From contig SVSK01000006.1 of assembly GCA_015064345.1 (NCBI GenBank), positions 1 through 56,574 on the forward strand: a DNA stretch of 56,574 nt, in the 5' to 3' direction. Origin of the DNA: Oscillospiraceae bacterium (GTDB lineage Bacteria > Bacillota > Clostridia > Oscillospirales > CAG-272). Under the pieces are notes generated by a model that was not told the origin of the DNA, made no database searches, and was given only the letters and a program-made list of their open reading frames with translations. The translations under genes were made by a program, and so were the position numbers. How positions within the stretch are numbered: position 1 is the first letter of the stretch; each line of letters starts with the position of its first letter. This document shows, piece after piece, positions 1 through 56,574 of the stretch.

Positions 1-1162
1 CAGCGGTCGAGCCCATCTGTGTATATGCGAAAACGTACGGATCCACAGCCTCGAGGCGGATTTCAACCGTATACGTAGAAGACGGAGCGAAGACGTCACT
101 GCTTGCATTCAGGTAATTGCCGCTTTTGTCCATCCACGCAACACCACTTCTGTAAGCAAAGTTGGTGAGGCTGTCTCGCTTGTACGTGGAATCTCCGCAG
201 GTAATGTCATAATCAGGTTTGAAATCAGCCTTCGGATCATCCACGTTCGTGATGTCAACGTGCGTGATCTTTCTTGAGGCATTACACTTAAATTGCACCG
301 ACACGAAAATAACCTCGCTTCCCGGAGCTACGCTGTTGTCGGGCAGTACTGTCGCCGTTTTGCCGTTTATCGTTACAGAAACTGTCGGGAACGGGTATCC
401 GGGGGACGCAAAGAAGTGGTTCGGGTCGGTTCTGAATTCATAACCTGCCATTGCCTTGATCGCCATATGGCAGCTATAGGTCTTGCCCTCCTCGAAGTAT
501 TCCTGATTTGTCATCTTTCTCGATCCGTCATACCAAGCAACGTCGTAGTAATATCCCCTATTGTCGGTGAGATACTGCACGTTCGACGGAAGACTTCCCA
601 CGGGATACTTTGCGCGATCCCCTGCATATGGTTCCTCAACTCCGGTGATTGAGATGCTGTTAATATAAGTCGCAGTGCTTTCCGTTGCGGGGAAGGTACA
701 TCTGACGGTGAGATACTTCTCGTTGTCCTTGCCATATACATTCAGTACCTGCGCGTCAAATTCGCCATATTCAGCGTAGTTCGGACTTATGTCAGCGACT
801 ACGGTAGTATATCCGTTTGAGTCGGTGGTGAAGATGTACGCATCCTTAGCCCAAACCTCGAACTCAACTATGTATACAGTATTTCCACGGAAGGTCTCGG
901 TTCCCCCAACAGCGTTTGAAGCAGATACCGAGTCATGGTACCAGTTAACACTCATTATCGAGTACTGACCGGGCGAGTTTTCTTCAACGTCAAAATCCGG
1001 TTTCTGTCCTGCTTCGGGAATCGCGCAGCCACGGATTCCGATATATCCGCACGTCTTGAAATTCTCCTTTGCCGCAAATACGGACGTAGGAATAACACCT
1101 ACGAACATAATTACGCACATAAGGAACGCCAGTGTGAAAGCTAAAATTCTGCTGTGTTTCAT
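1..1162 (-). CDS. Secreted/surface protein with tandem ~120-aa beta-rich repeats (partial, runs off window start)
   Basis: Hand translation from ATG at 1162 (AGGAG at 1171-1175): MKHSRILAFTLAFLMCVIMFVGVIPTSVFAAKE (signal peptide), open to window edge; three similar units beginning IGIRGCAIPEAGQKPDF, ISITGVEEPYAGDRAKY, VDITNVDDPKADFKPDY. Absent from ORF track because there is no stop in the window. Confidence 0.85.
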   Translation of the reverse strand, partial: MKHSRILAFTLAFLMCVIMFVGVIPTSVFAAKENFKTCGYIGIRGCAIPEAGQKPDFDVEENSPGQYSIMSVNWYHDSVSASNAVGGTETFRGNTVYIVEFEVWAKDAYIFTTDSNGYTTVVADISPNYAEYGEFDAQVLNVYGKDNEKYLTVRCTFPATESTATYINSISITGVEEPYAGDRAKYPVGSLPSNVQYLTDNRGYYYDVAWYDGSRKMTNQEYFEEGKTYSCHMAIKAMAGYEFRTDPNHFFASPGYPFPTVSVTINGKTATVLPDNSVAPGSEVIFVSVQFKCNASRKITHVDITNVDDPKADFKPDYDITCGDSTYKRDSLTNFAYRSGVAWMDKSGNYLNASSDVFAPSSTYTVEIRLEAVDPYVFAYTQMGSTA

Positions 1163-1191
1163 AAGTAAATCTCCTTTTTTGAAGAATTCAG

Positions 1192-1220
1192 TTGACCGAA
1201 ATAAATAAATGTGTTATAAT
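1192..1220 (+). promoter_or_regulatory. sigmaA-type promoter for the LuxR-family gene
   Basis: TTGACC-17 nt-TATAAT with TG extended -10. Confidence 0.6.
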
Positions 1221-1392
1221 GGGTTTCAGAGAACTCCACATTATAATTAATATATTCTAATTATATTTTACACTCTGCACGTTTTGATGTCGCCACACCT
1301 TGAAAAAATAAAAGTGTGGGAAAACAGGTATATTTTAGGGTTTGGTGTGGGTAGGTAGTGTGGTTTTCTTATTATTTTTCATTAAGGAGGGA

Positions 1393-2445
1393 ATGACTGT
1401 GAAAAAAATACTGCCGACGGCTGCTGTTCTTTCAGCTCTTCCTCTCCTTTTGTCCTCTTGCTCTGATATCGGAAGTAAAGATGCCAGCACTTCCCTTGTA
1501 TATCTCATGGCGGCAATCTTCTCGTTGATACTGCTGGGAATGTGTCTGCTGATAAGGGACAAGGACCCGTGGCTCGTTGTGCTCTTTGCCTCGGTGCTTG
1601 TAGTAAATACAGGCTACTATATGCTATCCGTCTCATCCACTCTTCAATTCGCGCTTTGGGCTAACAGAATATCATACCTCGGTTCTGTTTTCCTCCCCAT
1701 TTCGATGCTGATGATCATTTTGAAAGCGGTAGACATTAAATTCAAAAAATGGTGTCCTTATGCCCTTTGCGGAATCGGTTCCGCTGTATTTCTTATTGCG
1801 GCAAGCCCGGGTATACTTGACATTTACTATAAGGAAGTTACACTTGTTACAAAGAACGGCGTATCCATGCTTGAAAAGGTATACGGTCCTTTGCATGTAG
1901 TTAACCTTATCTATCTTCTCGGCATTTTCTCCGCCATCGTTGCATCAATTATTTTAGCTATCGCAAAAAAGAAGATCAGCTCTCCCGTCAACTCTGTGAT
2001 ACTCGCCTCTGCAGTATTCATCAACATCGGCGTGTGGTTTATTGAACAGATCGTTGACATTGATTTTGAGGTGCTGTCCGTTTCGTATATCGTCAGTGAG
2101 ATCTTTCTTCTGGCAGTTAACGTGCTTATGGCGGAAAACGAACGTCTCAAAATCGGCTCCGAGGCAACCAATCAGAAAAAGCCTGAATCCGAGATGATAA
2201 GTGATACTGTTTTTGCCAAGGAGGATGTAGCCATCTACGTTTCGGGACAGTCAAGTCTTACTCAAACGGAACGTATGATTTTCGATCTCTACACCACGGG
2301 AAAAACCACCCGCGAGATCATGGCAGAAATGCATATTACGGAAAACACGCTAAAGTTCCACAACAAGAATATCTACAGCAAGCTGGGCGTATCGTCAAGA
2401 AAACAGCTTGTTGAAATATACAAGTACATCAGCACCGGTGAGTAA
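1393..2445 (+). CDS. Membrane-anchored one-component regulator: multi-TM (HisKA_7TM-like) sensor fused to LuxR HTH
   Basis: AAGGAGG before ATG 1393 (GTG 1399 also possible); about 7 hydrophobic segments; C-terminal LTQTERMIFDL..GKTTREIMAEMHITENTLKFHNKNIYSKLGVSSR is a LuxR HTH. Confidence 0.85.
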   Translation: MTVKKILPTAAVLSALPLLLSSCSDIGSKDASTSLVYLMAAIFSLILLGMCLLIRDKDPWLVVLFASVLVVNTGYYMLSVSSTLQFALWANRISYLGSVFLPISMLMIILKAVDIKFKKWCPYALCGIGSAVFLIAASPGILDIYYKEVTLVTKNGVSMLEKVYGPLHVVNLIYLLGIFSAIVASIILAIAKKKISSPVNSVILASAVFINIGVWFIEQIVDIDFEVLSVSYIVSEIFLLAVNVLMAENERLKIGSEATNQKKPESEMISDTVFAKEDVAIYVSGQSSLTQTERMIFDLYTTGKTTREIMAEMHITENTLKFHNKNIYSKLGVSSRKQLVEIYKYISTGE

Positions 2446-2464
2446 AGTCTCCGGTGTTTTTTGT
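2431..2464 (+). terminator. Intrinsic terminator, repeat family A copy 1 (contains the LuxR stop codon)
   Basis: AGCACCGGTGAGTAAAGTCTCCGGTGTTTTTTGT hairpin plus T tract; identical to 8508-8541. Confidence 0.8.
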
Positions 2465-2568
2465 GTCGAGCAGCAATTTTGCAGTCACGCTTACTTCGAA
2501 TTCCCCTAAGCAACAGAGAAATTTGCCCGTTCATTTTGGCGACATGGAAACAAATTTCTGCTCAGCGA

Positions 2569-2597
2569 TTGATTTTTTGTAGCATAGGTGATATAAT
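2569..2597 (+). promoter_or_regulatory. sigmaA-type promoter for GH3 gene
   Basis: TTGATT-17 nt-TATAAT with TG extended -10. Confidence 0.6.
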
Positions 2598-2642
2598 TAC
2601 GGCAAGAAAATATTGGCTCTTGGATCCGACAAAGGAGAGAAA

Positions 2643-4814
2643 ATGAAAATCGATCTTCAAAAATTACTTGAAAGCTTAACTCTTGAACAGAAGCTTGCAC
2701 AGCTTACACCTGCAGGACCGTACAAGGAATTTGTTGTTGATAATAAATTCAACAGCGAGCTTGCAAGAGAGGCATATCCGAACGGATTTTTCGGCATGAT
2801 GGTCCCTGTGGGAATCGAGCCTGAGGTGATCGGCGAATGGGTGTGCGAGCTGTATAAATGCTCTGCTGAACTGACCCCGATCCCGCCGATGGTTATGTGC
2901 GAATCTCTCCACGGCATACTCGGCAAGGGTGCGACCATGTTCCCCCAGTCCATCGGTATGGGCGGTACGTTCGATCCCGATCTTATGCGCCGCGTAGGTG
3001 AAGCGATCGGCAAGGAAGCCCGCGCTATGGGTATCAGACTGTCCCTTGCACCTGACCTTGACCTGGGACGCGACCCTCGTTGGGGAAGAATCGAGGAAAC
3101 CTACGGTGAATCCTCCTATCTCGTCAGAAAAATGGGTGAAGCATACGTAGAAGGCCTTGTAAGCGAGAACCGCGACTACGTTGCATGTGTCAAGCATTTT
3201 GCGGCTCACGGCCATCCCGTTGCGGGAATCAATCTCGCGCCTGTTACCGTAACTCCCCAGGAGCTTGAGGACAAATATCTCCCTCCCTTCAAGGCTGCGA
3301 TAGATGCAGGTGCTATGTCCGTAATGCCTGCGTATTCTGCGCTCAACGGCATTCCCTGCCACGGAAACAAGTTCCTTATGGACGACATTCTCAGACAGAA
3401 ATGGGGATTTGACGGCGTTGTTATAAGTGACTTCGGCGGAATCGAGATGATGAACGGCTTCCAGCGCTGTACCGAAAGTATGAAGGAATCGGGTAAGCTG
3501 GCGTTCTCCGTGGGTATTGACGTTGAGGCACCCTATCCCCGTACATACAGAGACCTGAAGGCTCTCGTAGAGGAAGGTGCAATTTCCATGGAGGCCATCG
3601 ACAAGTCTGTACTTCGTATCCTGAAGCTGAAGGCGGATATCGGTCTCTTCGATATGCAGCTTCCCACCATTGACAATATCAGACGCACTGTACGCTCCGA
3701 TGAGCACAAGGCACTCGCCCGTGAAGCAGCCCGCAAGTCCATGACTCTGCTTAAGAACAACGGCATGCTGCCTATTAACACCGACACCTGCAAGAAGATC
3801 GCAGTAGTCGGCCCTAACGCATACGTTGCACAGATCGGAGACTACGCTATTCCTCAGCCTGAGCTTAAGACACCGCTGACGGCAATTACGGAAAGGGCAA
3901 CAAAGTCTGACGTCACAGTATTCTCTGCAAAGGGATGCAGCATTTACGGAACTGACACATCCGGCTTTGCTGAAGCTGAAGAAGCGGCAAGAGAAGCAGA
4001 TGCAGTTATTTGCATCATTGGCGGACAGAGCTCCAGAGGCGCGGGTATCGGTTGGGGTACTGAGGACGAAACGATTCTGACCTGCGGTGAGGGCTGTGAC
4101 GCACACGATCTCATCCCCGGCGGACCTCAGCTGGATCTTGTAAGAAAGATGATCGAAGTTGGCAAGCCTGTGGCGATTGTTATGATAGACGGACGCCCGG
4201 AAACCTTGTTCGATGCAGCGGAAAACTGCGACGCACTTGTGGCGGCATGGTATCCCGGTGAAGAGGGTTCAAATGCCCTTGCTGAGCTGTTATTCGGAGA
4301 TGCAAACTTCTCAGGTAAGCTTCCCGTATCCTTCCCCCGCCATGTTGGACAGATCCCGATCTACCATGACAGAGTTCCCAGCGAATGCGGCTTCTACAAG
4401 TCTCCCGGCACACCCGAAAAACCCGGACGCGACTACGTATTCGGCCCCACCACACCTGAATTCGAATTCGGCTACGGTATCGGCTACTCTGAGATAAAAT
4501 ACTCCTCACTCTCCGCAGAACGCGTACAGGATGGCATAAAGGTTGCTGTTACCCTTGAAAACGCAGGCGAATACAACGCTGAAGAGTCCGTACTTGTATT
4601 CGTGCGCGACGAGGTGGCAAGTATGCCCCAGCCGATCAAAAAGCTGGTTGCATTTAAGAAAGCCAGCCTTGATCCGAGTAAAGCGGCTGAGACTGAAATA
4701 CTCATCCCGAATGAGGAGCTTATGTTCACGGGTGCGGATATGGTGAAGCGTCTTGAGCCCGGCTGGTTTACCGTAATGGTAGGCGGTCTTGAGACTCGTG
4801 TTTACGCCGAATAA
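2643..4814 (+). CDS. Glycoside hydrolase family 3 (beta-glucosidase/beta-xylosidase type)
   Basis: Motifs ESLHG, RDPRWGRIEETYGE, KHF, GFDGVVISD (nucleophile), AWYPGEEG, C-terminal fibronectin-like domain; AAGGAG RBS before ATG 2643; no signal peptide. Confidence 0.95.
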   Translation: MKIDLQKLLESLTLEQKLAQLTPAGPYKEFVVDNKFNSELAREAYPNGFFGMMVPVGIEPEVIGEWVCELYKCSAELTPIPPMVMCESLHGILGKGATMFPQSIGMGGTFDPDLMRRVGEAIGKEARAMGIRLSLAPDLDLGRDPRWGRIEETYGESSYLVRKMGEAYVEGLVSENRDYVACVKHFAAHGHPVAGINLAPVTVTPQELEDKYLPPFKAAIDAGAMSVMPAYSALNGIPCHGNKFLMDDILRQKWGFDGVVISDFGGIEMMNGFQRCTESMKESGKLAFSVGIDVEAPYPRTYRDLKALVEEGAISMEAIDKSVLRILKLKADIGLFDMQLPTIDNIRRTVRSDEHKALAREAARKSMTLLKNNGMLPINTDTCKKIAVVGPNAYVAQIGDYAIPQPELKTPLTAITERATKSDVTVFSAKGCSIYGTDTSGFAEAEEAAREADAVICIIGGQSSRGAGIGWGTEDETILTCGEGCDAHDLIPGGPQLDLVRKMIEVGKPVAIVMIDGRPETLFDAAENCDALVAAWYPGEEGSNALAELLFGDANFSGKLPVSFPRHVGQIPIYHDRVPSECGFYKSPGTPEKPGRDYVFGPTTPEFEFGYGIGYSEIKYSSLSAERVQDGIKVAVTLENAGEYNAEESVLVFVRDEVASMPQPIKKLVAFKKASLDPSKAAETEILIPNEELMFTGADMVKRLEPGWFTVMVGGLETRVYAE

Positions 4815-4845
4815 GTCGCGGATTTCCCGAAAATTACATAAAATC

Positions 4846-4945
4846 AAAAAGCCTTGCTGAGACAAATCGGCATGGCTTTTTTTGGTACTGTCACAAAAAA
4901 ATCCGAACCCTTTGCTGCTTGGCATTAGGTTCGGATTATTATTTT
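4846..4945. terminator. Two adjacent hairpins between convergent genes
   Basis: AAAAAGCC..GGCTTTTTTT (4846-4883) and AATCCGAACC..GGTTCGGATT (about 4900-4938). Confidence 0.7.
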
Positions 4946-4965
4946 ACTTATCGATCTATTAAGTC

Positions 4966-6351
4966 TTAACCGATCTTGGGAAGGCTTGCTGCTGCGATGG
5001 ACTGACCTACGCGGCGGCTGCTTTCGTCGGGAAGGTGAATTGTGATCTTTTCAGCGAGCTCGGGGAATTCTTCAACGAGTACCTTCTGAGCATTCTTGTA
5101 AAGGATGTTTCCGCCCTCACCGGAGGATACACGACCCATGAGAAGAACGTGCTTGATATCATAGAAGATTGCGTAGTAAGCTACAGCGTAGCCGAAATAT
5201 GCACCGATTGTCTCGTAGATCTTTACAGCGCGCTCGTCGCCTTCTGCCATAAGACCCTGAACGACCTTAAGCTTTTCAGCAGGAGATGCGCTCTCGTCAA
5301 GTTCGATTCCCGCAGCGGGAGCAAGCTTGATTACGGAATCCTGAGAGAAATACTTAACGCCGCAGCCGTAGTCGCCGGACCATTCGTCAACCATTGCATC
5401 CTTGTTGTAGTCAGCGGGAACGAATGCAAGCTCGTTGAGCCAGCCTGTGATGTTACCGTTGCCGTCAACGTATCCGCCGGCTTCACTTGTACCCATAGCA
5501 ACACCGAGAACGTTGGTGTCATCAAGATCCATTGCGCCTGCAAGAGCAGTAACGTCACCGTCGTTGGCAACTTCGATCGGAACGCCGCCAAGCTCCTTTG
5601 CGATGTCGGTGTAGATGCTCTTAACAACCTTTTCAAATGCTTCGGGGTTCTCGTTCTTTACCTTGAGGAAGAGGGAGGATGTCATAATGCGGTTTCCGAT
5701 TACAACGCCTGCTGTAGATACGCCGATAGCGTCAACTTTGGGCATCTTGGAAGCCGCAGTCTTCATAGCTTCCATAATTCCTTCGTAGTGGTACTGAGGA
5801 TCGTTCTGAAGCTTGGGGAACCAAACAACTTCTTCGGAGTAAGTAGCCTCACCGTTTACAACTGCGCTTACCTTACGGTCACTTCCGCCTGCGTCAAAGC
5901 CAATGCGGCAACCGTCAAGATGGCGGCCAACGGGGGATGCGGTCTCCTTTGATACGGGAGCTTCTTCAAAAGGAACGTGGATCACTTCAAAGGGAGCCTC
6001 GTAAACACCGGACATGAAGTCGCGGTCAAATGCGCGGATGCCGCTCTCAGAGTAATCCTCCTTAATTCTGTCAGCAATAACCTTTGAGCCTGCAATGATG
6101 ATCTTATAACCGCCGCGTACCCAGAGAAGAGTCTTGATGATTCTTTCAACAAAGTCGTGGTTTTCTTCATCGTGGCCTGTGCCGTCCTTGTATACGTCAA
6201 TGGTAAATACAGAGGTGAGACCGTCGTTTCTTTCAAGTCCGATAGTGAGCTTCTCACCGCCCTCAGCCTTTACTGCAGCTTCAAAATCGCGGTAAACAAC
6301 CGCCATCGGCATAAAACCGGGATCGAGGGGTGCATTAACTTTAAGCTTCAT
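4966..6351 (-). CDS. Long atypical ROK-family protein (putative sugar kinase)
   Basis: IGFDAGGSDRK phosphate-1 motif, ANDGDVTAL, GTSEAGGY; ~140-aa N-terminal extension; overlaps nagA by 11 nt. Confidence 0.8.
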   Translation of the reverse strand: MKLKVNAPLDPGFMPMAVVYRDFEAAVKAEGGEKLTIGLERNDGLTSVFTIDVYKDGTGHDEENHDFVERIIKTLLWVRGGYKIIIAGSKVIADRIKEDYSESGIRAFDRDFMSGVYEAPFEVIHVPFEEAPVSKETASPVGRHLDGCRIGFDAGGSDRKVSAVVNGEATYSEEVVWFPKLQNDPQYHYEGIMEAMKTAASKMPKVDAIGVSTAGVVIGNRIMTSSLFLKVKNENPEAFEKVVKSIYTDIAKELGGVPIEVANDGDVTALAGAMDLDDTNVLGVAMGTSEAGGYVDGNGNITGWLNELAFVPADYNKDAMVDEWSGDYGCGVKYFSQDSVIKLAPAAGIELDESASPAEKLKVVQGLMAEGDERAVKIYETIGAYFGYAVAYYAIFYDIKHVLLMGRVSSGEGGNILYKNAQKVLVEEFPELAEKITIHLPDESSRRVGQSIAAASLPKIG

Positions 6352-7492
6352 AAATCGTTGTACCTTTCTTTATAGTTCTGATTATGTTGATGTTTTCGTC
6401 AGCGATAATGATATCCGCATCCTTACCCTCTTCAAGAGAGCCGATACGGTTGTCGCAACGGATCGCCTTTGCAGGGTTGAGGGATGCCATCTTGAAGACC
6501 TCGTTTACGGGGAGGTCTGTGTGATCGAGAACGTTCTTCACCGCACTGTTGAGCTTTAGAACGCTACCTGCGATAGTACCGTCAGCGAGGCGGCACTCGA
6601 TTCCCTTGAGGAAGATAGGCTGTCCGCCAAGATCGTATTCACCGTCGGGCATTCCGCCTGCGCGAGTACAGTCTGTGATCAGCACCATCTTGTCTCCCTT
6701 GACCTTGGCAACGATTGAATAAAGGCCGGGATTGATGTGGAATGTATCTGCAATAACTTCAACAGAAACGTTATCGGATGCAAGAGCCGCACCAACAACA
6801 CCGGGGTTTCTGTGAGCAAGGGCTGACATAGCATTGAAGAGGTGGGTAGCATGGTTTACGCCGTCCTTAGCCGCACTCATAGCTTCCTCGAACTTTGCAT
6901 CTGTGTGACCCATGGAAACCAGCACGTTTGATTCCGCAGCCAGCTTCTTGATGCATGCGTGTCCCTCGTCCATTTCGGGAGCAAGTGTTACGGATGTGAT
7001 GATATCCGCGTTTTCGATGATGAAGTCAGCGTCAGGCTTAAGAATGTTCTCTTCTGCCTGTGCACCCTTCTTTGAGGGATTGATAAAGGGTCCTTCAGCG
7101 TGAACACCGATGATTTCGGCACCGCCCCATGTCTTGCTTTCTTCCTTGAGAGAGCGTACTGCGTTAAGAGCAGCGATGATCTGATCCTTTGAAACCGTCA
7201 TTGTGGTGGGGAGGAATGCGGTAACGCCGTTTTTGGCTACACCGTAAGCCATTTTTTTGATTCCCTCGGGTTTAGCATCGGAGGTATCCTCTCCGAGATA
7301 TCCGTGGATATGAATATCAATAAGTCCGGGTGCGACGTAATTGCCGCCTGCGTCGATCACGTCAGCGCCTGCAGGAACTTCGTCCACCAGTCCGCAGATC
7401 TTTCCGCTAACGCTGTCGAAAGCGAGAGATTTGCCGCATAAAACCGAATCGGGAAGAACGATTTTACCGTTGGTTATGTATGTCAGTGCCAT
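6341..7492 (-). CDS. nagA: N-acetylglucosamine-6-phosphate deacetylase
   Basis: PGLIDIHIHG, HAEGPFIN..KKGA, TLAPE, SMGHT, THLFNAM, LITD, IAGS, SLNPA. Confidence 0.97.
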   Translation of the reverse strand: MALTYITNGKIVLPDSVLCGKSLAFDSVSGKICGLVDEVPAGADVIDAGGNYVAPGLIDIHIHGYLGEDTSDAKPEGIKKMAYGVAKNGVTAFLPTTMTVSKDQIIAALNAVRSLKEESKTWGGAEIIGVHAEGPFINPSKKGAQAEENILKPDADFIIENADIITSVTLAPEMDEGHACIKKLAAESNVLVSMGHTDAKFEEAMSAAKDGVNHATHLFNAMSALAHRNPGVVGAALASDNVSVEVIADTFHINPGLYSIVAKVKGDKMVLITDCTRAGGMPDGEYDLGGQPIFLKGIECRLADGTIAGSVLKLNSAVKNVLDHTDLPVNEVFKMASLNPAKAIRCDNRIGSLEEGKDADIIIADENINIIRTIKKGTTIYEA

Positions 7493-7669
7493 ATTTTGTA
7501 GCTCCTTGTAAATGATTTCCTTGGGTCATAGTATAACAAAAATTAATGAATAATTTTTGAATTTTTTATGAATTTTATGTGTTGCGCCTTTATTTCGAAT
7601 GATAATTATGATAATATATTGTTGAACAAAATATCAATGCCCACCGGGCGTACAGATTGGAGAAAAATA

Positions 7670-8473
7670 ATGTATATTATTAGTGCAGTTGTTGAGAAAA
7701 ATCAGTCCAAAGTTGCATTGTTCGATAAAGAATACAAGTTTTTAGCAAAGAAAGAGGGCGCTGTGGCTGACGTTGCAGGACTCTGCTCCGAGATTATCAC
7801 AGAAGCGGGAATCAATGCTTCCGACGTAGCTTACGCAGGCGTTGCAGCCGATGAGATTCTCTCCGGCCTCGAAGAAAAGCTCGGTGTTCGCGTGCTCGGT
7901 ACAACGCTGATTAACGCAAAGGCTCTTGGCGAGGCATATGAGCTGAACGACGCTGACACTCTTGTAATCGTAAAGATCGACGAGACAGTAGAGTGCGGTA
8001 TAATCATGGACAAGAAGGCTTATACAGGCGCACACAACCAGAGCGCGAAGCTCGCTCATATGGTTATAGGCTTTGGCGGCTACGAATGCACTTGCGGCAG
8101 ACGCGGTTGCTTCGAGGCTTATGCAAGCATTTCCGGTCTTAACCGCATCGCGGCTGAATCCGGTGTTGCAGGTGCAGGGGAGCTTACACACGCACAGCTT
8201 TTCGCTATGGATACTCCCGAGGCAAAGAGCGCACAGAAGCTTTACGTTGAATATCTTGCAAGCGGTATTACAAATATCGTTAACCTTTTCCAGCCCCGTC
8301 ATCTCGTGCTTGATGGCGCATTCACAAAGGTTGGCGATGCGCTTATGACTCCCGTGATCGACATCATTCTCCGCGATCAGTACACACACAGCAACCCGAA
8401 CAAGTGCGAGATCAGATTTGCAAACACTGAAGCGGACACAGCACTTCTCGGTGCGGCACTGCTTGGCAGATAA
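7670..8473 (+). CDS. Degenerate ROK-family protein
   Basis: CTCGRRGCFEAYAS zinc motif and ALLGAA C-terminus retained; ATP and sugar motifs degenerate; GGAG RBS before ATG 7670. Confidence 0.85.
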   Translation: MYIISAVVEKNQSKVALFDKEYKFLAKKEGAVADVAGLCSEIITEAGINASDVAYAGVAADEILSGLEEKLGVRVLGTTLINAKALGEAYELNDADTLVIVKIDETVECGIIMDKKAYTGAHNQSAKLAHMVIGFGGYECTCGRRGCFEAYASISGLNRIAAESGVAGAGELTHAQLFAMDTPEAKSAQKLYVEYLASGITNIVNLFQPRHLVLDGAFTKVGDALMTPVIDIILRDQYTHSNPNKCEIRFANTEADTALLGAALLGR

Positions 8474-8507
8474 ATCTGAACAGCGGAACAAAATAATCAA
8501 ATACATA

Positions 8508-8541
8508 AGCACCGGTGAGTAAAGTCTCCGGTGTTTTTTGT
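8508..8541 (+). terminator. Intrinsic terminator, repeat family A copy 2
   Basis: Identical 34-mer to 2431-2464. Confidence 0.8.
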
Positions 8542-8641
8542 AGGACAAACGAGTGAACAGTCCTCCACGGGGAAGCTTCGATGCAGAATCCCGACAGAGA
8601 TCGCCCGGCAAAATAAGTGCGAAATTGATTCCCCTGCATTA

Positions 8642-8670
8642 TTGACATTCCGCATTTATTGTGGTATTCT
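8642..8670 (+). promoter_or_regulatory. sigmaA-type promoter
   Basis: TTGACA-17 nt-TATTCT with TG extended -10. Confidence 0.65.
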
Positions 8671-8706
8671 TTTAGTAAAATACAAGAAAACTCGGAGATA
8701 CACTAT

Positions 8707-9600
8707 ATGTTTGACATTTTGGTTGGCACATTACTCCCCTCACACGCGGCAATACCTGTTATTAAACAGCTCAATCCCAAAGGATTTGAATGTTACGAAA
8801 TCTATTTCGATGATGAAGAAAATATTGCGAACATTGCTGAATATTCAAAAGAGGTTATGGATGCAGTTGAAGGTCGCAAGATCTCTGCCATTGCAGTTTA
8901 CGGCAACACAATGAACGACAAAGCCGTGTACAATAGAGTAGAAACGCTGATCAAAAACGCGCATCTCTTCGGCTGCAATACAGTATGTCTGTCCGCAGGT
9001 GCTGACCCCACAAAAAACGTTCCCGACAATATTCCGCTGTTCAAGAAGACCTTTGAACCTCTCGCAAAGCTTGCAGAAGAGCATGGAGTAAAGATCGGTT
9101 TTGAAAACTGCGGCTATGGTTGGCACGGCAACTCCGACAACATTGCCTTTTGCCCGTCCGCATGGGAGCTTATGTTTGATGCGGTTCCCAGCGATGCCCT
9201 CGGACTTGAGTGGGAACCTGCCCATCAGCTTTGTGCTCTTGTGGATCCTATCCCGCAGCTTCGCAAATGGGCGAAAAAAGTGGTGCACGTCCACGGTAAG
9301 GATGCTACCGTTGCATGGGATGTGGTTCGCGAGTACGGCACTCACGGAATCGTTCCCTATGCATGGCACAGAACACCCGGATTCGGCGACAGCAACTGGT
9401 CTGACATTTTCACGATCCTGCTTCAAGCCGGATTCAAGGGATCGGTTGACATCGAGGGTTACCACGACCCTGTACACTATGATGACATGGAGTGGACTGC
9501 ACAAATCACCTCCCTCGAATATCTCAAGCGAGCTCGCGGCGGCGTAGAATTCTTTGAAGGTCCCGTAGAGTATCGCGGCTATCAGGGAAAACGGAAATAA
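8707..9600 (+). CDS. Sugar phosphate isomerase/epimerase (xylose-isomerase-like TIM barrel)
   Basis: IGFENC, LEWEPAH, HVHGKD, PGFG, DIEG metal-ligand pattern; GGAG RBS before ATG 8707. Confidence 0.88.
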   Translation: MFDILVGTLLPSHAAIPVIKQLNPKGFECYEIYFDDEENIANIAEYSKEVMDAVEGRKISAIAVYGNTMNDKAVYNRVETLIKNAHLFGCNTVCLSAGADPTKNVPDNIPLFKKTFEPLAKLAEEHGVKIGFENCGYGWHGNSDNIAFCPSAWELMFDAVPSDALGLEWEPAHQLCALVDPIPQLRKWAKKVVHVHGKDATVAWDVVREYGTHGIVPYAWHRTPGFGDSNWSDIFTILLQAGFKGSVDIEGYHDPVHYDDMEWTAQITSLEYLKRARGGVEFFEGPVEYRGYQGKRK

Positions 9601-9614
9601 TATTCGGTAAACAT

Positions 9615-9645
9615 AAAAAGCCCTACTGAAAAGTAAGGCTTTTTT
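9615..9645. repeat. Repeat family B hairpin / bidirectional terminator, copy 1
   Basis: AAAAAGCCCTAC-TGAAAA-GTAAGGCTTTTTT between convergent genes. Confidence 0.8.
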
Positions 9646-9673
9646 CTTTTGTGTTCGGGGTGTACAATGTGTA

Positions 9674-10051
9674 TTATTTTTCTTGAGCAGTACTCTCATT
9701 AAGGCGTCTCTCTTTCTCCTCTGTGTGTACCTCCCAGTGGATGATGAACGCCAGAAGCGCACGGATGATTATTACGACGCCGAGGATCGCCAGCTCTTCA
9801 AGATTGTGAATGATTACCGTCTTGATGATCTCAGCACCCATTTTGAATTCAAGTGCCAAGGACAGCGCCTTTCCCAGGTCGATCACCACATGGAAGGGCA
9901 ACTTTTTTACCAGGCATTTGAAAAGGCGGATCAGCGCGCGGCACGAACCGATGATGATTATAAGAATACCGATAAGCTCAAGTGAGCTTGCCGCAATCTC
10001 TGCCAGCGCGTACAAAATATCCTTGTAGTGGACAATAATGTTTTCAAGCAT
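9674..10051 (-). CDS. DUF1622-type small membrane protein
   Basis: LGKALSLALEFKMGAEIIKT..LAILG..IIIRALLAF..HWE pattern. Confidence 0.85.
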   Translation of the reverse strand: MLENIIVHYKDILYALAEIAASSLELIGILIIIIGSCRALIRLFKCLVKKLPFHVVIDLGKALSLALEFKMGAEIIKTVIIHNLEELAILGVVIIIRALLAFIIHWEVHTEEKERRLNESTAQEK

Positions 10052-10063
10052 AACTGTTATCCT

Positions 10064-11122
10064 TTATTTTTTCACGTATTCGCTCCAACCGGATGACTCT
10101 GTTTTTACGCTATCCTCAGTCATCCACATGGCCTCAATCTCGGGTATGGACTCAACGAGGGCAAGTCCGTCTTCAAGTGACATACAGAACAGCGCAGTTG
10201 ATATGGCATCACCAAAGCCGGAATTCTTGCAGATCACCGACACAGACACAAATCCCTCAGCCGGCATCAGTGTTTCGGGGTGAATAATATGGTGGTACGC
10301 CTTACCGTCAACGTAGTAGTATCTTTGATATGAGCCGCTTGTCACTACCGACATATCCTTTACTTCAACCGTGGCAAGGTAGTCTTCTCCCTGAGGGTTC
10401 TCTATCCCTACCGCCCAGCTTGATCCGTCAGGCTTTGCCCCAATGGCGCGAATATTTCCGCCAACGTTCAAAACGTATCCGCTTACTCCTCGTGCCTCGA
10501 GATACTGTGCCACCATCTCCGTGGCGTACCCTTTCGCAATGGCGCCAACATCCAGCTTCATATCGGGATCTGTGAGAGTCACGGTGCAATTTTCCTCGTC
10601 AATGATCATCATTGAGATATCGGTATGCTCCGATGCTGTGATCAGCTTGTCCATGGGCGGGAGCGACGCATTCGCAGGGTTATCCATGCCAACGGAGCGG
10701 TAATCGTGCCACAGCGAAAGGACGCTTCCCATGGCGATATTGACCGTTCCGCCTGTGAGGGTGTACATCTCCTTCGCATACAGAAGCATATCGATAATGC
10801 GTCGGTCAACAGTTACCGTGTGATGCGCTCCATCAACCAATTCATTAACATTACATAGGTTTTCGATCCCGTCGAATCGGTGGTAAATGGTATATAGCTG
10901 ATGGTATTCCCTCAGCTGAGACAAGATCTCGTTCGCCACCGCATCAAATTCTTCCTGAGTGTTTTCGTAACCTACAATGGTTGTCACCGTATCGAAATAA
11001 TCCATGGAATAGGTGGAATATTTATTCCTCTGCTTCTGAGGTGTGCATGAGGAAAGGACAACACCAAAGAGTAGGCAGAGAACAATGGCAACGCTGTATA
11101 TTTTTTGTTTCATAATCATCAT
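10064..11122 (-). CDS. apbE: FAD:protein FMN transferase (ApbE family lipoprotein)
   Basis: Lipobox LSSC; LDVGAIAKGYA, NVGGN, VTSGSYQRY, YHHIIHPET, DAISTA. Exact start among the clustered Mets is uncertain. Confidence 0.95.
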   Translation of the reverse strand: MMIMKQKIYSVAIVLCLLFGVVLSSCTPQKQRNKYSTYSMDYFDTVTTIVGYENTQEEFDAVANEILSQLREYHQLYTIYHRFDGIENLCNVNELVDGAHHTVTVDRRIIDMLLYAKEMYTLTGGTVNIAMGSVLSLWHDYRSVGMDNPANASLPPMDKLITASEHTDISMMIIDEENCTVTLTDPDMKLDVGAIAKGYATEMVAQYLEARGVSGYVLNVGGNIRAIGAKPDGSSWAVGIENPQGEDYLATVEVKDMSVVTSGSYQRYYYVDGKAYHHIIHPETLMPAEGFVSVSVICKNSGFGDAISTALFCMSLEDGLALVESIPEIEAMWMTEDSVKTESSGWSEYVKK

Positions 11123-11176
11123 TTACGCAAAAAAGGAGAACAATATCCCCTTCTCTGCTTTTATATTCGTTTTTTC

Positions 11177-12154
11177 TTAGTGCTTTGTAGCTGCCTTAAC
11201 GAAGCCTGTTACTGTGATCGTGCAACCTGCAGCCTGGAGATCAGCGTTACCCTTGCCATCTTCCTGTGCGAGACCTGCGATCTCAGCAGTTGTCTTACCT
11301 ACACATGCTGCGTCAAATGCGTCAGCCTGCTCGAACCATTCCTTTGCAGATCCGCCGTATGCAACCATACCGTAGTCCGCGCCCTGCTCTCTCTTGGAAA
11401 GAACTGCCTTTGTTGTGTCGATAGTAGCCGCACCGTTTGCGTCAAATGTGAAGCTAACCTCTACGCAGTCGCTGGATGCAGCCGCGATCTTGCCGTCCGC
11501 ACCAACTGCTGCAGCAAATACGTTAACTGTAACCTTGTTTGTGCCGTCCTTGTCTTCGTTTGCATCTGTGCATGTCTGCTCTGTTGCAACGTTAACCTTG
11601 AGAGTAGCCTTTGCTTCAACTTCAACTGTAGCAGCGTTGTATGCCTTCTCGATAGCACCAACGAATTCAGCGATCATGATTGTACAGCCTGCGCTGATAA
11701 CTTCATCATTTCCCTTGTCGCCTTCAGCCACGAGAGCCTTAACTTCAGCGAGAGTCTTGCCGACAACAACTGCTTCAAATGCGTCAGCCTGCTCGAACCA
11801 TTCCTTTGCAGCACCGCCATATGCAACCATATTGTAGTTTGCACCGATCTCATACTTGGTCTGGAATTCGCCGGCAGCAACAGCCTTACCGTCAGCAGTG
11901 TAGCTTACGGAGTTGCTTGCTGTGTCAAGAGCACATGCGACGATCTTGCCGTCCTGGTCAACAGTAACAGCCGCAACGGTAACGTCAACCTTACCTGTGC
12001 CGTCCTTGTCTTCTGTAGCGTCTGTAGCGGAAGGTGCGCTTACATACACACCTGCGCCGAACTTTACCTTTGCGTCGTCAGCCTTAGCGCATCCTACAAA
12101 TACTGCGGGAATCACCATAAGCAGACAAAGAGCAATAGCTAAAAACTTTCTCAT
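11177..12154 (-). CDS. Lipoprotein with two tandem FMN-binding-like (PplA-like) domains
   Basis: AAGGAG RBS before ATG 12154; lipobox FVGC; duplicated YxMVAYGGxAKEWFEQADAF..VGKT..AGCTI; 37-bp identical segments at 11313-11349 and 11775-11811; adjacent to apbE. Confidence 0.75.
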   Translation of the reverse strand: MRKFLAIALCLLMVIPAVFVGCAKADDAKVKFGAGVYVSAPSATDATEDKDGTGKVDVTVAAVTVDQDGKIVACALDTASNSVSYTADGKAVAAGEFQTKYEIGANYNMVAYGGAAKEWFEQADAFEAVVVGKTLAEVKALVAEGDKGNDEVISAGCTIMIAEFVGAIEKAYNAATVEVEAKATLKVNVATEQTCTDANEDKDGTNKVTVNVFAAAVGADGKIAAASSDCVEVSFTFDANGAATIDTTKAVLSKREQGADYGMVAYGGSAKEWFEQADAFDAACVGKTTAEIAGLAQEDGKGNADLQAAGCTITVTGFVKAATKH

Positions 12155-12209
12155 GAAAAGTCTCCTTAAAATATAATAAATAATATATTGTTTTGTTTTT
12201 GCTGGAAAT

Positions 12210-12238
12210 ATTCTATCATAATAACGCTGACTTGTCAA
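12210..12238 (-). promoter_or_regulatory. Internal sigmaA promoter for lipoprotein-apbE genes
   Basis: TTGACA-17 nt-TAGAAT with TG extended -10. Confidence 0.6.
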
Positions 12239-12269
12239 CAACTCAACCTATAAAAACAGTAGGATTTTT

Positions 12270-12776
12270 TCAGGAAATTAGTTTATTCGGTAAATTATTT
12301 ATAAGTATCGCGCCGCAAAGCCCAACAAGTATGCCTGCGACAGTTCCCGTTACCGTAAGGACAACCAGATAATATCCCAACTCCACCGTATCAAGCAGCA
12401 GCATTGCCATAAGAATCTGACCGACGTTGTGTGTGACTCCGCCTGCCACGCTGACTCCCACAGGAGACAAAAACCGCAGCTTTTTCAGAATTATCATCAC
12501 TGCAATACTGAGTGCTCCGCCTGCCAGGCTGTAGAAAAGCGCCATCACGTTGCCGAAGAGCAAGCTTACGAGGAGAATACGGATAAGCGAAACTCCTATG
12601 GCGGAAGCGGCTCCCCGTCGGTACAAGAGGAACACAATGATGATGTTGGGAAGCCCCATTTTAATGCCGGGGAGGGTGGGAAAGAGGGGCTGGATCAGTA
12701 TCTCCACATAAGCCAGAATCAACGCCAGCGCTGTGCACAAACCGATGAAAGCCACTGTCTTGGATCTGTTCTTCAT
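12270..12776 (-). CDS. Gx transporter family membrane protein (also annotated heptaprenyl diphosphate synthase component I)
   Basis: ALILAYVE..PGIKMGLPNI..SLAGG..GVSVAGGVTHNVGQ; GGAGG RBS before ATG 12776. Confidence 0.88.
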   Translation of the reverse strand: MKNRSKTVAFIGLCTALALILAYVEILIQPLFPTLPGIKMGLPNIIIVFLLYRRGAASAIGVSLIRILLVSLLFGNVMALFYSLAGGALSIAVMIILKKLRFLSPVGVSVAGGVTHNVGQILMAMLLLDTVELGYYLVVLTVTGTVAGILVGLCGAILINNLPNKLIS

Positions 12777-12786
12777 CGCACGCCTC

Positions 12787-13182
12787 CTATGCCACAATAT
12801 CGGGAGAGTCTGTATCACCATCGATGATAACGGTAGCCACTACCTTGTTCGGCAGGCATACAATGCTCTCTCCGTCGCGAAAGATGGGGTGATGTGCCAC
12901 ACAGATCCCGTCGGAGCAGGATGCGCTTTCCATGTACGCCCTGCCGTCCTTAATGATAAGTCTGTTGTGACCGTCCTCACCGCTGTGGATATCCTCTACC
13001 CTGTCCTCTGACAGTGAATAGGTGCCGTAAAGCTTTCCGTCAACAGTAACCTTTACAACGTTTCCGCTGTCACGAAATACAAATAAGTATAGTATTCCTG
13101 CCCCTGCCACGAGTAATAGCAGTACAATCAGCAGTATGTCATTGCGTCGATGAGCTCGGGCGGTGTTTTTCTGTTCTGTCAT
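12787..13182 (-). CDS. NusG domain II-containing membrane-anchored protein
   Basis: N-terminal TM; N.LIIKDG.AYMESASCSDGICV..I...GESIVCLPNKV. Confidence 0.9.
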   Translation of the reverse strand: MTEQKNTARAHRRNDILLIVLLLLVAGAGILYLFVFRDSGNVVKVTVDGKLYGTYSLSEDRVEDIHSGEDGHNRLIIKDGRAYMESASCSDGICVAHHPIFRDGESIVCLPNKVVATVIIDGDTDSPDIVA

Positions 13183-13184
13183 AG

Positions 13185-14018
13185 TTAATCAATAAGCGAC
13201 TGAACATCGCATCCCTCGGGAATATCGGGAAAAAATACCTTTCTGAGACAGCCTGTGGGGCAGACGTCTACACAATTTCCGCAGTGCGTACACTTAGTAT
13301 AGTCAATTACAGCCAAATTATCCACAACGGTAATAGCACCGGCGGGACAGGCTTTTTCGCACTTTTTGCAGCCGATACAAGCATTTTTACAAGCTTTACG
13401 GGCGTCAGCACCTTTCTGCTTGTTGCCGCACATAACCGCAACCGCTGATTCCTGAGGCACCATAACGATAACCTTCTTCGGGCAAGTCTGTTTACATAAT
13501 CCACAGCCTATACAGCGGGATGTGTCTACGTGCGCAATACCGTCTGCCAGACAAATGGCATTTGAAGGGCACGCCATAGCGCAGTCTCCCAGTCCCAGAC
13601 AGCCGAATCGGCATGAGCCCGGTCCGCCGTACAGCATTGAAGCCGCTTTACAGGTGGAAACGCCGTCGTATCTTGCCGCAGGTGACGTTGCCTCACAGTT
13701 TCCGTTGCAAGCCACAAACGCAACCACGTCCTCGACAATAACCTTTTCAATGCCGAGAATTCCGCTGATCGCATCTGCAGCAGTTTGTGCGCCGGGAATG
13801 CACAAATTGGGCTTAGCCGTGCCATCAACCAACGCAGTGGCGTAGTCGTCGCAGCCTTTGTATCCGCACGCCCCGCAATTAATACCGGGTAAGCATTCTC
13901 TTACCGATATCTCAAGCGGATTCTTCTCCACCGCAAAAAGCTTGGAGAATACAAGCAACAAAAGCCCGGCGGCAAGTGCAATTCCAAGCATCACCAGAAA
14001 TGCTATTAATATTTCCAT
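13185..14018 (-). CDS. rnfB: Rnf complex subunit B (polyferredoxin)
   Basis: N-terminal [16 protein letters not shown], multiple CxxCxxCxxxCP motifs. Confidence 0.96.
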
Positions 14019-14033
14019 AACATGGACCTCGAA

Positions 14034-14633
14034 TCAACCAAAAATATTTTCTACAATACCGCTAAATCCCATGAACACCAGGGAGATAAAAGAAGCGGCG
14101 ATAAGTGTAACTGCCAGTCCTCTGAAGGGCGTGGGAATGTTGCTCTCGTTGATGCGTGAACGCAGACCGGAGAACAGTACCATGGCAAGAAGGAATCCCA
14201 GACCGCATCCGAGAGAGCTTACCATAGACTCTGCAAATGAATATCCGTCAATGATATTGTTGATGGTAACGCCAAGCACCGCACAGTTTGTTGTGATGAG
14301 AGGCAGATACACACCAAGACCCTTGTACAGAGCGGGAGAAAGCTTTCTCAGCAGCATTTCAAGGATCTGCACCAGAGTTGCGATAACAAGGATGAATACT
14401 ATGTTCTGCAGGTATCCCATGTTCAGTGCGTTAAGCACAAAGTACTGAATGGGCCATGTCACTGCTGTGGCAATAAGCATAACTACCGTTACAGCAATAC
14501 CCATGCCGGATGCCTGATCGAACTTTTTGGATACGCCGAGAAACGGGCATATACCAAGGAAGCGCGAAAGCACGTAGTTATCCACAAAAACTGCGGAGAA
14601 AAGGATTATAAGAAGGATCTTCATCTGTTCCAT
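14034..14633 (-). CDS. rnfA: Rnf complex subunit A
   Basis: NYVLSRFLGICPFLGVS, LPLITTNCAVLG; start overlaps the rnfE stop (TAATG). Confidence 0.96.
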   Translation of the reverse strand: MEQMKILLIILFSAVFVDNYVLSRFLGICPFLGVSKKFDQASGMGIAVTVVMLIATAVTWPIQYFVLNALNMGYLQNIVFILVIATLVQILEMLLRKLSPALYKGLGVYLPLITTNCAVLGVTINNIIDGYSFAESMVSSLGCGLGFLLAMVLFSGLRSRINESNIPTPFRGLAVTLIAASFISLVFMGFSGIVENIFG

Positions 14634-15322
14634 TATGCCTGTGCCTCCTTCTTTGAGCAAGTTTCAATTTTGCATGTATCTCTGTGGTCACATCCTGCAC
14701 ATGAGAAGGACACTTTGTGAGGAGCCTTTCCCTTTGTGACAGCATATACCAGCGCGATGAGCAAGCCGTAAACAAGGAGACCGCCCGGTGCTTTTGACAA
14801 GAACTCGATCTTGTATGCTTCCATAAAGGGGATGGAAATACCCGCAAAGGATGCAGCACCGAACACTTCACGAACCGTAGCCATGGCAAAAAGCGCCAAG
14901 GTAAATCCGGTACCCATGCCGATTCCGTCAAGAGCGGATGCTGCCACGGAATTTTTACCCGCGAACATTTCAGCACGGCCGAGAATGATGCAGTTTACGG
15001 TTATCAGATCCAGATACACGCCAAGCGAGGAATAAAGATCCGGGAGGAATGCCTGAATCAGCATCTTTACGATGGTAACGAATCCTGCAATAATTACGAT
15101 GTAGCAGGGGATGCGCATTGTTTCGGGGATTATCTTACGAAGAAGCGAGATGAAAACGTTGGAGCAAAGGAGAACCACCAGTGCCGCAAGACCCATACCG
15201 AGAGCATCGGTTACTTTGGTTGTGGTTGCAAGTGTGGGACAGGTGCCGAGAATGAGTACCAGAACAGGATTTTCTTTAAGAATTCCGTTTGTGAGCACGG
15301 ATAGAGATTTGTTTTTGCTCAT
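14633..15322 (-). CDS. rnfE: Rnf complex subunit E
   Basis: ENPVLVLILGTCPTLA, LITVNCIILGRAE, APGG. Confidence 0.96.
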   Translation of the reverse strand: MSKNKSLSVLTNGILKENPVLVLILGTCPTLATTTKVTDALGMGLAALVVLLCSNVFISLLRKIIPETMRIPCYIVIIAGFVTIVKMLIQAFLPDLYSSLGVYLDLITVNCIILGRAEMFAGKNSVAASALDGIGMGTGFTLALFAMATVREVFGAASFAGISIPFMEAYKIEFLSKAPGGLLVYGLLIALVYAVTKGKAPHKVSFSCAGCDHRDTCKIETCSKKEAQA

Positions 15323-16500
15323 TACTGTTCACCTCCGTTCAAAATATTGAAAGCCGCAAATGCACGCTCGATTGCCTGAATATATCCCTTGGTAGTCATG
15401 GTAGCTTTGCTGATCGCGTCGATTTCGGTATAGTTTTCTTCAGTCTTGCCGTCGAACTGACCGTAGAAGCTTTCGCTTGCACAAGCGTCACCAAGTCCGT
15501 CTGTTTCCGCCTCATAAACCGTGAGACAGTCGATGATCTTGCCGTCTGGATTAATGGAAACTCGAACGATGATATATTCGCCTGATGCAGGGTGATATTC
15601 ATCTCCGCCCTTGATTCCGTAGCCTGCGCCCTTTGTCTCGATTACAAAGTTGCCTGTAGAGGTCTTCTTTGCGGAGACTACCGTCTTCTGCAGATCGGGG
15701 TAAGCGGAAAGGTCGATCTCTTCGAGTGTAGTGGACTGAATAAGCGCCACAGCTGCTGTAATAGCTTCTGCATTTTCCACGCCATCAGCAAGAATTGTGC
15801 CGTCAGCGTCCACGCCGATAAATGTGTCACCTATAACGAATACGTAGCCCGCGCCGTTTGTTGCAACGTAGATAGAATCTGAAACGTCAATATCTTCAAC
15901 GAGGAACAGCTTCTCGAACGTTCCCTCGCCTGTGGGAAGAGCCGCTGTAAGGTTGTCCTGAAGTATCTGTTCTTCGGTACGAATGTCAACGTCTCCACCG
16001 CCGAGGATGATTGCAGTATTAAGAGCATCTTTTACTGCATTTTTGTAAGCTTCAGTGGTCTTTGTTGCGCCGGAGATAATGTCAGTAGCATCAACTGCAG
16101 CCGAATCCTTGCCGGCAAAGCTTTCACCGTACGTCTTTTCTTTGCCGAGCGTTTCATTTGAGGAAATGCACTTTGCGCCTGTTACAACGCCATCCGCGCC
16201 GACTCCGCACATGATTACCATATCGGAGCCGTAGCCTGATGTTACAAGCTTAACAACGTATCCGCCGCCGGAGGTTTCTTTCCAGACCTCGGTAACCGTA
16301 GCGGGCAACGTATATGAGCTCTTGTCAACTGTTTCAAATCCGCTTCCGTTTGGCATCACCTCAAGGAGAGCCGCGTTAGCTGATGCATTCTGATTTTTCT
16401 CGATAATAGGAGCTGTAATTGAATTTGTTACCGCGAGAAGCAAAGTGATCACTGTGCAGATACAAACGAATACCGAAAGATTCTTTATGTTCTTTTTCAT
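15322..16500 (-). CDS. rnfG: Rnf complex subunit G, extended with two FMN-binding domains
   Basis: Lies between rnfD and rnfE; N-terminal TM; two units with GYG..ET.GLG-like motifs ending DIISGATKT and DAISKATMT. Confidence 0.9.
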   Translation of the reverse strand: MKKNIKNLSVFVCICTVITLLLAVTNSITAPIIEKNQNASANAALLEVMPNGSGFETVDKSSYTLPATVTEVWKETSGGGYVVKLVTSGYGSDMVIMCGVGADGVVTGAKCISSNETLGKEKTYGESFAGKDSAAVDATDIISGATKTTEAYKNAVKDALNTAIILGGGDVDIRTEEQILQDNLTAALPTGEGTFEKLFLVEDIDVSDSIYVATNGAGYVFVIGDTFIGVDADGTILADGVENAEAITAAVALIQSTTLEEIDLSAYPDLQKTVVSAKKTSTGNFVIETKGAGYGIKGGDEYHPASGEYIIVRVSINPDGKIIDCLTVYEAETDGLGDACASESFYGQFDGKTEENYTEIDAISKATMTTKGYIQAIERAFAAFNILNGGEQ

Positions 16501-17417
16501 TTTTCCGCTCCTCCTTCACCGAACACTTTACGTCTTGTTAAGCGGTCAATATAAGGTGTGAGTATGTTCATAAACAGGATCGCAAAGGATACGCCTTCCG
16601 AATATGTACCGTAGGTTCTGATAAGCCATGTAAGGAGACCTGCACCTACAGCAAAGATCACTTTACCCCACGGAGTGGACGGAGATGTTACGTAATCGGT
16701 AGCCATGAAGATCGCGCCGATGAACAGTCCGCCTGCCATAATGAGAGCGAGAGAAGCGGATGCGTCGAATCCTGTTGTAAGCAGGGAGAGCACAAACACT
16801 GTTCCGATAAGCAGGACGGGAATATGCCATGTGATCACTCGGCGAGCAAGCAGGTAAACACCACCTATAATAAGAGCGAGAGTACAAGTCTCACCGATAC
16901 ATCCGCTGTGAGTTCCGAGGAACATATCCATGAGAGAGGGCATCTCGTGTGTTGCAAGAGGAGTTGCAGATGCCTCAACGTCAACAGGATGTACAGCAGT
17001 TGCCATGGAAGTGAAGGCCACAAGCATGAACACGCGAGCTGTGATAGCAGGGTTGACCACGTTGTTACCAAGACCGCCAAAGAGGCATTTCACAATAATG
17101 ATAGCAAAAAGCGAGCCTACAGCGCACTGCCATAGGGGAATGTTTGCGGGAAGATTAAGCGCCAGAAGCAGACCGGTTACAGCAGCGGAAAGATCTCCTA
17201 TAGTCTGCTCTCTTTTTACGATAACATTGAAGAGCGCTTCAAAACCTACACAGCAAACCACGCACATTACGATCGGAAGTAATGCCTGAAGTCCGAAAAT
17301 GACAATGCCCGCAACAGTTACGGGAAGCAGAGCAATGAGCACATCCCGCATGATTCCCGCTGTAGATCTGCCGCTGTGAATATGAGGAGAAACCGTTACT
17401 TTAGTTAAAGAACTCAT
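16497..17417 (-). CDS. rnfD: Rnf complex subunit D
   Basis: SPH, LFGGLGNNVVNPA, ASATPL flavinylation site, GCIGET, FMATDYVTSP. Confidence 0.96.
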   Translation of the reverse strand: MSSLTKVTVSPHIHSGRSTAGIMRDVLIALLPVTVAGIVIFGLQALLPIVMCVVCCVGFEALFNVIVKREQTIGDLSAAVTGLLLALNLPANIPLWQCAVGSLFAIIIVKCLFGGLGNNVVNPAITARVFMLVAFTSMATAVHPVDVEASATPLATHEMPSLMDMFLGTHSGCIGETCTLALIIGGVYLLARRVITWHIPVLLIGTVFVLSLLTTGFDASASLALIMAGGLFIGAIFMATDYVTSPSTPWGKVIFAVGAGLLTWLIRTYGTYSEGVSFAILFMNILTPYIDRLTRRKVFGEGGAEK

Positions 17418-18733
17418 TATTTATTTTCCTCCTTCTGCTGTTCTTCTTTCAATAGTTGCTTGGATAGTTTATTGATCTGTACAAGAGGACGGTTCGCAGG
17501 GCAAACAAAGCTGCAGCAGCCGCATTCCATGCAGGTTACAACCGAGAGAGCCTTTAATTCTTCAGCGTCCTTCTTTTCATATGCCGTAGCAATATCTACG
17601 GGAGCCAAACTGAACGGGCAGGTGTTGACGCAAGAGCCGCATCTGATACAGGCGGTAGTTTTGGGCAGCTTTGCTTCTTTCTTTGTAAGAGCGAGAACCG
17701 CATTGGTGTTTTTCAGTACAGAGCAGTCGGTATTCACAACCGTCACACCCATTATGGGGCCGCCGTATATGATCTTTTCGGGATCTTCTGTAAGTCCGCC
17801 GCAGAAGTCAAGCAGATCCTTCAGGGACGTTCCCACGGGGACCATAACATTTTGTGCTTTCTTTACCGTACCGCCGTCAACTGTCACGCACTTTTCAGTG
17901 AGAGGCATACCTGTTCTGAGATATGCTCCGATAGTTGCCAGAGTTGTGCAATTAAGTACAATGCAGCCAACGTCAATGGGAAGCTTACCTGCGCTGATCT
18001 TGCGACCGGTGGTGTGGTATACAAGCACCTTTTCGCCTCCCTGGGGATATACGGTAGGGAGAGATTTCACCGTTACAGAGCATTCAGTAACAGACTTTGC
18101 CATTTCCGTCATATTAGCGATAGCTTCTTTTTTGTTGTTTTCAATGCCGATAATTACATTGGCAATACCCATAACGCGGTTAAGCTCGCGGATCGCATAA
18201 GCCATATCATCACCGCGAGTCAGCATAGTCACAGTGTCGCTTGTGATGTAGGGCTCACATTCAGCACCGTTTATTATGAGATATTCAATCTTTTCAGGTT
18301 CTACGTCAAGCTTAACGTGAGTGGGGAATCCCGCGCCGCCAAGTCCCACAATACCGCTTTCCCTGATCGCCCGGATAAGCTCATCCTTGCTGTTAACAAC
18401 AGGAGCGCATACGTCTTCGCTCACCGCCATCTCTCCGTCGGATTCGATAACCACTGCTGTGGTAACAGAGCCGCTTGCGAGGAGATAGTCGACCAGCTTT
18501 GTCACTTTGCCCGATACGCTTGCATGGATATTGGCTGATATTCCGCCGTCCGCTTCACCTATCTTCGTGCCCACCTTAACAAGGTCTCCAACCTTAACGG
18601 TAGGGATAGCCGGCTTACCGATGTGCATAGCCATGGGGATGGTTACTGTCGCAGGAGCTGACATACGAGCCACAGGTTTTTTCGCTGTGTTTTTTCTGTG
18701 CGGGGGATGAATTCCGTGAAGATATAACGCCAT
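17417..18733 (-). CDS. rnfC: Rnf complex subunit C
   Basis: GIVGLGGAGFPT, INGAECEPYITSD, YPQGGE, CIRCGSCVNTCP, CMECGCCSFVCP; AAAGG RBS before ATG 18733. Confidence 0.97.
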   Translation of the reverse strand: MALYLHGIHPPHRKNTAKKPVARMSAPATVTIPMAMHIGKPAIPTVKVGDLVKVGTKIGEADGGISANIHASVSGKVTKLVDYLLASGSVTTAVVIESDGEMAVSEDVCAPVVNSKDELIRAIRESGIVGLGGAGFPTHVKLDVEPEKIEYLIINGAECEPYITSDTVTMLTRGDDMAYAIRELNRVMGIANVIIGIENNKKEAIANMTEMAKSVTECSVTVKSLPTVYPQGGEKVLVYHTTGRKISAGKLPIDVGCIVLNCTTLATIGAYLRTGMPLTEKCVTVDGGTVKKAQNVMVPVGTSLKDLLDFCGGLTEDPEKIIYGGPIMGVTVVNTDCSVLKNTNAVLALTKKEAKLPKTTACIRCGSCVNTCPFSLAPVDIATAYEKKDAEELKALSVVTCMECGCCSFVCPANRPLVQINKLSKQLLKEEQQKEENK

Positions 18734-18762
18734 ATTCTCTATACCTTTCGTAGATTGTTGTT

Positions 18763-18780
18763 TTGTCAATAATTCTACAA
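18763..18780. promoter_or_regulatory. Possible Rex-like operator just downstream of the rnf -10 box
   Basis: TTGTCAATAATTCTACAA, an 18-bp imperfect palindrome with TTGT..ACAA ends resembling TTGTNAA-N4-TTNACAA. Confidence 0.35.
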
Positions 18781-18782
18781 TA

Positions 18783-18811
18783 ATTATAACTGACCCAATT
18801 ATTGTTGTCAA
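18783..18811 (-). promoter_or_regulatory. Consensus sigmaA promoter of the rnf operon
   Basis: TTGACA-17 nt-TATAAT. Confidence 0.8.
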
Positions 18812-18910
18812 GCATCAATAGTTTGAATTGCAGGTAATCGCTGTGCATATGCGAGAAATCAGTCTCTCTTTTGCCCGCGGAATATTATGGCATTTTTTGC
18901 TTTTTCGCTA

Positions 18911-18939
18911 TTGATTTAACTTGCCGCGCGATATATAAT
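18911..18939 (+). promoter_or_regulatory. sigmaA-type promoter
   Basis: TTGATT-17 nt-TATAAT. Confidence 0.55.
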
Positions 18940-19024
18940 GTAGATAGTAAAATCACTCTGCCGAAACAGCTCTGTCAAGCGCGGCATGTGGCGGTAAAAT
19001 AATGGAATTATGAGGTAAAAAACA

Positions 19025-19861
19025 ATGATGAACAACAAAATAGGCGTTCAGGTAAACTTCAGCAAGGGTGTTAACCTTACCGCATCCTTCAAGAATGTTA
19101 TAGAAATGGATATCACATCCTGCCAGCTTTGTATCTGGGATGAATCTATGCTCACAAAGGAATATGCGGACCAGGTAAACGAAGCTGTTGCGGCAACAGG
19201 TATTGAGATCACAACGGTTTGGGCAGGCTGGGACGGTCCCTGCGAATGGAACTTCACCGACGGTCCCGCAACGATCGGACTTGTTCCTCCCGCATACAGA
19301 TATTCCCGTCTCTGTGCGCTGAAGAAGGCGTCAGAATTTGCGAGAATGATCGGAGTAAAGAAGGTGGTAACTCACGTTGGCTTCATTCCCGAAAATCCCG
19401 ATGATCCCAACTTCACAGGCACAGTTGCCGCTCTCCGCGATCTTTGCAGATTCATGAGCGAACGCGAGCAGTATTTCCTCTTTGAAACAGGTCAGGAAAC
19501 TCCCGTTACCATGCTCCGCACCATTCAGGCCATCGGCATGGACAACGTAGGCATCAACTTTGATACCGCCAACCTCATCCTCTACGGAAAGGCAAACACC
19601 CTCGACGCACTGGACGTTTTCGGTCAGTACGTTATGGAAACACACATCAAGGACGGTCTTTACCCCACAGACGGCATGCAGCTTGGAGCTGAAACTCCCG
19701 CAGGTCAGGGCAAGGCAAATCTCCCTGCCGTTATCAAAAAACTTGGCGAGCTGGGCTACACAGGCACACTCACCATCGAGCGCGAGATCACAGGCGACCA
19801 GCAGAAGAAGGACATTGCCATGGCAAGAGACCTCCTCAAGCAGTGGATGGCAGAAGCGTAA
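19025..19861 (+). CDS. Sugar phosphate isomerase/epimerase (TIM barrel)
   Basis: THVGFIPE, FETGQE, INFDTANL..YG, HIKDG, LTIERE; GAGG RBS. Confidence 0.9.
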   Translation: MMNNKIGVQVNFSKGVNLTASFKNVIEMDITSCQLCIWDESMLTKEYADQVNEAVAATGIEITTVWAGWDGPCEWNFTDGPATIGLVPPAYRYSRLCALKKASEFARMIGVKKVVTHVGFIPENPDDPNFTGTVAALRDLCRFMSEREQYFLFETGQETPVTMLRTIQAIGMDNVGINFDTANLILYGKANTLDALDVFGQYVMETHIKDGLYPTDGMQLGAETPAGQGKANLPAVIKKLGELGYTGTLTIEREITGDQQKKDIAMARDLLKQWMAEA

Positions 19862-19871
19862 AAGAAGAAAT

Positions 19872-19905
19872 AACAAAAGCCTTACTTCATCGGTAGGGCT
19901 TTGTT
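19872..19905 (+). repeat. Repeat family B hairpin/terminator, copy 2 (inverted relative to the others)
   Basis: AACAAAAGCCTTAC-TTCATCG-GTAGGGCTTTGTT. Confidence 0.8.
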
Positions 19906-19946
19906 TGAAAAAATCTGATTTTTCACATATTTTTCTCTTTTTTTGC

Positions 19947-19972
19947 GGAACAAATCCGATAGTTCATTCGTC
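19947..19972 (+). promoter_or_regulatory. Putative ECF sigma promoter
   Basis: GGAAC-17 nt-CGTC upstream of the lipoprotein gene; same motif at 34160-34184. Confidence 0.55.
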
Positions 19973-20024
19973 TAATAGTATGTATATAAGCAGTCAACCA
20001 TCAAAGAATTGGAAAGGAGCCGTT

Positions 20025-21950
20025 ATGCGCAGATCAGTTTTATGTTTGTTCGTTTTAGTCACAGTACTATTCACACTTGCAGGCTGCAATAAAGGGCCCT
20101 CCCCACAAGGCTCACCTGATGCAACAGAAGAGAGTGTAGACACTATACTCCCGTCCCCTCCGCCCGAAACGGATGATACACCCGACGCACGACCCGAAAC
20201 GGAAGATGTTCCAAATACGCCACCCGAACCGAGTCTGCCACTCATACACGAGGCTAAAGTGTCGGTCCTTCCCCATGGAACAGAAGCAGCACAGATGCAC
20301 GCTTGGTTCTCAGGCGCTGAAGCTAATTATTTCTTCTATGAGTCCGGCAAGGAAAATATGGAATTCTACCGTGTCCAAAATTTATACTCCAGAGATGAGT
20401 ATATTGAAAAGCTCACTCTTACCCTACCCAACGGCTACTATGGCGGCAGTATCGTCAGAGCAGATACCACAAGCGGTGGGTACGAGAGTGACGGGATCAG
20501 ATTTATCGTAAGTGCTACGCATAACGGAGGGCAGGTATATCTCAATTACACTCTTTCTGCAGACAAGGCATCGGGATATTACGTTCTCACCTCCGTGAGC
20601 GAGACTACTGAAGAAGAATTCACACCTACTCTTGGAGACCGTACGCTAGAATTTGTAGCACACAGCCTGTACACGCAAGTAGGAGCAACTGTGTCACTAT
20701 CTGTTCCCGCGTATTGGGAGATAGGTTATTATGGAAGCGGCAATGGCTATATCCAGGAGGAAGATGTTCTGAACATTCTGCCATATGACACCACAATAAA
20801 GCGTTCTCTCTTTAATACCGTAGATACAGATTTTGACGCAATGTTGGCAGAACTGAGCAACGATACCTATTCTATCGGCGATACAGTCATTTCGGGCACT
20901 ACCGTATCGGGATACGAATACAAGGGCGTCTCTGTTGATATGCACAAGGCGTACAGGCACATCTTCCGCATTACCACAGAACGGGAGATATACAATTTTG
21001 AGGTATGGGAGTGGCCCGCATACGATGAGGGAATAGACTTCCTCACCGACGTTGTTATTCCCGTAGTTGAGTCGTTCTCTGTGGAATACCACGAGGAAGA
21101 AGCAATTACCGATATTGCCGACTGGGACAGTCTCCCTTGGGTGGAAGAGCCCCGCGCTGATGGAAAACGCGCTCAGAATATATACAATTTTATTTACGAT
21201 ATGGTAAGCGGCGAGTCAAAGTATCCCGAAATTAACGGTCTCGGAATAAGAAACTATTCAATCACTCTCCTTGAGAATGCCTCTCACGAATCTACCGTCC
21301 GTTTCACATTCACCGTAACAGGCAACTCTCTTCCACAAACTCTACCGCCCGGAACGCACACGAAAATCATTTCCGTCGTAATGTACATGAATCTGTACGA
21401 TAATAAAAAGCCTGAGACACAGGAAGAATATACTGCAGCCGACAATATACAGCGCGGGCTTGACAAATACGGAGACATTCCTGCTGTTTTGGCTCTGCAC
21501 AAATATCTCTGTTTCCCAAACATGGATGAGATCCCCGACCACGGAGATTGGCCTTCAGACACTTACAGCATCCCATACCCTTATATTTGCGCGTACTACG
21601 GAAACAAAAACCTTGAAATAAGCTTCGATCTGCTACAGCAGCTTTTACTTGAAAAATTCGGTATTTCCGTTGAAAGACCCGATGACGGCGCCCACTTATA
21701 CAGCTGCGAATACAATAAAGAGACTGATACTGTCAGATACTCCGACACTCGCGGATATAATTCAACCCACCGTTTTGTGGATGTAACAGAATCCGACGGC
21801 ATTACCTACGTTACCGTTCAGTTCTACGCAGATGACTTTTATCTCATCCCGTCTTATAAGATAGTTTACAAAATAGGCGAGGGAGACATATTCCTCGGAT
21901 GTGAGGTGCTCGAAACGGGAAACTACAAACCGCACTCAATCGGCTGGTAA
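20025..21950 (+). CDS. Hypothetical lipoprotein with Pro/Thr/Glu-rich linker
   Basis: AAGGAG RBS before ATG 20025; MRRSVLCLFVLVTVLFTLAGC lipobox; no family recognised. Confidence 0.85.
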   Translation: MRRSVLCLFVLVTVLFTLAGCNKGPSPQGSPDATEESVDTILPSPPPETDDTPDARPETEDVPNTPPEPSLPLIHEAKVSVLPHGTEAAQMHAWFSGAEANYFFYESGKENMEFYRVQNLYSRDEYIEKLTLTLPNGYYGGSIVRADTTSGGYESDGIRFIVSATHNGGQVYLNYTLSADKASGYYVLTSVSETTEEEFTPTLGDRTLEFVAHSLYTQVGATVSLSVPAYWEIGYYGSGNGYIQEEDVLNILPYDTTIKRSLFNTVDTDFDAMLAELSNDTYSIGDTVISGTTVSGYEYKGVSVDMHKAYRHIFRITTEREIYNFEVWEWPAYDEGIDFLTDVVIPVVESFSVEYHEEEAITDIADWDSLPWVEEPRADGKRAQNIYNFIYDMVSGESKYPEINGLGIRNYSITLLENASHESTVRFTFTVTGNSLPQTLPPGTHTKIISVVMYMNLYDNKKPETQEEYTAADNIQRGLDKYGDIPAVLALHKYLCFPNMDEIPDHGDWPSDTYSIPYPYICAYYGNKNLEISFDLLQQLLLEKFGISVERPDDGAHLYSCEYNKETDTVRYSDTRGYNSTHRFVDVTESDGITYVTVQFYADDFYLIPSYKIVYKIGEGDIFLGCEVLETGNYKPHSIGW

Positions 21951-21963
21951 ACGAATGTATAAC

Positions 21964-21993
21964 AAAAGCCCTACCGTAAGGTAAGGCTTTTTT
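21964..21993. repeat. Repeat family B hairpin / bidirectional terminator, copy 3
   Basis: AAAAGCCCTAC-CGTAAG-GTAAGGCTTTTTT. Confidence 0.8.
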
Positions 21994-21998
21994 CTTTA

Positions 21999-23969
21999 TT
22001 ATTCTTCTCTGATGTGGTAATACATGGACGGGTACGCCTGACCAACGGTGAAGCGGAGGATTCCGTCCTCGTAGGTAGTGGGAAGCGCGCCTATGTAGAA
22101 GCCCTCTGCACTTACCGCCCATACTCTCATGGTGGGGCAGGATGTGCGGATCTCGATATCAGCCTCGATAACCTCAACGGTAATGGGAGCATTTCCGTAT
22201 TCCAGCATCAGGTCTCCGTCAAACTTTGCGTCCGTGTTCTTTGCTCTGCCTACGGTTGTGAGAAGCATGTTGTCGCACTTGTCTATGGGCTCGTCGGACA
22301 GGGATGAGAGCGCAACTACCGCAAAGTCAGTCTTGCCCTCTACAGAAAGGCCGTCGATCTCGATCTTGCCGTTCTTCTCAAGGAAGCCGTAGATGCACTT
22401 TGACTTGGGTGTGTCGATAGTGCCGTAGTTCTTGTCCCAGTTGCGGTACATCTCGCCTGTGTCGGAGCGAACCTCCTTCTTTGAGAGATCCACGAGAGCG
22501 GTCTTCTCGTCGATCACGCGGTCTGCGGTACTTTCACCCTCGTCATATTCCATGCCGATCTTCGTGTACTCGGACACAGCGGAAAGTTCATCAAAGGGGC
22601 AGGTGTTCATGGTCAGCGCCTTCATTGCTGTGGTGTTTGGAGATTCCTTTACGTCTCCGCGGCGGGTCATAAGTGCGGCATGATAGAAGAGACCGAACTT
22701 TGCGGGGTCGTTCCATGTGGAGAAGATACCCTCTCTGTAACCGGTGCCGCCGATTGATTCCGCGCTGATCTCCTTGCCGAGCATCTTCATGTTCTCAAGA
22801 TGTGAGGAGTAGGCGTATGTGTGAATTGCAAATCCCGACCAGCCCTGAAGCAGTCCCGCCGCCGCAAAAAGAACGGGAGACTCCGCTCTGTATTCGTTGG
22901 GCCAGGGCATATCCCACTCGGAGCAGAACATGGGTCTGCCGAAGGATCTTGCCGCCGCCATGTGATGGAGGAATCCGTCGGGTGCCTGTGTGAGTGCGGT
23001 GTTGAGGAATCGCTGGTCCCCCGGATTCCAACGCCAATCGTAGAAGTAGAAGTGGCTGTCGTTGAAGTCGCACACGTTGTTGGGCTTTCTCTGCTCATTT
23101 GTAACTGCCCAGTTTGTGCCGCAGATGGGAATTTTCACCCCGATCTCACGGAGGCAGTTGATCATATCAAGGTAATGATCCTCTTGCAGCTTCACGCGGA
23201 AAGCGGACTGGATGGGATCGTTAAAATCGTTGATATCACAGGTTGCGGCGTCAATGTCAGCACCTGTTTCCTTTGCCCACTCTGCTAAAAGTCCGCGGTA
23301 GATGGTAACGTAAGGCTCGATGTCGATCTTGTAAATGGAGAAGTCGCTCTCATTTACGATCTCCGCCATAACGATTGCAGGCTCGTCCTTGTACGCCACG
23401 CCTGTGAACTCGTTAACGTGATTCCACAAGTCTCTTGCAAGCTCCTTTTGAAGTTCAACGATGCGAGGGGCGAAGTAGTTGTAAGGCTTGCTGCCGTCCT
23501 TCAGAAGAAAAGCATTCTCAACCTCATCCCCTGTCTTGAACTTGCGGTAGGTGTACATATCCATGTAGGTATAGATACCCTCTTCCTTGAGGCAGTAGAT
23601 GAGATAGTCAAGCCGTCTCATGCTCTCGGGGTCAAAGGTCTGTGTGTTCTTATGGTGAGGTCCTTTAGTGAACTGGAAAATGTTCGGGGTCGCCCACTCT
23701 GCGTCAAGCTGATGAAGTCTTACAATGTTGCAGCCGATCTTTGCAAGTCGCTTGGCGAATTTTTCCGCGTAATCGTAGTCAGGGAAGTTGTGGCCGCTGT
23801 TTACGTTAGTACCCCAGAAGCGGGCAACGGTGCCATCCTCGAACACGAATCTGTCACCGTCCGCTTTAAGAAAACCGTGCTTGCCCGCAGGCTTTTCGTC
23901 TTCAAAAATAAAGCTTATGTCAAAAGGTGCGTCGTATGGATCAGCGGGAAAAGGTATGTATCTTGACAT
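21999..23969 (-). CDS. Clan GH-A glycoside hydrolase (GH5/GH148-like), cytoplasmic
   Basis: PAGKHGFL..FWGTN..GCNIVRLHQLD, YKDEPAI..EIVNE (acid/base), DSHFY, CSEW (nucleophile); no signal peptide. Confidence 0.75.
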   Translation of the reverse strand: MSRYIPFPADPYDAPFDISFIFEDEKPAGKHGFLKADGDRFVFEDGTVARFWGTNVNSGHNFPDYDYAEKFAKRLAKIGCNIVRLHQLDAEWATPNIFQFTKGPHHKNTQTFDPESMRRLDYLIYCLKEEGIYTYMDMYTYRKFKTGDEVENAFLLKDGSKPYNYFAPRIVELQKELARDLWNHVNEFTGVAYKDEPAIVMAEIVNESDFSIYKIDIEPYVTIYRGLLAEWAKETGADIDAATCDINDFNDPIQSAFRVKLQEDHYLDMINCLREIGVKIPICGTNWAVTNEQRKPNNVCDFNDSHFYFYDWRWNPGDQRFLNTALTQAPDGFLHHMAAARSFGRPMFCSEWDMPWPNEYRAESPVLFAAAGLLQGWSGFAIHTYAYSSHLENMKMLGKEISAESIGGTGYREGIFSTWNDPAKFGLFYHAALMTRRGDVKESPNTTAMKALTMNTCPFDELSAVSEYTKIGMEYDEGESTADRVIDEKTALVDLSKKEVRSDTGEMYRNWDKNYGTIDTPKSKCIYGFLEKNGKIEIDGLSVEGKTDFAVVALSSLSDEPIDKCDNMLLTTVGRAKNTDAKFDGDLMLEYGNAPITVEVIEADIEIRTSCPTMRVWAVSAEGFYIGALPTTYEDGILRFTVGQAYPSMYYHIREE

Positions 23970-23986
23970 TGTTCTGCTCCTATATA

Positions 23987-25384
23987 TTATTTCTTGATTA
24001 TTTCACGTACTGCGGCAATACTTTCTCGAACCAGTACCTCACCTGCGTCAGCTCCGCTCTGACACGCGAAAATCACTGCGCTGTAGCCGCCTCGCTTCAT
24101 GGCATCAGGGGTCGGGAGGTAGTTGAGGTCGTCGTCCGTCATCTGCACGTCCAGCACATGAGCTTCGGGGCACGCGGCCTTGATTCTGTCGGCATACTCA
24201 ACAAACAGCTCATAGGGATTGGAAATGAGCACAGTCTTACCCATTCTGAGAAGATGCACCGCACCGTCAACGATCTTGCGTCCGCGTCTCTGTCTGCCGA
24301 TTATGGTGTCAGCACTGCACAGCTCAAACACATCCGTACCGTCGGTTTCCTCGAAGATGATAAGCTCGCCTTCGCTCTTGCCGTACTTTTTCTCCAGTGC
24401 CGCCATGTCAAGGGTAGCTTTCTCGTATTCTTCATCGGTGGGATTCCAGATAGGCAGATCCACGTGCTTAACAAAGTGATAAGCCTCGCCCTCGTTTCGG
24501 TATAGAGGCGCATCCTTTAAGGCGACGATCTCTCGGCCTATCTTCTCGCCCAGATCGCGGCAGCCCTCTTCTTCCCACATGCTGACTTCCCCCGGTATCG
24601 TGGAGAGAAGATCGCGTGGAGAAAGGTCGCCAGCCGAGCCGGAAAGCGAAACAAGCGGGATGTTCCCGATGTGCTTTTCCATGTAGTCACGGGTATATCC
24701 CCAGAAGTCGGAGGAGATCACGCACTGATTCTCAATAACCTGCGCGGGACAGGGTACGTTTGCCACGATGCCTTTGAGCTCACCGTCAGTCGCCCGTTTT
24801 GCGTAGATAATGCTCATTGGACCGCCGTCATGGTTTTCCATTTTGAGAAAGTTTGCCTCATGAGTCGAGCCGTACATCACAGCGTAGCCTTCCTTGTACA
24901 CTGTGCGGCGGGAGTAAGAGGTCATGATTCTCGATACAGCCACCTCGGTATAGCACTCCTCCATCGATTCGGTCGCCTGCTTTACCGCATCCGCGATACT
25001 GTCTGCAACGAAAAGCGCGTATTCCTCAGGGGTGGTCAAGTCATCGTACAGCTTTTCCTCCGCCTTGAAGGAGCAAAGCATGCACTCCTGCTCACGTCCT
25101 ACGTAAGGTGCTGTGTGAGTGTGAGTAGCGGAGATTGCGATATCGTCATGGGTGAATCCGGGCACAAAAGCCGCAATCCTTTCCGCAGCCATCTGTGGCA
25201 CGGGAGGCATAATGTGAAGCAGGTCCACCGACGCCCAGACAGTTATCCTGCCCTCCGTCTCTATTGCCATGGCTGTGGTATATATTCTCGAATGTATTTT
25301 TTCGGCTATTCTGACGTTGAACTGTCCCTGCAGCGCTACCTTGCCCGCGGGAGTAATGTCCGCCTTTCCGAATCCTATCTTCAT
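23987..25384 (-). CDS. Neutral/alkaline ceramidase-fold metallo-amidohydrolase-like protein
   Basis: IGFGKADITP, SATHTHTAP, ISSDFWG, GSAGDLSP, ELFVEY, YLPT..GGYS; GGAGG RBS before ATG 25384. Confidence 0.7.
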   Translation of the reverse strand: MKIGFGKADITPAGKVALQGQFNVRIAEKIHSRIYTTAMAIETEGRITVWASVDLLHIMPPVPQMAAERIAAFVPGFTHDDIAISATHTHTAPYVGREQECMLCSFKAEEKLYDDLTTPEEYALFVADSIADAVKQATESMEECYTEVAVSRIMTSYSRRTVYKEGYAVMYGSTHEANFLKMENHDGGPMSIIYAKRATDGELKGIVANVPCPAQVIENQCVISSDFWGYTRDYMEKHIGNIPLVSLSGSAGDLSPRDLLSTIPGEVSMWEEEGCRDLGEKIGREIVALKDAPLYRNEGEAYHFVKHVDLPIWNPTDEEYEKATLDMAALEKKYGKSEGELIIFEETDGTDVFELCSADTIIGRQRRGRKIVDGAVHLLRMGKTVLISNPYELFVEYADRIKAACPEAHVLDVQMTDDDLNYLPTPDAMKRGGYSAVIFACQSGADAGEVLVRESIAAVREIIKK

Positions 25385-25488
25385 AGTGACCTCCGCATCA
25401 AAATTTACCACTTAAACTATACAACAACACACCGCGTTAAGTCAAGTATTTTGCGAAAAAATGCACGTTGTATCTTCTCTCAAACACC

Positions 25489-25517
25489 TTGACATCAATG
25501 TTCTGTTTTAGTAAAAT
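25489..25517 (+). promoter_or_regulatory. sigmaA-type promoter
   Basis: TTGACA-17 nt-TAAAAT. Confidence 0.6.
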
Positions 25518-25551
25518 AGAGTCAACCACTTACTCATCCGGAGGTAAAACT

Positions 25552-26880
25552 ATGACAGATATCATCTTCACCTTTGATACAGAAGACTATGTCAACGAAA
25601 AAGGTGCCGACGGAATAATCAGAGCATCAAAAATGATACGAGAAGCGGGATTCACGCCGTGTCACAATATTGTTGGTTGGCTTGCAGAGGCTCTTGTGAA
25701 GTGGGGCAGACAGGACTGCATCGACGAGCTTAAGCAGTGCGAGATACATACCCACTCTCTGAAGCACTCATACCACCCCACAATTAACGAATATACGGAT
25801 ATCGAGGACTTTGACAAGGCAATGAAACACTTCCGCCGCGAAGAGGACGAGTGTTTTGACATAATCCGTCGAATACTCGGTGAGCATCGTATATCAGCCG
25901 CATCCCCGCCCGGAGTATCGGACTCTTATGTGGCGCTGTACGGATACGCCGACATGGGAGTTGAAATTTTCGAAGGCGGACTTACAAACGATACTGTTCG
26001 TTCAAGACCCGTATCCTTCTGCAACCTTTGGAATATTTTGCTCGAGTGCTGTTATGATAATTTCGGCAAATGCTCAAAGGATGACGTTCTGGGGCTTATC
26101 GAAAAAATGGCAAAGCTTGAGGTGTGCATATGTCTCCACCATCCCCAGATGCACGTTGTCACCTCATTTACCGACAGGCAGAATTTCTACAAGGAAAATG
26201 CCGAGGGTGAGTGGGTCAAGAGTGAGCTGTGCTCCGAGGAGGATGTTAAGCGCTTTGAAGAAAATCTCCGTTTCTTCCTCGAAAAGATAAAATCAGACGA
26301 TCGCTTCAATGTGACAACATATGATGCTCTTGCGGATAAGCTTCGCTCTCACAGAGTTGTTACTCGTGATATGATACCCGAGTTAAAGCAGGCACTCACC
26401 GATGACTTTTTCCCCGTAACTGTTCCCGAATCACTGTGTATCAGCGATATTCTTCTTGCCTGCCGCGACTTTTTGCTCGGAAAAGATGAACACGTATGCG
26501 AAAAGGTCTATGGATTCCTCGACGTTCCTTACGCCATCCCCCACCCCGTCAAGGTTACAGCGGAGGAAATGCGCGAGTCCGCAACACAGATACCGGACGG
26601 CACTTTCCTACCTACAGAAATAACCGTGGGTGGTAAAAAGCTGGGACCTGCCGACTGGCTCCGCGCCGCACTTGCCATTCTCTCCGGCGAGGAAGCGTTC
26701 ACAGTTGTTCCCGACAAATGGCAGATAGATCTGAACGAATTCCCCACTCTGCGCAATCAGCGCCTTGCCGGCTGGTGGATACATTCAGACTCCTTTAAGG
26801 ATGAATATATCTCCGACAGATGCCGTCTCCAGAGCTGGACAATCCGCCTGCCCAAAGGCACAAAGAGAAGGATTTACTAA
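25552..26880 (+). CDS. Polysaccharide deacetylase-like (NodB/CE4-fold) protein
   Basis: IIFTFDTED, EIHTHSLKH metal motif, CLHHP; GGAGG RBS before ATG 25552. Confidence 0.7.
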   Translation: MTDIIFTFDTEDYVNEKGADGIIRASKMIREAGFTPCHNIVGWLAEALVKWGRQDCIDELKQCEIHTHSLKHSYHPTINEYTDIEDFDKAMKHFRREEDECFDIIRRILGEHRISAASPPGVSDSYVALYGYADMGVEIFEGGLTNDTVRSRPVSFCNLWNILLECCYDNFGKCSKDDVLGLIEKMAKLEVCICLHHPQMHVVTSFTDRQNFYKENAEGEWVKSELCSEEDVKRFEENLRFFLEKIKSDDRFNVTTYDALADKLRSHRVVTRDMIPELKQALTDDFFPVTVPESLCISDILLACRDFLLGKDEHVCEKVYGFLDVPYAIPHPVKVTAEEMRESATQIPDGTFLPTEITVGGKKLGPADWLRAALAILSGEEAFTVVPDKWQIDLNEFPTLRNQRLAGWWIHSDSFKDEYISDRCRLQSWTIRLPKGTKRRIY

Positions 26881-26886
26881 AATAAT

Positions 26887-26918
26887 AAAAAAGCCCTACC
26901 GACCAAGGTAAGGCTTTT
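26887..26918. repeat. Repeat family B hairpin / bidirectional terminator, copy 4
   Basis: AAAAAAGCCCTAC-CGACCAAG-GTAAGGCTTTT. Confidence 0.8.
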
Positions 26919-26922
26919 ATCT

Positions 26923-27714
26923 TTATCTTGCATATATCATACCGACGAGTCGGTTTATGAGAGAATTCGGAAGTATGCGCTTGAGGAGTCCCAGAAGCTG
27001 ATAGGAAAAGCCGAGAACGTACTGCGGCTTGACCCGCTTTTTCAGCACGATTTTGGCAATCATTTTGCCGGCCCTCTCAGAACTCATTCCGTTCTGTTCA
27101 TCTCTCTCCATTACGGCAACGCTTCGGCTGATCCTGCCCCCGTATATATCGTCTCCCATGTCTGATTTCGCCCTTGCCGCTGTAAATCCTGTTTTTATGT
27201 CTCCCGGAAGCACGGCGCACACCGAAATACCGAATGGGCGAACCTCATTGGCGAGAGCGGCGGAATATGCATCGATCGCCGCCTTTGACGCAGAGTAGTA
27301 GGTCTGAAACGGTATCGGGAACAGAGCCGCAACAGAGCTGATGTTCACTATCCGTCCACCGCCTGCCTTCCGCATATGGGGAAGCACCGCCCGCGACATA
27401 TTATCCACTCCCATGAACAAGACGCCAATCTGCTTCTTCACGTCAGAGGGATCTGTAAATTCAACCGCGCCCGATATGCCGAATCCCGCGCAGTTTATGA
27501 GTACGTCAACTCTGCCCTCCCGTGAGATGACCTCATTTACCGCGTCAAGAACAGAGTTCTCGCATGTCACGTCAAGGGTCAGATGCACTATCCCGTCAAT
27601 TTGGCTTTCTCTGCGGCTTCCCTCGTAGACGGTGCATCCGAGGTCTCGCAGTGCAATGGCAGTCGCTTTGCCAATGCCGGAGCTGCCGCCTGTTATAAAT
27701 ACGATCTTTTTCAT
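26923..27714 (-). CDS. Short-chain dehydrogenase/reductase; candidate 3-ketosphinganine reductase
   Basis: TGGSSGIG, basic SRR after beta2 (NADPH preference), INCAG, NISS, YSASK, PGDIKTGFT; ATG lies 2 nt after the stop of the upstream SPT-like gene. Confidence 0.85.
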   Translation of the reverse strand: MKKIVFITGGSSGIGKATAIALRDLGCTVYEGSRRESQIDGIVHLTLDVTCENSVLDAVNEVISREGRVDVLINCAGFGISGAVEFTDPSDVKKQIGVLFMGVDNMSRAVLPHMRKAGGGRIVNISSVAALFPIPFQTYYSASKAAIDAYSAALANEVRPFGISVCAVLPGDIKTGFTAARAKSDMGDDIYGGRISRSVAVMERDEQNGMSSERAGKMIAKIVLKKRVKPQYVLGFSYQLLGLLKRILPNSLINRLVGMIYAR

Positions 27715-27716
27715 GA

Positions 27717-28904
27717 TCACAGGCAAATGGGAGCGTCGATGGTTGCGGCAATAATGTCCGATGCCTCATCGATAAGCTCTCTCGTATGTGTTGCCATGCA
27801 GGTTGCGCGGAGCAGGCACTCTCCCTCTGGACAAGCGGGTGTGATAACGGGGTTAAGATACACTCCTGCCTCGTAGATCATACGGGCACGGATAAAGGTG
27901 TTTTCTTCGGAATATGTGTAGATGGGAACAATGGGGGTGTCCGCATCAATGATCTTCACGTTGCGGTCATGCAGGCATTTTCTGAAGTATGCACTGATGT
28001 CGGAGAGGTTCTTCACGATCTCGGGATGCTTCTTCAGGTGGCGAAGTGCTGCCAATGCAGTAGCCGCTGAGGCAGGTGTGATGGATGCTGAGAAGATAAA
28101 CGGTCTGGAGACGTGCTTAACATATTCCACAACCTCACGGGATGCTGCCATATAGCCGCCGAGGGATGCAAGGGATTTTGAGAATGTTCCCATATAAATG
28201 TCAACCTGATCCTCAAGGCCGAAGTGACTTGCCGTGCCGCGTCCGCCGTCTCCTATAACGCCGAGAGCGTGTGCGTCGTCAACCATGACCCTCGCGCCGT
28301 ATTTTTTCGCAAGAGCGCATATCTCGGGAAGCTTTGCGATGTCGCCGCCCATGGAGAATACGCCGTCGGTTACGATAAGACATCCTCTTGTGTCGGGCAC
28401 CTTTTGAAGCATGCGTTCAAGATCCTCCATGTCGGAGTGCTTGTACATCAGCAGCTTACCGAATCCCAGGCGGCAGCCGTCGTAAATGGATGCGTGGTTC
28501 TCTCTGTCGCAGATAACGTAATCGTGGATGCCCACAAGCGCGCTGATGATACCGAGGTTGGACTGAAATCCCGTGGAGAAGGTCATTACCGCTTCCTTGC
28601 GGAGAAATTCTGCCAGCTCTGCCTCAAGCTCAAGATGCATCTGAAGTGTACCGTTAAGGAAACGCGAGCCCGAACAGCCTGTGCCGTACTGCTCGATGGC
28701 CTTGATTCCCGCTTCCATGATCTCGGGATTGGTGGTAAGGCCAAGATAATTGTTTGAGCCGAGCATAATGCGGCGCTTGCCTTCCATTATTACCTCAACA
28801 TCCTGTCTGGTCTCAAGGGCGTGAAAGTACGGATATATTCCCTTTTCCTTTGCTTCGTCAACACGTGAACGCTTTGTGCACTTCTCAAAAATGTCTCTCG
28901 CCAT
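27717..28904 (-). CDS. spt: PLP-dependent alpha-oxoamine synthase, serine palmitoyltransferase-like
   Basis: GIYPYF, GSNNYLGLT, YGTGCSGSRFLNGT, STGFQSNLG, NHAS, DGVFSM, VDDAH, MGTFSKS (PLP Lys), FIFSAS. From memory this resembles Bacteroidetes SPT more than BioF or Kbl. Family is certain; substrate is inferred. Confidence 0.75.
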   Translation of the reverse strand: MARDIFEKCTKRSRVDEAKEKGIYPYFHALETRQDVEVIMEGKRRIMLGSNNYLGLTTNPEIMEAGIKAIEQYGTGCSGSRFLNGTLQMHLELEAELAEFLRKEAVMTFSTGFQSNLGIISALVGIHDYVICDRENHASIYDGCRLGFGKLLMYKHSDMEDLERMLQKVPDTRGCLIVTDGVFSMGGDIAKLPEICALAKKYGARVMVDDAHALGVIGDGGRGTASHFGLEDQVDIYMGTFSKSLASLGGYMAASREVVEYVKHVSRPFIFSASITPASAATALAALRHLKKHPEIVKNLSDISAYFRKCLHDRNVKIIDADTPIVPIYTYSEENTFIRARMIYEAGVYLNPVITPACPEGECLLRATCMATHTRELIDEASDIIAATIDAPICL

Positions 28905-28953
28905 AATATGTCTCCTGACTGATTATTATTGATTTGTCAACCATTTCAAGTCC

Positions 28954-28982
28954 ATTTTACTCAAATACCCAACTAAAGTCAA
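28954..28982 (-). promoter_or_regulatory. sigmaA-type promoter of the spt-SDR operon
   Basis: TTGACT-17 nt-TAAAAT, about 50 nt upstream of the ATG, which has an AGGAG RBS. Confidence 0.6.
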
Positions 28983-29046
28983 TATATTTCGGGAAATTAA
29001 TTCAAATATTTTAACTAATCGACACGCCGAGATCCTTTTCCGGCAC

Positions 29047-29076
29047 AAAAAAGCCCTACTGTAAAGTAAGGCTTTT
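29047..29076 (-). repeat. Repeat family B hairpin/terminator, copy 5
   Basis: AAAAAAGCCCTAC-TGTAAA-GTAAGGCTTTT, 3 nt after the YwaF-like stop. Confidence 0.8.
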
Positions 29077-29079
29077 GGT

Positions 29080-29784
29080 TTACTTGTTTTTTCTTTCTGC
29101 AATAATAAACGGCAAATGGAACAGTGATATTATCGCCACACCGAGAGCCACGAGACGCAGGAAATAGGCGTACCAGCCTGCGTTCAAATTCAGATACGGC
29201 AGGTTTTCCATGGGTGGGCGCACGAGATACATGAAATTGGTATCGTAGACCGAGAGCACGCTGTTGACGTAGATCATTGCCAGTACAAGTGCAAGAAGAA
29301 TTACGAGATTTCTGCCGTAGGTCCTAAGCCCCGGGTTTGCCTTTTTCGTTGCGATGAGGTACAGGGCAAACCACATGAGTCCCGCGTGGTAAACAAAGCA
29401 TTGGTACGGGCCGAGCTTTGCAAAATCCGTTCCGTTTGTGGGAATGAGCAGAGCGCAAAGGCTTCCGAGCACTCCCGCAACCGCGAGAAAATCGATAACG
29501 GTCTGTTTCAAGCGTCCTTCTTTACCAAAGGTGACAAACAGCACGGTGAACAATAGGAGACTGCACAGATGAAACGGCAATGATCCCGGGTCAAGGTGCA
29601 TACCGCCGTCATCGCTCTCCGTCATGTCGCCCATTATCTTGCTGATCTCACTGAACGCGCAGATAACTGTCATTATGTACCCCGAGGTCTTCAGTGAGAG
29701 CTTTCTCTTAATGCTGAATATCAGCATGCAGGTGACAAACGCGGCTGACAACCCGAGCCAGATAAAGTGATCCGATGTAAACAT
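29080..29784 (-). CDS. YwaF/TIGR02206 (TMEM164-like) integral membrane protein
   Basis: MF..H, LPFHLCS, FVYHAGL, N....TNFMYL..PP motifs; 6-7 TMs. Confidence 0.8.
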   Translation of the reverse strand: MFTSDHFIWLGLSAAFVTCMLIFSIKRKLSLKTSGYIMTVICAFSEISKIMGDMTESDDGGMHLDPGSLPFHLCSLLLFTVLFVTFGKEGRLKQTVIDFLAVAGVLGSLCALLIPTNGTDFAKLGPYQCFVYHAGLMWFALYLIATKKANPGLRTYGRNLVILLALVLAMIYVNSVLSVYDTNFMYLVRPPMENLPYLNLNAGWYAYFLRLVALGVAIISLFHLPFIIAERKNK

Positions 29785-29796
29785 CTCTCGTCTCCT

Positions 29797-31164
29797 TTAT
29801 TTTCCGGCAATGTTTCTTGCAACATAAACGCCGCTGGCTGACGCATGGGACAGGGAGTGAGTGATACCGCTGCCATCCCCAATGATGTACAGTCCGGGAT
29901 AACGTGATTCGAGACGGTCGTTAACCTCTACCTCCATGTTGTAGAACTTGACTTCGACACCGTAGAGGAGAGTGTCTTCGTTGGCTGTACCGGGTGCAAT
30001 CTTGTCAAGGGCGTAGATCATCTCGATAATTCCGTCGAGAATACGCTTAGGAAGCACGAGGCTGAGGTCGCCGGGTGTTGCCTGCAGAGTGGGAGTGATA
30101 TACGCCTCGTCAATGCGGCTCTGTGTGGAACGACGTCCGCGGATAAGGTCACCGAATCTCTGCACGATAACACCGCCGCCGAGCAAATTGCTGAGACGGG
30201 CAATAGACTCACCGTAGCCGTTTGAATCCTTGAAGGGCTCGGAGAAATGCTTTGCCACAAGGAGAGCGAAGTTGGTGTTCTCCGTCTGCTTTGCGGGATC
30301 CTCGTAGCTGTGTCCGTTTACTGTAATAATACCGTTGGTATTTTCGTTTACTACCGCTCCCTTGGGGTTCATACAGAATGTGCGGACACGGTCTCCGTAT
30401 GTTTCTGTGCGGTACACTATCTTACTTTCGTAAAGCTCGTCCGTCAGGTGGGAGAACACTTCCATGGGCAGCTCCACTCTTACACCGATATCCACTCTGT
30501 TGGACTGGGTGGGAATGTCAAGCTCGTTGCAGACTTTCTCCATCCACTTGCTTCCGATACGACCTACGGAAATAATGCAGTTTTCGCAGGTGTAAGTCTC
30601 GTCCGCTGTGCTGATCTCGTAACCGCCATCCTTTGCGGCAACCGATTCCACGGGAGTATCAAAGAAAAACTCCACCTTATCGTTGAGGTAAGCGTAAAGA
30701 TTCTCCAGTACAACGTAGTTGATGTCTGTACCCAGGTGGCGCACGGAAGCATCAAGCAGGTGCAAGTCATTCTGAATACATTCTTTCTTGAAACGTGAGC
30801 CTGCGGTGGTGTAAAGACGAGTTCCCTCTCCACCGTACTTCATGTTGATCAGGTCAACGTAGTGCATCAGCTCCAGCGCCTTTTTCTTGCCGATATATTC
30901 GTGAAGCGTGCCGCCGAAATCGTTGGTTATGTTGTATTTTCCGTCGGAGAATGCGCCTGCCCCTCCGAATCCGCTCATGATGGAACAGCTCTTGCACTTG
31001 ATACAAGTCTTAATTTTGTCTCCGTCAATGGGGCAATGGCGGCGGTTCAGTGCGTGACCTGCTTCGAATACGGCAATCTTCATCTCCGGTCTCTGCTGAA
31101 TAAGCTCATAAGCAGAAAAGATACCACCGGGGCCTGCGCCGATAATTATAACATCGTATTTCAT
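29797..31164 (-). CDS. NAD(P)/FAD-dependent oxidoreductase (uncharacterised dehydrogenase family)
   Basis: IIGAGPGG, Cys cluster CPI..CIKCKSC, GFGGAGAFSDGK, RTFCMNP, VNGHS, IGDGSG. Confidence 0.9.
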   Translation of the reverse strand: MKYDVIIIGAGPGGIFSAYELIQQRPEMKIAVFEAGHALNRRHCPIDGDKIKTCIKCKSCSIMSGFGGAGAFSDGKYNITNDFGGTLHEYIGKKKALELMHYVDLINMKYGGEGTRLYTTAGSRFKKECIQNDLHLLDASVRHLGTDINYVVLENLYAYLNDKVEFFFDTPVESVAAKDGGYEISTADETYTCENCIISVGRIGSKWMEKVCNELDIPTQSNRVDIGVRVELPMEVFSHLTDELYESKIVYRTETYGDRVRTFCMNPKGAVVNENTNGIITVNGHSYEDPAKQTENTNFALLVAKHFSEPFKDSNGYGESIARLSNLLGGGVIVQRFGDLIRGRRSTQSRIDEAYITPTLQATPGDLSLVLPKRILDGIIEMIYALDKIAPGTANEDTLLYGVEVKFYNMEVEVNDRLESRYPGLYIIGDGSGITHSLSHASASGVYVARNIAGK

Positions 31165-31206
31165 TTATCTACTCCTTAACGGTTGTTGTTTTTTTGTCCA
31201 CATATT

Positions 31207-31235
31207 ATTATATATCATCGCGGCATTATTGTCAA
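31207..31235 (-). promoter_or_regulatory. Consensus sigmaA promoter
   Basis: TTGACA-17 nt-TATAAT. Confidence 0.75.
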
Positions 31236-31251
31236 CACAGCTTCAAAATGT

Positions 31252-31285
31252 AAAAGATCCCTCACAAAAGCGAGAGACCTTTTTT
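31252..31285 (-). terminator. Intrinsic terminator after GltS-like gene
   Basis: Minus strand GGTCTCTCGC-TTTT-GTGAGGGATC-TTTT. Confidence 0.65.
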
Positions 31286-31287
31286 GT

Positions 31288-32685
31288 TTATTTGTTTTTA
31301 TTTTTGGTTTTTCTCTTTTTGAAGATGAAGCTTCTGAAGAGAATAATGTTCATTACCGCAAAGAACACCACAAAGATGATGAATGTTAAGATCGGCTTTG
31401 TGGGAGCAAGAGTTGCAAGGAACATCATGGGGAAGCCGAATACGATTGCGGGGAAGTTCTGGTAAACCAGGTTATCCGATGCGGGGGTCTTGAATTCGCC
31501 GTCCACCTCGCGAAGCAGGATGATACCTGTACTTGCAGTACCTGTGAGCATACCGAACATTGCAAGGAACTGCTCCTCGGCATAATCCTTGAAAAGTGTA
31601 GCCGCCACGATTCGGTTGTAGATGTATGTCACGATAAGTCCCGCAACACCGAGGATGAGGATAATGCCCCAGTAGTTCTCGAGGATGTCAAGACGGATTG
31701 CCGCGATACCTGCAACGACCATGATATCGAAGAAGAAGTTGCACGCGCGGGTCATAAGGAAGTTGTTGGTGTACTTTTTCTTGATGATGTTCTTCTTTCT
31801 GAGGAAGTTCATCACTACCTTGATAACTGTAGCGGAAAGAACACCGAGGAGGAAGTTAAAGCCGTAAATAACGGACTTCATGCCGGGAAGAAGATTTCCG
31901 AGGAGCATCATAAGCAGGTACGCGCCGATGTACGCCACGATAATAAGGGCGATCTGAACGGTCATCTTGTCGATGCTTTCCTGCATTGGAATCTCACCTT
32001 CAGAGTCAACCTCTTCTGTGTAGGTGCTGCCGTCTGCTCTGGTGGATTTTTTGAGAGTGCCGCGCTTTTTGCAAATGTTAAGGTGAATTACGCCGCCGAT
32101 ACTTGCGGAAAGGAAGCCAAGGGCCGCGATTGTAGGTCCGAAGCTCTTACCGCCGTCAAAGCCGAATTCCGTTTCGTAAATTGTGCCGTAGTTCAGTGCC
32201 TGACCGGTGCCCTGTCCGTAACCGAAAGGAAGAAGTACACCTGCCGCAGAGAAGAAATCTTTAAGAACCAATGCCGCGATCATTGTGATTCCGAATCCGA
32301 AGATCGCCTGAAGCAGGTAGGTTGAAACTGTTGTAACACCTGTGTTGAAGATCTCCGCGGTACGCTGCTTTGTGAGCTTGCCACCTGTTGTCTTGAACGC
32401 AGAGGCGATAAATCCAAGTGCCAGAGTGTGGTATGTAATGATTTCGAGAGTTGCCATGCCCTTGCCGCCGAATGCCGCGGTATTGAACATAACATCTCCC
32501 GTTATTGCTTTATATACAGCCGCCACGCCTACAAGCAGAAGACCTGCAAGTACGGATGTGGGTATGAGTGAGTTTCTGAGGAGGGGGATACTCTTCTTGA
32601 TTACGTTCGCGACGAGAAGGCTGCCGAGAAGTACACCGAAAAGGAATATCCATCCCCAAACACTAAAGTCCCAAAAATTTGCCAT
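31288..32685 (-). CDS. Sodium/glutamate symporter (GltS/ESS)-like membrane protein
   Basis: IPTSVLAG, GYGQGTGQA re-entrant loop, FGMLTGTASTG; about 12 hydrophobic segments. Confidence 0.8.
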   Translation of the reverse strand: MANFWDFSVWGWIFLFGVLLGSLLVANVIKKSIPLLRNSLIPTSVLAGLLLVGVAAVYKAITGDVMFNTAAFGGKGMATLEIITYHTLALGFIASAFKTTGGKLTKQRTAEIFNTGVTTVSTYLLQAIFGFGITMIAALVLKDFFSAAGVLLPFGYGQGTGQALNYGTIYETEFGFDGGKSFGPTIAALGFLSASIGGVIHLNICKKRGTLKKSTRADGSTYTEEVDSEGEIPMQESIDKMTVQIALIIVAYIGAYLLMMLLGNLLPGMKSVIYGFNFLLGVLSATVIKVVMNFLRKKNIIKKKYTNNFLMTRACNFFFDIMVVAGIAAIRLDILENYWGIILILGVAGLIVTYIYNRIVAATLFKDYAEEQFLAMFGMLTGTASTGIILLREVDGEFKTPASDNLVYQNFPAIVFGFPMMFLATLAPTKPILTFIIFVVFFAVMNIILFRSFIFKKRKTKNKNK

Positions 32686-33880
32686 TTTCGTCTCCTTTTT
32701 TAATGTTCTTGTATCTGTAGTACATATGTACGTATTTCAGCGCATTGAAACGCTTGCCGCTCTTTATCTGATACAGATGCTCGCCAAAGTAAATGTTCAG
32801 CTTGTTCTTGCCCAGCACAACCACTGCCGACGTTGTGTCAAAGTCAAGATTCATTTCCACTTCCCCACCGGAGATTACGATGCGGTCACCGTAAAGCGAA
32901 ATCTTTGCGTTTTCCGCAATCAGGCGCTTTTCCTTGTAAACGATAACCTCGGAGAAGTTTCCGCTCTCTTCGTAAAGAGGAAAGTCAGTGTGCGCTGTAG
33001 GGTCAAAGCTATTCATGAAGTCGGACTGATAATCGTACCAGTCGTTCACAAAGCCAAAGGGGAAGTCTCCCTCAAGGGGAACAAGCTCCTTCTTCTCAGT
33101 ATATCTGGCGCTGAGTCCGCATTTTTTACAGCTGATCGTGTCGCCGTTGCTCTCAAACTCGGAAAGACCGCATCTCGGGCAAACATAAACGGCTCTCTCA
33201 AGGTATTCAGCCAGTTTTTTGTGCTTGAATTCACCGTCAGCCACAGCTTCGTTTACATAAAGTCCCTTCTCGATACGGGAGAACAGCTCTTCGTCTGTCA
33301 TTTCGCGGTATTCTTCAGGCTCGATTACCTCGGAGACGTATCCCGTCATCTTACCGTGTCTGACAACGTCACTCCAGCGAGGGTGAACACCGTAGCCGCC
33401 CTCAAGTCGGTACAGCGCGATGGGAAGACCAAGCTTTTTTGCAAGAGACACGATAGATGCACTCATGTACTCCGTCTTGCCGCTGTAAGTGCGGTTGCCC
33501 TCGGGTGCGATGACGATAGTGCCACCTTCCTTTGCCACCTTGATGCAGTTAAGCACGGCGCGCACGTCGGTCGTCTGCTTCTTTATGGGTATGGGAGCTA
33601 TAAGGTATTTTATGAGGGTAGAAACCCAGCCTTTCGAGAACAGATCTTCGCTTGCAACGTAGTACATAGGACCTCTGAACGCAAGGCCAACAAAGAACTG
33701 GTCAAATGCAGTCTGATGATTGAGCAGAACAAGGAACTGTCGCTTTCCCTGCTCGCGGAACTTTTTCACCTTGATCCCGTACTTGATTCTCGAATAAGGG
33801 CCGAGAATAATGCGCAATATCTCCGTAACGATCCTGTGGCGGAATCTTATCCATTTTTTCTTTTTGTTGCTTTTAGCCAT
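32663..33880 (-). CDS. Lysophospholipid acyltransferase (PlsC-like) with C-terminal Zn-ribbon extension
   Basis: NHQTAFD (HX4D), PEGNRT, CPRC..CKKC; overlaps the GltS-like start. Confidence 0.85.
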   Translation of the reverse strand: MAKSNKKKKWIRFRHRIVTEILRIILGPYSRIKYGIKVKKFREQGKRQFLVLLNHQTAFDQFFVGLAFRGPMYYVASEDLFSKGWVSTLIKYLIAPIPIKKQTTDVRAVLNCIKVAKEGGTIVIAPEGNRTYSGKTEYMSASIVSLAKKLGLPIALYRLEGGYGVHPRWSDVVRHGKMTGYVSEVIEPEEYREMTDEELFSRIEKGLYVNEAVADGEFKHKKLAEYLERAVYVCPRCGLSEFESNGDTISCKKCGLSARYTEKKELVPLEGDFPFGFVNDWYDYQSDFMNSFDPTAHTDFPLYEESGNFSEVIVYKEKRLIAENAKISLYGDRIVISGGEVEMNLDFDTTSAVVVLGKNKLNIYFGEHLYQIKSGKRFNALKYVHMYYRYKNIKKGDENGKFLGL

Positions 33881-34159
33881 GGTAATACCTGCCAAACTTT
33901 GAGCTATATAAAAAACTGATTCAGTTTTTCGAACTATCTCTGCATATTATATCACAAATCGACCCAATATGCTATAGTTTTTTCGAAAAAAATGCATCTC
34001 CCCTGATATTTATTAGCCATATATTCTTGATACACATACATTATATTCCTACGCTCCGTCTCATATAATACAAAAAATTAACGGCTTGTTCATTAAATAT
34101 CATAGTGAAAAAGCTTTGACATAAGTTATAATTAATTTAGAGATTTTTCGTCGTTTTAC

Positions 34160-34184
34160 GGAACTTTTTGCTCCGTGGTACGTC
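34160..34184 (+). promoter_or_regulatory. Putative ECF sigma promoter
   Basis: GGAAC-16 nt-CGTC, about 40 nt upstream of the ATG. Confidence 0.55.
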
Positions 34185-34224
34185 ATATATTATATAAGCA
34201 AAATTCCACACGGGAGGTACTGAA

Positions 34225-35415
34225 ATGAAGAAGAATAACCGCACTCGCTTCGGAGCGTTTCTGACAGCGATTTTAATGCTATTCTCTGTCTCCGGTTGCC
34301 GTCCCGCAGATCCGAAGAATCCACCAAAAAGCGACGAAACAAAAGACAGCGGAAGCGTAGTTTTACCTTGGCAGAAAGATGAGACGGACAAGCCGGAAAC
34401 CGCATCCCCCATAATCGAGACAGACCCGCCCGAGGTTGAGACGCTTCCTCCCGAAACCGAGCCTGTAGTTGAAGCCAAGCCCCCTGTTCTCACGAGTGAA
34501 AGCGGCGAGTATTACGACTACGGCAACGGAATAATTCGCGTGGATAACATGGCGTTTGAGGAATACGGCTACGAAGAGCCTGCCGCGGTGAAATACTCAA
34601 GCTTCATAAACCGTGTGGCAGAAGAGCTGAGTGGTCGTACGTCCGTCTACTGCATGGCACTTCCTTCAGCAATCGGCGTGGTGCTTCCCGACGATATTCG
34701 AGAGATCTTCCCCCGATACACGGACCAGGGCGCGGCAATAGATAAGATTTATGCAAAAATGTCCGATGATGTGATAACGGTAGACTGCCACAGTAACCTG
34801 ATGCTGCACCGCGACGAATACCTGTACTTCAGAACAGACTTCCATTGGAACGGACCTGCCGCATATTACGCTTATGAGGCGTTCTGTGAGATGAAAGGTG
34901 TGAAGCCGTACACTCTCGATGAGCGAGAAAAGGTGGAATTTGACAATTTCCTCGGTGCACTCTACAGAAACAGCTGCGGAGAAGATCCCACCCTCGGTGA
35001 GACACCCGATACCGTAATCGCCTACAAGCCTTATTCCCGCACTGCCTCATTGGAGATCACCGACAGGCAGGGCAACACAATGCCGTGGAGCATTATCGCC
35101 GACGTTTCAAGCTGGAGCTCTGCAACTAAATACAGCACATTCGCAGGTGGTGACAGCCCCTTTGCGGTGTTCAAGAATCCCGAGGTCAAGGACGGCTCAG
35201 TGTGCGTCATCGTCAAGGAATCCTACGGAAATGCGCTTCTTCCCTATCTGGTTGACCACTACAGCACCATCTACGAGATCGACTACCGCTACTGGGAAGG
35301 CAATCTTTTGGATTTCGTCAAGGAAAAGCAGGCGGATGACTTGATATTTGCAAACAATATGTCAATGCTCCGCTCCGTTTATTTGATCGGCATACTTGAA
35401 GAAATAGTTAAGTAA
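34225..35415 (+). CDS. DHHW / AlgX-AlgJ-like SGNH lipoprotein (putative O-acetyltransferase component)
   Basis: Lipobox VSGC, P/E/T-rich linker, YLYFRTDFHWNG, KESYGNA, IDYRY; GGGAGG RBS. Confidence 0.85.
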   Translation: MKKNNRTRFGAFLTAILMLFSVSGCRPADPKNPPKSDETKDSGSVVLPWQKDETDKPETASPIIETDPPEVETLPPETEPVVEAKPPVLTSESGEYYDYGNGIIRVDNMAFEEYGYEEPAAVKYSSFINRVAEELSGRTSVYCMALPSAIGVVLPDDIREIFPRYTDQGAAIDKIYAKMSDDVITVDCHSNLMLHRDEYLYFRTDFHWNGPAAYYAYEAFCEMKGVKPYTLDEREKVEFDNFLGALYRNSCGEDPTLGETPDTVIAYKPYSRTASLEITDRQGNTMPWSIIADVSSWSSATKYSTFAGGDSPFAVFKNPEVKDGSVCVIVKESYGNALLPYLVDHYSTIYEIDYRYWEGNLLDFVKEKQADDLIFANNMSMLRSVYLIGILEEIVK

Positions 35416-35417
35416 AT

Positions 35418-35473
35418 AAAAAATCTCCCGAGTGCACTATGAACAATGTTCGTCATGTATTTCGGGAGTTTTG
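35418..35473 (+). terminator. Long-loop terminator-like hairpin
   Basis: CTCCCGA..TCGGGAG followed by TTTTG. Confidence 0.55.
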
Positions 35474-35498
35474 TTGTATTATCAATCTTTCGCTCCAC

Positions 35499-35574
35499 TT
35501 TGTCATTCTGAGCAAAGTCGAAGAATCTATTCACAGATCCTTCGATTACGCTTCGCTACACTCAGGATGACAAA
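35499..35574. repeat. REP/MITE-like palindromic element (CGTC/TGTC-type)
   Basis: TTTGTCATTCTGAG..CGAAGAATCT-spacer-AGATCCTTCG..CTCAGGATGACAAA; 14-bp terminal inverted repeats with one mismatch. Confidence 0.75.
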
Positions 35575-35624
35575 TTATTACTATTCGATAAACATCCGTG
35601 TATAACACAAGGAGTCATTCCGGC

Positions 35625-36476
35625 TTACGCCTTGTGTACAAACAGCACGCCTATGCAGCTTCTGCCGCAGTGTGAGGAGATAGTACAGCCTGCGCGGGTA
35701 ATGTGCACGTTAGCCGTGGGAATGATGCTCTTCACCTGCTCGGCACATTTTGCGAGAAATTCCTCGGGCAGTCCTGCGTGGGTAACGAAAATGCAGCTGT
35801 CCTCAACGTCGCTTCCGTCGCCGAGTCTGTCTGCGATGTACTTGCCTACGTTAATGTCAAATTTTCCGCGATACTTCTTGCCGACCATCATCTTGCCTTC
35901 ATGTACAGCGATGCAGGGCTTGAGCTGGAGAAGATTTGCGCCAAATGCGGCAACAGCGGAACATCTGCCACCCTTGTGGAGAAATTCAAGATTGTCAATG
36001 ATAAAGGAAGCGTCCACTCTGCCTGTCATCGCGCGGCAAGCTTCTGCAATTTCCTTGGCACCTTTGCCTTCTTTTGCCATTTCAGCAGCCGCAACAACGA
36101 GAAGTCCGCCGCCGGTTGAAAGATTGCGTGTGTCAACCACGTAAACTCCCTCGAACTCTTCTGCCGCAAGTCGAGCATTGTTGTTGGTGGAGGACATTTC
36201 GCTGCTGATGGTGAAGAAAACGACCTCGCTTCCGTCTGCTGTGAGCTCTCCGAAGAATGTGAGAAAATCGGAGATATTCGGCGCCGCAGTTTTCGGCAGA
36301 ACACCGTTATCCTCGTAGTACTTGTATATCATATCGGGATCAATATCAACCCCGTCTGTGTAAGCCTTGCCGCCGAGGTTTACTGTAAGAGGAGCAATCT
36401 TCACTCCATAACGCTCTTTAAGCTCAGCATTAAGGTCAGTTGTTGAGTCGCTTGCAATAATTACTTTTTTACACAT
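35625..36476 (-). CDS. DegV family fatty-acid-binding protein (FakB-like)
   Basis: SDST, PKTAAP, ISSEMSST, VDT, LHKGGRC, LKP, ISSHCG. Confidence 0.95.
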   Translation of the reverse strand: MCKKVIIASDSTTDLNAELKERYGVKIAPLTVNLGGKAYTDGVDIDPDMIYKYYEDNGVLPKTAAPNISDFLTFFGELTADGSEVVFFTISSEMSSTNNNARLAAEEFEGVYVVDTRNLSTGGGLLVVAAAEMAKEGKGAKEIAEACRAMTGRVDASFIIDNLEFLHKGGRCSAVAAFGANLLQLKPCIAVHEGKMMVGKKYRGKFDINVGKYIADRLGDGSDVEDSCIFVTHAGLPEEFLAKCAEQVKSIIPTANVHITRAGCTISSHCGRSCIGVLFVHKA

Positions 36477-36612
36477 AACTTGTCTTTCCTTCCGTCAGTT
36501 TACTTTCACTATTTATTAATCATAGCACCCAATTGTAAACTGCATATAAACAAAAGATGGGTTGTAGGTATATTATCGTAAAATTGTTGACTTTTCAATA
36601 ATTATTCAACAC

Positions 36613-36654
36613 AAAAAAACGGTACCGAGCAAAAGCCAAGCACCGTTTGTTTTT
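36613..36654 (-). terminator. Terminator after GH2 gene
   Basis: AAACGGT..ACCGTTT stem followed by a T tract on the minus strand. Confidence 0.6.
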
Positions 36655-36665
36655 ATGATGTTTTC

Positions 36666-38933
36666 TTATTTCTTCGGTTTTCTGATGCGGTTGAGCTGCT
36701 TGTTCAGCTTGAGAAGCTCTTCCTTGGTGAAGCTGATGTTCATCATGCCCATCATGGATGTGAGACGAAGCACGGTAAAGCCGCCCATCATCTGCATGAG
36801 ACCGCTGTCTCCGCCCTTAAGGTCAACTTCAAATCCGCCGGACTTCTTCTCGCCCTTCTTGCCCTCATCCATCTTCTTTTTCATCTGGAGACCCATCTTA
36901 GCAAACCAAAGCTTGCCGCGGAAGGTCTTCATGATCTCGCCAAGTGTATCGTTAAGGGAGAAGCGTCCCTCGGGTGCGTTGATGTCGAACCAGTTGAGGA
37001 CAGCGCCCTTCTCAACGAGAACGTAGTCCATGTTCATCTCGTCAACCTTCTTGATCTTGCCCTCGTCGGAAAGCTCGCCTGCCTTCGCAACGATTGTGGA
37101 CTCGCCCACGTTCTTTACGTCAAAGTAGAAGAAGTGGTCCTCCGCTGTCTTCTTGCCGATACTTTCACCATTTACGAAGAGCTCAACCTCGGGAAGGTTA
37201 GAGTAAACTGTAACCTTTGTTACGTCTTCAACTCTGTCGATATATCTCTTGCCGCAGAGGTGAACAAAGGGATCTGTCTCGGGAGAAACAAGCCATGCCT
37301 TGTATGCAAAGAATGCGTCCTTCTTGTACTTACGGTCGATGGTTACAAGGCCCTTGTGGTTCTGTCCGTTTTCGCCGCCTTCAGCTCTTGCGTCAGCACC
37401 GAAGTCGAACATGTTCCAAACGTGGGTAGCCCAGATATACTTTCTTGTAAAGAGCTGCTTGATAAGCTCCTCGTGGTAGTATGCCTGATATTCTTCAGTA
37501 TAGTCGCCCTGCTTGGGGGTGCTTGTGTGCCAGTTGAGAGCTTCACAGCCGTACTCGGAGCAGCCAATCGGAATTGTGGGATGTGTCTGGTGGAACTTAT
37601 CGAACCAAGGTCCGTTCATTGTTGTGTCTCCGCCGTACCAGCCGAAGTAGTGGTTGTAGGATACAACGTCGGGAATCTGGAGATAGGGGTCGTCCATCTT
37701 GCACATAGAAACTGCCGCGATGGTTGTAAGACGTGTCTTGTCCATTTCGTGACAGAGATCGTTAAGGATGCGGTGATTTTCGAGAAGATCGTCGTCGCTT
37801 CCGCCAATGGAGATCTCGTTGGAAAGTCCCCATACAACGATGGATGCGTGGTTGTAGTTCTGGGAGATAAGCTCCTTCATCTGGGAGATTGTATTCTCAC
37901 GACCTGTGGGCATGTGCTTGGAAATGTAGGGGATCTCTGCCCATACAACCATACCGCGTTCGTCACAAAGATCATAGAAGAACTGATCGTGCTGATAGTG
38001 AGCAAGACGGATTGTAGTTGCACCAACTTCACAGATAAGATCCATGTCTTCGATGTGATGTTCGGGAAGGAGTGCGTTACCGAATCCCCATCTGTCCTGA
38101 TGACGGGATACGCCGCGGAGAGGATATTCCTCACCGTTGAGGATGAATCCGCGATCAGGGTCGATCCGGAACGTTCTGCAGCCGAAGCGAGTAGAAACTG
38201 TGTCGATAACCTCGCCGCCGTCAATAAGCTCAGCCTTTGCGCTGTAGAGGTAGGGATCACGTCTGCCGTGCCAGAGGTGAACCTCGGGAATCTCGATCAC
38301 AGCCTTGCCGTCCTCGGATTCAGCGGTGAATGTCTTGCAGCCGCAGCGGGATGTGACAGTGAAACGAACTGTCTGGCCGTCCTTCTTGTCGGTAACCCAT
38401 GCTTCAAGCTCAACCTTTGCGTCCTTGCCTTCAACGGTAGGAGTTACCTTGATACCGGGTGCTCCGAAGTAGTCGAGGTCAAAGTGAGATGCGGGAACAG
38501 CAATAAGGTTTACGTTACGGTACATACCGCCGTAGAATGTGAAGTCAGCCATCTGGGGATAAACTGTCTCGTTGATGGTGTTTTCGATTACAACAGCGAT
38601 CTCGTTTTCGTCCTTCAGCGCGCCTGTAATGTTAACTCTCCAAGTGGAGTAGCCGCCGTCGTGGTGAGCAAGCTTTTCGCCGTTGATGTAGAGATCCGCA
38701 GAAGCATTTGTACCGCGGAACTCGATATAGTAAAGCTCGCCCTCGGGAAGCTCCGCCTTGTTCAGATTCTTCTTATAGAGGCAGTGACCGCGGAAGTAGT
38801 CGTTGCCGCCGTCCATACCGTCGATTGCGTTCCATGAGTGAGGTACGTTAACCTGCTCGCCTACAGTTGCAGTGATATCGGCAGTATCCTTCACGAAAAG
38901 CCAATTTTCATTGAGGCTTACGATATTTCTCAT
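36666..38933 (-). CDS. GH2 beta-glucuronidase (likely the clostridial FMN-binding class)
   Basis: GVSRHQD, IRLAHYQ, WGLSNE (acid/base), YFGWY, SEYG (nucleophile), NHKG glucuronate N-x-K motif; Met-rich helical C-terminal extension; next to uxuA/uxuB. Confidence 0.85.
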   Translation of the reverse strand: MRNIVSLNENWLFVKDTADITATVGEQVNVPHSWNAIDGMDGGNDYFRGHCLYKKNLNKAELPEGELYYIEFRGTNASADLYINGEKLAHHDGGYSTWRVNITGALKDENEIAVVIENTINETVYPQMADFTFYGGMYRNVNLIAVPASHFDLDYFGAPGIKVTPTVEGKDAKVELEAWVTDKKDGQTVRFTVTSRCGCKTFTAESEDGKAVIEIPEVHLWHGRRDPYLYSAKAELIDGGEVIDTVSTRFGCRTFRIDPDRGFILNGEEYPLRGVSRHQDRWGFGNALLPEHHIEDMDLICEVGATTIRLAHYQHDQFFYDLCDERGMVVWAEIPYISKHMPTGRENTISQMKELISQNYNHASIVVWGLSNEISIGGSDDDLLENHRILNDLCHEMDKTRLTTIAAVSMCKMDDPYLQIPDVVSYNHYFGWYGGDTTMNGPWFDKFHQTHPTIPIGCSEYGCEALNWHTSTPKQGDYTEEYQAYYHEELIKQLFTRKYIWATHVWNMFDFGADARAEGGENGQNHKGLVTIDRKYKKDAFFAYKAWLVSPETDPFVHLCGKRYIDRVEDVTKVTVYSNLPEVELFVNGESIGKKTAEDHFFYFDVKNVGESTIVAKAGELSDEGKIKKVDEMNMDYVLVEKGAVLNWFDINAPEGRFSLNDTLGEIMKTFRGKLWFAKMGLQMKKKMDEGKKGEKKSGGFEVDLKGGDSGLMQMMGGFTVLRLTSMMGMMNISFTKEELLKLNKQLNRIRKPKK

Positions 38934-39016
38934 TTGTTTTCTCCTGTATTATTATGGAATTATGCCCGACAATACGTTAATACTGTCGGGCTGTTGTTTT
39001 GTCAAATAAGCGTAAA

Positions 39017-40507
39017 TTATGCGAGGTTGTCGTTGTCTTCAGCAGTTGTATATGTAAGAACGTCATCTGCTTCAACATCACGGCCGAGGTCAGCGTTCAT
39101 CTTAGCAAGAGTCTTCTTGTCAAGGTTGTAAATAAGACCGAGACCGATGAACTGCATCACTGCAGAAGCGAGGAAGAGGATAGCAACGAGTGTACGAAGC
39201 TCGATTGCAAATTCCCAAGAAAGCTTTGTAACGTCAATAAATGCAGCGCCTGTTTCAGGGTCAACAGCGTTGTTAACGTAGCCCATGCCCTGCATAATGA
39301 TAAGAGCAACTGCGGGACCTACGCCCTGAGCCAGCTTACGGAAGAAGGAGTGAAGTGAATATACAACGCCTTCTTCTCTCTTGCCTGTCTTCCATTCGTT
39401 GTAGTCGATAGCGTCACCCATCATAGCCCAAGATACTGTGGAGTAGATACCAAGGCCAAGGCTGTATACGAGCTGGCAAAGAACGTAGAGAAGCAGGTCA
39501 AGACCGATGTTGTTAGGTGTAATAACAAAGAGGCCGAGACCGCCGATGATGGATGCGATAGAACCAACAACAGCGAGTTCCTTCTTACCGTACTTTGTAA
39601 CCATCTTACGAGCAAGAGGTGTGAAAACAAGGATCGGGATCATAGCGAAGAGCTGAACGATACCGGAGATCTCAGTGTTCTTGAAGTAGATCTGGAATGT
39701 TACGGATACTGCTGTAGCAGCGCCCTGCATACCGATGAACATACCCATAGCAGCGAGAGTAGCACCTACTGCGGGACGGTTCTTTACGAAGTTTCCGAGA
39801 GCCTTCCAAACGTTGAACTTAGGCTGATCTTCGTTAACCTTTGTTTCAACATCAACTCTGATCTCAGTGTTCTTGATCATGAACTGGAAGCAAATGAATC
39901 CGAGAACGCCCATTACGAGAGCTGCAACAAATACCATGTTGCCGTTAAGGGATTCGTCTTCGTTGTAAATAAGGAAAGGAAGGATAACCATGGGAAGCAT
40001 ATTACCAACCATGGATCCGATAGAACGCCATGCGGAAAGAGAAGCTCTGTCAGCAGGATCATTGGAAATCAAAGAGAGGAGAGAGCCGTAAGGAACGTTT
40101 GCGATTGTGTAGAATGCGTCCCAAACAACGTAACCTGCGATGAAGATGATAAACTTAGCCCAAACAGGAGCAGCGGGGAAAGGCAGGAAGCAGCACGCGC
40201 CACCTACGATAAGACCGATAGAACCAACAAAAATATACTGAAGGAACTTGTTTCTCTTGTACTTGCGACGGTCAGCGTCGATCATAGAACCGATAAGGGG
40301 GTCATTGATAGCGTCCCATACCTGAACGATAATGAGAAGCAGTGAATACCACGCGCTCATACCCATTACCTGAGTCCAGAAGAGCGCCATTGTTCCCTTG
40401 AGAGCAAAGCTCATGTTGCAGCCAAGGTCGCCTGCCGCGTAAGCGATACTGTCGCGTATGCCGAACTTGCGCTTGCCATTTGCATCGAGTTTGATTTCTT
40501 TTGCCAT
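39017..40507 (-). CDS. GPH-family MFS glycoside:cation symporter (glucuronide permease-like)
   Basis: AYAAGDLGCN, WDAINDPLIG..D, NVPYGSL, DAIDY.EWKTGKR.EG. Confidence 0.92.
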   Translation of the reverse strand: MAKEIKLDANGKRKFGIRDSIAYAAGDLGCNMSFALKGTMALFWTQVMGMSAWYSLLLIIVQVWDAINDPLIGSMIDADRRKYKRNKFLQYIFVGSIGLIVGGACCFLPFPAAPVWAKFIIFIAGYVVWDAFYTIANVPYGSLLSLISNDPADRASLSAWRSIGSMVGNMLPMVILPFLIYNEDESLNGNMVFVAALVMGVLGFICFQFMIKNTEIRVDVETKVNEDQPKFNVWKALGNFVKNRPAVGATLAAMGMFIGMQGAATAVSVTFQIYFKNTEISGIVQLFAMIPILVFTPLARKMVTKYGKKELAVVGSIASIIGGLGLFVITPNNIGLDLLLYVLCQLVYSLGLGIYSTVSWAMMGDAIDYNEWKTGKREEGVVYSLHSFFRKLAQGVGPAVALIIMQGMGYVNNAVDPETGAAFIDVTKLSWEFAIELRTLVAILFLASAVMQFIGLGLIYNLDKKTLAKMNADLGRDVEADDVLTYTTAEDNDNLA

Positions 40508-40817
40508 GATGCGATTTACCTCTTTTCTTGAAATTTATGTAAAATTAATAAAATTACCGCGCCGGGTAATTAAAAGACAGTAATAATGACAAATCTTTAG
40601 TTTAAGTATAAAGTATTTTGTATTTTTTCGTGAGGAATATTTTTTGATGTTTTTGTATATTTTTAAGAAGACTGCTCAAACACCGTTGAATTATCCACAA
40701 AAATGTATTATAATATATGCAAATGACCGCGATAAAGCAAAGTTTTTTGTGATTGATGACAAAAAATACTACTGTTTCGGTCTTTGTGTTAATGATTTGT
40801 CGCAATTTTATTAACTG

Positions 40818-42071
40818 ATGGAGGTAAAAAGAGTGACATACGCCTCGGAAATGAAGTTCATGCAAAGTGTCTTCGAAAAATCCCGTCTGCAGACCCGCGT
40901 TCTCGATATCGACGTTGACACCGAATTGAATGTCTCCGAAGATATTAATGACATATTGGTGGAGCGCGATATCTATTTCGTTAAGAATAACAGCCCCCGC
41001 CCTGAACCGAATGTGGTTTACAAGCTGACGGACCAATACTCCCGTACATTCGTCTTCTTCCAGTTACCCCAAACCGACGGTCGAATGGTCATGCTCATCG
41101 GTCCATTTTATCATGTAGAGATGACCCAAAAGAAAATATCCGTACTGGCGGAAAAAGCCGCACCGGGCCCCGGATTCAAGAGCATAATGGACAAGTATTT
41201 CATGAGCATACCGTACATTCCGAAGGAAAGTCATATTTTTGTGATGCTCGATACATTCTTCGAGCTCATCTGGGGTGGAATTGACGCCTTCACAACCATC
41301 GATCTGAACGTTGACAGACCGGGTGGGTCGTTCATGCAGTTCAGAAGAGAGCCCACCGATCCCGAGAAAACCGCTTGGAACATGCAGATCATGGAGCAGA
41401 GGTACTCTTACGAAAACGAGCTGATGAACGCAGTTGCTCACGGACAGATACACAAATCGGAATTGCTGCTGTCTGCGTTTTCTACCATCGCTTTTGAGGA
41501 AAGATCCTCAAATCCCGTTCAGAACACAAAAAACTACTGTATAATAATGAACACGCTTCTTCGCAAGGCGGCTGAAAACGGCGGTGTGCATCCCGTATAT
41601 CTGGATTCCCAGTCATCGTTGTTTGCTCATAAGATCGAAAAGCTCATGTCTACCGCGGAAGCTTCTTCTCTCATGACGGATATGTTCCGTTCCTACTGCA
41701 GACTCGTTCGCAAGCATTCAATGAAGCACTACTCTCCCCCGATCCAGAAAGTGGTTGCCGCCATTGACTTCGATCTGACTGCGAATCTTACCCTCAGCTC
41801 CCTTGCCGCAATGCAAAACATCAGCCCCAGCTATCTTTCCGCCTTGTTCAAGCAGGAGGTTGGCAAGACTCTTACTGACTACGTAAACAGCAAGAGGATA
41901 GAGCGTGCCATGCAGCTGCTTGAGACAACTCGACTGCAGGTTCAGACCGTTGCACAGAATTGCGGAATACTTGACGTTCACTATTTCTCAAAAATCTTCA
42001 AGAAAACAACTGGTATGACCCCGAAAGAATACCGAGCTTCGGTCACAGGCGACTTGGGCTCAAAAAAATAA
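40818..42071 (+). CDS. AraC-family transcriptional regulator
   Basis: C-terminal ISPSYLSALFKQEVG..R..A..LL..VA..CG..YFSKIFKKTTGMTPKEYR; start codon uncertain. Confidence 0.92.
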   Translation: MEVKRVTYASEMKFMQSVFEKSRLQTRVLDIDVDTELNVSEDINDILVERDIYFVKNNSPRPEPNVVYKLTDQYSRTFVFFQLPQTDGRMVMLIGPFYHVEMTQKKISVLAEKAAPGPGFKSIMDKYFMSIPYIPKESHIFVMLDTFFELIWGGIDAFTTIDLNVDRPGGSFMQFRREPTDPEKTAWNMQIMEQRYSYENELMNAVAHGQIHKSELLLSAFSTIAFEERSSNPVQNTKNYCIIMNTLLRKAAENGGVHPVYLDSQSSLFAHKIEKLMSTAEASSLMTDMFRSYCRLVRKHSMKHYSPPIQKVVAAIDFDLTANLTLSSLAAMQNISPSYLSALFKQEVGKTLTDYVNSKRIERAMQLLETTRLQVQTVAQNCGILDVHYFSKIFKKTTGMTPKEYRASVTGDLGSKK

Positions 42072-42089
42072 TTGTCGGAGGACAAAAAT

Positions 42090-43145
42090 ATGAGTATCAA
42101 ACTTTCTTTCCGTTGGTACGGTGAGAGCGATCCCGTATCCCTCGAATATATTTCCCAGATTCCCGGAATGAGATCTGTGGTTTCTGCAGTTTATGACGTT
42201 AAGCCCGGTGAGGTATGGCCCGAGGAAAGCCTTGCAAAGATGAAAGAGCAGTGTGAAAAGCACGGTCTTCTCTTCGATATCGTTGAATCCATCCCCGTGC
42301 ATGAGGACATCAAGCTGGGCAGAAACAACGTTGACGAGCTTCTTGAGGTTTACTGCGAAAACGTAAGAAGATGTGCAAAATACGGTGTAAAGTGCGTAAC
42401 ATACAACTTCATGCCTGTATTCGACTGGACTCGCACTCAGCTTGACAAGAAGGCGCCCGACGGATCTACCAGCCTTGTAATGTACTGGGATCAGATGCGC
42501 GGCCTTGATCCTCTGAAGGATGATATCCACCTGCCCGGTTGGGACTCCAGCTACACACAGGAAGAAGTTCGCGAGCTTATCACCGCTTACGGCGAGCTTG
42601 GCGAAGAAGGACTTTGGGCAAATCTCGAAAAGTTCCTGAAAAAGGTCATCCCCGTTGCAGAAGAATGTGGCGTAAGAATGGCTATCCATCCCGATGACCC
42701 GCCGTACCCCATCTTCGGTCTGCCCCGCATTATTACCTGCGAAGCAAACCTCGACCGTTTCTTAAAGCTTTACGACAGCCCCGCAAACAGCCTCTGCCTC
42801 TGCACAGGTAGCCTTGGTTGTGCGGCAAGCAACGATATCCCCGCAATGGTACGTAAGTATGCCGAGTGGGATCGCATCGCATTCATGCACATCCGTAACG
42901 TAAAGATCATGGAAGACGGCTCATTTGAAGAAAGAGCTCATCTCTCATCCTGCGGTTCACTTGACGTTTACGACATCGTTAAGGCGCTGGTTGACAACGG
43001 ATTCGACGGCTACGTTCGTCCTGACCACGGCAGAATGATCTGGGGTGAAACAGGCAAGCCCGGTTACGGTCTCTTCGACAGAGCGCTGGGTGCAACATAC
43101 ATCAACGGTATGTTCGAGGCTTGCGAAAAGGCAGCAAAAAAATAA
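42090..43145 (+). CDS. uxuA: Mannonate dehydratase
   Basis: FRWYG, VESIPVHEDIK, YNFMPVFDWTRT, HPDDPP, RPDHGR, GYGLFDRALG; GGAGG RBS. Confidence 0.97.
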   Translation: MSIKLSFRWYGESDPVSLEYISQIPGMRSVVSAVYDVKPGEVWPEESLAKMKEQCEKHGLLFDIVESIPVHEDIKLGRNNVDELLEVYCENVRRCAKYGVKCVTYNFMPVFDWTRTQLDKKAPDGSTSLVMYWDQMRGLDPLKDDIHLPGWDSSYTQEEVRELITAYGELGEEGLWANLEKFLKKVIPVAEECGVRMAIHPDDPPYPIFGLPRIITCEANLDRFLKLYDSPANSLCLCTGSLGCAASNDIPAMVRKYAEWDRIAFMHIRNVKIMEDGSFEERAHLSSCGSLDVYDIVKALVDNGFDGYVRPDHGRMIWGETGKPGYGLFDRALGATYINGMFEACEKAAKK

Positions 43146-43162
43146 GATTAGGAGATAAAACA

Positions 43163-44014
43163 ATGAACAAGAATGTTTTGAATACAGATCTCACAGGCAA
43201 GGTAGCAGTTGTAACAGGTGCGGGCGGTGTGCTCTGCTCCCAGTTTGCCGCAACTCTTGCAAGAGCAGGCGCAAAGGTAGCTCTTCTGGACCTCAACTTC
43301 GACGCAGCGAAAGCATATGCAGACGAAATCGTAGCTGAAGGCGGCATCGCAAAGGCTTACTCCTGCAACGTGCTTGACAAGGACATCTGCTACAGCGTAG
43401 CTGATCAGGTTCTTGCCGATCTCGGTCCTTGCGATATCCTCGTAAACGGTGCCGGCGGAAACAATCCCAAGGCAACAACCGACAAGGAATACTTTGAGCT
43501 TGGCGACATCGACGCTGACACAAAGTCCTTCTTCGATCTTGACGCGTCCGGCGTTGGCTTCGTGTTCAATCTCAACTTCCTCGGCACACTCATCCCCACA
43601 CAGGCATTTGCCCGTCAGATGGTTGGCCGTGAGGGTTGCAACATCATCAACATTTCCTCAATGAACGCGTATACACCTCTTACAAAGATCCCCGCTTACT
43701 CCGGTGCGAAGGCTGCTATCTCCAACTTCACACAGTGGCTGGCAGTTCACTTCTCCAAGGTGGGCATCAGAGTTAACGCAATCGCCCCCGGCTTCTTCTC
43801 CACAAAGCAGAACGCAAAGCTGCTCTGGAACGATGACGGTACACCCACAGCCCGCACTGGCAAGATCCTCGCCGCAACTCCCATGGGACGCTTCGGTGAA
43901 TCAAACGAGCTTGAGGGCGGTCTTCTCTTCCTCCTCAACAACGAGGCGGCAAGCTTCATCACAGGCGTGGTACTCCCCATCGACGGCGGTTTCTCCGCTT
44001 ACTCCGGTGTGTAA
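43163..44014 (+). CDS. uxuB: SDR-type D-mannonate oxidoreductase (fructuronate reductase)
   Basis: TGAGGVL, NGAGGN.P.ATT, SSMNAYTPLTKIPAYSGAK, IAPGFF; follows uxuA. Confidence 0.88.
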   Translation: MNKNVLNTDLTGKVAVVTGAGGVLCSQFAATLARAGAKVALLDLNFDAAKAYADEIVAEGGIAKAYSCNVLDKDICYSVADQVLADLGPCDILVNGAGGNNPKATTDKEYFELGDIDADTKSFFDLDASGVGFVFNLNFLGTLIPTQAFARQMVGREGCNIINISSMNAYTPLTKIPAYSGAKAAISNFTQWLAVHFSKVGIRVNAIAPGFFSTKQNAKLLWNDDGTPTARTGKILAATPMGRFGESNELEGGLLFLLNNEAASFITGVVLPIDGGFSAYSGV

Positions 44015-44028
44015 ACCAAATCATACAA

Positions 44029-44072
44029 AACAAAAAACCTCGGATCGCTCCGGGGTTTTGTTTTTTATTCGG
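44029..44072 (+). repeat. 44-bp direct repeat, left copy (terminator hairpin; includes antitoxin stop)
   Basis: AACAAAAAACCTCGGATCGCTCCGGGGTTTTGTTTTTTATTCGG, identical to 44828-44871. Confidence 0.95.
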
Positions 44073-44376
44073 ATACTATTCCCGATCTTCTTGGAAAGCT
44101 TGGATCGTTTTTTGTCAGCGTAAGAAGTCTGCAGGCCGCTCCCTCAGGGTGATTTCTTCCTGACTCCCACGCCTCAACTGTTTTGGGTGACACCCCCATA
44201 TATTTCGCAAACATAACCTGCGTCAGTCCGGTATTCCCTCTGATCACCTTGATCTCACTTGCGGAAAAATATTCTACAGGAGCAACAGACAATACTGTCT
44301 TTTTTGCCTTAAGATTCCCTTTTTCATACTCTATCGCCTGCTCAAGCCCTGTTTTTATTTCATCAAATATTCCCAT
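44065..44376 (-). CDS. higA: HigA-like Xre/HTH antitoxin
   Basis: IFDEIKTGLEQAIEYEKG..IR...GLTQ..FA...GVS..TVEAWESGR..P; RBS spacing favours ATG 44376 over GTG 44382. Confidence 0.88.
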   Translation of the reverse strand: MGIFDEIKTGLEQAIEYEKGNLKAKKTVLSVAPVEYFSASEIKVIRGNTGLTQVMFAKYMGVSPKTVEAWESGRNHPEGAACRLLTLTKNDPSFPRRSGIVSE

Positions 44377-44391
44377 GTTCACCGTCTCCTT

Positions 44392-44739
44392 TTAGGTATT
44401 ATTATCTTCAAGCTGCTTTTGAAGTATACCGATCAACTGTTTTAGCTCATTCCTTTCAGATTGGGTCAGATTGTCCTTTTCATTCTTAGGATATGCAGTT
44501 ATGAGAAATATCTTCTCATATATTTCAAAATCAACGTATATGACACGAATACTTCCGCTCTTTCCGCGATGCTCATAAGCGAATCTCATCTTTCGAATAC
44601 CCCCGGTACCCTGCATTACGTCTCCCACTTTCGGGTCAGCAAGTATTTCCTCTTGAAGTCTTCGCAGATCGCTGTCGTCAAGCCCTAATGATTTCCATTT
44701 TGCTCTGAATAATGGAAGCTCAATAAATGAACGTGTCAT
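44392..44739 (-). CDS. higB: RelE/HigB-family toxin
   Basis: FIELPLF..P..GDVMQGTGGIRKMR..RGKSGSIRVIY..LITAYPKNEKDNLT; toxin precedes antitoxin; GAGG RBS before ATG 44739. Confidence 0.9.
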   Translation of the reverse strand: MTRSFIELPLFRAKWKSLGLDDSDLRRLQEEILADPKVGDVMQGTGGIRKMRFAYEHRGKSGSIRVIYVDFEIYEKIFLITAYPKNEKDNLTQSERNELKQLIGILQKQLEDNNT

Positions 44740-44773
44740 GTCTTTCCTCTTGCCAAGTAATATTTTCATTTCA

Positions 44774-44802
44774 ATTATACCCTATTTAATAGGGTATGTC
44801 AA
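44774..44802 (-). promoter_or_regulatory. Consensus promoter with perfect palindromic operator (TA autoregulation)
   Basis: TTGACA-17 nt-TATAAT; ATACCCTATT-T-AATAGGGTAT at 44777-44797 fills the spacer. Confidence 0.85.
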
Positions 44803-44827
44803 GGGTTTTGATAAAATTTTACCCGTT

Positions 44828-44871
44828 AACAAAAAACCTCGGATCGCTCCGGGGTTTTGTTTTTTATTCGG
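44828..44871 (+). repeat. 44-bp direct repeat, right copy (terminator of the SulP gene)
   Basis: Identical to 44029-44072. Confidence 0.95.
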
Positions 44872-44875
44872 TTTG

Positions 44876-46522
44876 TTATTTAACGAGGCTTACTGCCATC
44901 TCAAGAGCTGTATCAATGTTGTCGCAGAAGTTCTCTTCCCCAACTGCAGAAACAAATTTTGCACGAGTGAGTACCTTCATGGGCTGTTCGTTAACGTGGG
45001 AAAGGATCAGCTTTATCTCGCGCTTCTCACACATGCGGTGGATCGCAAAGAGATTTTTCGTCGCAGTTGCGTCAATGGTAGGCACGTCATGCATACGGAG
45101 AATCAGTACGCGCACGTTCTCGTCAACAGTCAAGCCTGCAAACTTATCAGAGGATGCGAAGAACATGGGTCCGTCGATCTCGATTACCTCAATGCCATCA
45201 GGAATGTGCTTCATTCTGCCGTTTCCGTTGTCCTCACCCTTTGACCAGACGCGGATGCGAGTGCCATCTCCCATGCGCTTCATGAAGAACACAACCGCAA
45301 GCACCATGCCAACAGCAATAGCCACAACAAGGTCGAACACAACTGTAAGCACGAATGTGACAACAAGTACGATCACGTCGTGTGCCGGTGCAGTCTTGCA
45401 CAGCTTTACAAAGCTTCTCCACTCGCTCATGTTGTATGCAACTACAAAGAGGATCGCTGCGATAATGGGCATGGGTATCCAAGCCGCATAGGGCATGAGC
45501 ACTACAAGAATGAGAAGCAGAACTGCCGCGTGAACCATGCCTGAGATGGGAGAACGACCGCCGTTCTTTACGTTTGCGGCTGTTCTGGCGATGGCGCCTG
45601 TGGCAGGGATTCCGCCGAAAAGACCGGAGCAGATGTTACCCACACCCTGGGCGATAAGCTCTGTGTTGGAGTTGTGCTTATCTCCTATCATTCCGTCGGA
45701 CACAACGCAGGAGAGAAGTGACTCGATACCTGCGAGAAGTGCAATGGTGAATGCGCTGGGAAGAAGCTCTGTCACCATACCGAAATCAAATTCGGGAAGA
45801 GAGAACTTCGGCAGACCTCCGCTGATGGTGTAGAGATCACCAATAGTGTTTACGTCCATGTCAAACAGCTTTACAATAAGTATTCCCACAACAACTGCGA
45901 TAAGGGATGCGGGAACCTTCTTACCGATCTTGCCGAGCATGGGCCAAATAATAAGGATAGCAAGTCCGATACCGCCCACGAGAAGAGCCCAAGGGTTGAA
46001 TGTGCCGATAGACTCAACCACAGCCTCCGCCTTCTCCATTGTCTCAACTGCGTGAGTACCGGGGGCAAAGGTGAGTCCGAGAAAATCCTTGATCTGACCG
46101 ATGGCAATAGTTACGGCGATACCTGCAGTAAAGCCTGTTGTGATGGTGCAGGGGATGTACTTGATAAGTGAGCCCAGCTTCAGCACTCCCATGAGGATGA
46201 GCATTACGCCTGCCATAATGGTGGCGATCACAAGTCCGCTGATACCGAAATTAGCAACAATGCCTGCAACGATGGTAGCAAATGCAGCGGTTGGACCTGA
46301 GATATTCACACGGCTGCCGCCAAGGAGTGCGATAACGAATCCCGCAACGATAGCGGTATAGATACCCTTTTCGGGAGATACACCCGATGCGATTGCAAGA
46401 GCGATTGAAAGGGGGAGGGCAATTATTGCAACGATAAGTCCTGCGATGAGGTCTGATACGAGCTGTGCGCCGCTGTACCCTTTCAGTGAGTCAATAAGTT
46501 TTGGCCTGAATATGTTTTTCAT
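44876..46522 (-). CDS. SulP/SLC26 anion permease with STAS domain
   Basis: DLIAGLIVAIIALPLSIALAIASGV.P, GGSRVNISGPT, IESLLS, ELIAQG.GN, GAIARTA; C-terminal IDGPMFF..IDAT. Confidence 0.95.
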   Translation of the reverse strand: MKNIFRPKLIDSLKGYSGAQLVSDLIAGLIVAIIALPLSIALAIASGVSPEKGIYTAIVAGFVIALLGGSRVNISGPTAAFATIVAGIVANFGISGLVIATIMAGVMLILMGVLKLGSLIKYIPCTITTGFTAGIAVTIAIGQIKDFLGLTFAPGTHAVETMEKAEAVVESIGTFNPWALLVGGIGLAILIIWPMLGKIGKKVPASLIAVVVGILIVKLFDMDVNTIGDLYTISGGLPKFSLPEFDFGMVTELLPSAFTIALLAGIESLLSCVVSDGMIGDKHNSNTELIAQGVGNICSGLFGGIPATGAIARTAANVKNGGRSPISGMVHAAVLLLILVVLMPYAAWIPMPIIAAILFVVAYNMSEWRSFVKLCKTAPAHDVIVLVVTFVLTVVFDLVVAIAVGMVLAVVFFMKRMGDGTRIRVWSKGEDNGNGRMKHIPDGIEVIEIDGPMFFASSDKFAGLTVDENVRVLILRMHDVPTIDATATKNLFAIHRMCEKREIKLILSHVNEQPMKVLTRAKFVSAVGEENFCDNIDTALEMAVSLVK

Positions 46523-46675
46523 GATATCCTTCTTTTGTGTCGTATATTGTCAATTTATACCGAGTATTAATTATACTCTTTTTGCGACTTATATCAAGAG
46601 GGTTGACCGCCGATTTTACGGGGTTTTGTGGGCGTTTTGTTGTGCAATTTGATGCTCTCGAAAGATTTGGAACGC

Positions 46676-46720
46676 AAAAAGCCCCCAAAGTGAGCTTAAA
46701 ACTCAACAAAGGGGCTTTTT
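46676..46720 (-). terminator. Terminator, duplicated with the SBP gene (copy 1)
   Basis: AAAAAGCCCC..GGGGCTTTT; related to 48437-48482. Confidence 0.7.
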
Positions 46721-46726
46721 ATTTAT

Positions 46727-48307
46727 TCAGTTACCCGCGTACTGCTGCTCAAGCTGATAACGGATGTTCTCGTAGTCGCTGATGTAGTCCTCAAGATCGG
46801 TTTGGGCACTGGACTCAAAGGATCTGTAATTTGAAGCAACAACGGTGGAGTTGTTATATACGGATTCGTACACACCGCTTGTAAAGATGTTCTTATCCCC
46901 AAGGTCCCAGACGAGCGGGAATACGTTGCCGTAGTGGTCGTGGATAAGCTGGATCATTCTTGCGTTGTCGGGATTCTTGGAATAACGAACCTTAAGTGTG
47001 GATTCGTAATAATTCGGCATTACGATCTCGGACGTCATACGGCTGAGGTATTCAACCACAGCAGATACGAATTCGAGTCCGTCGAACGATACTGATGAGG
47101 GGATGAAGCCAACCTCAGTGGTGTCGTGGATAGTGGAGATGTAGTCCTCTTGGAGATCGTCGAGCTTCGGATAAGGCAGGATGGCCATATTCAGCTCTGT
47201 GCCTGCGAAAACACTCGATTCAAGAGAGCCCAGTCTCTGGTATGTGAGGAATAAGATTCTGCCCTCAACGAAAGATTCGATAGTCTTCTGATTATCGCCG
47301 TTGCCGTGGATCCTGACTGCGGTGTTATCCGAATGGTACAGAGTTGTGAGCTTTTCAGCAAGAGAGACTGTTCTCTCGTTGTTTACCGTGATCACAGGAT
47401 AGCCGTTTTCGTCTCTGTCTATATATCCGGGATCGGAGGTAGTGAGGAAAGGAATGATCGTTCCCCACCAACCACACATTGCAATACCCCACTGGTCACG
47501 GGAATCGCGCTTGTGGTTTCCCTGAGCCCCGGCATCAATGTATGTGGCATTGTAGGTATATCCCGTCTCACCCGTCAGATAGTTATAGGATTCTTCGCCG
47601 CCGTTGATGATGGAGATGAGAGCGTCAAGAGTCCAACCTCCTCTGTCAACGAGATCGTAAATAAGCTCGGGATCGCCGCCAAGCTGGGTATAGTAGTCCT
47701 TGTTCATGAGTAGACAATGGCTGTGACGGGTAACGTCGATGAAGTAGTCGCCTGCCAGCATGAAGCGTGTATTGGTATTGAGCGACGCACTTTCCATGAG
47801 TCCGTCATACCAGTAGGACTGGTCGAAATCAAAGTACTTGCCGTATGTAGCGTCATGGAAAAGGCCTTCCGCCGAAAGTCTCGTTACACCAAGGTCGTTG
47901 ATGATAAGACTGATACCCTCTGCACCGGACTGGATGAGACTTCTGATCTCGGAGCCCGATACAGTATAGTCATAGTCCGACTCAATATAGCGGAATACGA
48001 TGTTGAGGTCCTCTGCAACCCTCTGGTTTCTCTTAAGCGCGGAGTCGGACGCTTTGTCTCCCTCGATCTCTTCTGCTCCCTGGATAAGATAGTTGGAGGA
48101 TCTGTAGGATGCCTGCTGGTCTGTGTCAACATTGACGGATGTGTGGATCATGAATGTCTCGCCGTCGAAATCAAGCTCGGAAAGCTCAACGGAGTCGCCG
48201 CCATAACTGTTCCCTTTAGAATTGCCGCCATTTGTGCCAAGTCCCGCACAGGCTGTCAGTAAAAATGAAACGCTTAGAATAATCGCTATAAGACTGTTCT
48301 TCCTCAT
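46727..48307 (-). CDS. Extracellular solute-binding lipoprotein (carbohydrate SBP-like), paralog 1
   Basis: Lipobox LTAC; RN..V...L, WT.D, ILPYPKLD..Q..Y, P.YYE..LK.RY..N..M. Confidence 0.85.
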   Translation of the reverse strand: MRKNSLIAIILSVSFLLTACAGLGTNGGNSKGNSYGGDSVELSELDFDGETFMIHTSVNVDTDQQASYRSSNYLIQGAEEIEGDKASDSALKRNQRVAEDLNIVFRYIESDYDYTVSGSEIRSLIQSGAEGISLIINDLGVTRLSAEGLFHDATYGKYFDFDQSYWYDGLMESASLNTNTRFMLAGDYFIDVTRHSHCLLMNKDYYTQLGGDPELIYDLVDRGGWTLDALISIINGGEESYNYLTGETGYTYNATYIDAGAQGNHKRDSRDQWGIAMCGWWGTIIPFLTTSDPGYIDRDENGYPVITVNNERTVSLAEKLTTLYHSDNTAVRIHGNGDNQKTIESFVEGRILFLTYQRLGSLESSVFAGTELNMAILPYPKLDDLQEDYISTIHDTTEVGFIPSSVSFDGLEFVSAVVEYLSRMTSEIVMPNYYESTLKVRYSKNPDNARMIQLIHDHYGNVFPLVWDLGDKNIFTSGVYESVYNNSTVVASNYRSFESSAQTDLEDYISDYENIRYQLEQQYAGN

Positions 48308-48364
48308 AAGTTTTCTCCTTTCAATGTCAAATCCGTGGTATATATGTTTAATAACTACAATTAT

Positions 48365-48393
48365 AGTATAACATTATAAGCCCTTTGTGTCAA
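48365..48393 (-). promoter_or_regulatory. sigmaA promoter of SBP paralog 1
   Basis: TTGACA-17 nt-TATACT with TG extended -10; conserved in the paralog. Confidence 0.75.
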
Positions 48394-48436
48394 TAGCTAT
48401 TTTTGTAATTATTATACTACATTTTCCAACTATTAC

Positions 48437-48482
48437 AAAAAGCCTCAAAAGTGAGCATAGAACTCAACAGAAGAGGCTTTTT
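48437..48482 (-). terminator. Terminator, duplicated with the SBP gene (copy 2)
   Basis: AAAAAGCCTC..GAGGCTTTTT. Confidence 0.7.
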
Positions 48483-48489
48483 AGTTTAT

Positions 48490-50040
48490 TCAGTTACCCG
48501 CGTACTGCTGCTCAAGCTGATAACGGATGTATTCGTAGTCGCTGATGTAGTCGTCAAGATCGGACTGTGCGCTGGACTCGAATGCTCTGTAGCTGGACGC
48601 AACCGAGGGGGTATTCCTATAGACTGTTTCGTAAACTCCGTTTGTAAAGATGTTTTTGTCCCCAAGGTCCCAAACGAAGGGGAACGCGTTGCCGTAGTGG
48701 TCGTGAATGAGCTGGATCATTCTTGCGTTGTCGGGGTTCTTGGAATAGCGCACCTTAAGAGTGGATTCGTAGTACTTGGGCATTACAATATCCGAGGTCA
48801 TCTGACTGAGATATTCCACAACGGCAGACACAAACGTCAGATTAACGAACGAAACGGAGGCAGGAATATAACCGACCTCAGTGGTGTCGTGGATAGTGGA
48901 GATGTAGTCCTCCTGGAGATCGTCAAGCTTCGGATAAGGCAAAATCGCCATATTAAGCTCGGAGCTGGAGAACACGTTTGACTCAAGGGAGCCCAGTCTC
49001 TGGTATGTAAGGAAGAGGACTCTGCCCTCAACAAATGCTCCGATGGCGCCGTCATTTGAGCCGTGGACCTGAACAGCGGTGTTGTCCGTGTGGTACAAAG
49101 TCATCAGCTTTTCAGCAAGAGAAACGGTACGCTCGTTGTTTACCGTGATCACGGGATATCCCTGCTCGTCTCTGGAGATATATCCCGGGTCGGAGGTAGT
49201 AAGGAAAGGAATGATAGTGCCCCACCAGCCGCACATCGCGATACCCCACTGGTCTCGGCCGTCCCGTCTTTGGTTACCCTGAACGTCAATGTAGGTGCCC
49301 GAGTAGGTATAGCCCTCCATGCCTGTGAGGTAGTTGTATGATTCGCGACCGCCGTTGATGATGGAGATGAGAGCGTCAAGAGTCCAGTCTCCGCTGTCAA
49401 CGAGATCGTATATAAGCTGCGGATTTCCTCCAAGCTGGCGGTAGTAGTCCTTGTTCATAAGGAGACAGTGGCTGTGGCGGGTCACGTCGAGGAAGTAGTC
49501 GCCTGCCAGCATGAAGCGTGTATTTGTGTTAAGTGACGCGCTTTCCATAAGTCCGTCGTACCAGTACGGCTGACTGAAATCGAAAAATTCGCCGTATGTT
49601 GCATCGTGAAAGAGACCCTCAGCTGATAGTCTTGTTACGCCAAGGTCGTTTATGATGAGGCTGATGCCGTCCGCGCCTGCCTGCACGAGGCTTCTGATCT
49701 CCGAGCCTGATACAGTATAGTCATAGTCGGATTCAATGTAACGGAACACGATATTGAGATCTTCTTCAACCCTCTTGTTCCTCTGCAGAGCGGAGTCAGA
49801 CGCCTTATCCCCTGTTACCTCTTCCTCCCCCTGGATAAGGTAGTTGGAAGAGCGGTAAGACGACTGCTGATCCGCGTCAACGTTAATAGAAGTATGGACC
49901 ATGAACACCTCGCCGTCAAAATCCAGATCCTTGAGGTCGATGTCCCCACCACCTGTAATATTATTATTTTTGAAGCCTGCACAGGCTGTCAGCAAAAATG
50001 AAAAGACCAGGAAAATTGCTACAAGATTTATTTTTCTCAT
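48490..50040 (-). CDS. Extracellular solute-binding lipoprotein, paralog 2
   Basis: GGGAG RBS before ATG 50040; long stretches identical to the 46727-48307 product. Confidence 0.85.
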   Translation of the reverse strand: MRKINLVAIFLVFSFLLTACAGFKNNNITGGGDIDLKDLDFDGEVFMVHTSINVDADQQSSYRSSNYLIQGEEEVTGDKASDSALQRNKRVEEDLNIVFRYIESDYDYTVSGSEIRSLVQAGADGISLIINDLGVTRLSAEGLFHDATYGEFFDFSQPYWYDGLMESASLNTNTRFMLAGDYFLDVTRHSHCLLMNKDYYRQLGGNPQLIYDLVDSGDWTLDALISIINGGRESYNYLTGMEGYTYSGTYIDVQGNQRRDGRDQWGIAMCGWWGTIIPFLTTSDPGYISRDEQGYPVITVNNERTVSLAEKLMTLYHTDNTAVQVHGSNDGAIGAFVEGRVLFLTYQRLGSLESNVFSSSELNMAILPYPKLDDLQEDYISTIHDTTEVGYIPASVSFVNLTFVSAVVEYLSQMTSDIVMPKYYESTLKVRYSKNPDNARMIQLIHDHYGNAFPFVWDLGDKNIFTNGVYETVYRNTPSVASSYRAFESSAQSDLDDYISDYEYIRYQLEQQYAGN

Positions 50041-50096
50041 ATATTTTCTCCCACAGATGTTAGATACGCCGCACCGCAGCCGATAACTACATTTAT

Positions 50097-50125
50097 AGTA
50101 TAACATCACGGGAAAGCCGTGTCAA
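50097..50125 (-). promoter_or_regulatory. sigmaA promoter of SBP paralog 2
   Basis: TTGACA-17 nt-TATACT with TG extended -10. Confidence 0.75.
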
Positions 50126-50169
50126 TAGACGATTTTAAGTTTTTGTTCCCGTCAGCCTGCCCTTGAAGC

Positions 50170-50195
50170 AAAAAAGACCCGTGTGGGTCTCTTTT
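50170..50195 (-). terminator. Terminator after EEP gene
   Basis: AGACCC-ACAC-GGGTCT followed by T tract on the minus strand. Confidence 0.75.
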
Positions 50196-50199
50196 AGTT

Positions 50200-50880
50200 T
50201 TATTCAGCCGCCGTACACTTCGCATAGAGCAGGCGATGGTCGGAATTGCCGTTGTCAAGAGTTCCGGGGCGGGAGAAGGACAAATTCTTCGAGTGAACGA
50301 TGTTGTCAATACATGCGCCGCCGCAGGTGAGCACGCTGTAGGAGTTTGTGTTCACCGCATCCGAGTTCTCTATCCACGAAAACTCGTCAAGAGAGTCGCA
50401 GTTGAAGTCTCCTGTGAGGATAAAGTTGTCCATAGCGGACAGAACTCTGTTTATCTCTTCAAACTGACCCTTTCGCGTGCCAAGATCCTCGTATGACAGA
50501 TGAGTTACGAAGAAGTTGACGTGGTATCCGTCCACATCCACTCGGGCTCTGCCAAGCACTCTCTGCTCATGCCAGCCGGATGTAAGCTTGATGCGCTCCG
50601 ACTCGATTATGGGGTATTTCGAGAGCACCGCAACACCGTAATCGCCGCCCCAAAAGTCAATGGTTTTGAAGAAAGCGTAGTACGGGTAGCCGGTTTTTTC
50701 GGAAAGCTCCTTCATCGTATCCGCTTTTTTGACACGAAAAGTGTCGATGTCCACCTCCTGCAGCCCTACTATATCAAGTCCGCAGGCGAGAATGTCCTCC
50801 GCTATCCTTGAAAAGTCGTGATCCGCATATCCGCCGTTTGCGATGTTGTAAGAGCCGATACTAATGTTAATACCGTTCAT
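50200..50880 (-). CDS. Endonuclease/exonuclease/phosphatase (EEP) family hydrolase
   Basis: SYNI, DIVGLQEVD, YGVAVLSKYPI, THL, GDFN, IDNI, SDH; AAGGAG RBS before ATG 50880. Confidence 0.92.
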   Translation of the reverse strand: MNGINISIGSYNIANGGYADHDFSRIAEDILACGLDIVGLQEVDIDTFRVKKADTMKELSEKTGYPYYAFFKTIDFWGGDYGVAVLSKYPIIESERIKLTSGWHEQRVLGRARVDVDGYHVNFFVTHLSYEDLGTRKGQFEEINRVLSAMDNFILTGDFNCDSLDEFSWIENSDAVNTNSYSVLTCGGACIDNIVHSKNLSFSRPGTLDNGNSDHRLLYAKCTAAE

Positions 50881-50900
50881 TTTCTTCTCCTTATTTTGAG

Positions 50901-50924
50901 AAAGGAACCCTCTCGAGTCCCTTT
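50901..50924 (-). repeat. Repeat family E hairpin, copy 1
   Basis: AAAGGAACCCTCTCGAGTCCCTTT; relatives at 52798-52825 and 55672-55701. Confidence 0.7.
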
Positions 50925-50938
50925 CCAATGTCGATTAT

Positions 50939-52687
50939 TTACTTAATTCCGTAATATTCAGCGAGAGCCGCAACGTCGTCCGCCTTGAATGCACCGTCGA
51001 AGATGATGAACTCGTCAATGGGAGTCTTCAGCTCTTTGCCGTAGTTTCTTGTAATGTCCTGACCGATGGCAAGCATACCCATGCCGTCCATGTCAGCATC
51101 CTGCATCTCCTCGGGAATCTCTGTCACGATAAATTCGCCAAAGTCGTAGGAAAGTCCCACAGTGTTAGCCTTTCTGTCAACGGAGAGGATAACGTGTACC
51201 CAACCCTTGTGGTGATCAGTGGGCAGGGAATATGTTTCACTCATTACGTTCTCGCCGTCAGCAAAATCAAAGCGGATGCAACCGGGCTGGAATGCGAGAG
51301 AAATACCGTTGCTCAGCTCGTAAGCGCGATTTCTGTTTGCAAAGAATGTGGGGTCAGATGTGTTTTCTGCAGACTGGAACCAGAATGCGATAGTAAAGCT
51401 GTCATCGCCGGGCATGAATTCTTCAACTCTTACAGAGCCGTTCTTGAAGCTTGCCGCCTTGCCGTAGATGCCGCTGATGTAGTTGACGTTGTCAAATTCG
51501 GTAACGTCTGTACCCATAGCGTCATTTACATTGCTGTCAAAGGGCAGATACAAAAGCACGTCGTCGCCAAAAATTTCGGTGAGATAATTGCCGCTTCCCT
51601 CCTTGGGAGTAGCCTCGGAGTAACGTGTGCGATGCTCGTACTGATATTCAACCGTGTACTTCAGGCGGGGAGCCTCGGATGCGTAGTCAGTGAAGAGGTT
51701 GTTCGGCACCATACCTGTCATTGTTTCAGGCTGGGTAAGGCCAAACGCGCGAAGAACAACAGCAGCCACGTCGCGGATGCTCATGTTCTCTTCCTTGCCC
51801 TTAATGCTCACACTTGTGGGAACACCGCCGCTGATGACACTTCCGCCTGCTGCAGCGAATGTGATGTTCAGCTCTTCGTCAGTGTCTCCACCGTGCATAC
51901 CGGTTACTGTACCGCCGTGGTCACCTGTAACGATGAAGAGTGTCTTTTCGTCTCTGCCGAGGTCGCAGTAAAGGTCATAGATCTGACCGATGTAGCCGTC
52001 AAGCTTTGTAAGAGTTTCAAGATGCTCGGGATTGCCGTAGCCGCTTCCGTGTCCCGCGCCGTCACATTCGTCAAACTGAACGAAGAGGAGCTTGGGGTCG
52101 TTGTCATTCAGATAAGAAAGAATCTGCTCGGTAAGAATACCGTCATTGTCAGCAGTTTCCTTGTGAACGTCAAGATTAGTTTCGATAATACCGTGGTTAA
52201 TGGGATTCCATGTAGAGAAAGACGCGAGAGTTGCATCGGGATAAGCTTCGCGAACTACTCTGAACACGCTGGGGAATGCGGAGTTTGAGGGGAATTCGAA
52301 TGTTTCCGCAATGTCATTTGTAAGATTGTGGAATTCAGGCTCTACACCGTGAAGCATAGCACCCCAGTTGGGAGCACTGCTGGAGGGCATAACTGCCTGC
52401 ATATTATATGTAACTGCACCGTCTGCGAAGATTCTGTCGAAGTTAGGTGTGTCGGTGTTTTGGAAGAATGCGCCGCATCCGTCAACACCAAGAATAACGA
52501 CGCGGTCATAGAAGTATTCCTGCTCGGGAACTTCATAAACGGGAGCCTCAGTTTCATTTGCGGGACCGTTGCCGCCCTGATCTGTAGTACCGTCCGCGGG
52601 GTTGTCTGTCTGTCCGTTCTTGGCACAAGCCGCAAATGCGAACAGAGCCATAATAAGCGCGAGGATAAGTGCAATAATTCTTTTCAT
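50939..52687 (-). CDS. Lipoprotein: alkaline phosphatase/NPP-superfamily domain plus LamG-like domain
   Basis: Lipobox FAAC; GVDG, PSSSAPNW, DECDGAGH, TGDHGG, HGG; C-terminal SFTIAFW..WVHV..IGQD..IDE; GGAGG RBS. Confidence 0.88.
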   Translation of the reverse strand: MKRIIALILALIMALFAFAACAKNGQTDNPADGTTDQGGNGPANETEAPVYEVPEQEYFYDRVVILGVDGCGAFFQNTDTPNFDRIFADGAVTYNMQAVMPSSSAPNWGAMLHGVEPEFHNLTNDIAETFEFPSNSAFPSVFRVVREAYPDATLASFSTWNPINHGIIETNLDVHKETADNDGILTEQILSYLNDNDPKLLFVQFDECDGAGHGSGYGNPEHLETLTKLDGYIGQIYDLYCDLGRDEKTLFIVTGDHGGTVTGMHGGDTDEELNITFAAAGGSVISGGVPTSVSIKGKEENMSIRDVAAVVLRAFGLTQPETMTGMVPNNLFTDYASEAPRLKYTVEYQYEHRTRYSEATPKEGSGNYLTEIFGDDVLLYLPFDSNVNDAMGTDVTEFDNVNYISGIYGKAASFKNGSVRVEEFMPGDDSFTIAFWFQSAENTSDPTFFANRNRAYELSNGISLAFQPGCIRFDFADGENVMSETYSLPTDHHKGWVHVILSVDRKANTVGLSYDFGEFIVTEIPEEMQDADMDGMGMLAIGQDITRNYGKELKTPIDEFIIFDGAFKADDVAALAEYYGIK

Positions 52688-52737
52688 GTTTGCCTCCAAA
52701 TAGGTGTATTGCCGAACAAATTGTCCGAATTTACTAT

Positions 52738-52766
52738 ATTATACCGCAATATTTGTCCCCAGTCAA
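52738..52766 (-). promoter_or_regulatory. sigmaA promoter
   Basis: TTGACT-17 nt-TATAAT. Confidence 0.7.
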
Positions 52767-52797
52767 TAAATTACAGGGATATTTTTTAGTTATGTGC

Positions 52798-52825
52798 AAA
52801 AGGAACTCTTTCGAGTCCCTTTTTT
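52798..52825 (-). repeat. Repeat family E hairpin/terminator, copy 2
   Basis: AAAAGGAACTCTTTCGAGTCCCTTTTTT. Confidence 0.7.
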
Positions 52826-52832
52826 ATTTGGT

Positions 52833-55529
52833 TTACTTTACTCCGTAGTAAGCCGCAAGAGCCGCGATATCGTCCGCTGTAAGAACGCCGCTTACGATAA
52901 CGATGTCGTCAATGGTTGCGGGAAGTGCGTCGTGAGCCTTGGTTACGTCCTGGCCGAGGATAAGTCCGCTCTCACCTGTCATGGATCCGTCCTTCATCTC
53001 CTCGGGGATCTGTAGTGTGCTGTACGCGCCGAAGTCATAAGCCACGCTTACAGTACCTGCTTCGCGGTCAACTGAGAGGATAACGTGTACCCAGCCGTCC
53101 TGCCAGTCGGAAGGCAGCTTGAATTTGCCCTCGAAGGCGTTCTCACCGTCACCGTAGTTGAATGCGAGAAGGAAATCGTTGTAATCAGTGCTGCCGTGGA
53201 ACTCGTAGCCAAGGGTGATCTCGATACCGTTAGCTTCGTTTTCTGTCCATTTCTTGTTTGTGAGAACTACAGGGTTTCTGTCAACCTTGGAGAACTTGTG
53301 AAGAGGTGTCTTGAACCAGAATGCGATAGAGAAGCTGTCTGTGCCGGGAGCAAATTCGGGGATCTCAACGTATCCGCCATCAAGCTTAACTGCCTCGCCG
53401 TAGAAGCCGTCAACGTACTGTACCCCCTCGGATGCCGCCGCACCTGAGTTCTTGTCAAGACTCTGGTAAGCGAGGATCTTGCCGGGCTGAAGGGCAGTTG
53501 TAATTCCACCCTCGGGAGCTGTCTGACTTACGTTGTCACGGTGATCCACGTTATAGGGGATTGTAGGCTCGGGACGTACTGTTGCGTCCACACCCTCAAA
53601 CAGCCCGCCGGGAACTGTAGAGGTCCAAGACTCGGGAATGTCATATCCGAGAGCGTGGAGAGTGATAGCCGCGATGTCTGTGATTCTGGGGGCGGTCTCA
53701 TTTCCGTCGCTGTCAAGAGAGGTCATCTTACCGCCGTTAATTACAGTCTTACCTGCAACGGCGATCATGATATTCATCTCACCGTCAGTGTCACCGCCGT
53801 GTGTACCGCTGGGTGTACCGCCGTGGTCAGCAGTGAAGATCACAAGTGAGTTCTTGAGATAGCCCTGCTCGCTGAGTGCCTTGAAGAGCTGTCCGATGTA
53901 GCCGTCGGTGATCTCAAGCTGGTTTACATAGTGCTGGCTGCCAAATCCCGTGCCGTGACCCTTGCCGTCAACCTGGTCATACTGAACGTAGAGCACCTTC
54001 GGGTCGTTTGTCTTGATATATTCAATGATCTGTGCGGTATTGTCAGCGTCATCGGAGGGATATGCCTTATAAACGCCGATATTTTCTTCAATGATACCGC
54101 TGTTAATGTCGCCCCATGTTGTGAAGGAAGCGAGAGTTGCGTCGGGATCAGCCTCGCGGATAACACGCATGAAGCTGGGATAAGCGGAATCGGGATCGAA
54201 GGGATCGCTGGTGGTGGAGTTTGTCTCACCGTGGATCTCGGGCTCAACACCGTGGAACATGGAGGTCCATGCCTGTGTACTGATGGAGGGAGTTACAGTC
54301 TGTGCAGAATATGTGACAGTACCCTCGGACACTATCTTATTGATATAGGGTGTTTCAGCGTAATCGAACGTACCTGCGCCGTCAACACCGATGATGATAA
54401 CTCTCTCGTATGTATCTGTTCCGTCGTCCTCATATAGTGCGGAAACGTCAAGATCGTCAGCCATTTCCGTGTTGTCGGTGTCATAGAGAGGAATACCCTC
54501 GGGACGCTCGCCCGCAACGTAGCCGTTAAAGAATCCGTCGGGAACCATAGAACACCAGCTCTCGGGCTGCTTTATGCCAAGAGCATAAGCAACGATTGCC
54601 GCTGAATCAAGAGTGAGCATAGACTTGGAGTCGAACTCACTGTTTACAGTCTTACCTGTCGCCGCAAAAGTGCAGTTTGTTACCACTGACTTTGTTGAGT
54701 CGACATGATATTTTCCGCTTCCGCCATGGTCGGTTGTAACGATGAAGAGTGTGTTTTCAATGTTACCCTTAGCCTCAAGAGCAGCGTAGATGTCGGCAAT
54801 ATATTTGTCAGTACCTTCAAGAACGGATATATACTTCTGTCCGCCGTAATCGTTTGCAGCACCGGATTTGTCAACTTCATCAAGCTGAACGAACAGAAGC
54901 TTGGGATCGTTTGCCTTAATGTAGTCTACAACCTTCTTAGTAAGAGTCGCGTCAGAGTCAGCGGTGTCCTTGTAAACGTCGATGTTGTCTTCAATAAGAC
55001 CCACATTAAAGTCTGACCATGTTGCAAAGGAAGCGATAGCCGCATCGGGATATGCTTCTCTTGCAAGACGGAAGATAGTCGGGTACTTGGAATTTGAAAG
55101 GTAAGGACCTTCGTCAACACCGCCCATGTTTACCCAGTGCATATCGGGAGTTGTACCTGTGAGGATAGAACCCCAGGATTCAGCATGGTTTATGGGAGCA
55201 GAAGCGGCTACTCTGTAGTTAATAATGCCGTTTTCGAATATCCTATCGAACTCGGGCATATTGGCCTTTCTGATGAATGAGCCTGCACCGTCGATACCGA
55301 TGATAACAACGCGATCGTAAACAGTTGCCTTATCACGTGTTGTATCAAGGCCTACGGGCTTAGCTACACCCTCTTCAGGCTCCGCTTCCGCCACGTTATC
55401 CTGTGCAAGCATTGTGCGGATGAGCTTGGCGAGAGTAAATCTCTTCAAAAACGGGCTTGCGGCAGTGGCGGAGATCACCATACCGAAGCACATTGAGAGA
55501 ACGAGAATAAGTGCAATTATCTTCTTCAT
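52833..55529 (-). CDS. Secreted protein: two AP/NPP-superfamily domains plus LamG-like domain
   Basis: AAGGAG RBS before ATG 55529; signal peptide; two Y.RV.IIG.DG..DHGG units; LamG-like C-terminus as in the neighbours. Confidence 0.88.
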   Translation of the reverse strand: MKKIIALILVLSMCFGMVISATAASPFLKRFTLAKLIRTMLAQDNVAEAEPEEGVAKPVGLDTTRDKATVYDRVVIIGIDGAGSFIRKANMPEFDRIFENGIINYRVAASAPINHAESWGSILTGTTPDMHWVNMGGVDEGPYLSNSKYPTIFRLAREAYPDAAIASFATWSDFNVGLIEDNIDVYKDTADSDATLTKKVVDYIKANDPKLLFVQLDEVDKSGAANDYGGQKYISVLEGTDKYIADIYAALEAKGNIENTLFIVTTDHGGSGKYHVDSTKSVVTNCTFAATGKTVNSEFDSKSMLTLDSAAIVAYALGIKQPESWCSMVPDGFFNGYVAGERPEGIPLYDTDNTEMADDLDVSALYEDDGTDTYERVIIIGVDGAGTFDYAETPYINKIVSEGTVTYSAQTVTPSISTQAWTSMFHGVEPEIHGETNSTTSDPFDPDSAYPSFMRVIREADPDATLASFTTWGDINSGIIEENIGVYKAYPSDDADNTAQIIEYIKTNDPKVLYVQYDQVDGKGHGTGFGSQHYVNQLEITDGYIGQLFKALSEQGYLKNSLVIFTADHGGTPSGTHGGDTDGEMNIMIAVAGKTVINGGKMTSLDSDGNETAPRITDIAAITLHALGYDIPESWTSTVPGGLFEGVDATVRPEPTIPYNVDHRDNVSQTAPEGGITTALQPGKILAYQSLDKNSGAAASEGVQYVDGFYGEAVKLDGGYVEIPEFAPGTDSFSIAFWFKTPLHKFSKVDRNPVVLTNKKWTENEANGIEITLGYEFHGSTDYNDFLLAFNYGDGENAFEGKFKLPSDWQDGWVHVILSVDREAGTVSVAYDFGAYSTLQIPEEMKDGSMTGESGLILGQDVTKAHDALPATIDDIVIVSGVLTADDIAALAAYYGVK

Positions 55530-55566
55530 AATTTGTCTCCTTGTTTGCTTTTTTTGACTTACCCAA

Positions 55567-55595
55567 AGTATACCACCCTGCATGAGCAAATGCAA
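55567..55595 (-). promoter_or_regulatory. sigmaA-type promoter
   Basis: TTGCAT-17 nt-TATACT with TG extended -10. Confidence 0.6.
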
Positions 55596-55671
55596 TACAG
55601 AAAATCCGCCTTGATACCAATTTTGTGGGATCATCCAAAACGCTCGCATGCCTATTGTGCAATGTGACATC

Positions 55672-55701
55672 AAAAAAAGGAACCCGATATCGAGTTCCTT
55701 T
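55672..55701 (-). repeat. Repeat family E hairpin/terminator, copy 3
   Basis: AAAAAAAGGAACCCGATATCGAGTTCCTTT. Confidence 0.7.
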
Positions 55702-55717
55702 GATGTGATTTGTTTGC

Positions 55718-56574
55718 TTACTTTTCTACGCCGTAGTATTCAGCCAGAGCCATGAGGTCGCGCTTGGTAAGTGCACCCTGAACGATAACAATATCGTCAA
55801 GCACTGCAGGAAGTCCCTGGTATCTCTTTGTGGAGTCCTGTCCGATATTGAGAAGACCCGCGTTGAAGGAATTATTCATAAGAGATTCGGGGATTTCTGT
55901 AGTCACAATATCATCGAAGTCATATGCCACGCCTACAGTACCTGCCTGACGGTCAACAACGAGGAGAACGTGCATCCAACCGCCTACAAAGTCAAGAGGA
56001 AGTGCGTTTTCGAAGTCCATTCTGTCCGAACCGTTACCAACATTGAATGTAGTGTCGGATGTACGGAGGGAGAAAATGAAGCCGGGGTTATTACCGCTCG
56101 ACCAGTTCTTATTGGAAATGATGGCGGGGTCACCGTTAACCATGCTGGGAACCTTCATCCAGAAGGAGATGGAATAGCTGTCTGTTCCGGGAACGTAGTC
56201 CCAAAGAGTGATACAACCGTCGTCAAACATACAGCCCTGGCCGAAATATCCGTCTACAAAGTAAAGCTTGCCTGTTTCTTCGGTTTCAAGGCCGAAAGCA
56301 TCCTTACTGTCACCATCAAGAGGGAGATAGTAAGCGATTTCATGTCCTGCGAGAACATCGGTAATGTAGTTGCCGCTGTCAGCTGCAGGTGTGGGTGTGC
56401 TTTCCTTTGTGCGGTAAGCATATTCGAATTCGATAGAATAAACGGGTCGCTTTTCAACAGGAACATAACCCTCAAACACACCGGAAGGCACAATCGCTGT
56501 ATATGTGTCGGGCTGCTGGATTCCGAATGCGTAGAGAACTACAGATGCGATGTCACGGATCTGCATATCTGTTT
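55718..56574 (-). CDS. Third AP/NPP plus LamG paralog (partial; start lies outside the window)
   Basis: IRDIASVVLYAFGIQQP matches the end of the neighbours' phosphatase domain; LamG-like domain; same LAEYYG C-terminus. Confidence 0.85.
   Translation of the reverse strand, partial: TDMQIRDIASVVLYAFGIQQPDTYTAIVPSGVFEGYVPVEKRPVYSIEFEYAYRTKESTPTPAADSGNYITDVLAGHEIAYYLPLDGDSKDAFGLETEETGKLYFVDGYFGQGCMFDDGCITLWDYVPGTDSYSISFWMKVPSMVNGDPAIISNKNWSSGNNPGFIFSLRTSDTTFNVGNGSDRMDFENALPLDFVGGWMHVLLVVDRQAGTVGVAYDFDDIVTTEIPESLMNNSFNAGLLNIGQDSTKRYQGLPAVLDDIVIVQGALTKRDLMALAEYYGVEK

Follow-up and report, generated by a model that had tools for sequence, protein, structure and literature searches.

Local families of duplicated intrinsic terminators mark probable gene insertions in a gut Clostridia genome

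Little is understood of how single genes enter bacterial genomes when no mobile element can be recognised. In integrons, the attC sites form imperfect hairpins that bear extrahelical bases and conserved core and inverse-core sites, and they are collected in one array; the integrases recognise structure more than sequence; clusters of attC sites without an integrase are known as CALINs. Hairpins are also the targets of some IS elements, namely those inserting into REP sequences, and long duplications are known for the IS1202 group. Nobusato et al. reportedly described insertion with long target duplication in 2000 (Gene 259:99). In the main text of Furuta, Abe and Kobayashi (2010, PMC2853133), inserts of this class are genes without a linked mobility gene, less than 20 kb long, between direct repeats of >30 bp that are single at the related empty site. 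The repeats described there vary in length (46-47 bp in several cases) and often lie across a stop or start codon. The cases concern restriction-modification genes, chiefly of Proteobacteria that are naturally competent; the mechanism is left unexplained, and the word 'terminator' is absent from that main text.

Here we describe direct repeats in an Oscillospiraceae metagenome-assembled genome from uncultured gut Clostridia (G000; GCA_015064345.1, 2.02 Mb, 84 contigs, 79% complete). The window, that is the whole stretch of DNA analysed, comprises 56,574 nucleotides. As in the long-target-duplication class set out in the 2010 main text, there is no linked mobility gene, the direct repeats vary in length and the empty site holds a single copy. 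This gut Clostridia genome departs from the cases described there in carrying a toxin-antitoxin pair, stand-alone regulators and sugar-use genes as cargo; the repeated sequence is almost always an intrinsic terminator, and terminator similarity decays with distance across the whole genome. Insertion with long target duplication is, in our view, the probable origin of families A and C, of at least the B3-B5 block of family B and of roughly a dozen other pairs elsewhere in the genome, and local terminator families probably record changes in gene content.

A first-pass annotation had described five hairpin families, each confined to one neighbourhood of the window, and all five were present where it had placed them. 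The hairpins of A, B, C and E are GC-rich stem-loops with a T-tract, on the coding strand 4-30 nt past a stop codon, as expected of intrinsic terminators, with folding energies as RNA of -11 to -17 kcal/mol. Judged by sequence, the repeated hairpins are intrinsic (Rho-independent) terminators, with termination predicted. Families D and E, attributed earlier to gene duplication, do sit behind paralogous genes:

46676-46720, minus strand: D copy 1, a long terminator hairpin past the paralog at 46727-48307
48437-48482, minus strand: D copy 2, past the paralog at 48490-50109
50900-50926, minus strand: E copy 1, past the phosphodiesterase/LamG paralog at 50939-52699
52798-52823, minus strand: E copy 2, past the paralog at 52833-55673
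55672-55701, minus strand: E copy 3, past the LamG paralog at 55718-56566

The D-associated paralogs share 79-85% identity along their length. Both D and E arose by tandem gene duplication that carried the terminators along, and they match duplication with divergence, each paralog having a related terminator. This explanation was rejected for A, B and C because, as the annotation had proposed, the genes before their copies are not homologous and come from unrelated Pfam families.

Family A encloses a 6.0-kb block:

1342-2445, plus strand: 7TM-LuxR gene, with its TAA stop (2443-2445) within the loop of A copy 1
2414-2464, plus strand: A copy 1, hairpin 2431-2458 and T-tract, containing the last 10 codons and TAA of the 7TM-LuxR gene
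2465-8490, unstranded: block enclosed by A, with GH3 glycosidase, ROK, amidohydrolase and ROK genes
2613-4814, plus strand: GH3 glycosidase, with a promoter-like site at 2569-2597
4966-6351, minus strand: ROK gene inside the block
6341-7492, minus strand: amidohydrolase gene inside the block
7568-8473, plus strand: ROK gene inside the block
8491-8541, plus strand: A copy 2, non-coding, 18 nt past the ROK stop

The two 51-nt copies are identical at 47 positions and have the same hairpin and T-tract; all four mismatches fall in the portion that is coding in copy 1. The A core was found only at these two sites in the assembly. In the nearest relative, G014, which is another species with 77-92% nucleotide identity to G000, the GH3 gene is on one contig and the ROK-amidohydrolase-ROK genes are on another, each with a different terminator.

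Family C encloses a toxin-antitoxin pair:

44029-44072, unstranded: C copy 1, a bidirectional terminator past a dehydrogenase gene (43121-44014, plus strand)
44065-44382, minus strand: HTH_3 antitoxin, its stop provided by C copy 1
44073-44827, minus strand: C cargo of 755 bp, with promoter, RelE-like toxin and HTH_3 antitoxin
44392-44769, minus strand: RelE-like toxin, within the cargo
44802-44774, minus strand: promoter, a perfect TTGACA-17-TATAAT
44828-44871, unstranded: C copy 2, 5 nt past the stop of SulP (44876-46522, minus strand)

Its copies are identical over 44/44 nt, and the core is absent elsewhere in the assembly. The final 8 nt of copy 1 encode the end of the antitoxin and its stop (TTA at 44065-44067, TAA on the minus strand); together with the stop in A copy 1, this bears out the two repeat-supplied stop codons claimed earlier. 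The toxin is patchily distributed within the genus (7 of 53 genomes). In G014, the terminator behind the dehydrogenase gene has a 26-nt core identical to family C and is likewise duplicated (~46 nt, 2069 bp apart), around other genes. Because that duplication has different cargo and different repeat boundaries, the sequences point to independent events at one terminator in the two species.

Family B is larger, with seven copies in the assembly, five of them in the window and within 20 kb, the others on contigs C38 and C54:

9615-9644, minus strand: B copy 1, 30 nt past a DUF1622 gene (9674-10051, minus strand) and also facing an AP_endonuc_2 gene (8659-9600, plus strand)
19876-19902, plus strand: B copy 2, inverted relative to the other copies, 15 nt past an AP_endonuc_2 gene (19025-19861)
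21964-21991, minus strand: B copy 3, between a convergent 796-aa ORF (ending at 21950, plus strand) and a GH5-like gene (21999-23969, minus strand)
21992-29048, unstranded: B3-B5 block of 7 kb, with GH5-like, ceramidase-like and 470-aa genes, B4, short-chain dehydrogenase and aminotransferase
26889-26918, minus strand: B copy 4, between the 470-aa gene (25468-26880, plus strand) and the dehydrogenase gene (26923-27726, minus strand)
29049-29076, minus strand: B copy 5, 4 nt past TMEM164 (29080-29784, minus strand) and upstream of the aminotransferase promoter region

The stems (AGCCCTAC / GTAAGGCT) are identical among copies and the loops variable, and each copy lies 4-30 nt past a stop codon in terminator orientation. 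The stem variant is species-specific, one form occurring in all seven G000 copies and the other in three clustered copies in G014, two of which are at sites orthologous to G000 copies. One such site is that of B copy 2 (G014:C1:44753), where the loop is TTCATCG in both species. Family B also requires concerted evolution or parallel change, and has no simple duplicate-then-diverge history.

To place these families in the genome as a whole, we compared 730 strong hairpin and T-tract sites in G000 (266,085 pairs), a pair being similar at an alignment score of >=20. With paralogs excluded, similar pairs numbered 19/1162 at <5 kb, 16/1908 at 5-20 kb, 0/1311 at >20 kb on the same contig and 77/261,704 on different contigs, a between-contig background of 0.03%. 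The corresponding odds ratios relative to different-contig pairs are 56 (<5 kb, an enrichment of more than 50-fold) and 29 (5-20 kb); pairs within a family are non-independent, so the p-values of this test are too optimistic. The decay of similarity with distance that the annotation had predicted is thus seen genome-wide. Raw terminator counts were no higher than in shuffled sequences (found versus expected: 20 vs 20.1, 18 vs 17.4 and 17 vs 15.0), so the signal lies in the similarity among strong hairpins and not in their number. In a survey of all short repeats, 16 of 80 isolated local direct repeats (<=5 kb apart) had a strong terminator in both copies, compared with 0 of 17 local inverted repeats.

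About 14 terminator-only direct-repeat pairs, including A and C, were found on at least 12 contigs. Their repeats are 29-64 nt long with sharp ends, eight pairs being 100% identical, and by inspection no motif is common between families. The A repeats (51 nt) enclose 6.0 kb and the C repeats (44 nt) 0.76 kb; in the twelve further pairs, repeats of 29-64 nt enclose 0.28-1.8 kb. Direct repeats >30 bp around inserts <20 kb, as in the published class, characterise A, C and further pairs, with one pair at 29 nt. Each pair encloses one to five accessory-type genes (RelE with HTH, four XRE-type regulators, LysR, AraC/GyrI, DUF6809 and proteins without a Pfam match), and the flanking genes are mostly housekeeping (GroEL, ClpX, ArgH, NFACT, UppP, FtsH, M20 peptidase and SSF transporter by Pfam, several others without a match). 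In 14/14 pairs a cargo stop lies -7 to +121 nt from a copy, in an orientation allowing termination by it, and by reading, a promoter-like site is correctly oriented in ~9-10 of 14. No transposase, integrase or other mobility gene was found by Pfam in cargo or flanks among ORFs of at least ~87 aa, the 183-aa C31 cargo being uninformative. Site-specific integration of the attL/attR kind was rejected on the lack of an integrase in any cargo scanned and on the different sequence of each pair, with no common core; dispersed REP/BIME-like repeats were rejected on the copy numbers of A, B and C. As in transposon target-site duplication, target sequence is directly repeated on both sides of the insert; unlike transposon or MITE duplications, the length varies between events, there is no transposase and the cargo is ordinary genes. 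No terminal inverted repeats were noticed at cargo ends on reading the junction contexts.

In 5-6 pairs the repeat exceeds the hairpin and runs into unique flank or coding sequence, by ~20 nt in A, 22 nt in C30, 27 nt in C19 and 6 nt in C. At the C30 junction, the first 8 nt of the repeat (GAATAATC) equal the native end of the cargo gene as seen in a homolog elsewhere, and the same is true of the first 8 nt in family C (CCGAATAA). Both matches fit, at the level of sequence, a joining at microhomology. One neighbouring insertion duplicated 41 nt of the 3' coding end of a gene without a hairpin, so the process is not strictly hairpin-specific.

Comparison with relatives showed gene-content breakpoints relative to G014 coinciding with repeated terminators, in keeping with the first-pass proposal. 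Among nine loci compared, three have an alignable empty site in G014 with one terminator that aligns to both G000 copies: NFACT/GH25 (C63), SSF/210-aa gene (C59) and 929-aa gene/TMEM164, where the B3-B5 block is missing and the single B-like terminator is common to both genes. One further locus is empty but its terminators are unalignable, one has other cargo and four are rearranged or at contig ends; neither A nor C yielded a single-terminator empty site. G024 has an empty ArgH locus. These comparisons are between species, so the polarity of insertion and deletion rests on parsimony. G014 has a copy of the C30 cargo at a different locus with 89% identity, the flanks being 80% and 70% identical; because non-coding sequence diverges fast at this distance, homology that ends at a stop codon is weak evidence on cargo ends. 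Together, the distance decay and the breakpoints support the earlier suggestion of insertion at terminators with duplication of the hairpin.

Could neighbouring terminators instead have been made alike by concerted evolution, that is, by short-tract conversion or template switching through their A- and T-tracts, with no insertion? Both repeat ends lie inside such tracts in ~9-10 of 14 pairs, and the species-specific stem of family B extends to orthologous sites in G000 and G014. However, the repeats of A, C, C19 and C30, and the duplicated terminator of G014, enter unique flank or coding sequence, where there is no homology to guide conversion between independent terminators, which therefore cannot account for them; three G014 loci have one terminator and lack the enclosed genes; and conversion would not pick accessory-type cargo. 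As a replacement for insertion this explanation is unlikely, and concerted evolution probably acts alongside it. For family B, a small mobile REP- or MITE-like hairpin that lands behind genes, and is not a by-product of gene insertion, would account for invariant stems with variable loops, for copies on two other contigs and for the G014 cluster. We regard this as very unlikely, given just seven copies, five of them within 20 kb, all in terminator orientation close behind stop codons, with no flanking target duplications or partner transposase, and given that B3 and B5 bracket a block absent from G014.

The annotation had likened the process to integron accretion. In line with this, gene-plus-hairpin units, locally similar hairpins and a cargo that could loop out between two copies recall integron arrays and CALINs, and a recombinase encoded elsewhere might recognise folded hairpins and insert circular one-hairpin cassettes. 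Yet IntI was not found in this 79%-complete genome: the best TIGR02249 score was 52 bits against a cut-off of 265, and the matches, on C61 and C44, are generic tyrosine recombinases. The hairpins are ordinary terminators that differ by locus and are native to the target site in 4/4 testable cases; inspection of the repeats showed perfect or near-perfect GC-rich stems with T-tracts, variable ends and neither conserved core triplets nor extrahelical bases, in pairs scattered and not in a single attI array. The hairpin-free 41-nt event also argues against such recombination, which is highly improbable here. Thus the insertion part of the earlier claim is supported, whereas 'integron-like' is a loose analogy, there being no IntI, no array at one attI and a different hairpin at each locus. 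Least credible of all is that the terminators converged by chance, that paralogy is hidden or that the metagenome was misassembled. Terminators do have an A-tract, a GC stem and a T-tract in common, and D and E truly derive from paralogs; but identities of 44/44, 50/50 and 64/64 extend over loops and flanks against the low between-contig background, the flanking genes belong to unrelated Pfam families, and the stretch from C copy 1 to copy 2 is also spanned by independent Logan contigs of a different study (X8; 6 differences in 829 nt).

In the insertion reading that we favour, a module of a promoter and one to five genes, with no terminator of its own, would be joined into the spacer past a resident gene, placing 29-64 bp with the resident terminator (A-tract, stem-loop and T-tract) on both sides of the insert, at times together with a small number of adjacent bases or the final codons of a gene. 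Joining would probably be recombinase-independent, either a microhomology-guided offset joining or a replication template switch at the hairpin, with the incoming ends pairing one on either side of the hairpin, which fill-in synthesis would copy twice. From the anatomy of the pairs, one copy would keep ending the resident gene and the other would end the newcomer, sometimes giving its stop; the insert would arrive already insulated from neighbouring genes, and the two direct repeats could permit its precise loss. Young events would be identical (C) and older ones would differ chiefly in the loop (B, C37, C59 and C63), and copies within a genome may also be homogenised (family B).

Insertion at terminators in G000 is quite likely one way to gain genes without a transposase or integrase. 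It ties long target duplication, an old and unexplained class of event, to a defined structure, the terminator, and suggests hairpin-stalled template switching or offset microhomology joining as mechanisms. We advance more tentatively, as a speculation, the idea that intrinsic terminators are generic recombinase-free landing pads for any inter-terminator DNA (promoter plus genes). Every terminator has the same plan of A-tract, hairpin and T-tract, so any inter-terminator stretch could pair by microhomology around a resident hairpin. If so, pairing at a stalled fork or offset break, with copy-in and duplication of the hairpin, would be a general way to gain genes, and a reversible one, with the new gene insulated on arrival. 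It would leave a dated footprint of local terminator families, with loops diverging and stems later homogenised, and would explain why terminators are replaced wholesale between related species rather than drifting. The footprint, nearby near-identical terminators around non-homologous genes, can be searched for in any genome. In metagenome-assembled genomes, local terminator families are markers of recent gene acquisition, and the duplicated repeats break short-read assembly graphs exactly at those points. With very small counts, a similar pattern was seen in two relatives, and it is apparently not peculiar to G000.

All five local hairpin families (A–E) that the first-pass annotation had described in the window were found in the neighbourhoods proposed for them. 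The genes ahead of the D and E copies are paralogs, in agreement with the gene duplication claimed for these two families, and the genes preceding the A, B and C copies come from Pfam families with no relation to one another, as had also been claimed. The repeat itself does supply the stop codon in two cases: the 7TM-LuxR stop codon lies in the loop of A copy 1, and the antitoxin stop lies within the last 8 nt of C copy 1. A GH3 terminator in the nearest species, G014 (AAAAAGGAACTC ATTT GAGTTCCTTTT; L128, G014:C12, about 20–45 nt behind the stop), resembles family E; the genes are unrelated.

Families following unrelated genes in the window.
2414-2464 and 8491-8541: family A, direct repeat of 51 nt, 47/51 identical
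9.6–29.1 kb: family B, five copies (B1–B5), stem AGCCCTAC / GTAAGGCT in common, loops differ
44029-44072 and 44828-44871: family C, perfect repeat of 44 nt

The window is an entire 56.6-kb contig (C14) of an assembly of 2.02 Mb in 84 contigs, 79% complete, and the runs holding its sequence are faeces and ruminant gut metagenomes. Its genes include, by Pfam, an Rnf operon, glycosidases, sugar kinases, transporters and one toxin–antitoxin pair; tRNA and Rfam scans gave no tRNA and no Rfam match in the window. A 354-aa ORF without a Pfam match (11177-12241) contains internal repeats (11241-12025) with a period of about 460 nt and 73% identity.

The distance dependence of terminator similarity was measured across the genome (G000). 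A scan for a hairpin followed by a T-tract (predicted terminators) gave 3002 candidates, of which the 949 at −9 kcal/mol or below were merged to 730 sites. Local alignment in both orientations was used to score each of the 266,085 site pairs, and a score of at least 20 was taken as similar. Paralogs and tandem arrays were filtered by removing pairs with a BLAST match of >100 nt within 500 nt of both sites.

Similar pairs/all pairs of predicted terminators, by distance.
Unfiltered, under 5 kb: 54/1162
Unfiltered, 5–10 kb: 8/844
Unfiltered, 10–20 kb: 9/1064
Unfiltered, 20–40 kb: 0/1019
Unfiltered, over 40 kb on the same contig: 1/292
Unfiltered, different contigs: 104/261,704
Paralogs removed, under 5 kb: 19/1162
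Paralogs removed, 5–20 kb: 16/1908
Paralogs removed, over 20 kb on the same contig: 0/1311
Paralogs removed, different contigs: 77/261,704

Terminator similarity thus falls with distance genome-wide after paralog exclusion, which was the check proposed in the first-pass annotation. With paralogs removed, the odds ratios relative to different contigs were 56 (under 5 kb) and 29 (5–20 kb); the corresponding p values (6e-26 and 1e-17) overstate the significance, as pairs within one family are not independent, with no bearing on the effect size. Identical terminator-like hairpins 90–450 nt apart also occur in tight arrays within longer tandem repeats (G000:C31:23972-24748, C20:2160-2523, C69:1544-2043 and C78:9601-9934), and were dropped as paralog arrays.

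Because bias towards terminators had to be removed, we also surveyed all 24–90-nt repeats of at least 90% identity independently of terminators (1885 pairs, 1730 without long homology nearby). A strong terminator was present in both copies of 16/80 local direct repeats, compared to 0/17 local inverted repeats. The remaining repeats were coding-paralog fragments, members of dispersed families and, in a few cases, further duplications between genes. One repeat of about 55 nt, which contains a palindrome, starts TGTCATTCTGAGC and includes TCGAAGAATCT ... GATCCTTCGA, is present in multiple copies on G000 contigs C32 (7.4–14.8 kb), C51, C64 and C74, where AT-rich TATTTATTCTTTATTCT runs accompany it; this dispersed family has no relation to terminators. 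An 80-nt intergenic element (L001:3075-3156, G000:C15) is a small RNA or a dispersed repeat, and at least eight copies with 90–96% identity are spread across the contigs of G014.

Fourteen terminator-only pairs were looked at, namely A, C and twelve on other contigs, after which they are named here. All 14 were direct and sharp-ended, with repeats of 29–64 nt, and 8/14 were 100% identical. In every pair an enclosed gene stops −7 to +121 nt from a copy (40 nt or less in 13/14) and is oriented for termination by it, and on reading the sequences a promoter-like site in the correct orientation was seen at the opposite end in about 9–10 of the 14, three of these with a 12/12 consensus match. The enclosed genes (cargo) are of accessory type: a RelE-like toxin with an HTH antitoxin, four XRE-type regulators (one with TPR repeats), a LysR regulator, an AraC/GyrI regulator, DUF6809 and several proteins without a Pfam match. 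No transposase or integrase domain was found by Pfam in the cargo proteins scanned. The outer neighbours identified by Pfam include GroEL, ClpX, argininosuccinate lyase, NFACT, UppP, FtsH, an M20 peptidase and an SSF transporter, with several more lacking a Pfam match. In the C63 module (G000:C63:56591-57891; L010 2592-3892), an HTH_3-TPR regulator is closely preceded by a 50-codon ORF, and the two resemble a regulator pair of the peptide-sensing type; genomes of the genus contain up to 32 matches each to this regulator family, and the closest match to the C63 copy is only 42% identical.

Nine loci were compared with a collection of relatives holding one genome per species, in which the nearest species, G014, is 77–92% identical in the compared genes. 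Clean empty sites were present in G014 at 3/9 loci: NFACT/GH25, SSF/210-aa gene and 929-aa gene/TMEM164. The G014 NFACT and GH25 genes converge on one common terminator, which can be aligned to both G000 copies, and the 1.3-kb regulator module is missing. A search with exact 14-mer seeds in 62 other species gave no duplicate of the NFACT terminator region within 2.5 kb downstream, and two 16–19-nt matches; the event there therefore appears to be specific to G000, although diverged duplicates could escape such seeds. At the second locus, the SSF transporter gene and the 210-aa gene are adjacent in G014 with one orthologous terminator between them, and G000 has 2.1 kb extra, consisting of two neighbouring insertions. 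One carries a 34-nt terminator duplication. The other, a directly adjoining 1.3-kb insert with 268-aa and 83-aa ORFs, is bracketed by a perfect 41-nt direct repeat that consists of the final codons and stop codon of the 210-aa gene and lacks a hairpin (G000:C59:5025-5065 and 6323-6363; L009); both inserts are missing from G014.

At the third locus, the G014 929-aa gene and TMEM164 have one common B-like terminator, which aligns, left flank included, to B3 and, right flank included, to B5, and the 7-kb B3–B5 block is missing at this site. In G014 the GH5 and ceramidase-like genes of the block lie about 7–10 kb from there and have a different terminator, the 470-aa gene is found on a separate contig, and the dehydrogenase and aminotransferase genes were not found. 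The GH5-like/ceramidase-like pair (window 21999-25411; G014:C1:38404-41790; 93% and 81% amino-acid identity) lies to one side of the AP_endonuc_2 and 796/929-aa genes in G000 and to the other side in G014. This is a local translocation, with a B hairpin at its boundary in G000.

The family C terminator that follows the dehydrogenase gene also occurs in G014 with an identical core of 26 nt, and is likewise duplicated there (about 46 nt, 2069 bp apart). The G014 pair encloses other cargo (an HTH protein, a zinc-ribbon protein and a 278-aa protein), and its far neighbour and repeat boundaries are unlike those of G000. The two duplications are best read as independent events at one terminator. The toxin was present in 7/53 genus genomes, and of the toxin–antitoxin homolog loci in five other genomes, four had no exact repeats of at least 14 nt around them. 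The closest toxin homolog (87% identity; L248, G050:C265:1-2759) lies between two diverged, coding-like direct repeats about 1475 bp apart, which may be a long target duplication of another size class. SulP relatives in metagenome contigs were none closer than 75% amino-acid identity. Logan contigs end inside both C copies (X1, 44037-44854; X8, 44043-44871) and can neither bridge the repeat nor reveal an empty site; among the joints listed, none crosses 44029-44871.

At the other loci, the three genes of C30 sit on three separate G014 contigs, and the regulator shares 89% identity with a G014 gene located elsewhere, its neighbours being 80% and 70% identical. The ArgH locus is empty in G024, with unalignable terminators, and at the GroEL locus (C15) relatives have other spacers with no similar hairpin. 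The G014 contigs stop at the C37 locus. For family A, the GH3 and ROK blocks are on different G014 contigs, and the 7TM-LuxR gene was not found in G014.

Conversion between two unrelated terminators could also have made the copies of a pair alike. In five to six pairs, the repeat extends past the hairpin into unique sequence.

Extension of the repeat past the hairpin.
A: about 20 nt of LuxR coding sequence
C30: 22 nt including a stop codon
C19: 27 nt
C: 6 nt
G014 copy: 10 nt

Since these extensions offer conversion no homology to act on, it is disfavoured and duplication is preferred. In 4/4 testable cases, the duplicated terminator was the target site's own and not that of the cargo. At the two junctions whose cargo has homologs elsewhere, the repeat begins with 8 nt that are also the native end of the cargo gene: GAATAATC at the C30 junction, and CCGAATAA at the family C junction, where the antitoxin and its G050 homolog end at the same residue position. 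These two junctions, although few, suggest that cargo may be joined at microhomology. Ku was not found in the genome and ComEC is present, neither of which bears on the choice between mechanisms. Cruciform resolution as the source of the duplication was rejected on reasoning, as flanks beyond the palindrome would stay uncopied, and mRNA retroposition was rejected because the cargo includes a promoter.

A stop codon lies 4–30 nt ahead of each of B1–B5, and the strand that pairs better is the one in the transcript. In a C-bearing stem variant, one strand has a C-A mismatch and the other a G-U pair; this variant occurs seven times in G000 and in 0/52 other genus genomes. The perfect stem variant is absent from G000; G014 has three copies, which fall within 20.4 kb on a single contig, and G009 and G006 have one each. 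For B2 there is an orthologous G014 copy with an identical loop. Thus, copies that were distinct by the time of the common ancestor have a species-specific change in common, which on this sequence comparison would need conversion among copies or parallel change. The B1, B5 and B3 loops are one to two steps apart, including one compensatory pair, and the C37, C59 and C63 pairs have few differences, also within the loop. The variation sits in the loops, and the stems are invariant. Two terminators 405 nt apart in G033, a relative of the same order (G033:C1:146340-146768), have identical stems (AAAAGTCCCGC / GCGGGACTTTT) and unrelated loops, as in family B.

The accretion proposed in the first-pass annotation, by gene insertion at terminators with duplication of the hairpin, is supported, with "integron-like" holding as a loose analogy. 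The loci are not integrons: no integron integrase was found in the 79%-complete G000 assembly, and there are no shared core sites and no array. The closest known class is insertion with long target duplication, defined for restriction–modification genes (PMC2853133). The class is recognised by repeats >30 bp, inserts <20 kb, the absence of mobility genes and, in a related genome, an empty site; its repeats often span a stop or start codon, and the main text of the paper does not contain the word "terminator" (PMC2853133). The G000 loci have the defining features of this class, and a full-text search of the open-access literature gave no paper tying long target duplications to terminators. The G000 case is a genome-wide variant, centred on terminators, of a class of event that is known but unexplained.

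The same pipeline was applied to 400 kb from each of two relatives. In G033, similar non-paralog pairs numbered 2/448 under 5 kb and 0/15,483 farther apart. In G014 they numbered 2/318 under 5 kb, 1/710 at 5–20 kb, 1/1125 beyond and 3/10,408 between contigs. The few similar local pairs in both relatives (2 to 4 per sample) hint that the pattern is wider than G000.

Follow-up and report, generated by a model that had tools for sequence, protein, structure and literature searches.

An SPT-like synthase and a KdsR-like reductase paired in Clostridia: a predicted sphingoid-base operon

Organization of the locus

The window, that is, the whole stretch of DNA analyzed here, comprises 56,574 nucleotides of contig SVSK01000006.1 from the Oscillospiraceae bacterium assembly GCA_015064345.1. 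On its minus strand we observed, in this order, a promoter-like site, an alpha-oxoamine synthase gene, a gap of 2 nt, a classical SDR gene and a terminator-like hairpin. An earlier note, drawn up from the letters of the DNA alone, had described the same layout, and each of its elements was re-found. The sigma-70-like promoter (TTGACT-17-TAAAAT, 28954..28982, minus strand) agrees with the consensus at 10 of 12 positions, but it is a pattern match only, without functional evidence. By inspection of the sequence, a ribosome-binding site (AGGAGA, 28911..28916, minus strand) lies 6 nt 5' of the ATG of the synthase gene (27717..28904, minus strand; ATG at 28904, TGA at 27719..27717). This gene encodes a putative PLP-dependent, SPT-like alpha-oxoamine synthase that stands alone, with no fused domain within its 395 aa. 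The gene of the KdsR-like classical SDR follows (26923..27714, minus strand) and encodes 263 aa when counted from the ATG at 27714. The list of open reading frames offers an alternative start, a TTG at 27726 that overlaps the synthase gene; the alignment to the KdsR model starts at the residue of the ATG form.

At its 3' end, the operon carries an intrinsic-terminator-like hairpin followed by a T-run (26889..26918, minus strand; 12 pairs, 5 of them G-C, and a loop of 6). A hairpin of the same motif family (29050..29075, no strand assigned) separates the upstream TMEM164-like gene from the operon promoter. It ends the upstream gene, and the synthase/SDR pair is therefore a unit of its own. In a scan of 2.6 kb, we counted 7 promoter-like sites, compared to 2.6 ± 1.5 in shuffled sequences, and 2 terminator-like sites, compared to 2.3 ± 1.7, so that the terminator count by itself is no better than chance. 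In one metatranscriptome run, there was a contig of 157 nt identical to 28035..28191 and a further piece of 32 nt. Since DNA can occur in such libraries, we do not count this contig as evidence of transcription.

All the motifs reported previously for the synthase, namely, YPYF, GTGCSGSRFLNGT, STGFQSNLG, GTFSKS and FIFSAS, occur in its translation, and that of the SDR contains TGGSSGIG, SRR, NCAG, NISS, YSASK and PGDIKTGFT.

Family affinity and active site of the synthase

The synthase matched PF00155 (Aminotran_1_2) with 184.7 bits. Its best NCBIfam model was NF047600, which represents the SPT of Bacteroidota, with 529.7 bits over positions 2-387 of 395. This score is below the equivalog cut-off of the model (640) and 138 bits ahead of the next one, the runners-up being TIGR01825 (391 bits), Kbl (389), beta-proteobacterial SPT (384), bioF (368) and ALAS (271). 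Among protein structures, the best relative was the SPT of Sphingobacterium multivorum (SmSPT; 3a2b/8guh), with 422 bits over a gap-free alignment of 378 residues, compared to 280 bits for the Sphingomonas SPT, at most 270 for Kbl/BioF, and 236 and 231 for the cysteate acyltransferases 28eh and 7u7h. Identity to sampled SPT relatives from Bacteroidota of the Cytophagales type amounted to 43-51%. Relatives of the synthase are annotated in public records as "aminotransferase class I/II" or "8-amino-7-oxononanoate synthase." Judged by sequence, the protein belongs to the alpha-oxoamine synthase superfamily (PLP fold type I) and is nearer to SPT than to any other family within it, as the resemblance to SPT claimed beforehand had suggested.

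To place the synthase among its relatives, we computed a tree of 41 rows (IQ-TREE, quick mode), rooted on BioF and Kbl rows that had been verified as scoring above their NCBIfam cut-offs. Sequences of characterized CFAT, ALAS, and alpha- or beta-proteobacterial SPTs were not included. The Clostridia synthases formed a clade with 100% support inside an SPT-like group supported at 99% SH-aLRT, to which the Bacteroidota SPT clade belongs as well, including a protein above the NF047600 cut-off (P0329, 645 bits). The synthase clade does not branch from within that of the Bacteroidota, and the tree did not resolve how they relate to each other. Compared to Bacteroidota SPT (NF047600; SmSPT 3A2B/8GUH; BT_0870), the window synthase is thus alike in fold, length, GTFSKS motif and gap-free alignment, but unlike in that it stays below the cut-off, falls into a separate and strongly supported clade, and carries a fixed replacement of Ser53 by Asn. 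Moreover, the Clostridia synthase usually adjoins its reductase, whereas the locus tags BT_0870 and BT_0972 are about 100 apart.

These data also bear on a housekeeping role, with the synthase acting in biotin formation (BioF) or threonine breakdown (Kbl) and the SDR being either unrelated or threonine-dehydrogenase-like. BioF and Kbl share the superfamily, relatives of the synthase often bear their names in public records, and the window synthase is the sole alpha-oxoamine synthase found in its 79%-complete genome. However, the SPT model outscores those for bioF, Kbl and TIGR01825 by 138-162 bits, and the latter three all remain below their own cut-offs (367.9 versus 426 for bioF and 388.7 versus 460 for Kbl). 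In the tree, verified BioF and Kbl are set apart from the clade at 99%. In addition, models for bioA, bioD and tdh found no match in the whole genome, of which just 79% is at hand, and the bioB model gave only a weak one (84 bits versus a cut-off of 225). There was no bio, tdh or hem gene among the 16 neighboring proteins scanned (17.4-40.5 kb), which upholds the lack of bioA/B/D, tdh and hem neighbors noticed before. Furthermore, in a sample of 151 genomes of the same family, a separate class of synthases with 313-350 bits exists beside the SPT class, and one genome (G016) carries both. A housekeeping role is thus very improbable, and the grouping with BioF or Kbl that would have refuted the initial reading was not seen in the models, the structures or the tree.

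We then compared 24 SmSPT positions across 121 members of the synthase clade and 120 Bacteroidota relatives. The placement of one of them, Arg at query position 366, is uncertain. Twenty-two of the 24 residues were identical in the window synthase, and each of these was kept in 119-121 of the 121 clade members. The PLP Lys of GTFSKS corresponds to query residue 243, and His137, Asp209 and His212 were kept in 121/121. The two differences were Asn instead of Ser53, which is fixed in the clade and adjacent to the pocket, and Ser instead of Ala79. At the position of SmSPT Met271, the window synthase has Ile, as do 118 of the 120 Bacteroidota relatives. Apart from the uncertain Arg, the compared positions (23 of the 24) are SmSPT residues named in PMC10196870.

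Could the same chemistry be run with another amino acid? Alanine or glycine would give a deoxy-type base (1-deoxysphinganine-like), and some other small amino acid would give yet another base. Ala, Gly and homoserine are substrates of SmSPT itself, albeit poor ones (PMC10196870). The fixed Asn sits beside Asn52 and Tyr54 of the substrate network, the Ala79 position is occupied by Ser, and the clade stands apart from verified SPTs, with a score under the cut-off. On the other hand, all residues that contact the serine moiety in SmSPT, directly or via water (Asn52, Gly80, Ser81, His138, Ser243 and Lys244), are conserved in 120-121 of the 121 clade members. Ser in place of Ala79 is, moreover, shared by 28 of 120 Bacteroidota relatives. 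We consider a deoxy-type base unlikely, though a serious enough candidate to be kept in view, and the amino acid specificity of the synthase cannot be read from its sequence.

A sulfonolipid route, also raised in the earlier note, would make the synthase a cysteate acyltransferase, the SDR a 3-ketocapnine reductase, and the product capnine. The synthase does share superfamily, fold and reaction type with SulA/CFAT (PDB 7U7H and 28EH), and KdsR-like SDRs can reduce 3-ketocapnine, as can several unrelated SDRs (PMC11211663). However, a Lys at SulA position 281 distinguishes cysteate acyltransferases from SPT (PMC9304779), the corresponding CFAT residue being Lys280 (PMC13692747), and this position is Ala (query 273) in 121/121 clade members. 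Together with the 231-236 bits obtained for the CFAT structures versus 422 for SPT, this disfavors the capnine alternative, which we regard as barely tenable even though the general chemistry is shared.

The reductase and the order of the steps

The SDR matched PF00106 with 148.9 bits. Of 217 matching models, the best was NF049977 (KdsR), with 259.5 bits over model positions 2-267 of 267. The score is below the equivalog cut-off of 400 and about 50 bits ahead of the next-best model, a generic oxidoreductase (209 bits). The protein has the Gly-x-x-x-Gly-x-Gly cofactor motif (TGGSSGIG) and the Ser/Tyr-x-x-x-Lys catalytic set (NISS and YSASK), and the SRR that follows the second strand indicates, as we assume, NADPH. 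A search of protein clusters with the SDR returned generic SDR clusters only.

A resemblance to BT_0972 had been proposed, and the best model, which is named for 3-ketodihydrosphingosine reductase, bears this out. For BT_0972, this activity has been shown, and the same glycine-rich motif and catalytic set were among the features used to describe it (PMC9278070). The window SDR is like KdsR/BT_0972 in being a classical SDR of equal length that aligns end to end, but it is unlike it in its score under the cut-off and in being encoded next to the synthase. We thus predict from its family affinity that it acts as a 3-keto long-chain-base reductase. The promiscuity of SDRs of this type counts against this prediction, several unrelated ones being able to reduce 3-ketocapnine (PMC11211663).

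PF13444 and TIGR03694, tried as probes for ceramide synthase (bCerS), gave no match in the window genome; they gave none in a Caulobacter control either, which makes them invalid as probes, and the result is therefore silent on ceramide synthase. In the Caulobacter-type route (Spt, bCerS and CerR), the 3-keto base is acylated first and CerR reduces it afterward (PMC11087976). An SPT-type condensation would be the first step in both cases. Since the conserved partner of the window synthase is a KdsR-like SDR, however, the order of steps would be reduction first, as in eukaryotes and Bacteroides, unlike in the Caulobacter type.

Distribution in Clostridia and proposed function

In 66 of 80 loci with related synthases, we observed the SDR directly downstream on the same strand. 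As for the remaining loci, one has a partial SDR at the contig end, three are cut too short to tell, and ten lack an adjacent SDR; of the genomes behind these ten, five were tested, and four had a KdsR-like SDR elsewhere. By record, 78 of the 80 loci come from Bacillota/Clostridia-type organisms, while the other two (L036 and L065) are labeled only as "bacterium." The window contig is compositionally typical of its own bin. A chimeric contig or an origin in a phylum of known producers, either of which would have undermined the initial interpretation, is therefore not supported. Carriers also include closed or near-closed genomes: two consist of a single contig (G412 and G513), and one locus lies on a contig of 1.2 Mb that is not titled as a MAG (L050).

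A sample of 399 genomes across the class contained SPT-class genes in 54, i.e., in about 1 in 7. A KdsR-like SDR was present in 45 of these 54 genomes, compared to 12 of the 345 genomes without SPT. The two genes were adjacent in 32 of the 45, in divergent orientation in 21, with SPT preceding the SDR in 7 and the SDR preceding SPT in 4. The SDR is thus functionally linked to SPT by adjacency and co-occurrence. The pairing is incomplete, in the sense that 9 of the 54 genomes lack a KdsR-like SDR at the threshold used and 12 of 345 have the SDR alone. None of the 54 SPT-class genomes reaches the NF047600 cut-off of 640 (highest score, 596.7), and the highest NF049977 score among the sampled Clostridia was 312.8 (cut-off, 400). 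The lineage had been called unexpected in the earlier note. The carrier is indeed a member of the Clostridia, a group that is not usually counted among sphingolipid producers, but it is no isolated oddity, since the pair is widespread in the class.

Within the family of the window organism, the picture is patchier. An SPT-class synthase was found in 9 of the 151 sampled genomes and in neither of two genomes of the same genus. The SDR was present in 8 of these 9, in a genome with a broken SPT (G019), and in 8 of the other 141. An 18-kb DNA query of the locus found a match in one same-genus genome (G049) that was confined to the FAD gene (71% identity), so gain or loss at the locus cannot be read.

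The synthase and the SDR have no other constant companion. Neighbor clustering with core genes masked, on the 80 related loci plus 16 loci from other families and the window, revealed no conserved third gene beside the pair, whether acyltransferase, ACP, kinase or head-group enzyme. The only recurring gene was a MarR-family regulator, in a minority of loci and directly upstream in 8 of the 80. Two neighbors in the window had been candidates for a partner: a ceramidase-like gene (23987..25411; PF04734, 41.6 bits) and a TMEM164-like acyltransferase gene (29080..29784). Among the 151 family genomes, the former is present in 12, of which only 2 belong to the 9 with an SPT-class synthase, and the latter in 30, of which only 1 does. 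Neither these two nor the FAD, PlsC-like and DegV proteins recur beside the pair in the 80 related loci.

Such a two-gene module without conserved acyltransferase or head-group genes nearby, together with the patchy occurrence in the family and the MarR-family regulator in some loci, is what one might expect of a specialized small molecule rather than of a membrane base. Such a product would be an amino-alcohol or alpha-hydroxyketone with a signaling or antimicrobial role, built on a medium-chain acyl donor as by CqsA/LqsA. However, the synthase scored only 187 bits with the CqsA-type model and 98 bits with CAI-1 synthase structures, compared to 530 and 422 for SPT. Furthermore, some families are nearly saturated with the SPT-class gene (13 of 14 genomes in family f27), and genomes of about 1 Mb retain it, which is easier to reconcile with a core membrane role than with an accessory signal. 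We regard a specialized small molecule as a rather slim prospect.

We thus favor, with moderate confidence and in the absence of any biochemical demonstration, the reading that the product of the operon is a long-chain base of the sphinganine type. The soluble, PLP-dependent synthase would take a long-chain acyl thioester and an amino acid, most likely L-serine, and condense them, with loss of CO2, to a 3-keto long-chain base of the 3-ketodihydrosphingosine type. That it catalyzes this reaction from serine and a long-chain acyl-CoA/ACP is inferred, as are the acyl donor, which in a Clostridium would probably be acyl-ACP, and the remaining substrates and products. The NADPH-type SDR would then reduce the 3-keto group, giving a sphinganine-type 2-amino-1,3-diol. 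Whether this base remains free or is further acylated is likewise a matter of inference. The sphingoid-base interpretation put forward in the earlier note is supported by the tests run, with the function still inferred and both proteins below the curated cut-offs.

Our literature searches, some of which were loosely set and returned mostly irrelevant papers, found no description of SPT, or of the synthesis of sphingolipids, in Clostridia, including Oscillospiraceae. The Clostridia hosts are presumably monoderm. Sphingolipids of gut bacteria influence the immunity and lipid metabolism of the host and are attributed to Bacteroidota (PMC10865984 and PMC9278070). A broader hypothesis, which we offer tentatively and would not at present bet on, is that many gut and rumen Clostridia, among them whole Oscillospirales-type families and organisms with genomes of about 1 Mb, make sphingoid bases via an SPT/KdsR lineage of their own. 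If so, Bacteroidota would not be the sole gut source of precursors for host-active sphingolipids, and the base might either persist in free form or receive an N-acyl group from an enzyme with no relation to the known ceramide synthases. Its fate would be new biology, given that the pair is not accompanied by any known partner gene. If the pairs do make long-chain bases, equating fecal sphingolipid capacity with the abundance of Bacteroidota misses a group of producers, which annotation cut-offs that exclude such proteins also hide, and a membrane role of sphingoid lipids in single-membrane anaerobes becomes testable.

A goat-gut contig contained a joint at which the sequence goes back by 2160, which we do not read as a circle or duplication. 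One side of the joint has 31 letters, 13 letters fit both sides, and the joint is explained by the two similar hairpins that flank the operon.

Layout of the operon and lineage of its contig

The earlier note had described a promoter, a synthase gene whose stop lies 2 nt before an SDR, and a terminator, and this layout is borne out by the coordinates in the sequence. The first element on the minus strand is a promoter-like site of the sigma-70 type (TTGACT-17-TAAAAT, 28982..28954), followed by AGGAGA, which stands six bases 5' of the ATG at 28904. This ATG opens the synthase ORF (395 aa, 28904..27717, TGA at 27719..27717), and the SDR ORF (263 aa, 27714..26923) begins with an ATG at 27714, two bases after the TGA. 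A 12-pair hairpin followed by a T-run lies 3' of the SDR (26918..26889, minus strand), and a similar hairpin is found at the end of the gene upstream of the operon (29050..29075), so that the two genes are bracketed as one unit. All motifs quoted in the note were found in the two translations.

The hairpins belong to a family (AAAGCCTTAC, 4-14 nt, GTAGGGCTTT) that reads the same on both strands. Its copies in the window (9617, 19876, 21965, 26890 and 29050, about 26-28 nt each) are all intergenic and within 20 kb, two of them bracketing the pair; outside the window there is a single copy, at position 625 of contig C38 of the same bin, and none elsewhere in the 2 Mb. They may form a local set of terminators that work in both directions, or else a short repeated element. 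The open frames opposite the two genes, for example 28224..28757 and 27341..27628 on the plus strand, are by-products of coding-strand composition, and such antisense frames mislead longest-ORF gene calling in related loci.

The window is the entire contig C14 of a bin that comprises 2.02 Mb in 84 contigs, with a completeness of 79% and a contamination of 1.25%. The tetranucleotide profile of the contig correlated with the rest of the bin at 0.964, ranking 23rd of the 40 contigs of at least 20 kb when counted from the least similar. Window, genome and operon had GC contents of 0.485, 0.472 and 0.523, respectively. The stretch also recurs, in long pieces at 99% identity or more, in gut metagenome contigs of at least three studies besides the probable source, with labels including goat gut, and the contig carries Rnf and DegV genes. 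We saw nothing to indicate that the contig is chimeric or derives from Bacteroidota.

Assignment of the synthase and the reductase

The readings weighed under ALTERNATIVES were a BioF or Kbl enzyme, use of cysteate, use of another amino acid, and a dedicated small-molecule product. In Pfam, the synthase matched Aminotran_1_2 (184.7 bits). Among NCBIfam models, NF047600, serine palmitoyltransferase (SPT) of the Bacteroidota type, scored best, with 529.7 bits over positions 2-387 of 395; this is 138 bits ahead of the next synthase model, yet under its own cut-off of 640. It was followed by TIGR01825 of the BioF/Kbl family (391 bits, cut-off 535.4), Kbl (389, cut-off 460), beta-proteobacterial SPT (384, cut-off 500), bioF (368, cut-off 426), alpha-proteobacterial SPT (318, cut-off 670), ALAS (271, cut-off 339) and the CqsA type (187, cut-off 428). 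The ranking of solved structures in the PDB is in agreement with that of the models: the Sphingobacterium multivorum SPT (SmSPT) structures 3a2b and 8guh scored 422 bits over 378 ungapped residues, Sphingomonas SPTs about 280, Kbl/BioF at most 270, and the cysteate acyltransferases 28eh and 7u7h 236 and 231.

A HMMER search with the synthase against 1.84 billion cluster representatives returned 6013 proteins at E <= 1e-30. We scanned 20 proteins with NCBIfam, namely 19 of the listed representatives and P0329, a Marinoscillum protein named serine palmitoyltransferase by NCBI. The latter exceeded the NF047600 cut-off (645 bits), P0195 and P0212 passed that of bioF, and P0228 those of Kbl and TIGR01825. 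For P0122-P0145, the closest representatives scanned, NF047600 was the best model, with scores under the cut-off. The main tree (IQ-TREE quick search, LG+C20) was rooted on six BioF/Kbl rows. Its 41 rows were picked to span the clades, leaving out about 100 other representatives, and included no characterised cysteate acyltransferase (CFAT), ALAS or proteobacterial SPT. The synthase and nine relatives formed one clade (100% SH-aLRT) with the metagenome protein P0122 as sister (95%), and both fell within an SPT-like group (99%) together with ten Bacteroidota rows (99%). Since forks between the clades of this group were unsupported, we do not consider the synthase clade as nested among the Bacteroidota SPTs. 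FastTree with 138 rows gave the same picture. The synthase did not cluster with BioF or Kbl, which the note had named as a refuting outcome, and an identity as BioF or Kbl is argued against by both the scores and the tree; moreover, bioA, bioD and tdh were not found in the 79%-complete genome, where a bioB-like match reached only 84 bits.

We then compared 24 SmSPT positions, the SmSPT paper numbering being the query numbering plus 1. One of them is an Arg at query position 366, whose placement in SmSPT is our assumption and uncertain. The other 23 are residues around PLP and the serine moiety, according to PMC10196870. Within this set, the synthase is identical to SmSPT at 22/24 positions, each kept in 119-121 of the 121 clade members. 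Ser53 is replaced by Asn and Ala79 by Ser in 121/121 members, Ser being also found at the latter position in 28/120 Bacteroidota relatives; Met271 is Ile in the window's synthase, as in 118/120 of these relatives. As for capnine synthesis from cysteate, which the note had kept as an alternative, PMC9304779 states that the active sites of the cysteate acyltransferase SulA and of SPT differ only at Lys281 of SulA, where SPT has alanine. This position is Ala in 121/121 clade members and the similarity to CFAT structures is low, which speaks against cysteate use. Judged from sequence, use of another amino acid, which would yield a deoxy base, cannot be excluded.

The downstream protein is a classical SDR (PF00106, 148.9 bits) with the motifs TGGSSGIG, NCAG, NISS, YSASK and PGDIKTGFT. 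The best of 217 matching NCBIfam models was NF049977, 3-ketodihydrosphingosine reductase (KdsR), with 259.5 bits end to end and a cut-off of 400, followed by a generic oxidoreductase subfamily (209 bits); its PDB relatives are generic SDRs (at most 97 bits). Taken alone, the KdsR assignment is weak, and the weight of this prediction is carried by the linkage to SPT.

Pairing of the two genes across Clostridia

A scan at one genome per species gave 165 relatives, the best 80 of which (68-92% identical) were retained. Among these 80, 78 record titles bear Bacillota-type labels (Clostridia, Oscillospiraceae, Eubacteriales, Ruminococcus, Acutalibacteraceae, Faecousia, Vescimonas and Oscillibacter, with one Lachnospiraceae and one Anaerovibrio), and two (L036 and L065) read only "bacterium". 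Most are rumen or gut MAGs; locus L050 lies on a 1.2-Mb contig whose title has no MAG label. The SDR directly follows SPT on the same strand in 66/80 loci. Of the other 14, one has a partial SDR at the contig end, three end no more than 350 bases from SPT and ten have no adjacent SDR; in four of five genomes checked from these ten, a KdsR-like SDR was found elsewhere (205-235 bits).

Within the window's own family (151 genomes sampled), alpha-oxoamine synthase matches fell into two classes, an SPT class of nine genomes including the window's (476-540 bits) and a lower class of 15 (313-350 bits). The SPT class was not found in the two other sampled genomes of the same genus. A KdsR-like SDR was present in 8/9 SPT-class genomes, in G019 and in 8/141 of the remainder. 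In G019 (C25:5384-7405), the SPT-class gene is broken into two pieces by two in-frame TGA and adjoins an intact KdsR-like SDR; either the pair is decaying here or the sequence contains errors.

In the class sample, SPT-class matches (456 to 597 bits) occurred in 54/399 scored genomes and 27/217 genera, and among 14 controls only B. thetaiotaomicron matched at this threshold. A KdsR-like SDR (at least 192 bits) was present in 57/399 genomes, namely 45/54 with SPT and 12/345 without. The genes are adjacent in 32 of these 45 (21 divergent, seven SPT then SDR, four SDR then SPT). Because the sampled genomes are related and not independent, we give no statistic for this co-occurrence; the fact that adjacency persists through three arrangements still provides good evidence for the two proteins acting together. 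We thus support an SPT and 3-keto reductase operon, as the note had interpreted it, as a candidate whose inferred function we regard as moderately probable.

Three reduced genomes of family f50 (G238, G296 and G505, about 1.0-1.1 Mb, 99-100% complete) keep the SPT-class gene (535-564 bits), two of them with a KdsR-like SDR, suggesting that its product matters to these Clostridia. It remains possible that the pair makes a dedicated small molecule, but a membrane role accords better with the gene being kept in such small genomes (about 1 Mb) and with the near-saturation of some families (13/14 in f27).

Public names of these proteins are generic, and their scores leave them outside the NCBI rules for SPT and KdsR. 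Topical full-text literature searching turned up no account of SPT, or of sphingolipid synthesis, in Oscillospiraceae or Clostridia. The enzymes are of a known kind; the novelty lies in the lineage, in the arrangement as an operon and in how broadly the pair appears to occur, and this widespread pair is open to direct testing.

Neighbouring genes and limits of the module

Several neighbours look lipid-related. A ceramidase-like protein (23987..25411, minus) matches neutral/alkaline ceramidase in its N-terminal half (PF04734, 41.6 bits, over cut-off), beside a GH5-like protein (within 21999..25411, minus; PF00150, 21.6 bits, under cut-off). Immediately upstream of the operon, with a hairpin between, lies a TMEM164/TP0381-family integral membrane acyltransferase (29080..29784, minus; PF14808, 87.2 bits), and the window further encodes a PlsC-like acyltransferase and DegV. 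None of these five travels with the pair in the best 80 of 165 loci, and they are likewise absent beside it in 16 loci of other families. The ceramidase-like gene hints at sphingolipid breakdown but does not co-occur with SPT. As pathway partners in the own-family sample, we rejected both this gene (2/9 SPT-class genomes, 12/151 overall) and the TMEM164-like gene (1/9 and 30/151).

The sole recurrent extra gene, in 8/80 of the best loci, encodes a regulator of the MarR family, some 146 aa long, directly upstream of SPT (for example L053:619-1077; PF12802, 39.2 bits for the cluster's example sequence). It lies on the SPT strand and stops 3-18 nt short of the SPT start, forming a three-gene unit; the operon in the window lacks it. 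The conserved module therefore consists of two genes, and the user of the inferred base is either encoded elsewhere or unknown.

Three ORFs of the window had no Pfam match at E <= 0.01: 25468..26880 (plus, 470 aa), 19560..21950 (plus, 796 aa) and 31288..32685 (minus, 465 aa). The last appears by eye to be a multi-pass membrane protein. There is overlap between the 796-aa frame and a TIM-barrel ORF of the xylose-isomerase type, and this frame may not be real throughout.

Finally, two genomes of the window's family without the SPT class (G021:C15:20779-26587 and G127:C102:961-5028) carry a KdsR-like SDR (210 and 248 bits) at a distance of some 2-4 kb from a synthase domain of the alpha-oxoamine type (313-318 bits), which is part of an open frame roughly 1090 aa long. 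This frame is a fused multidomain form, which several HMMER representatives of about 1100 aa appear to resemble, and may represent a second, fused route to a reduced amino-ketone lipid.
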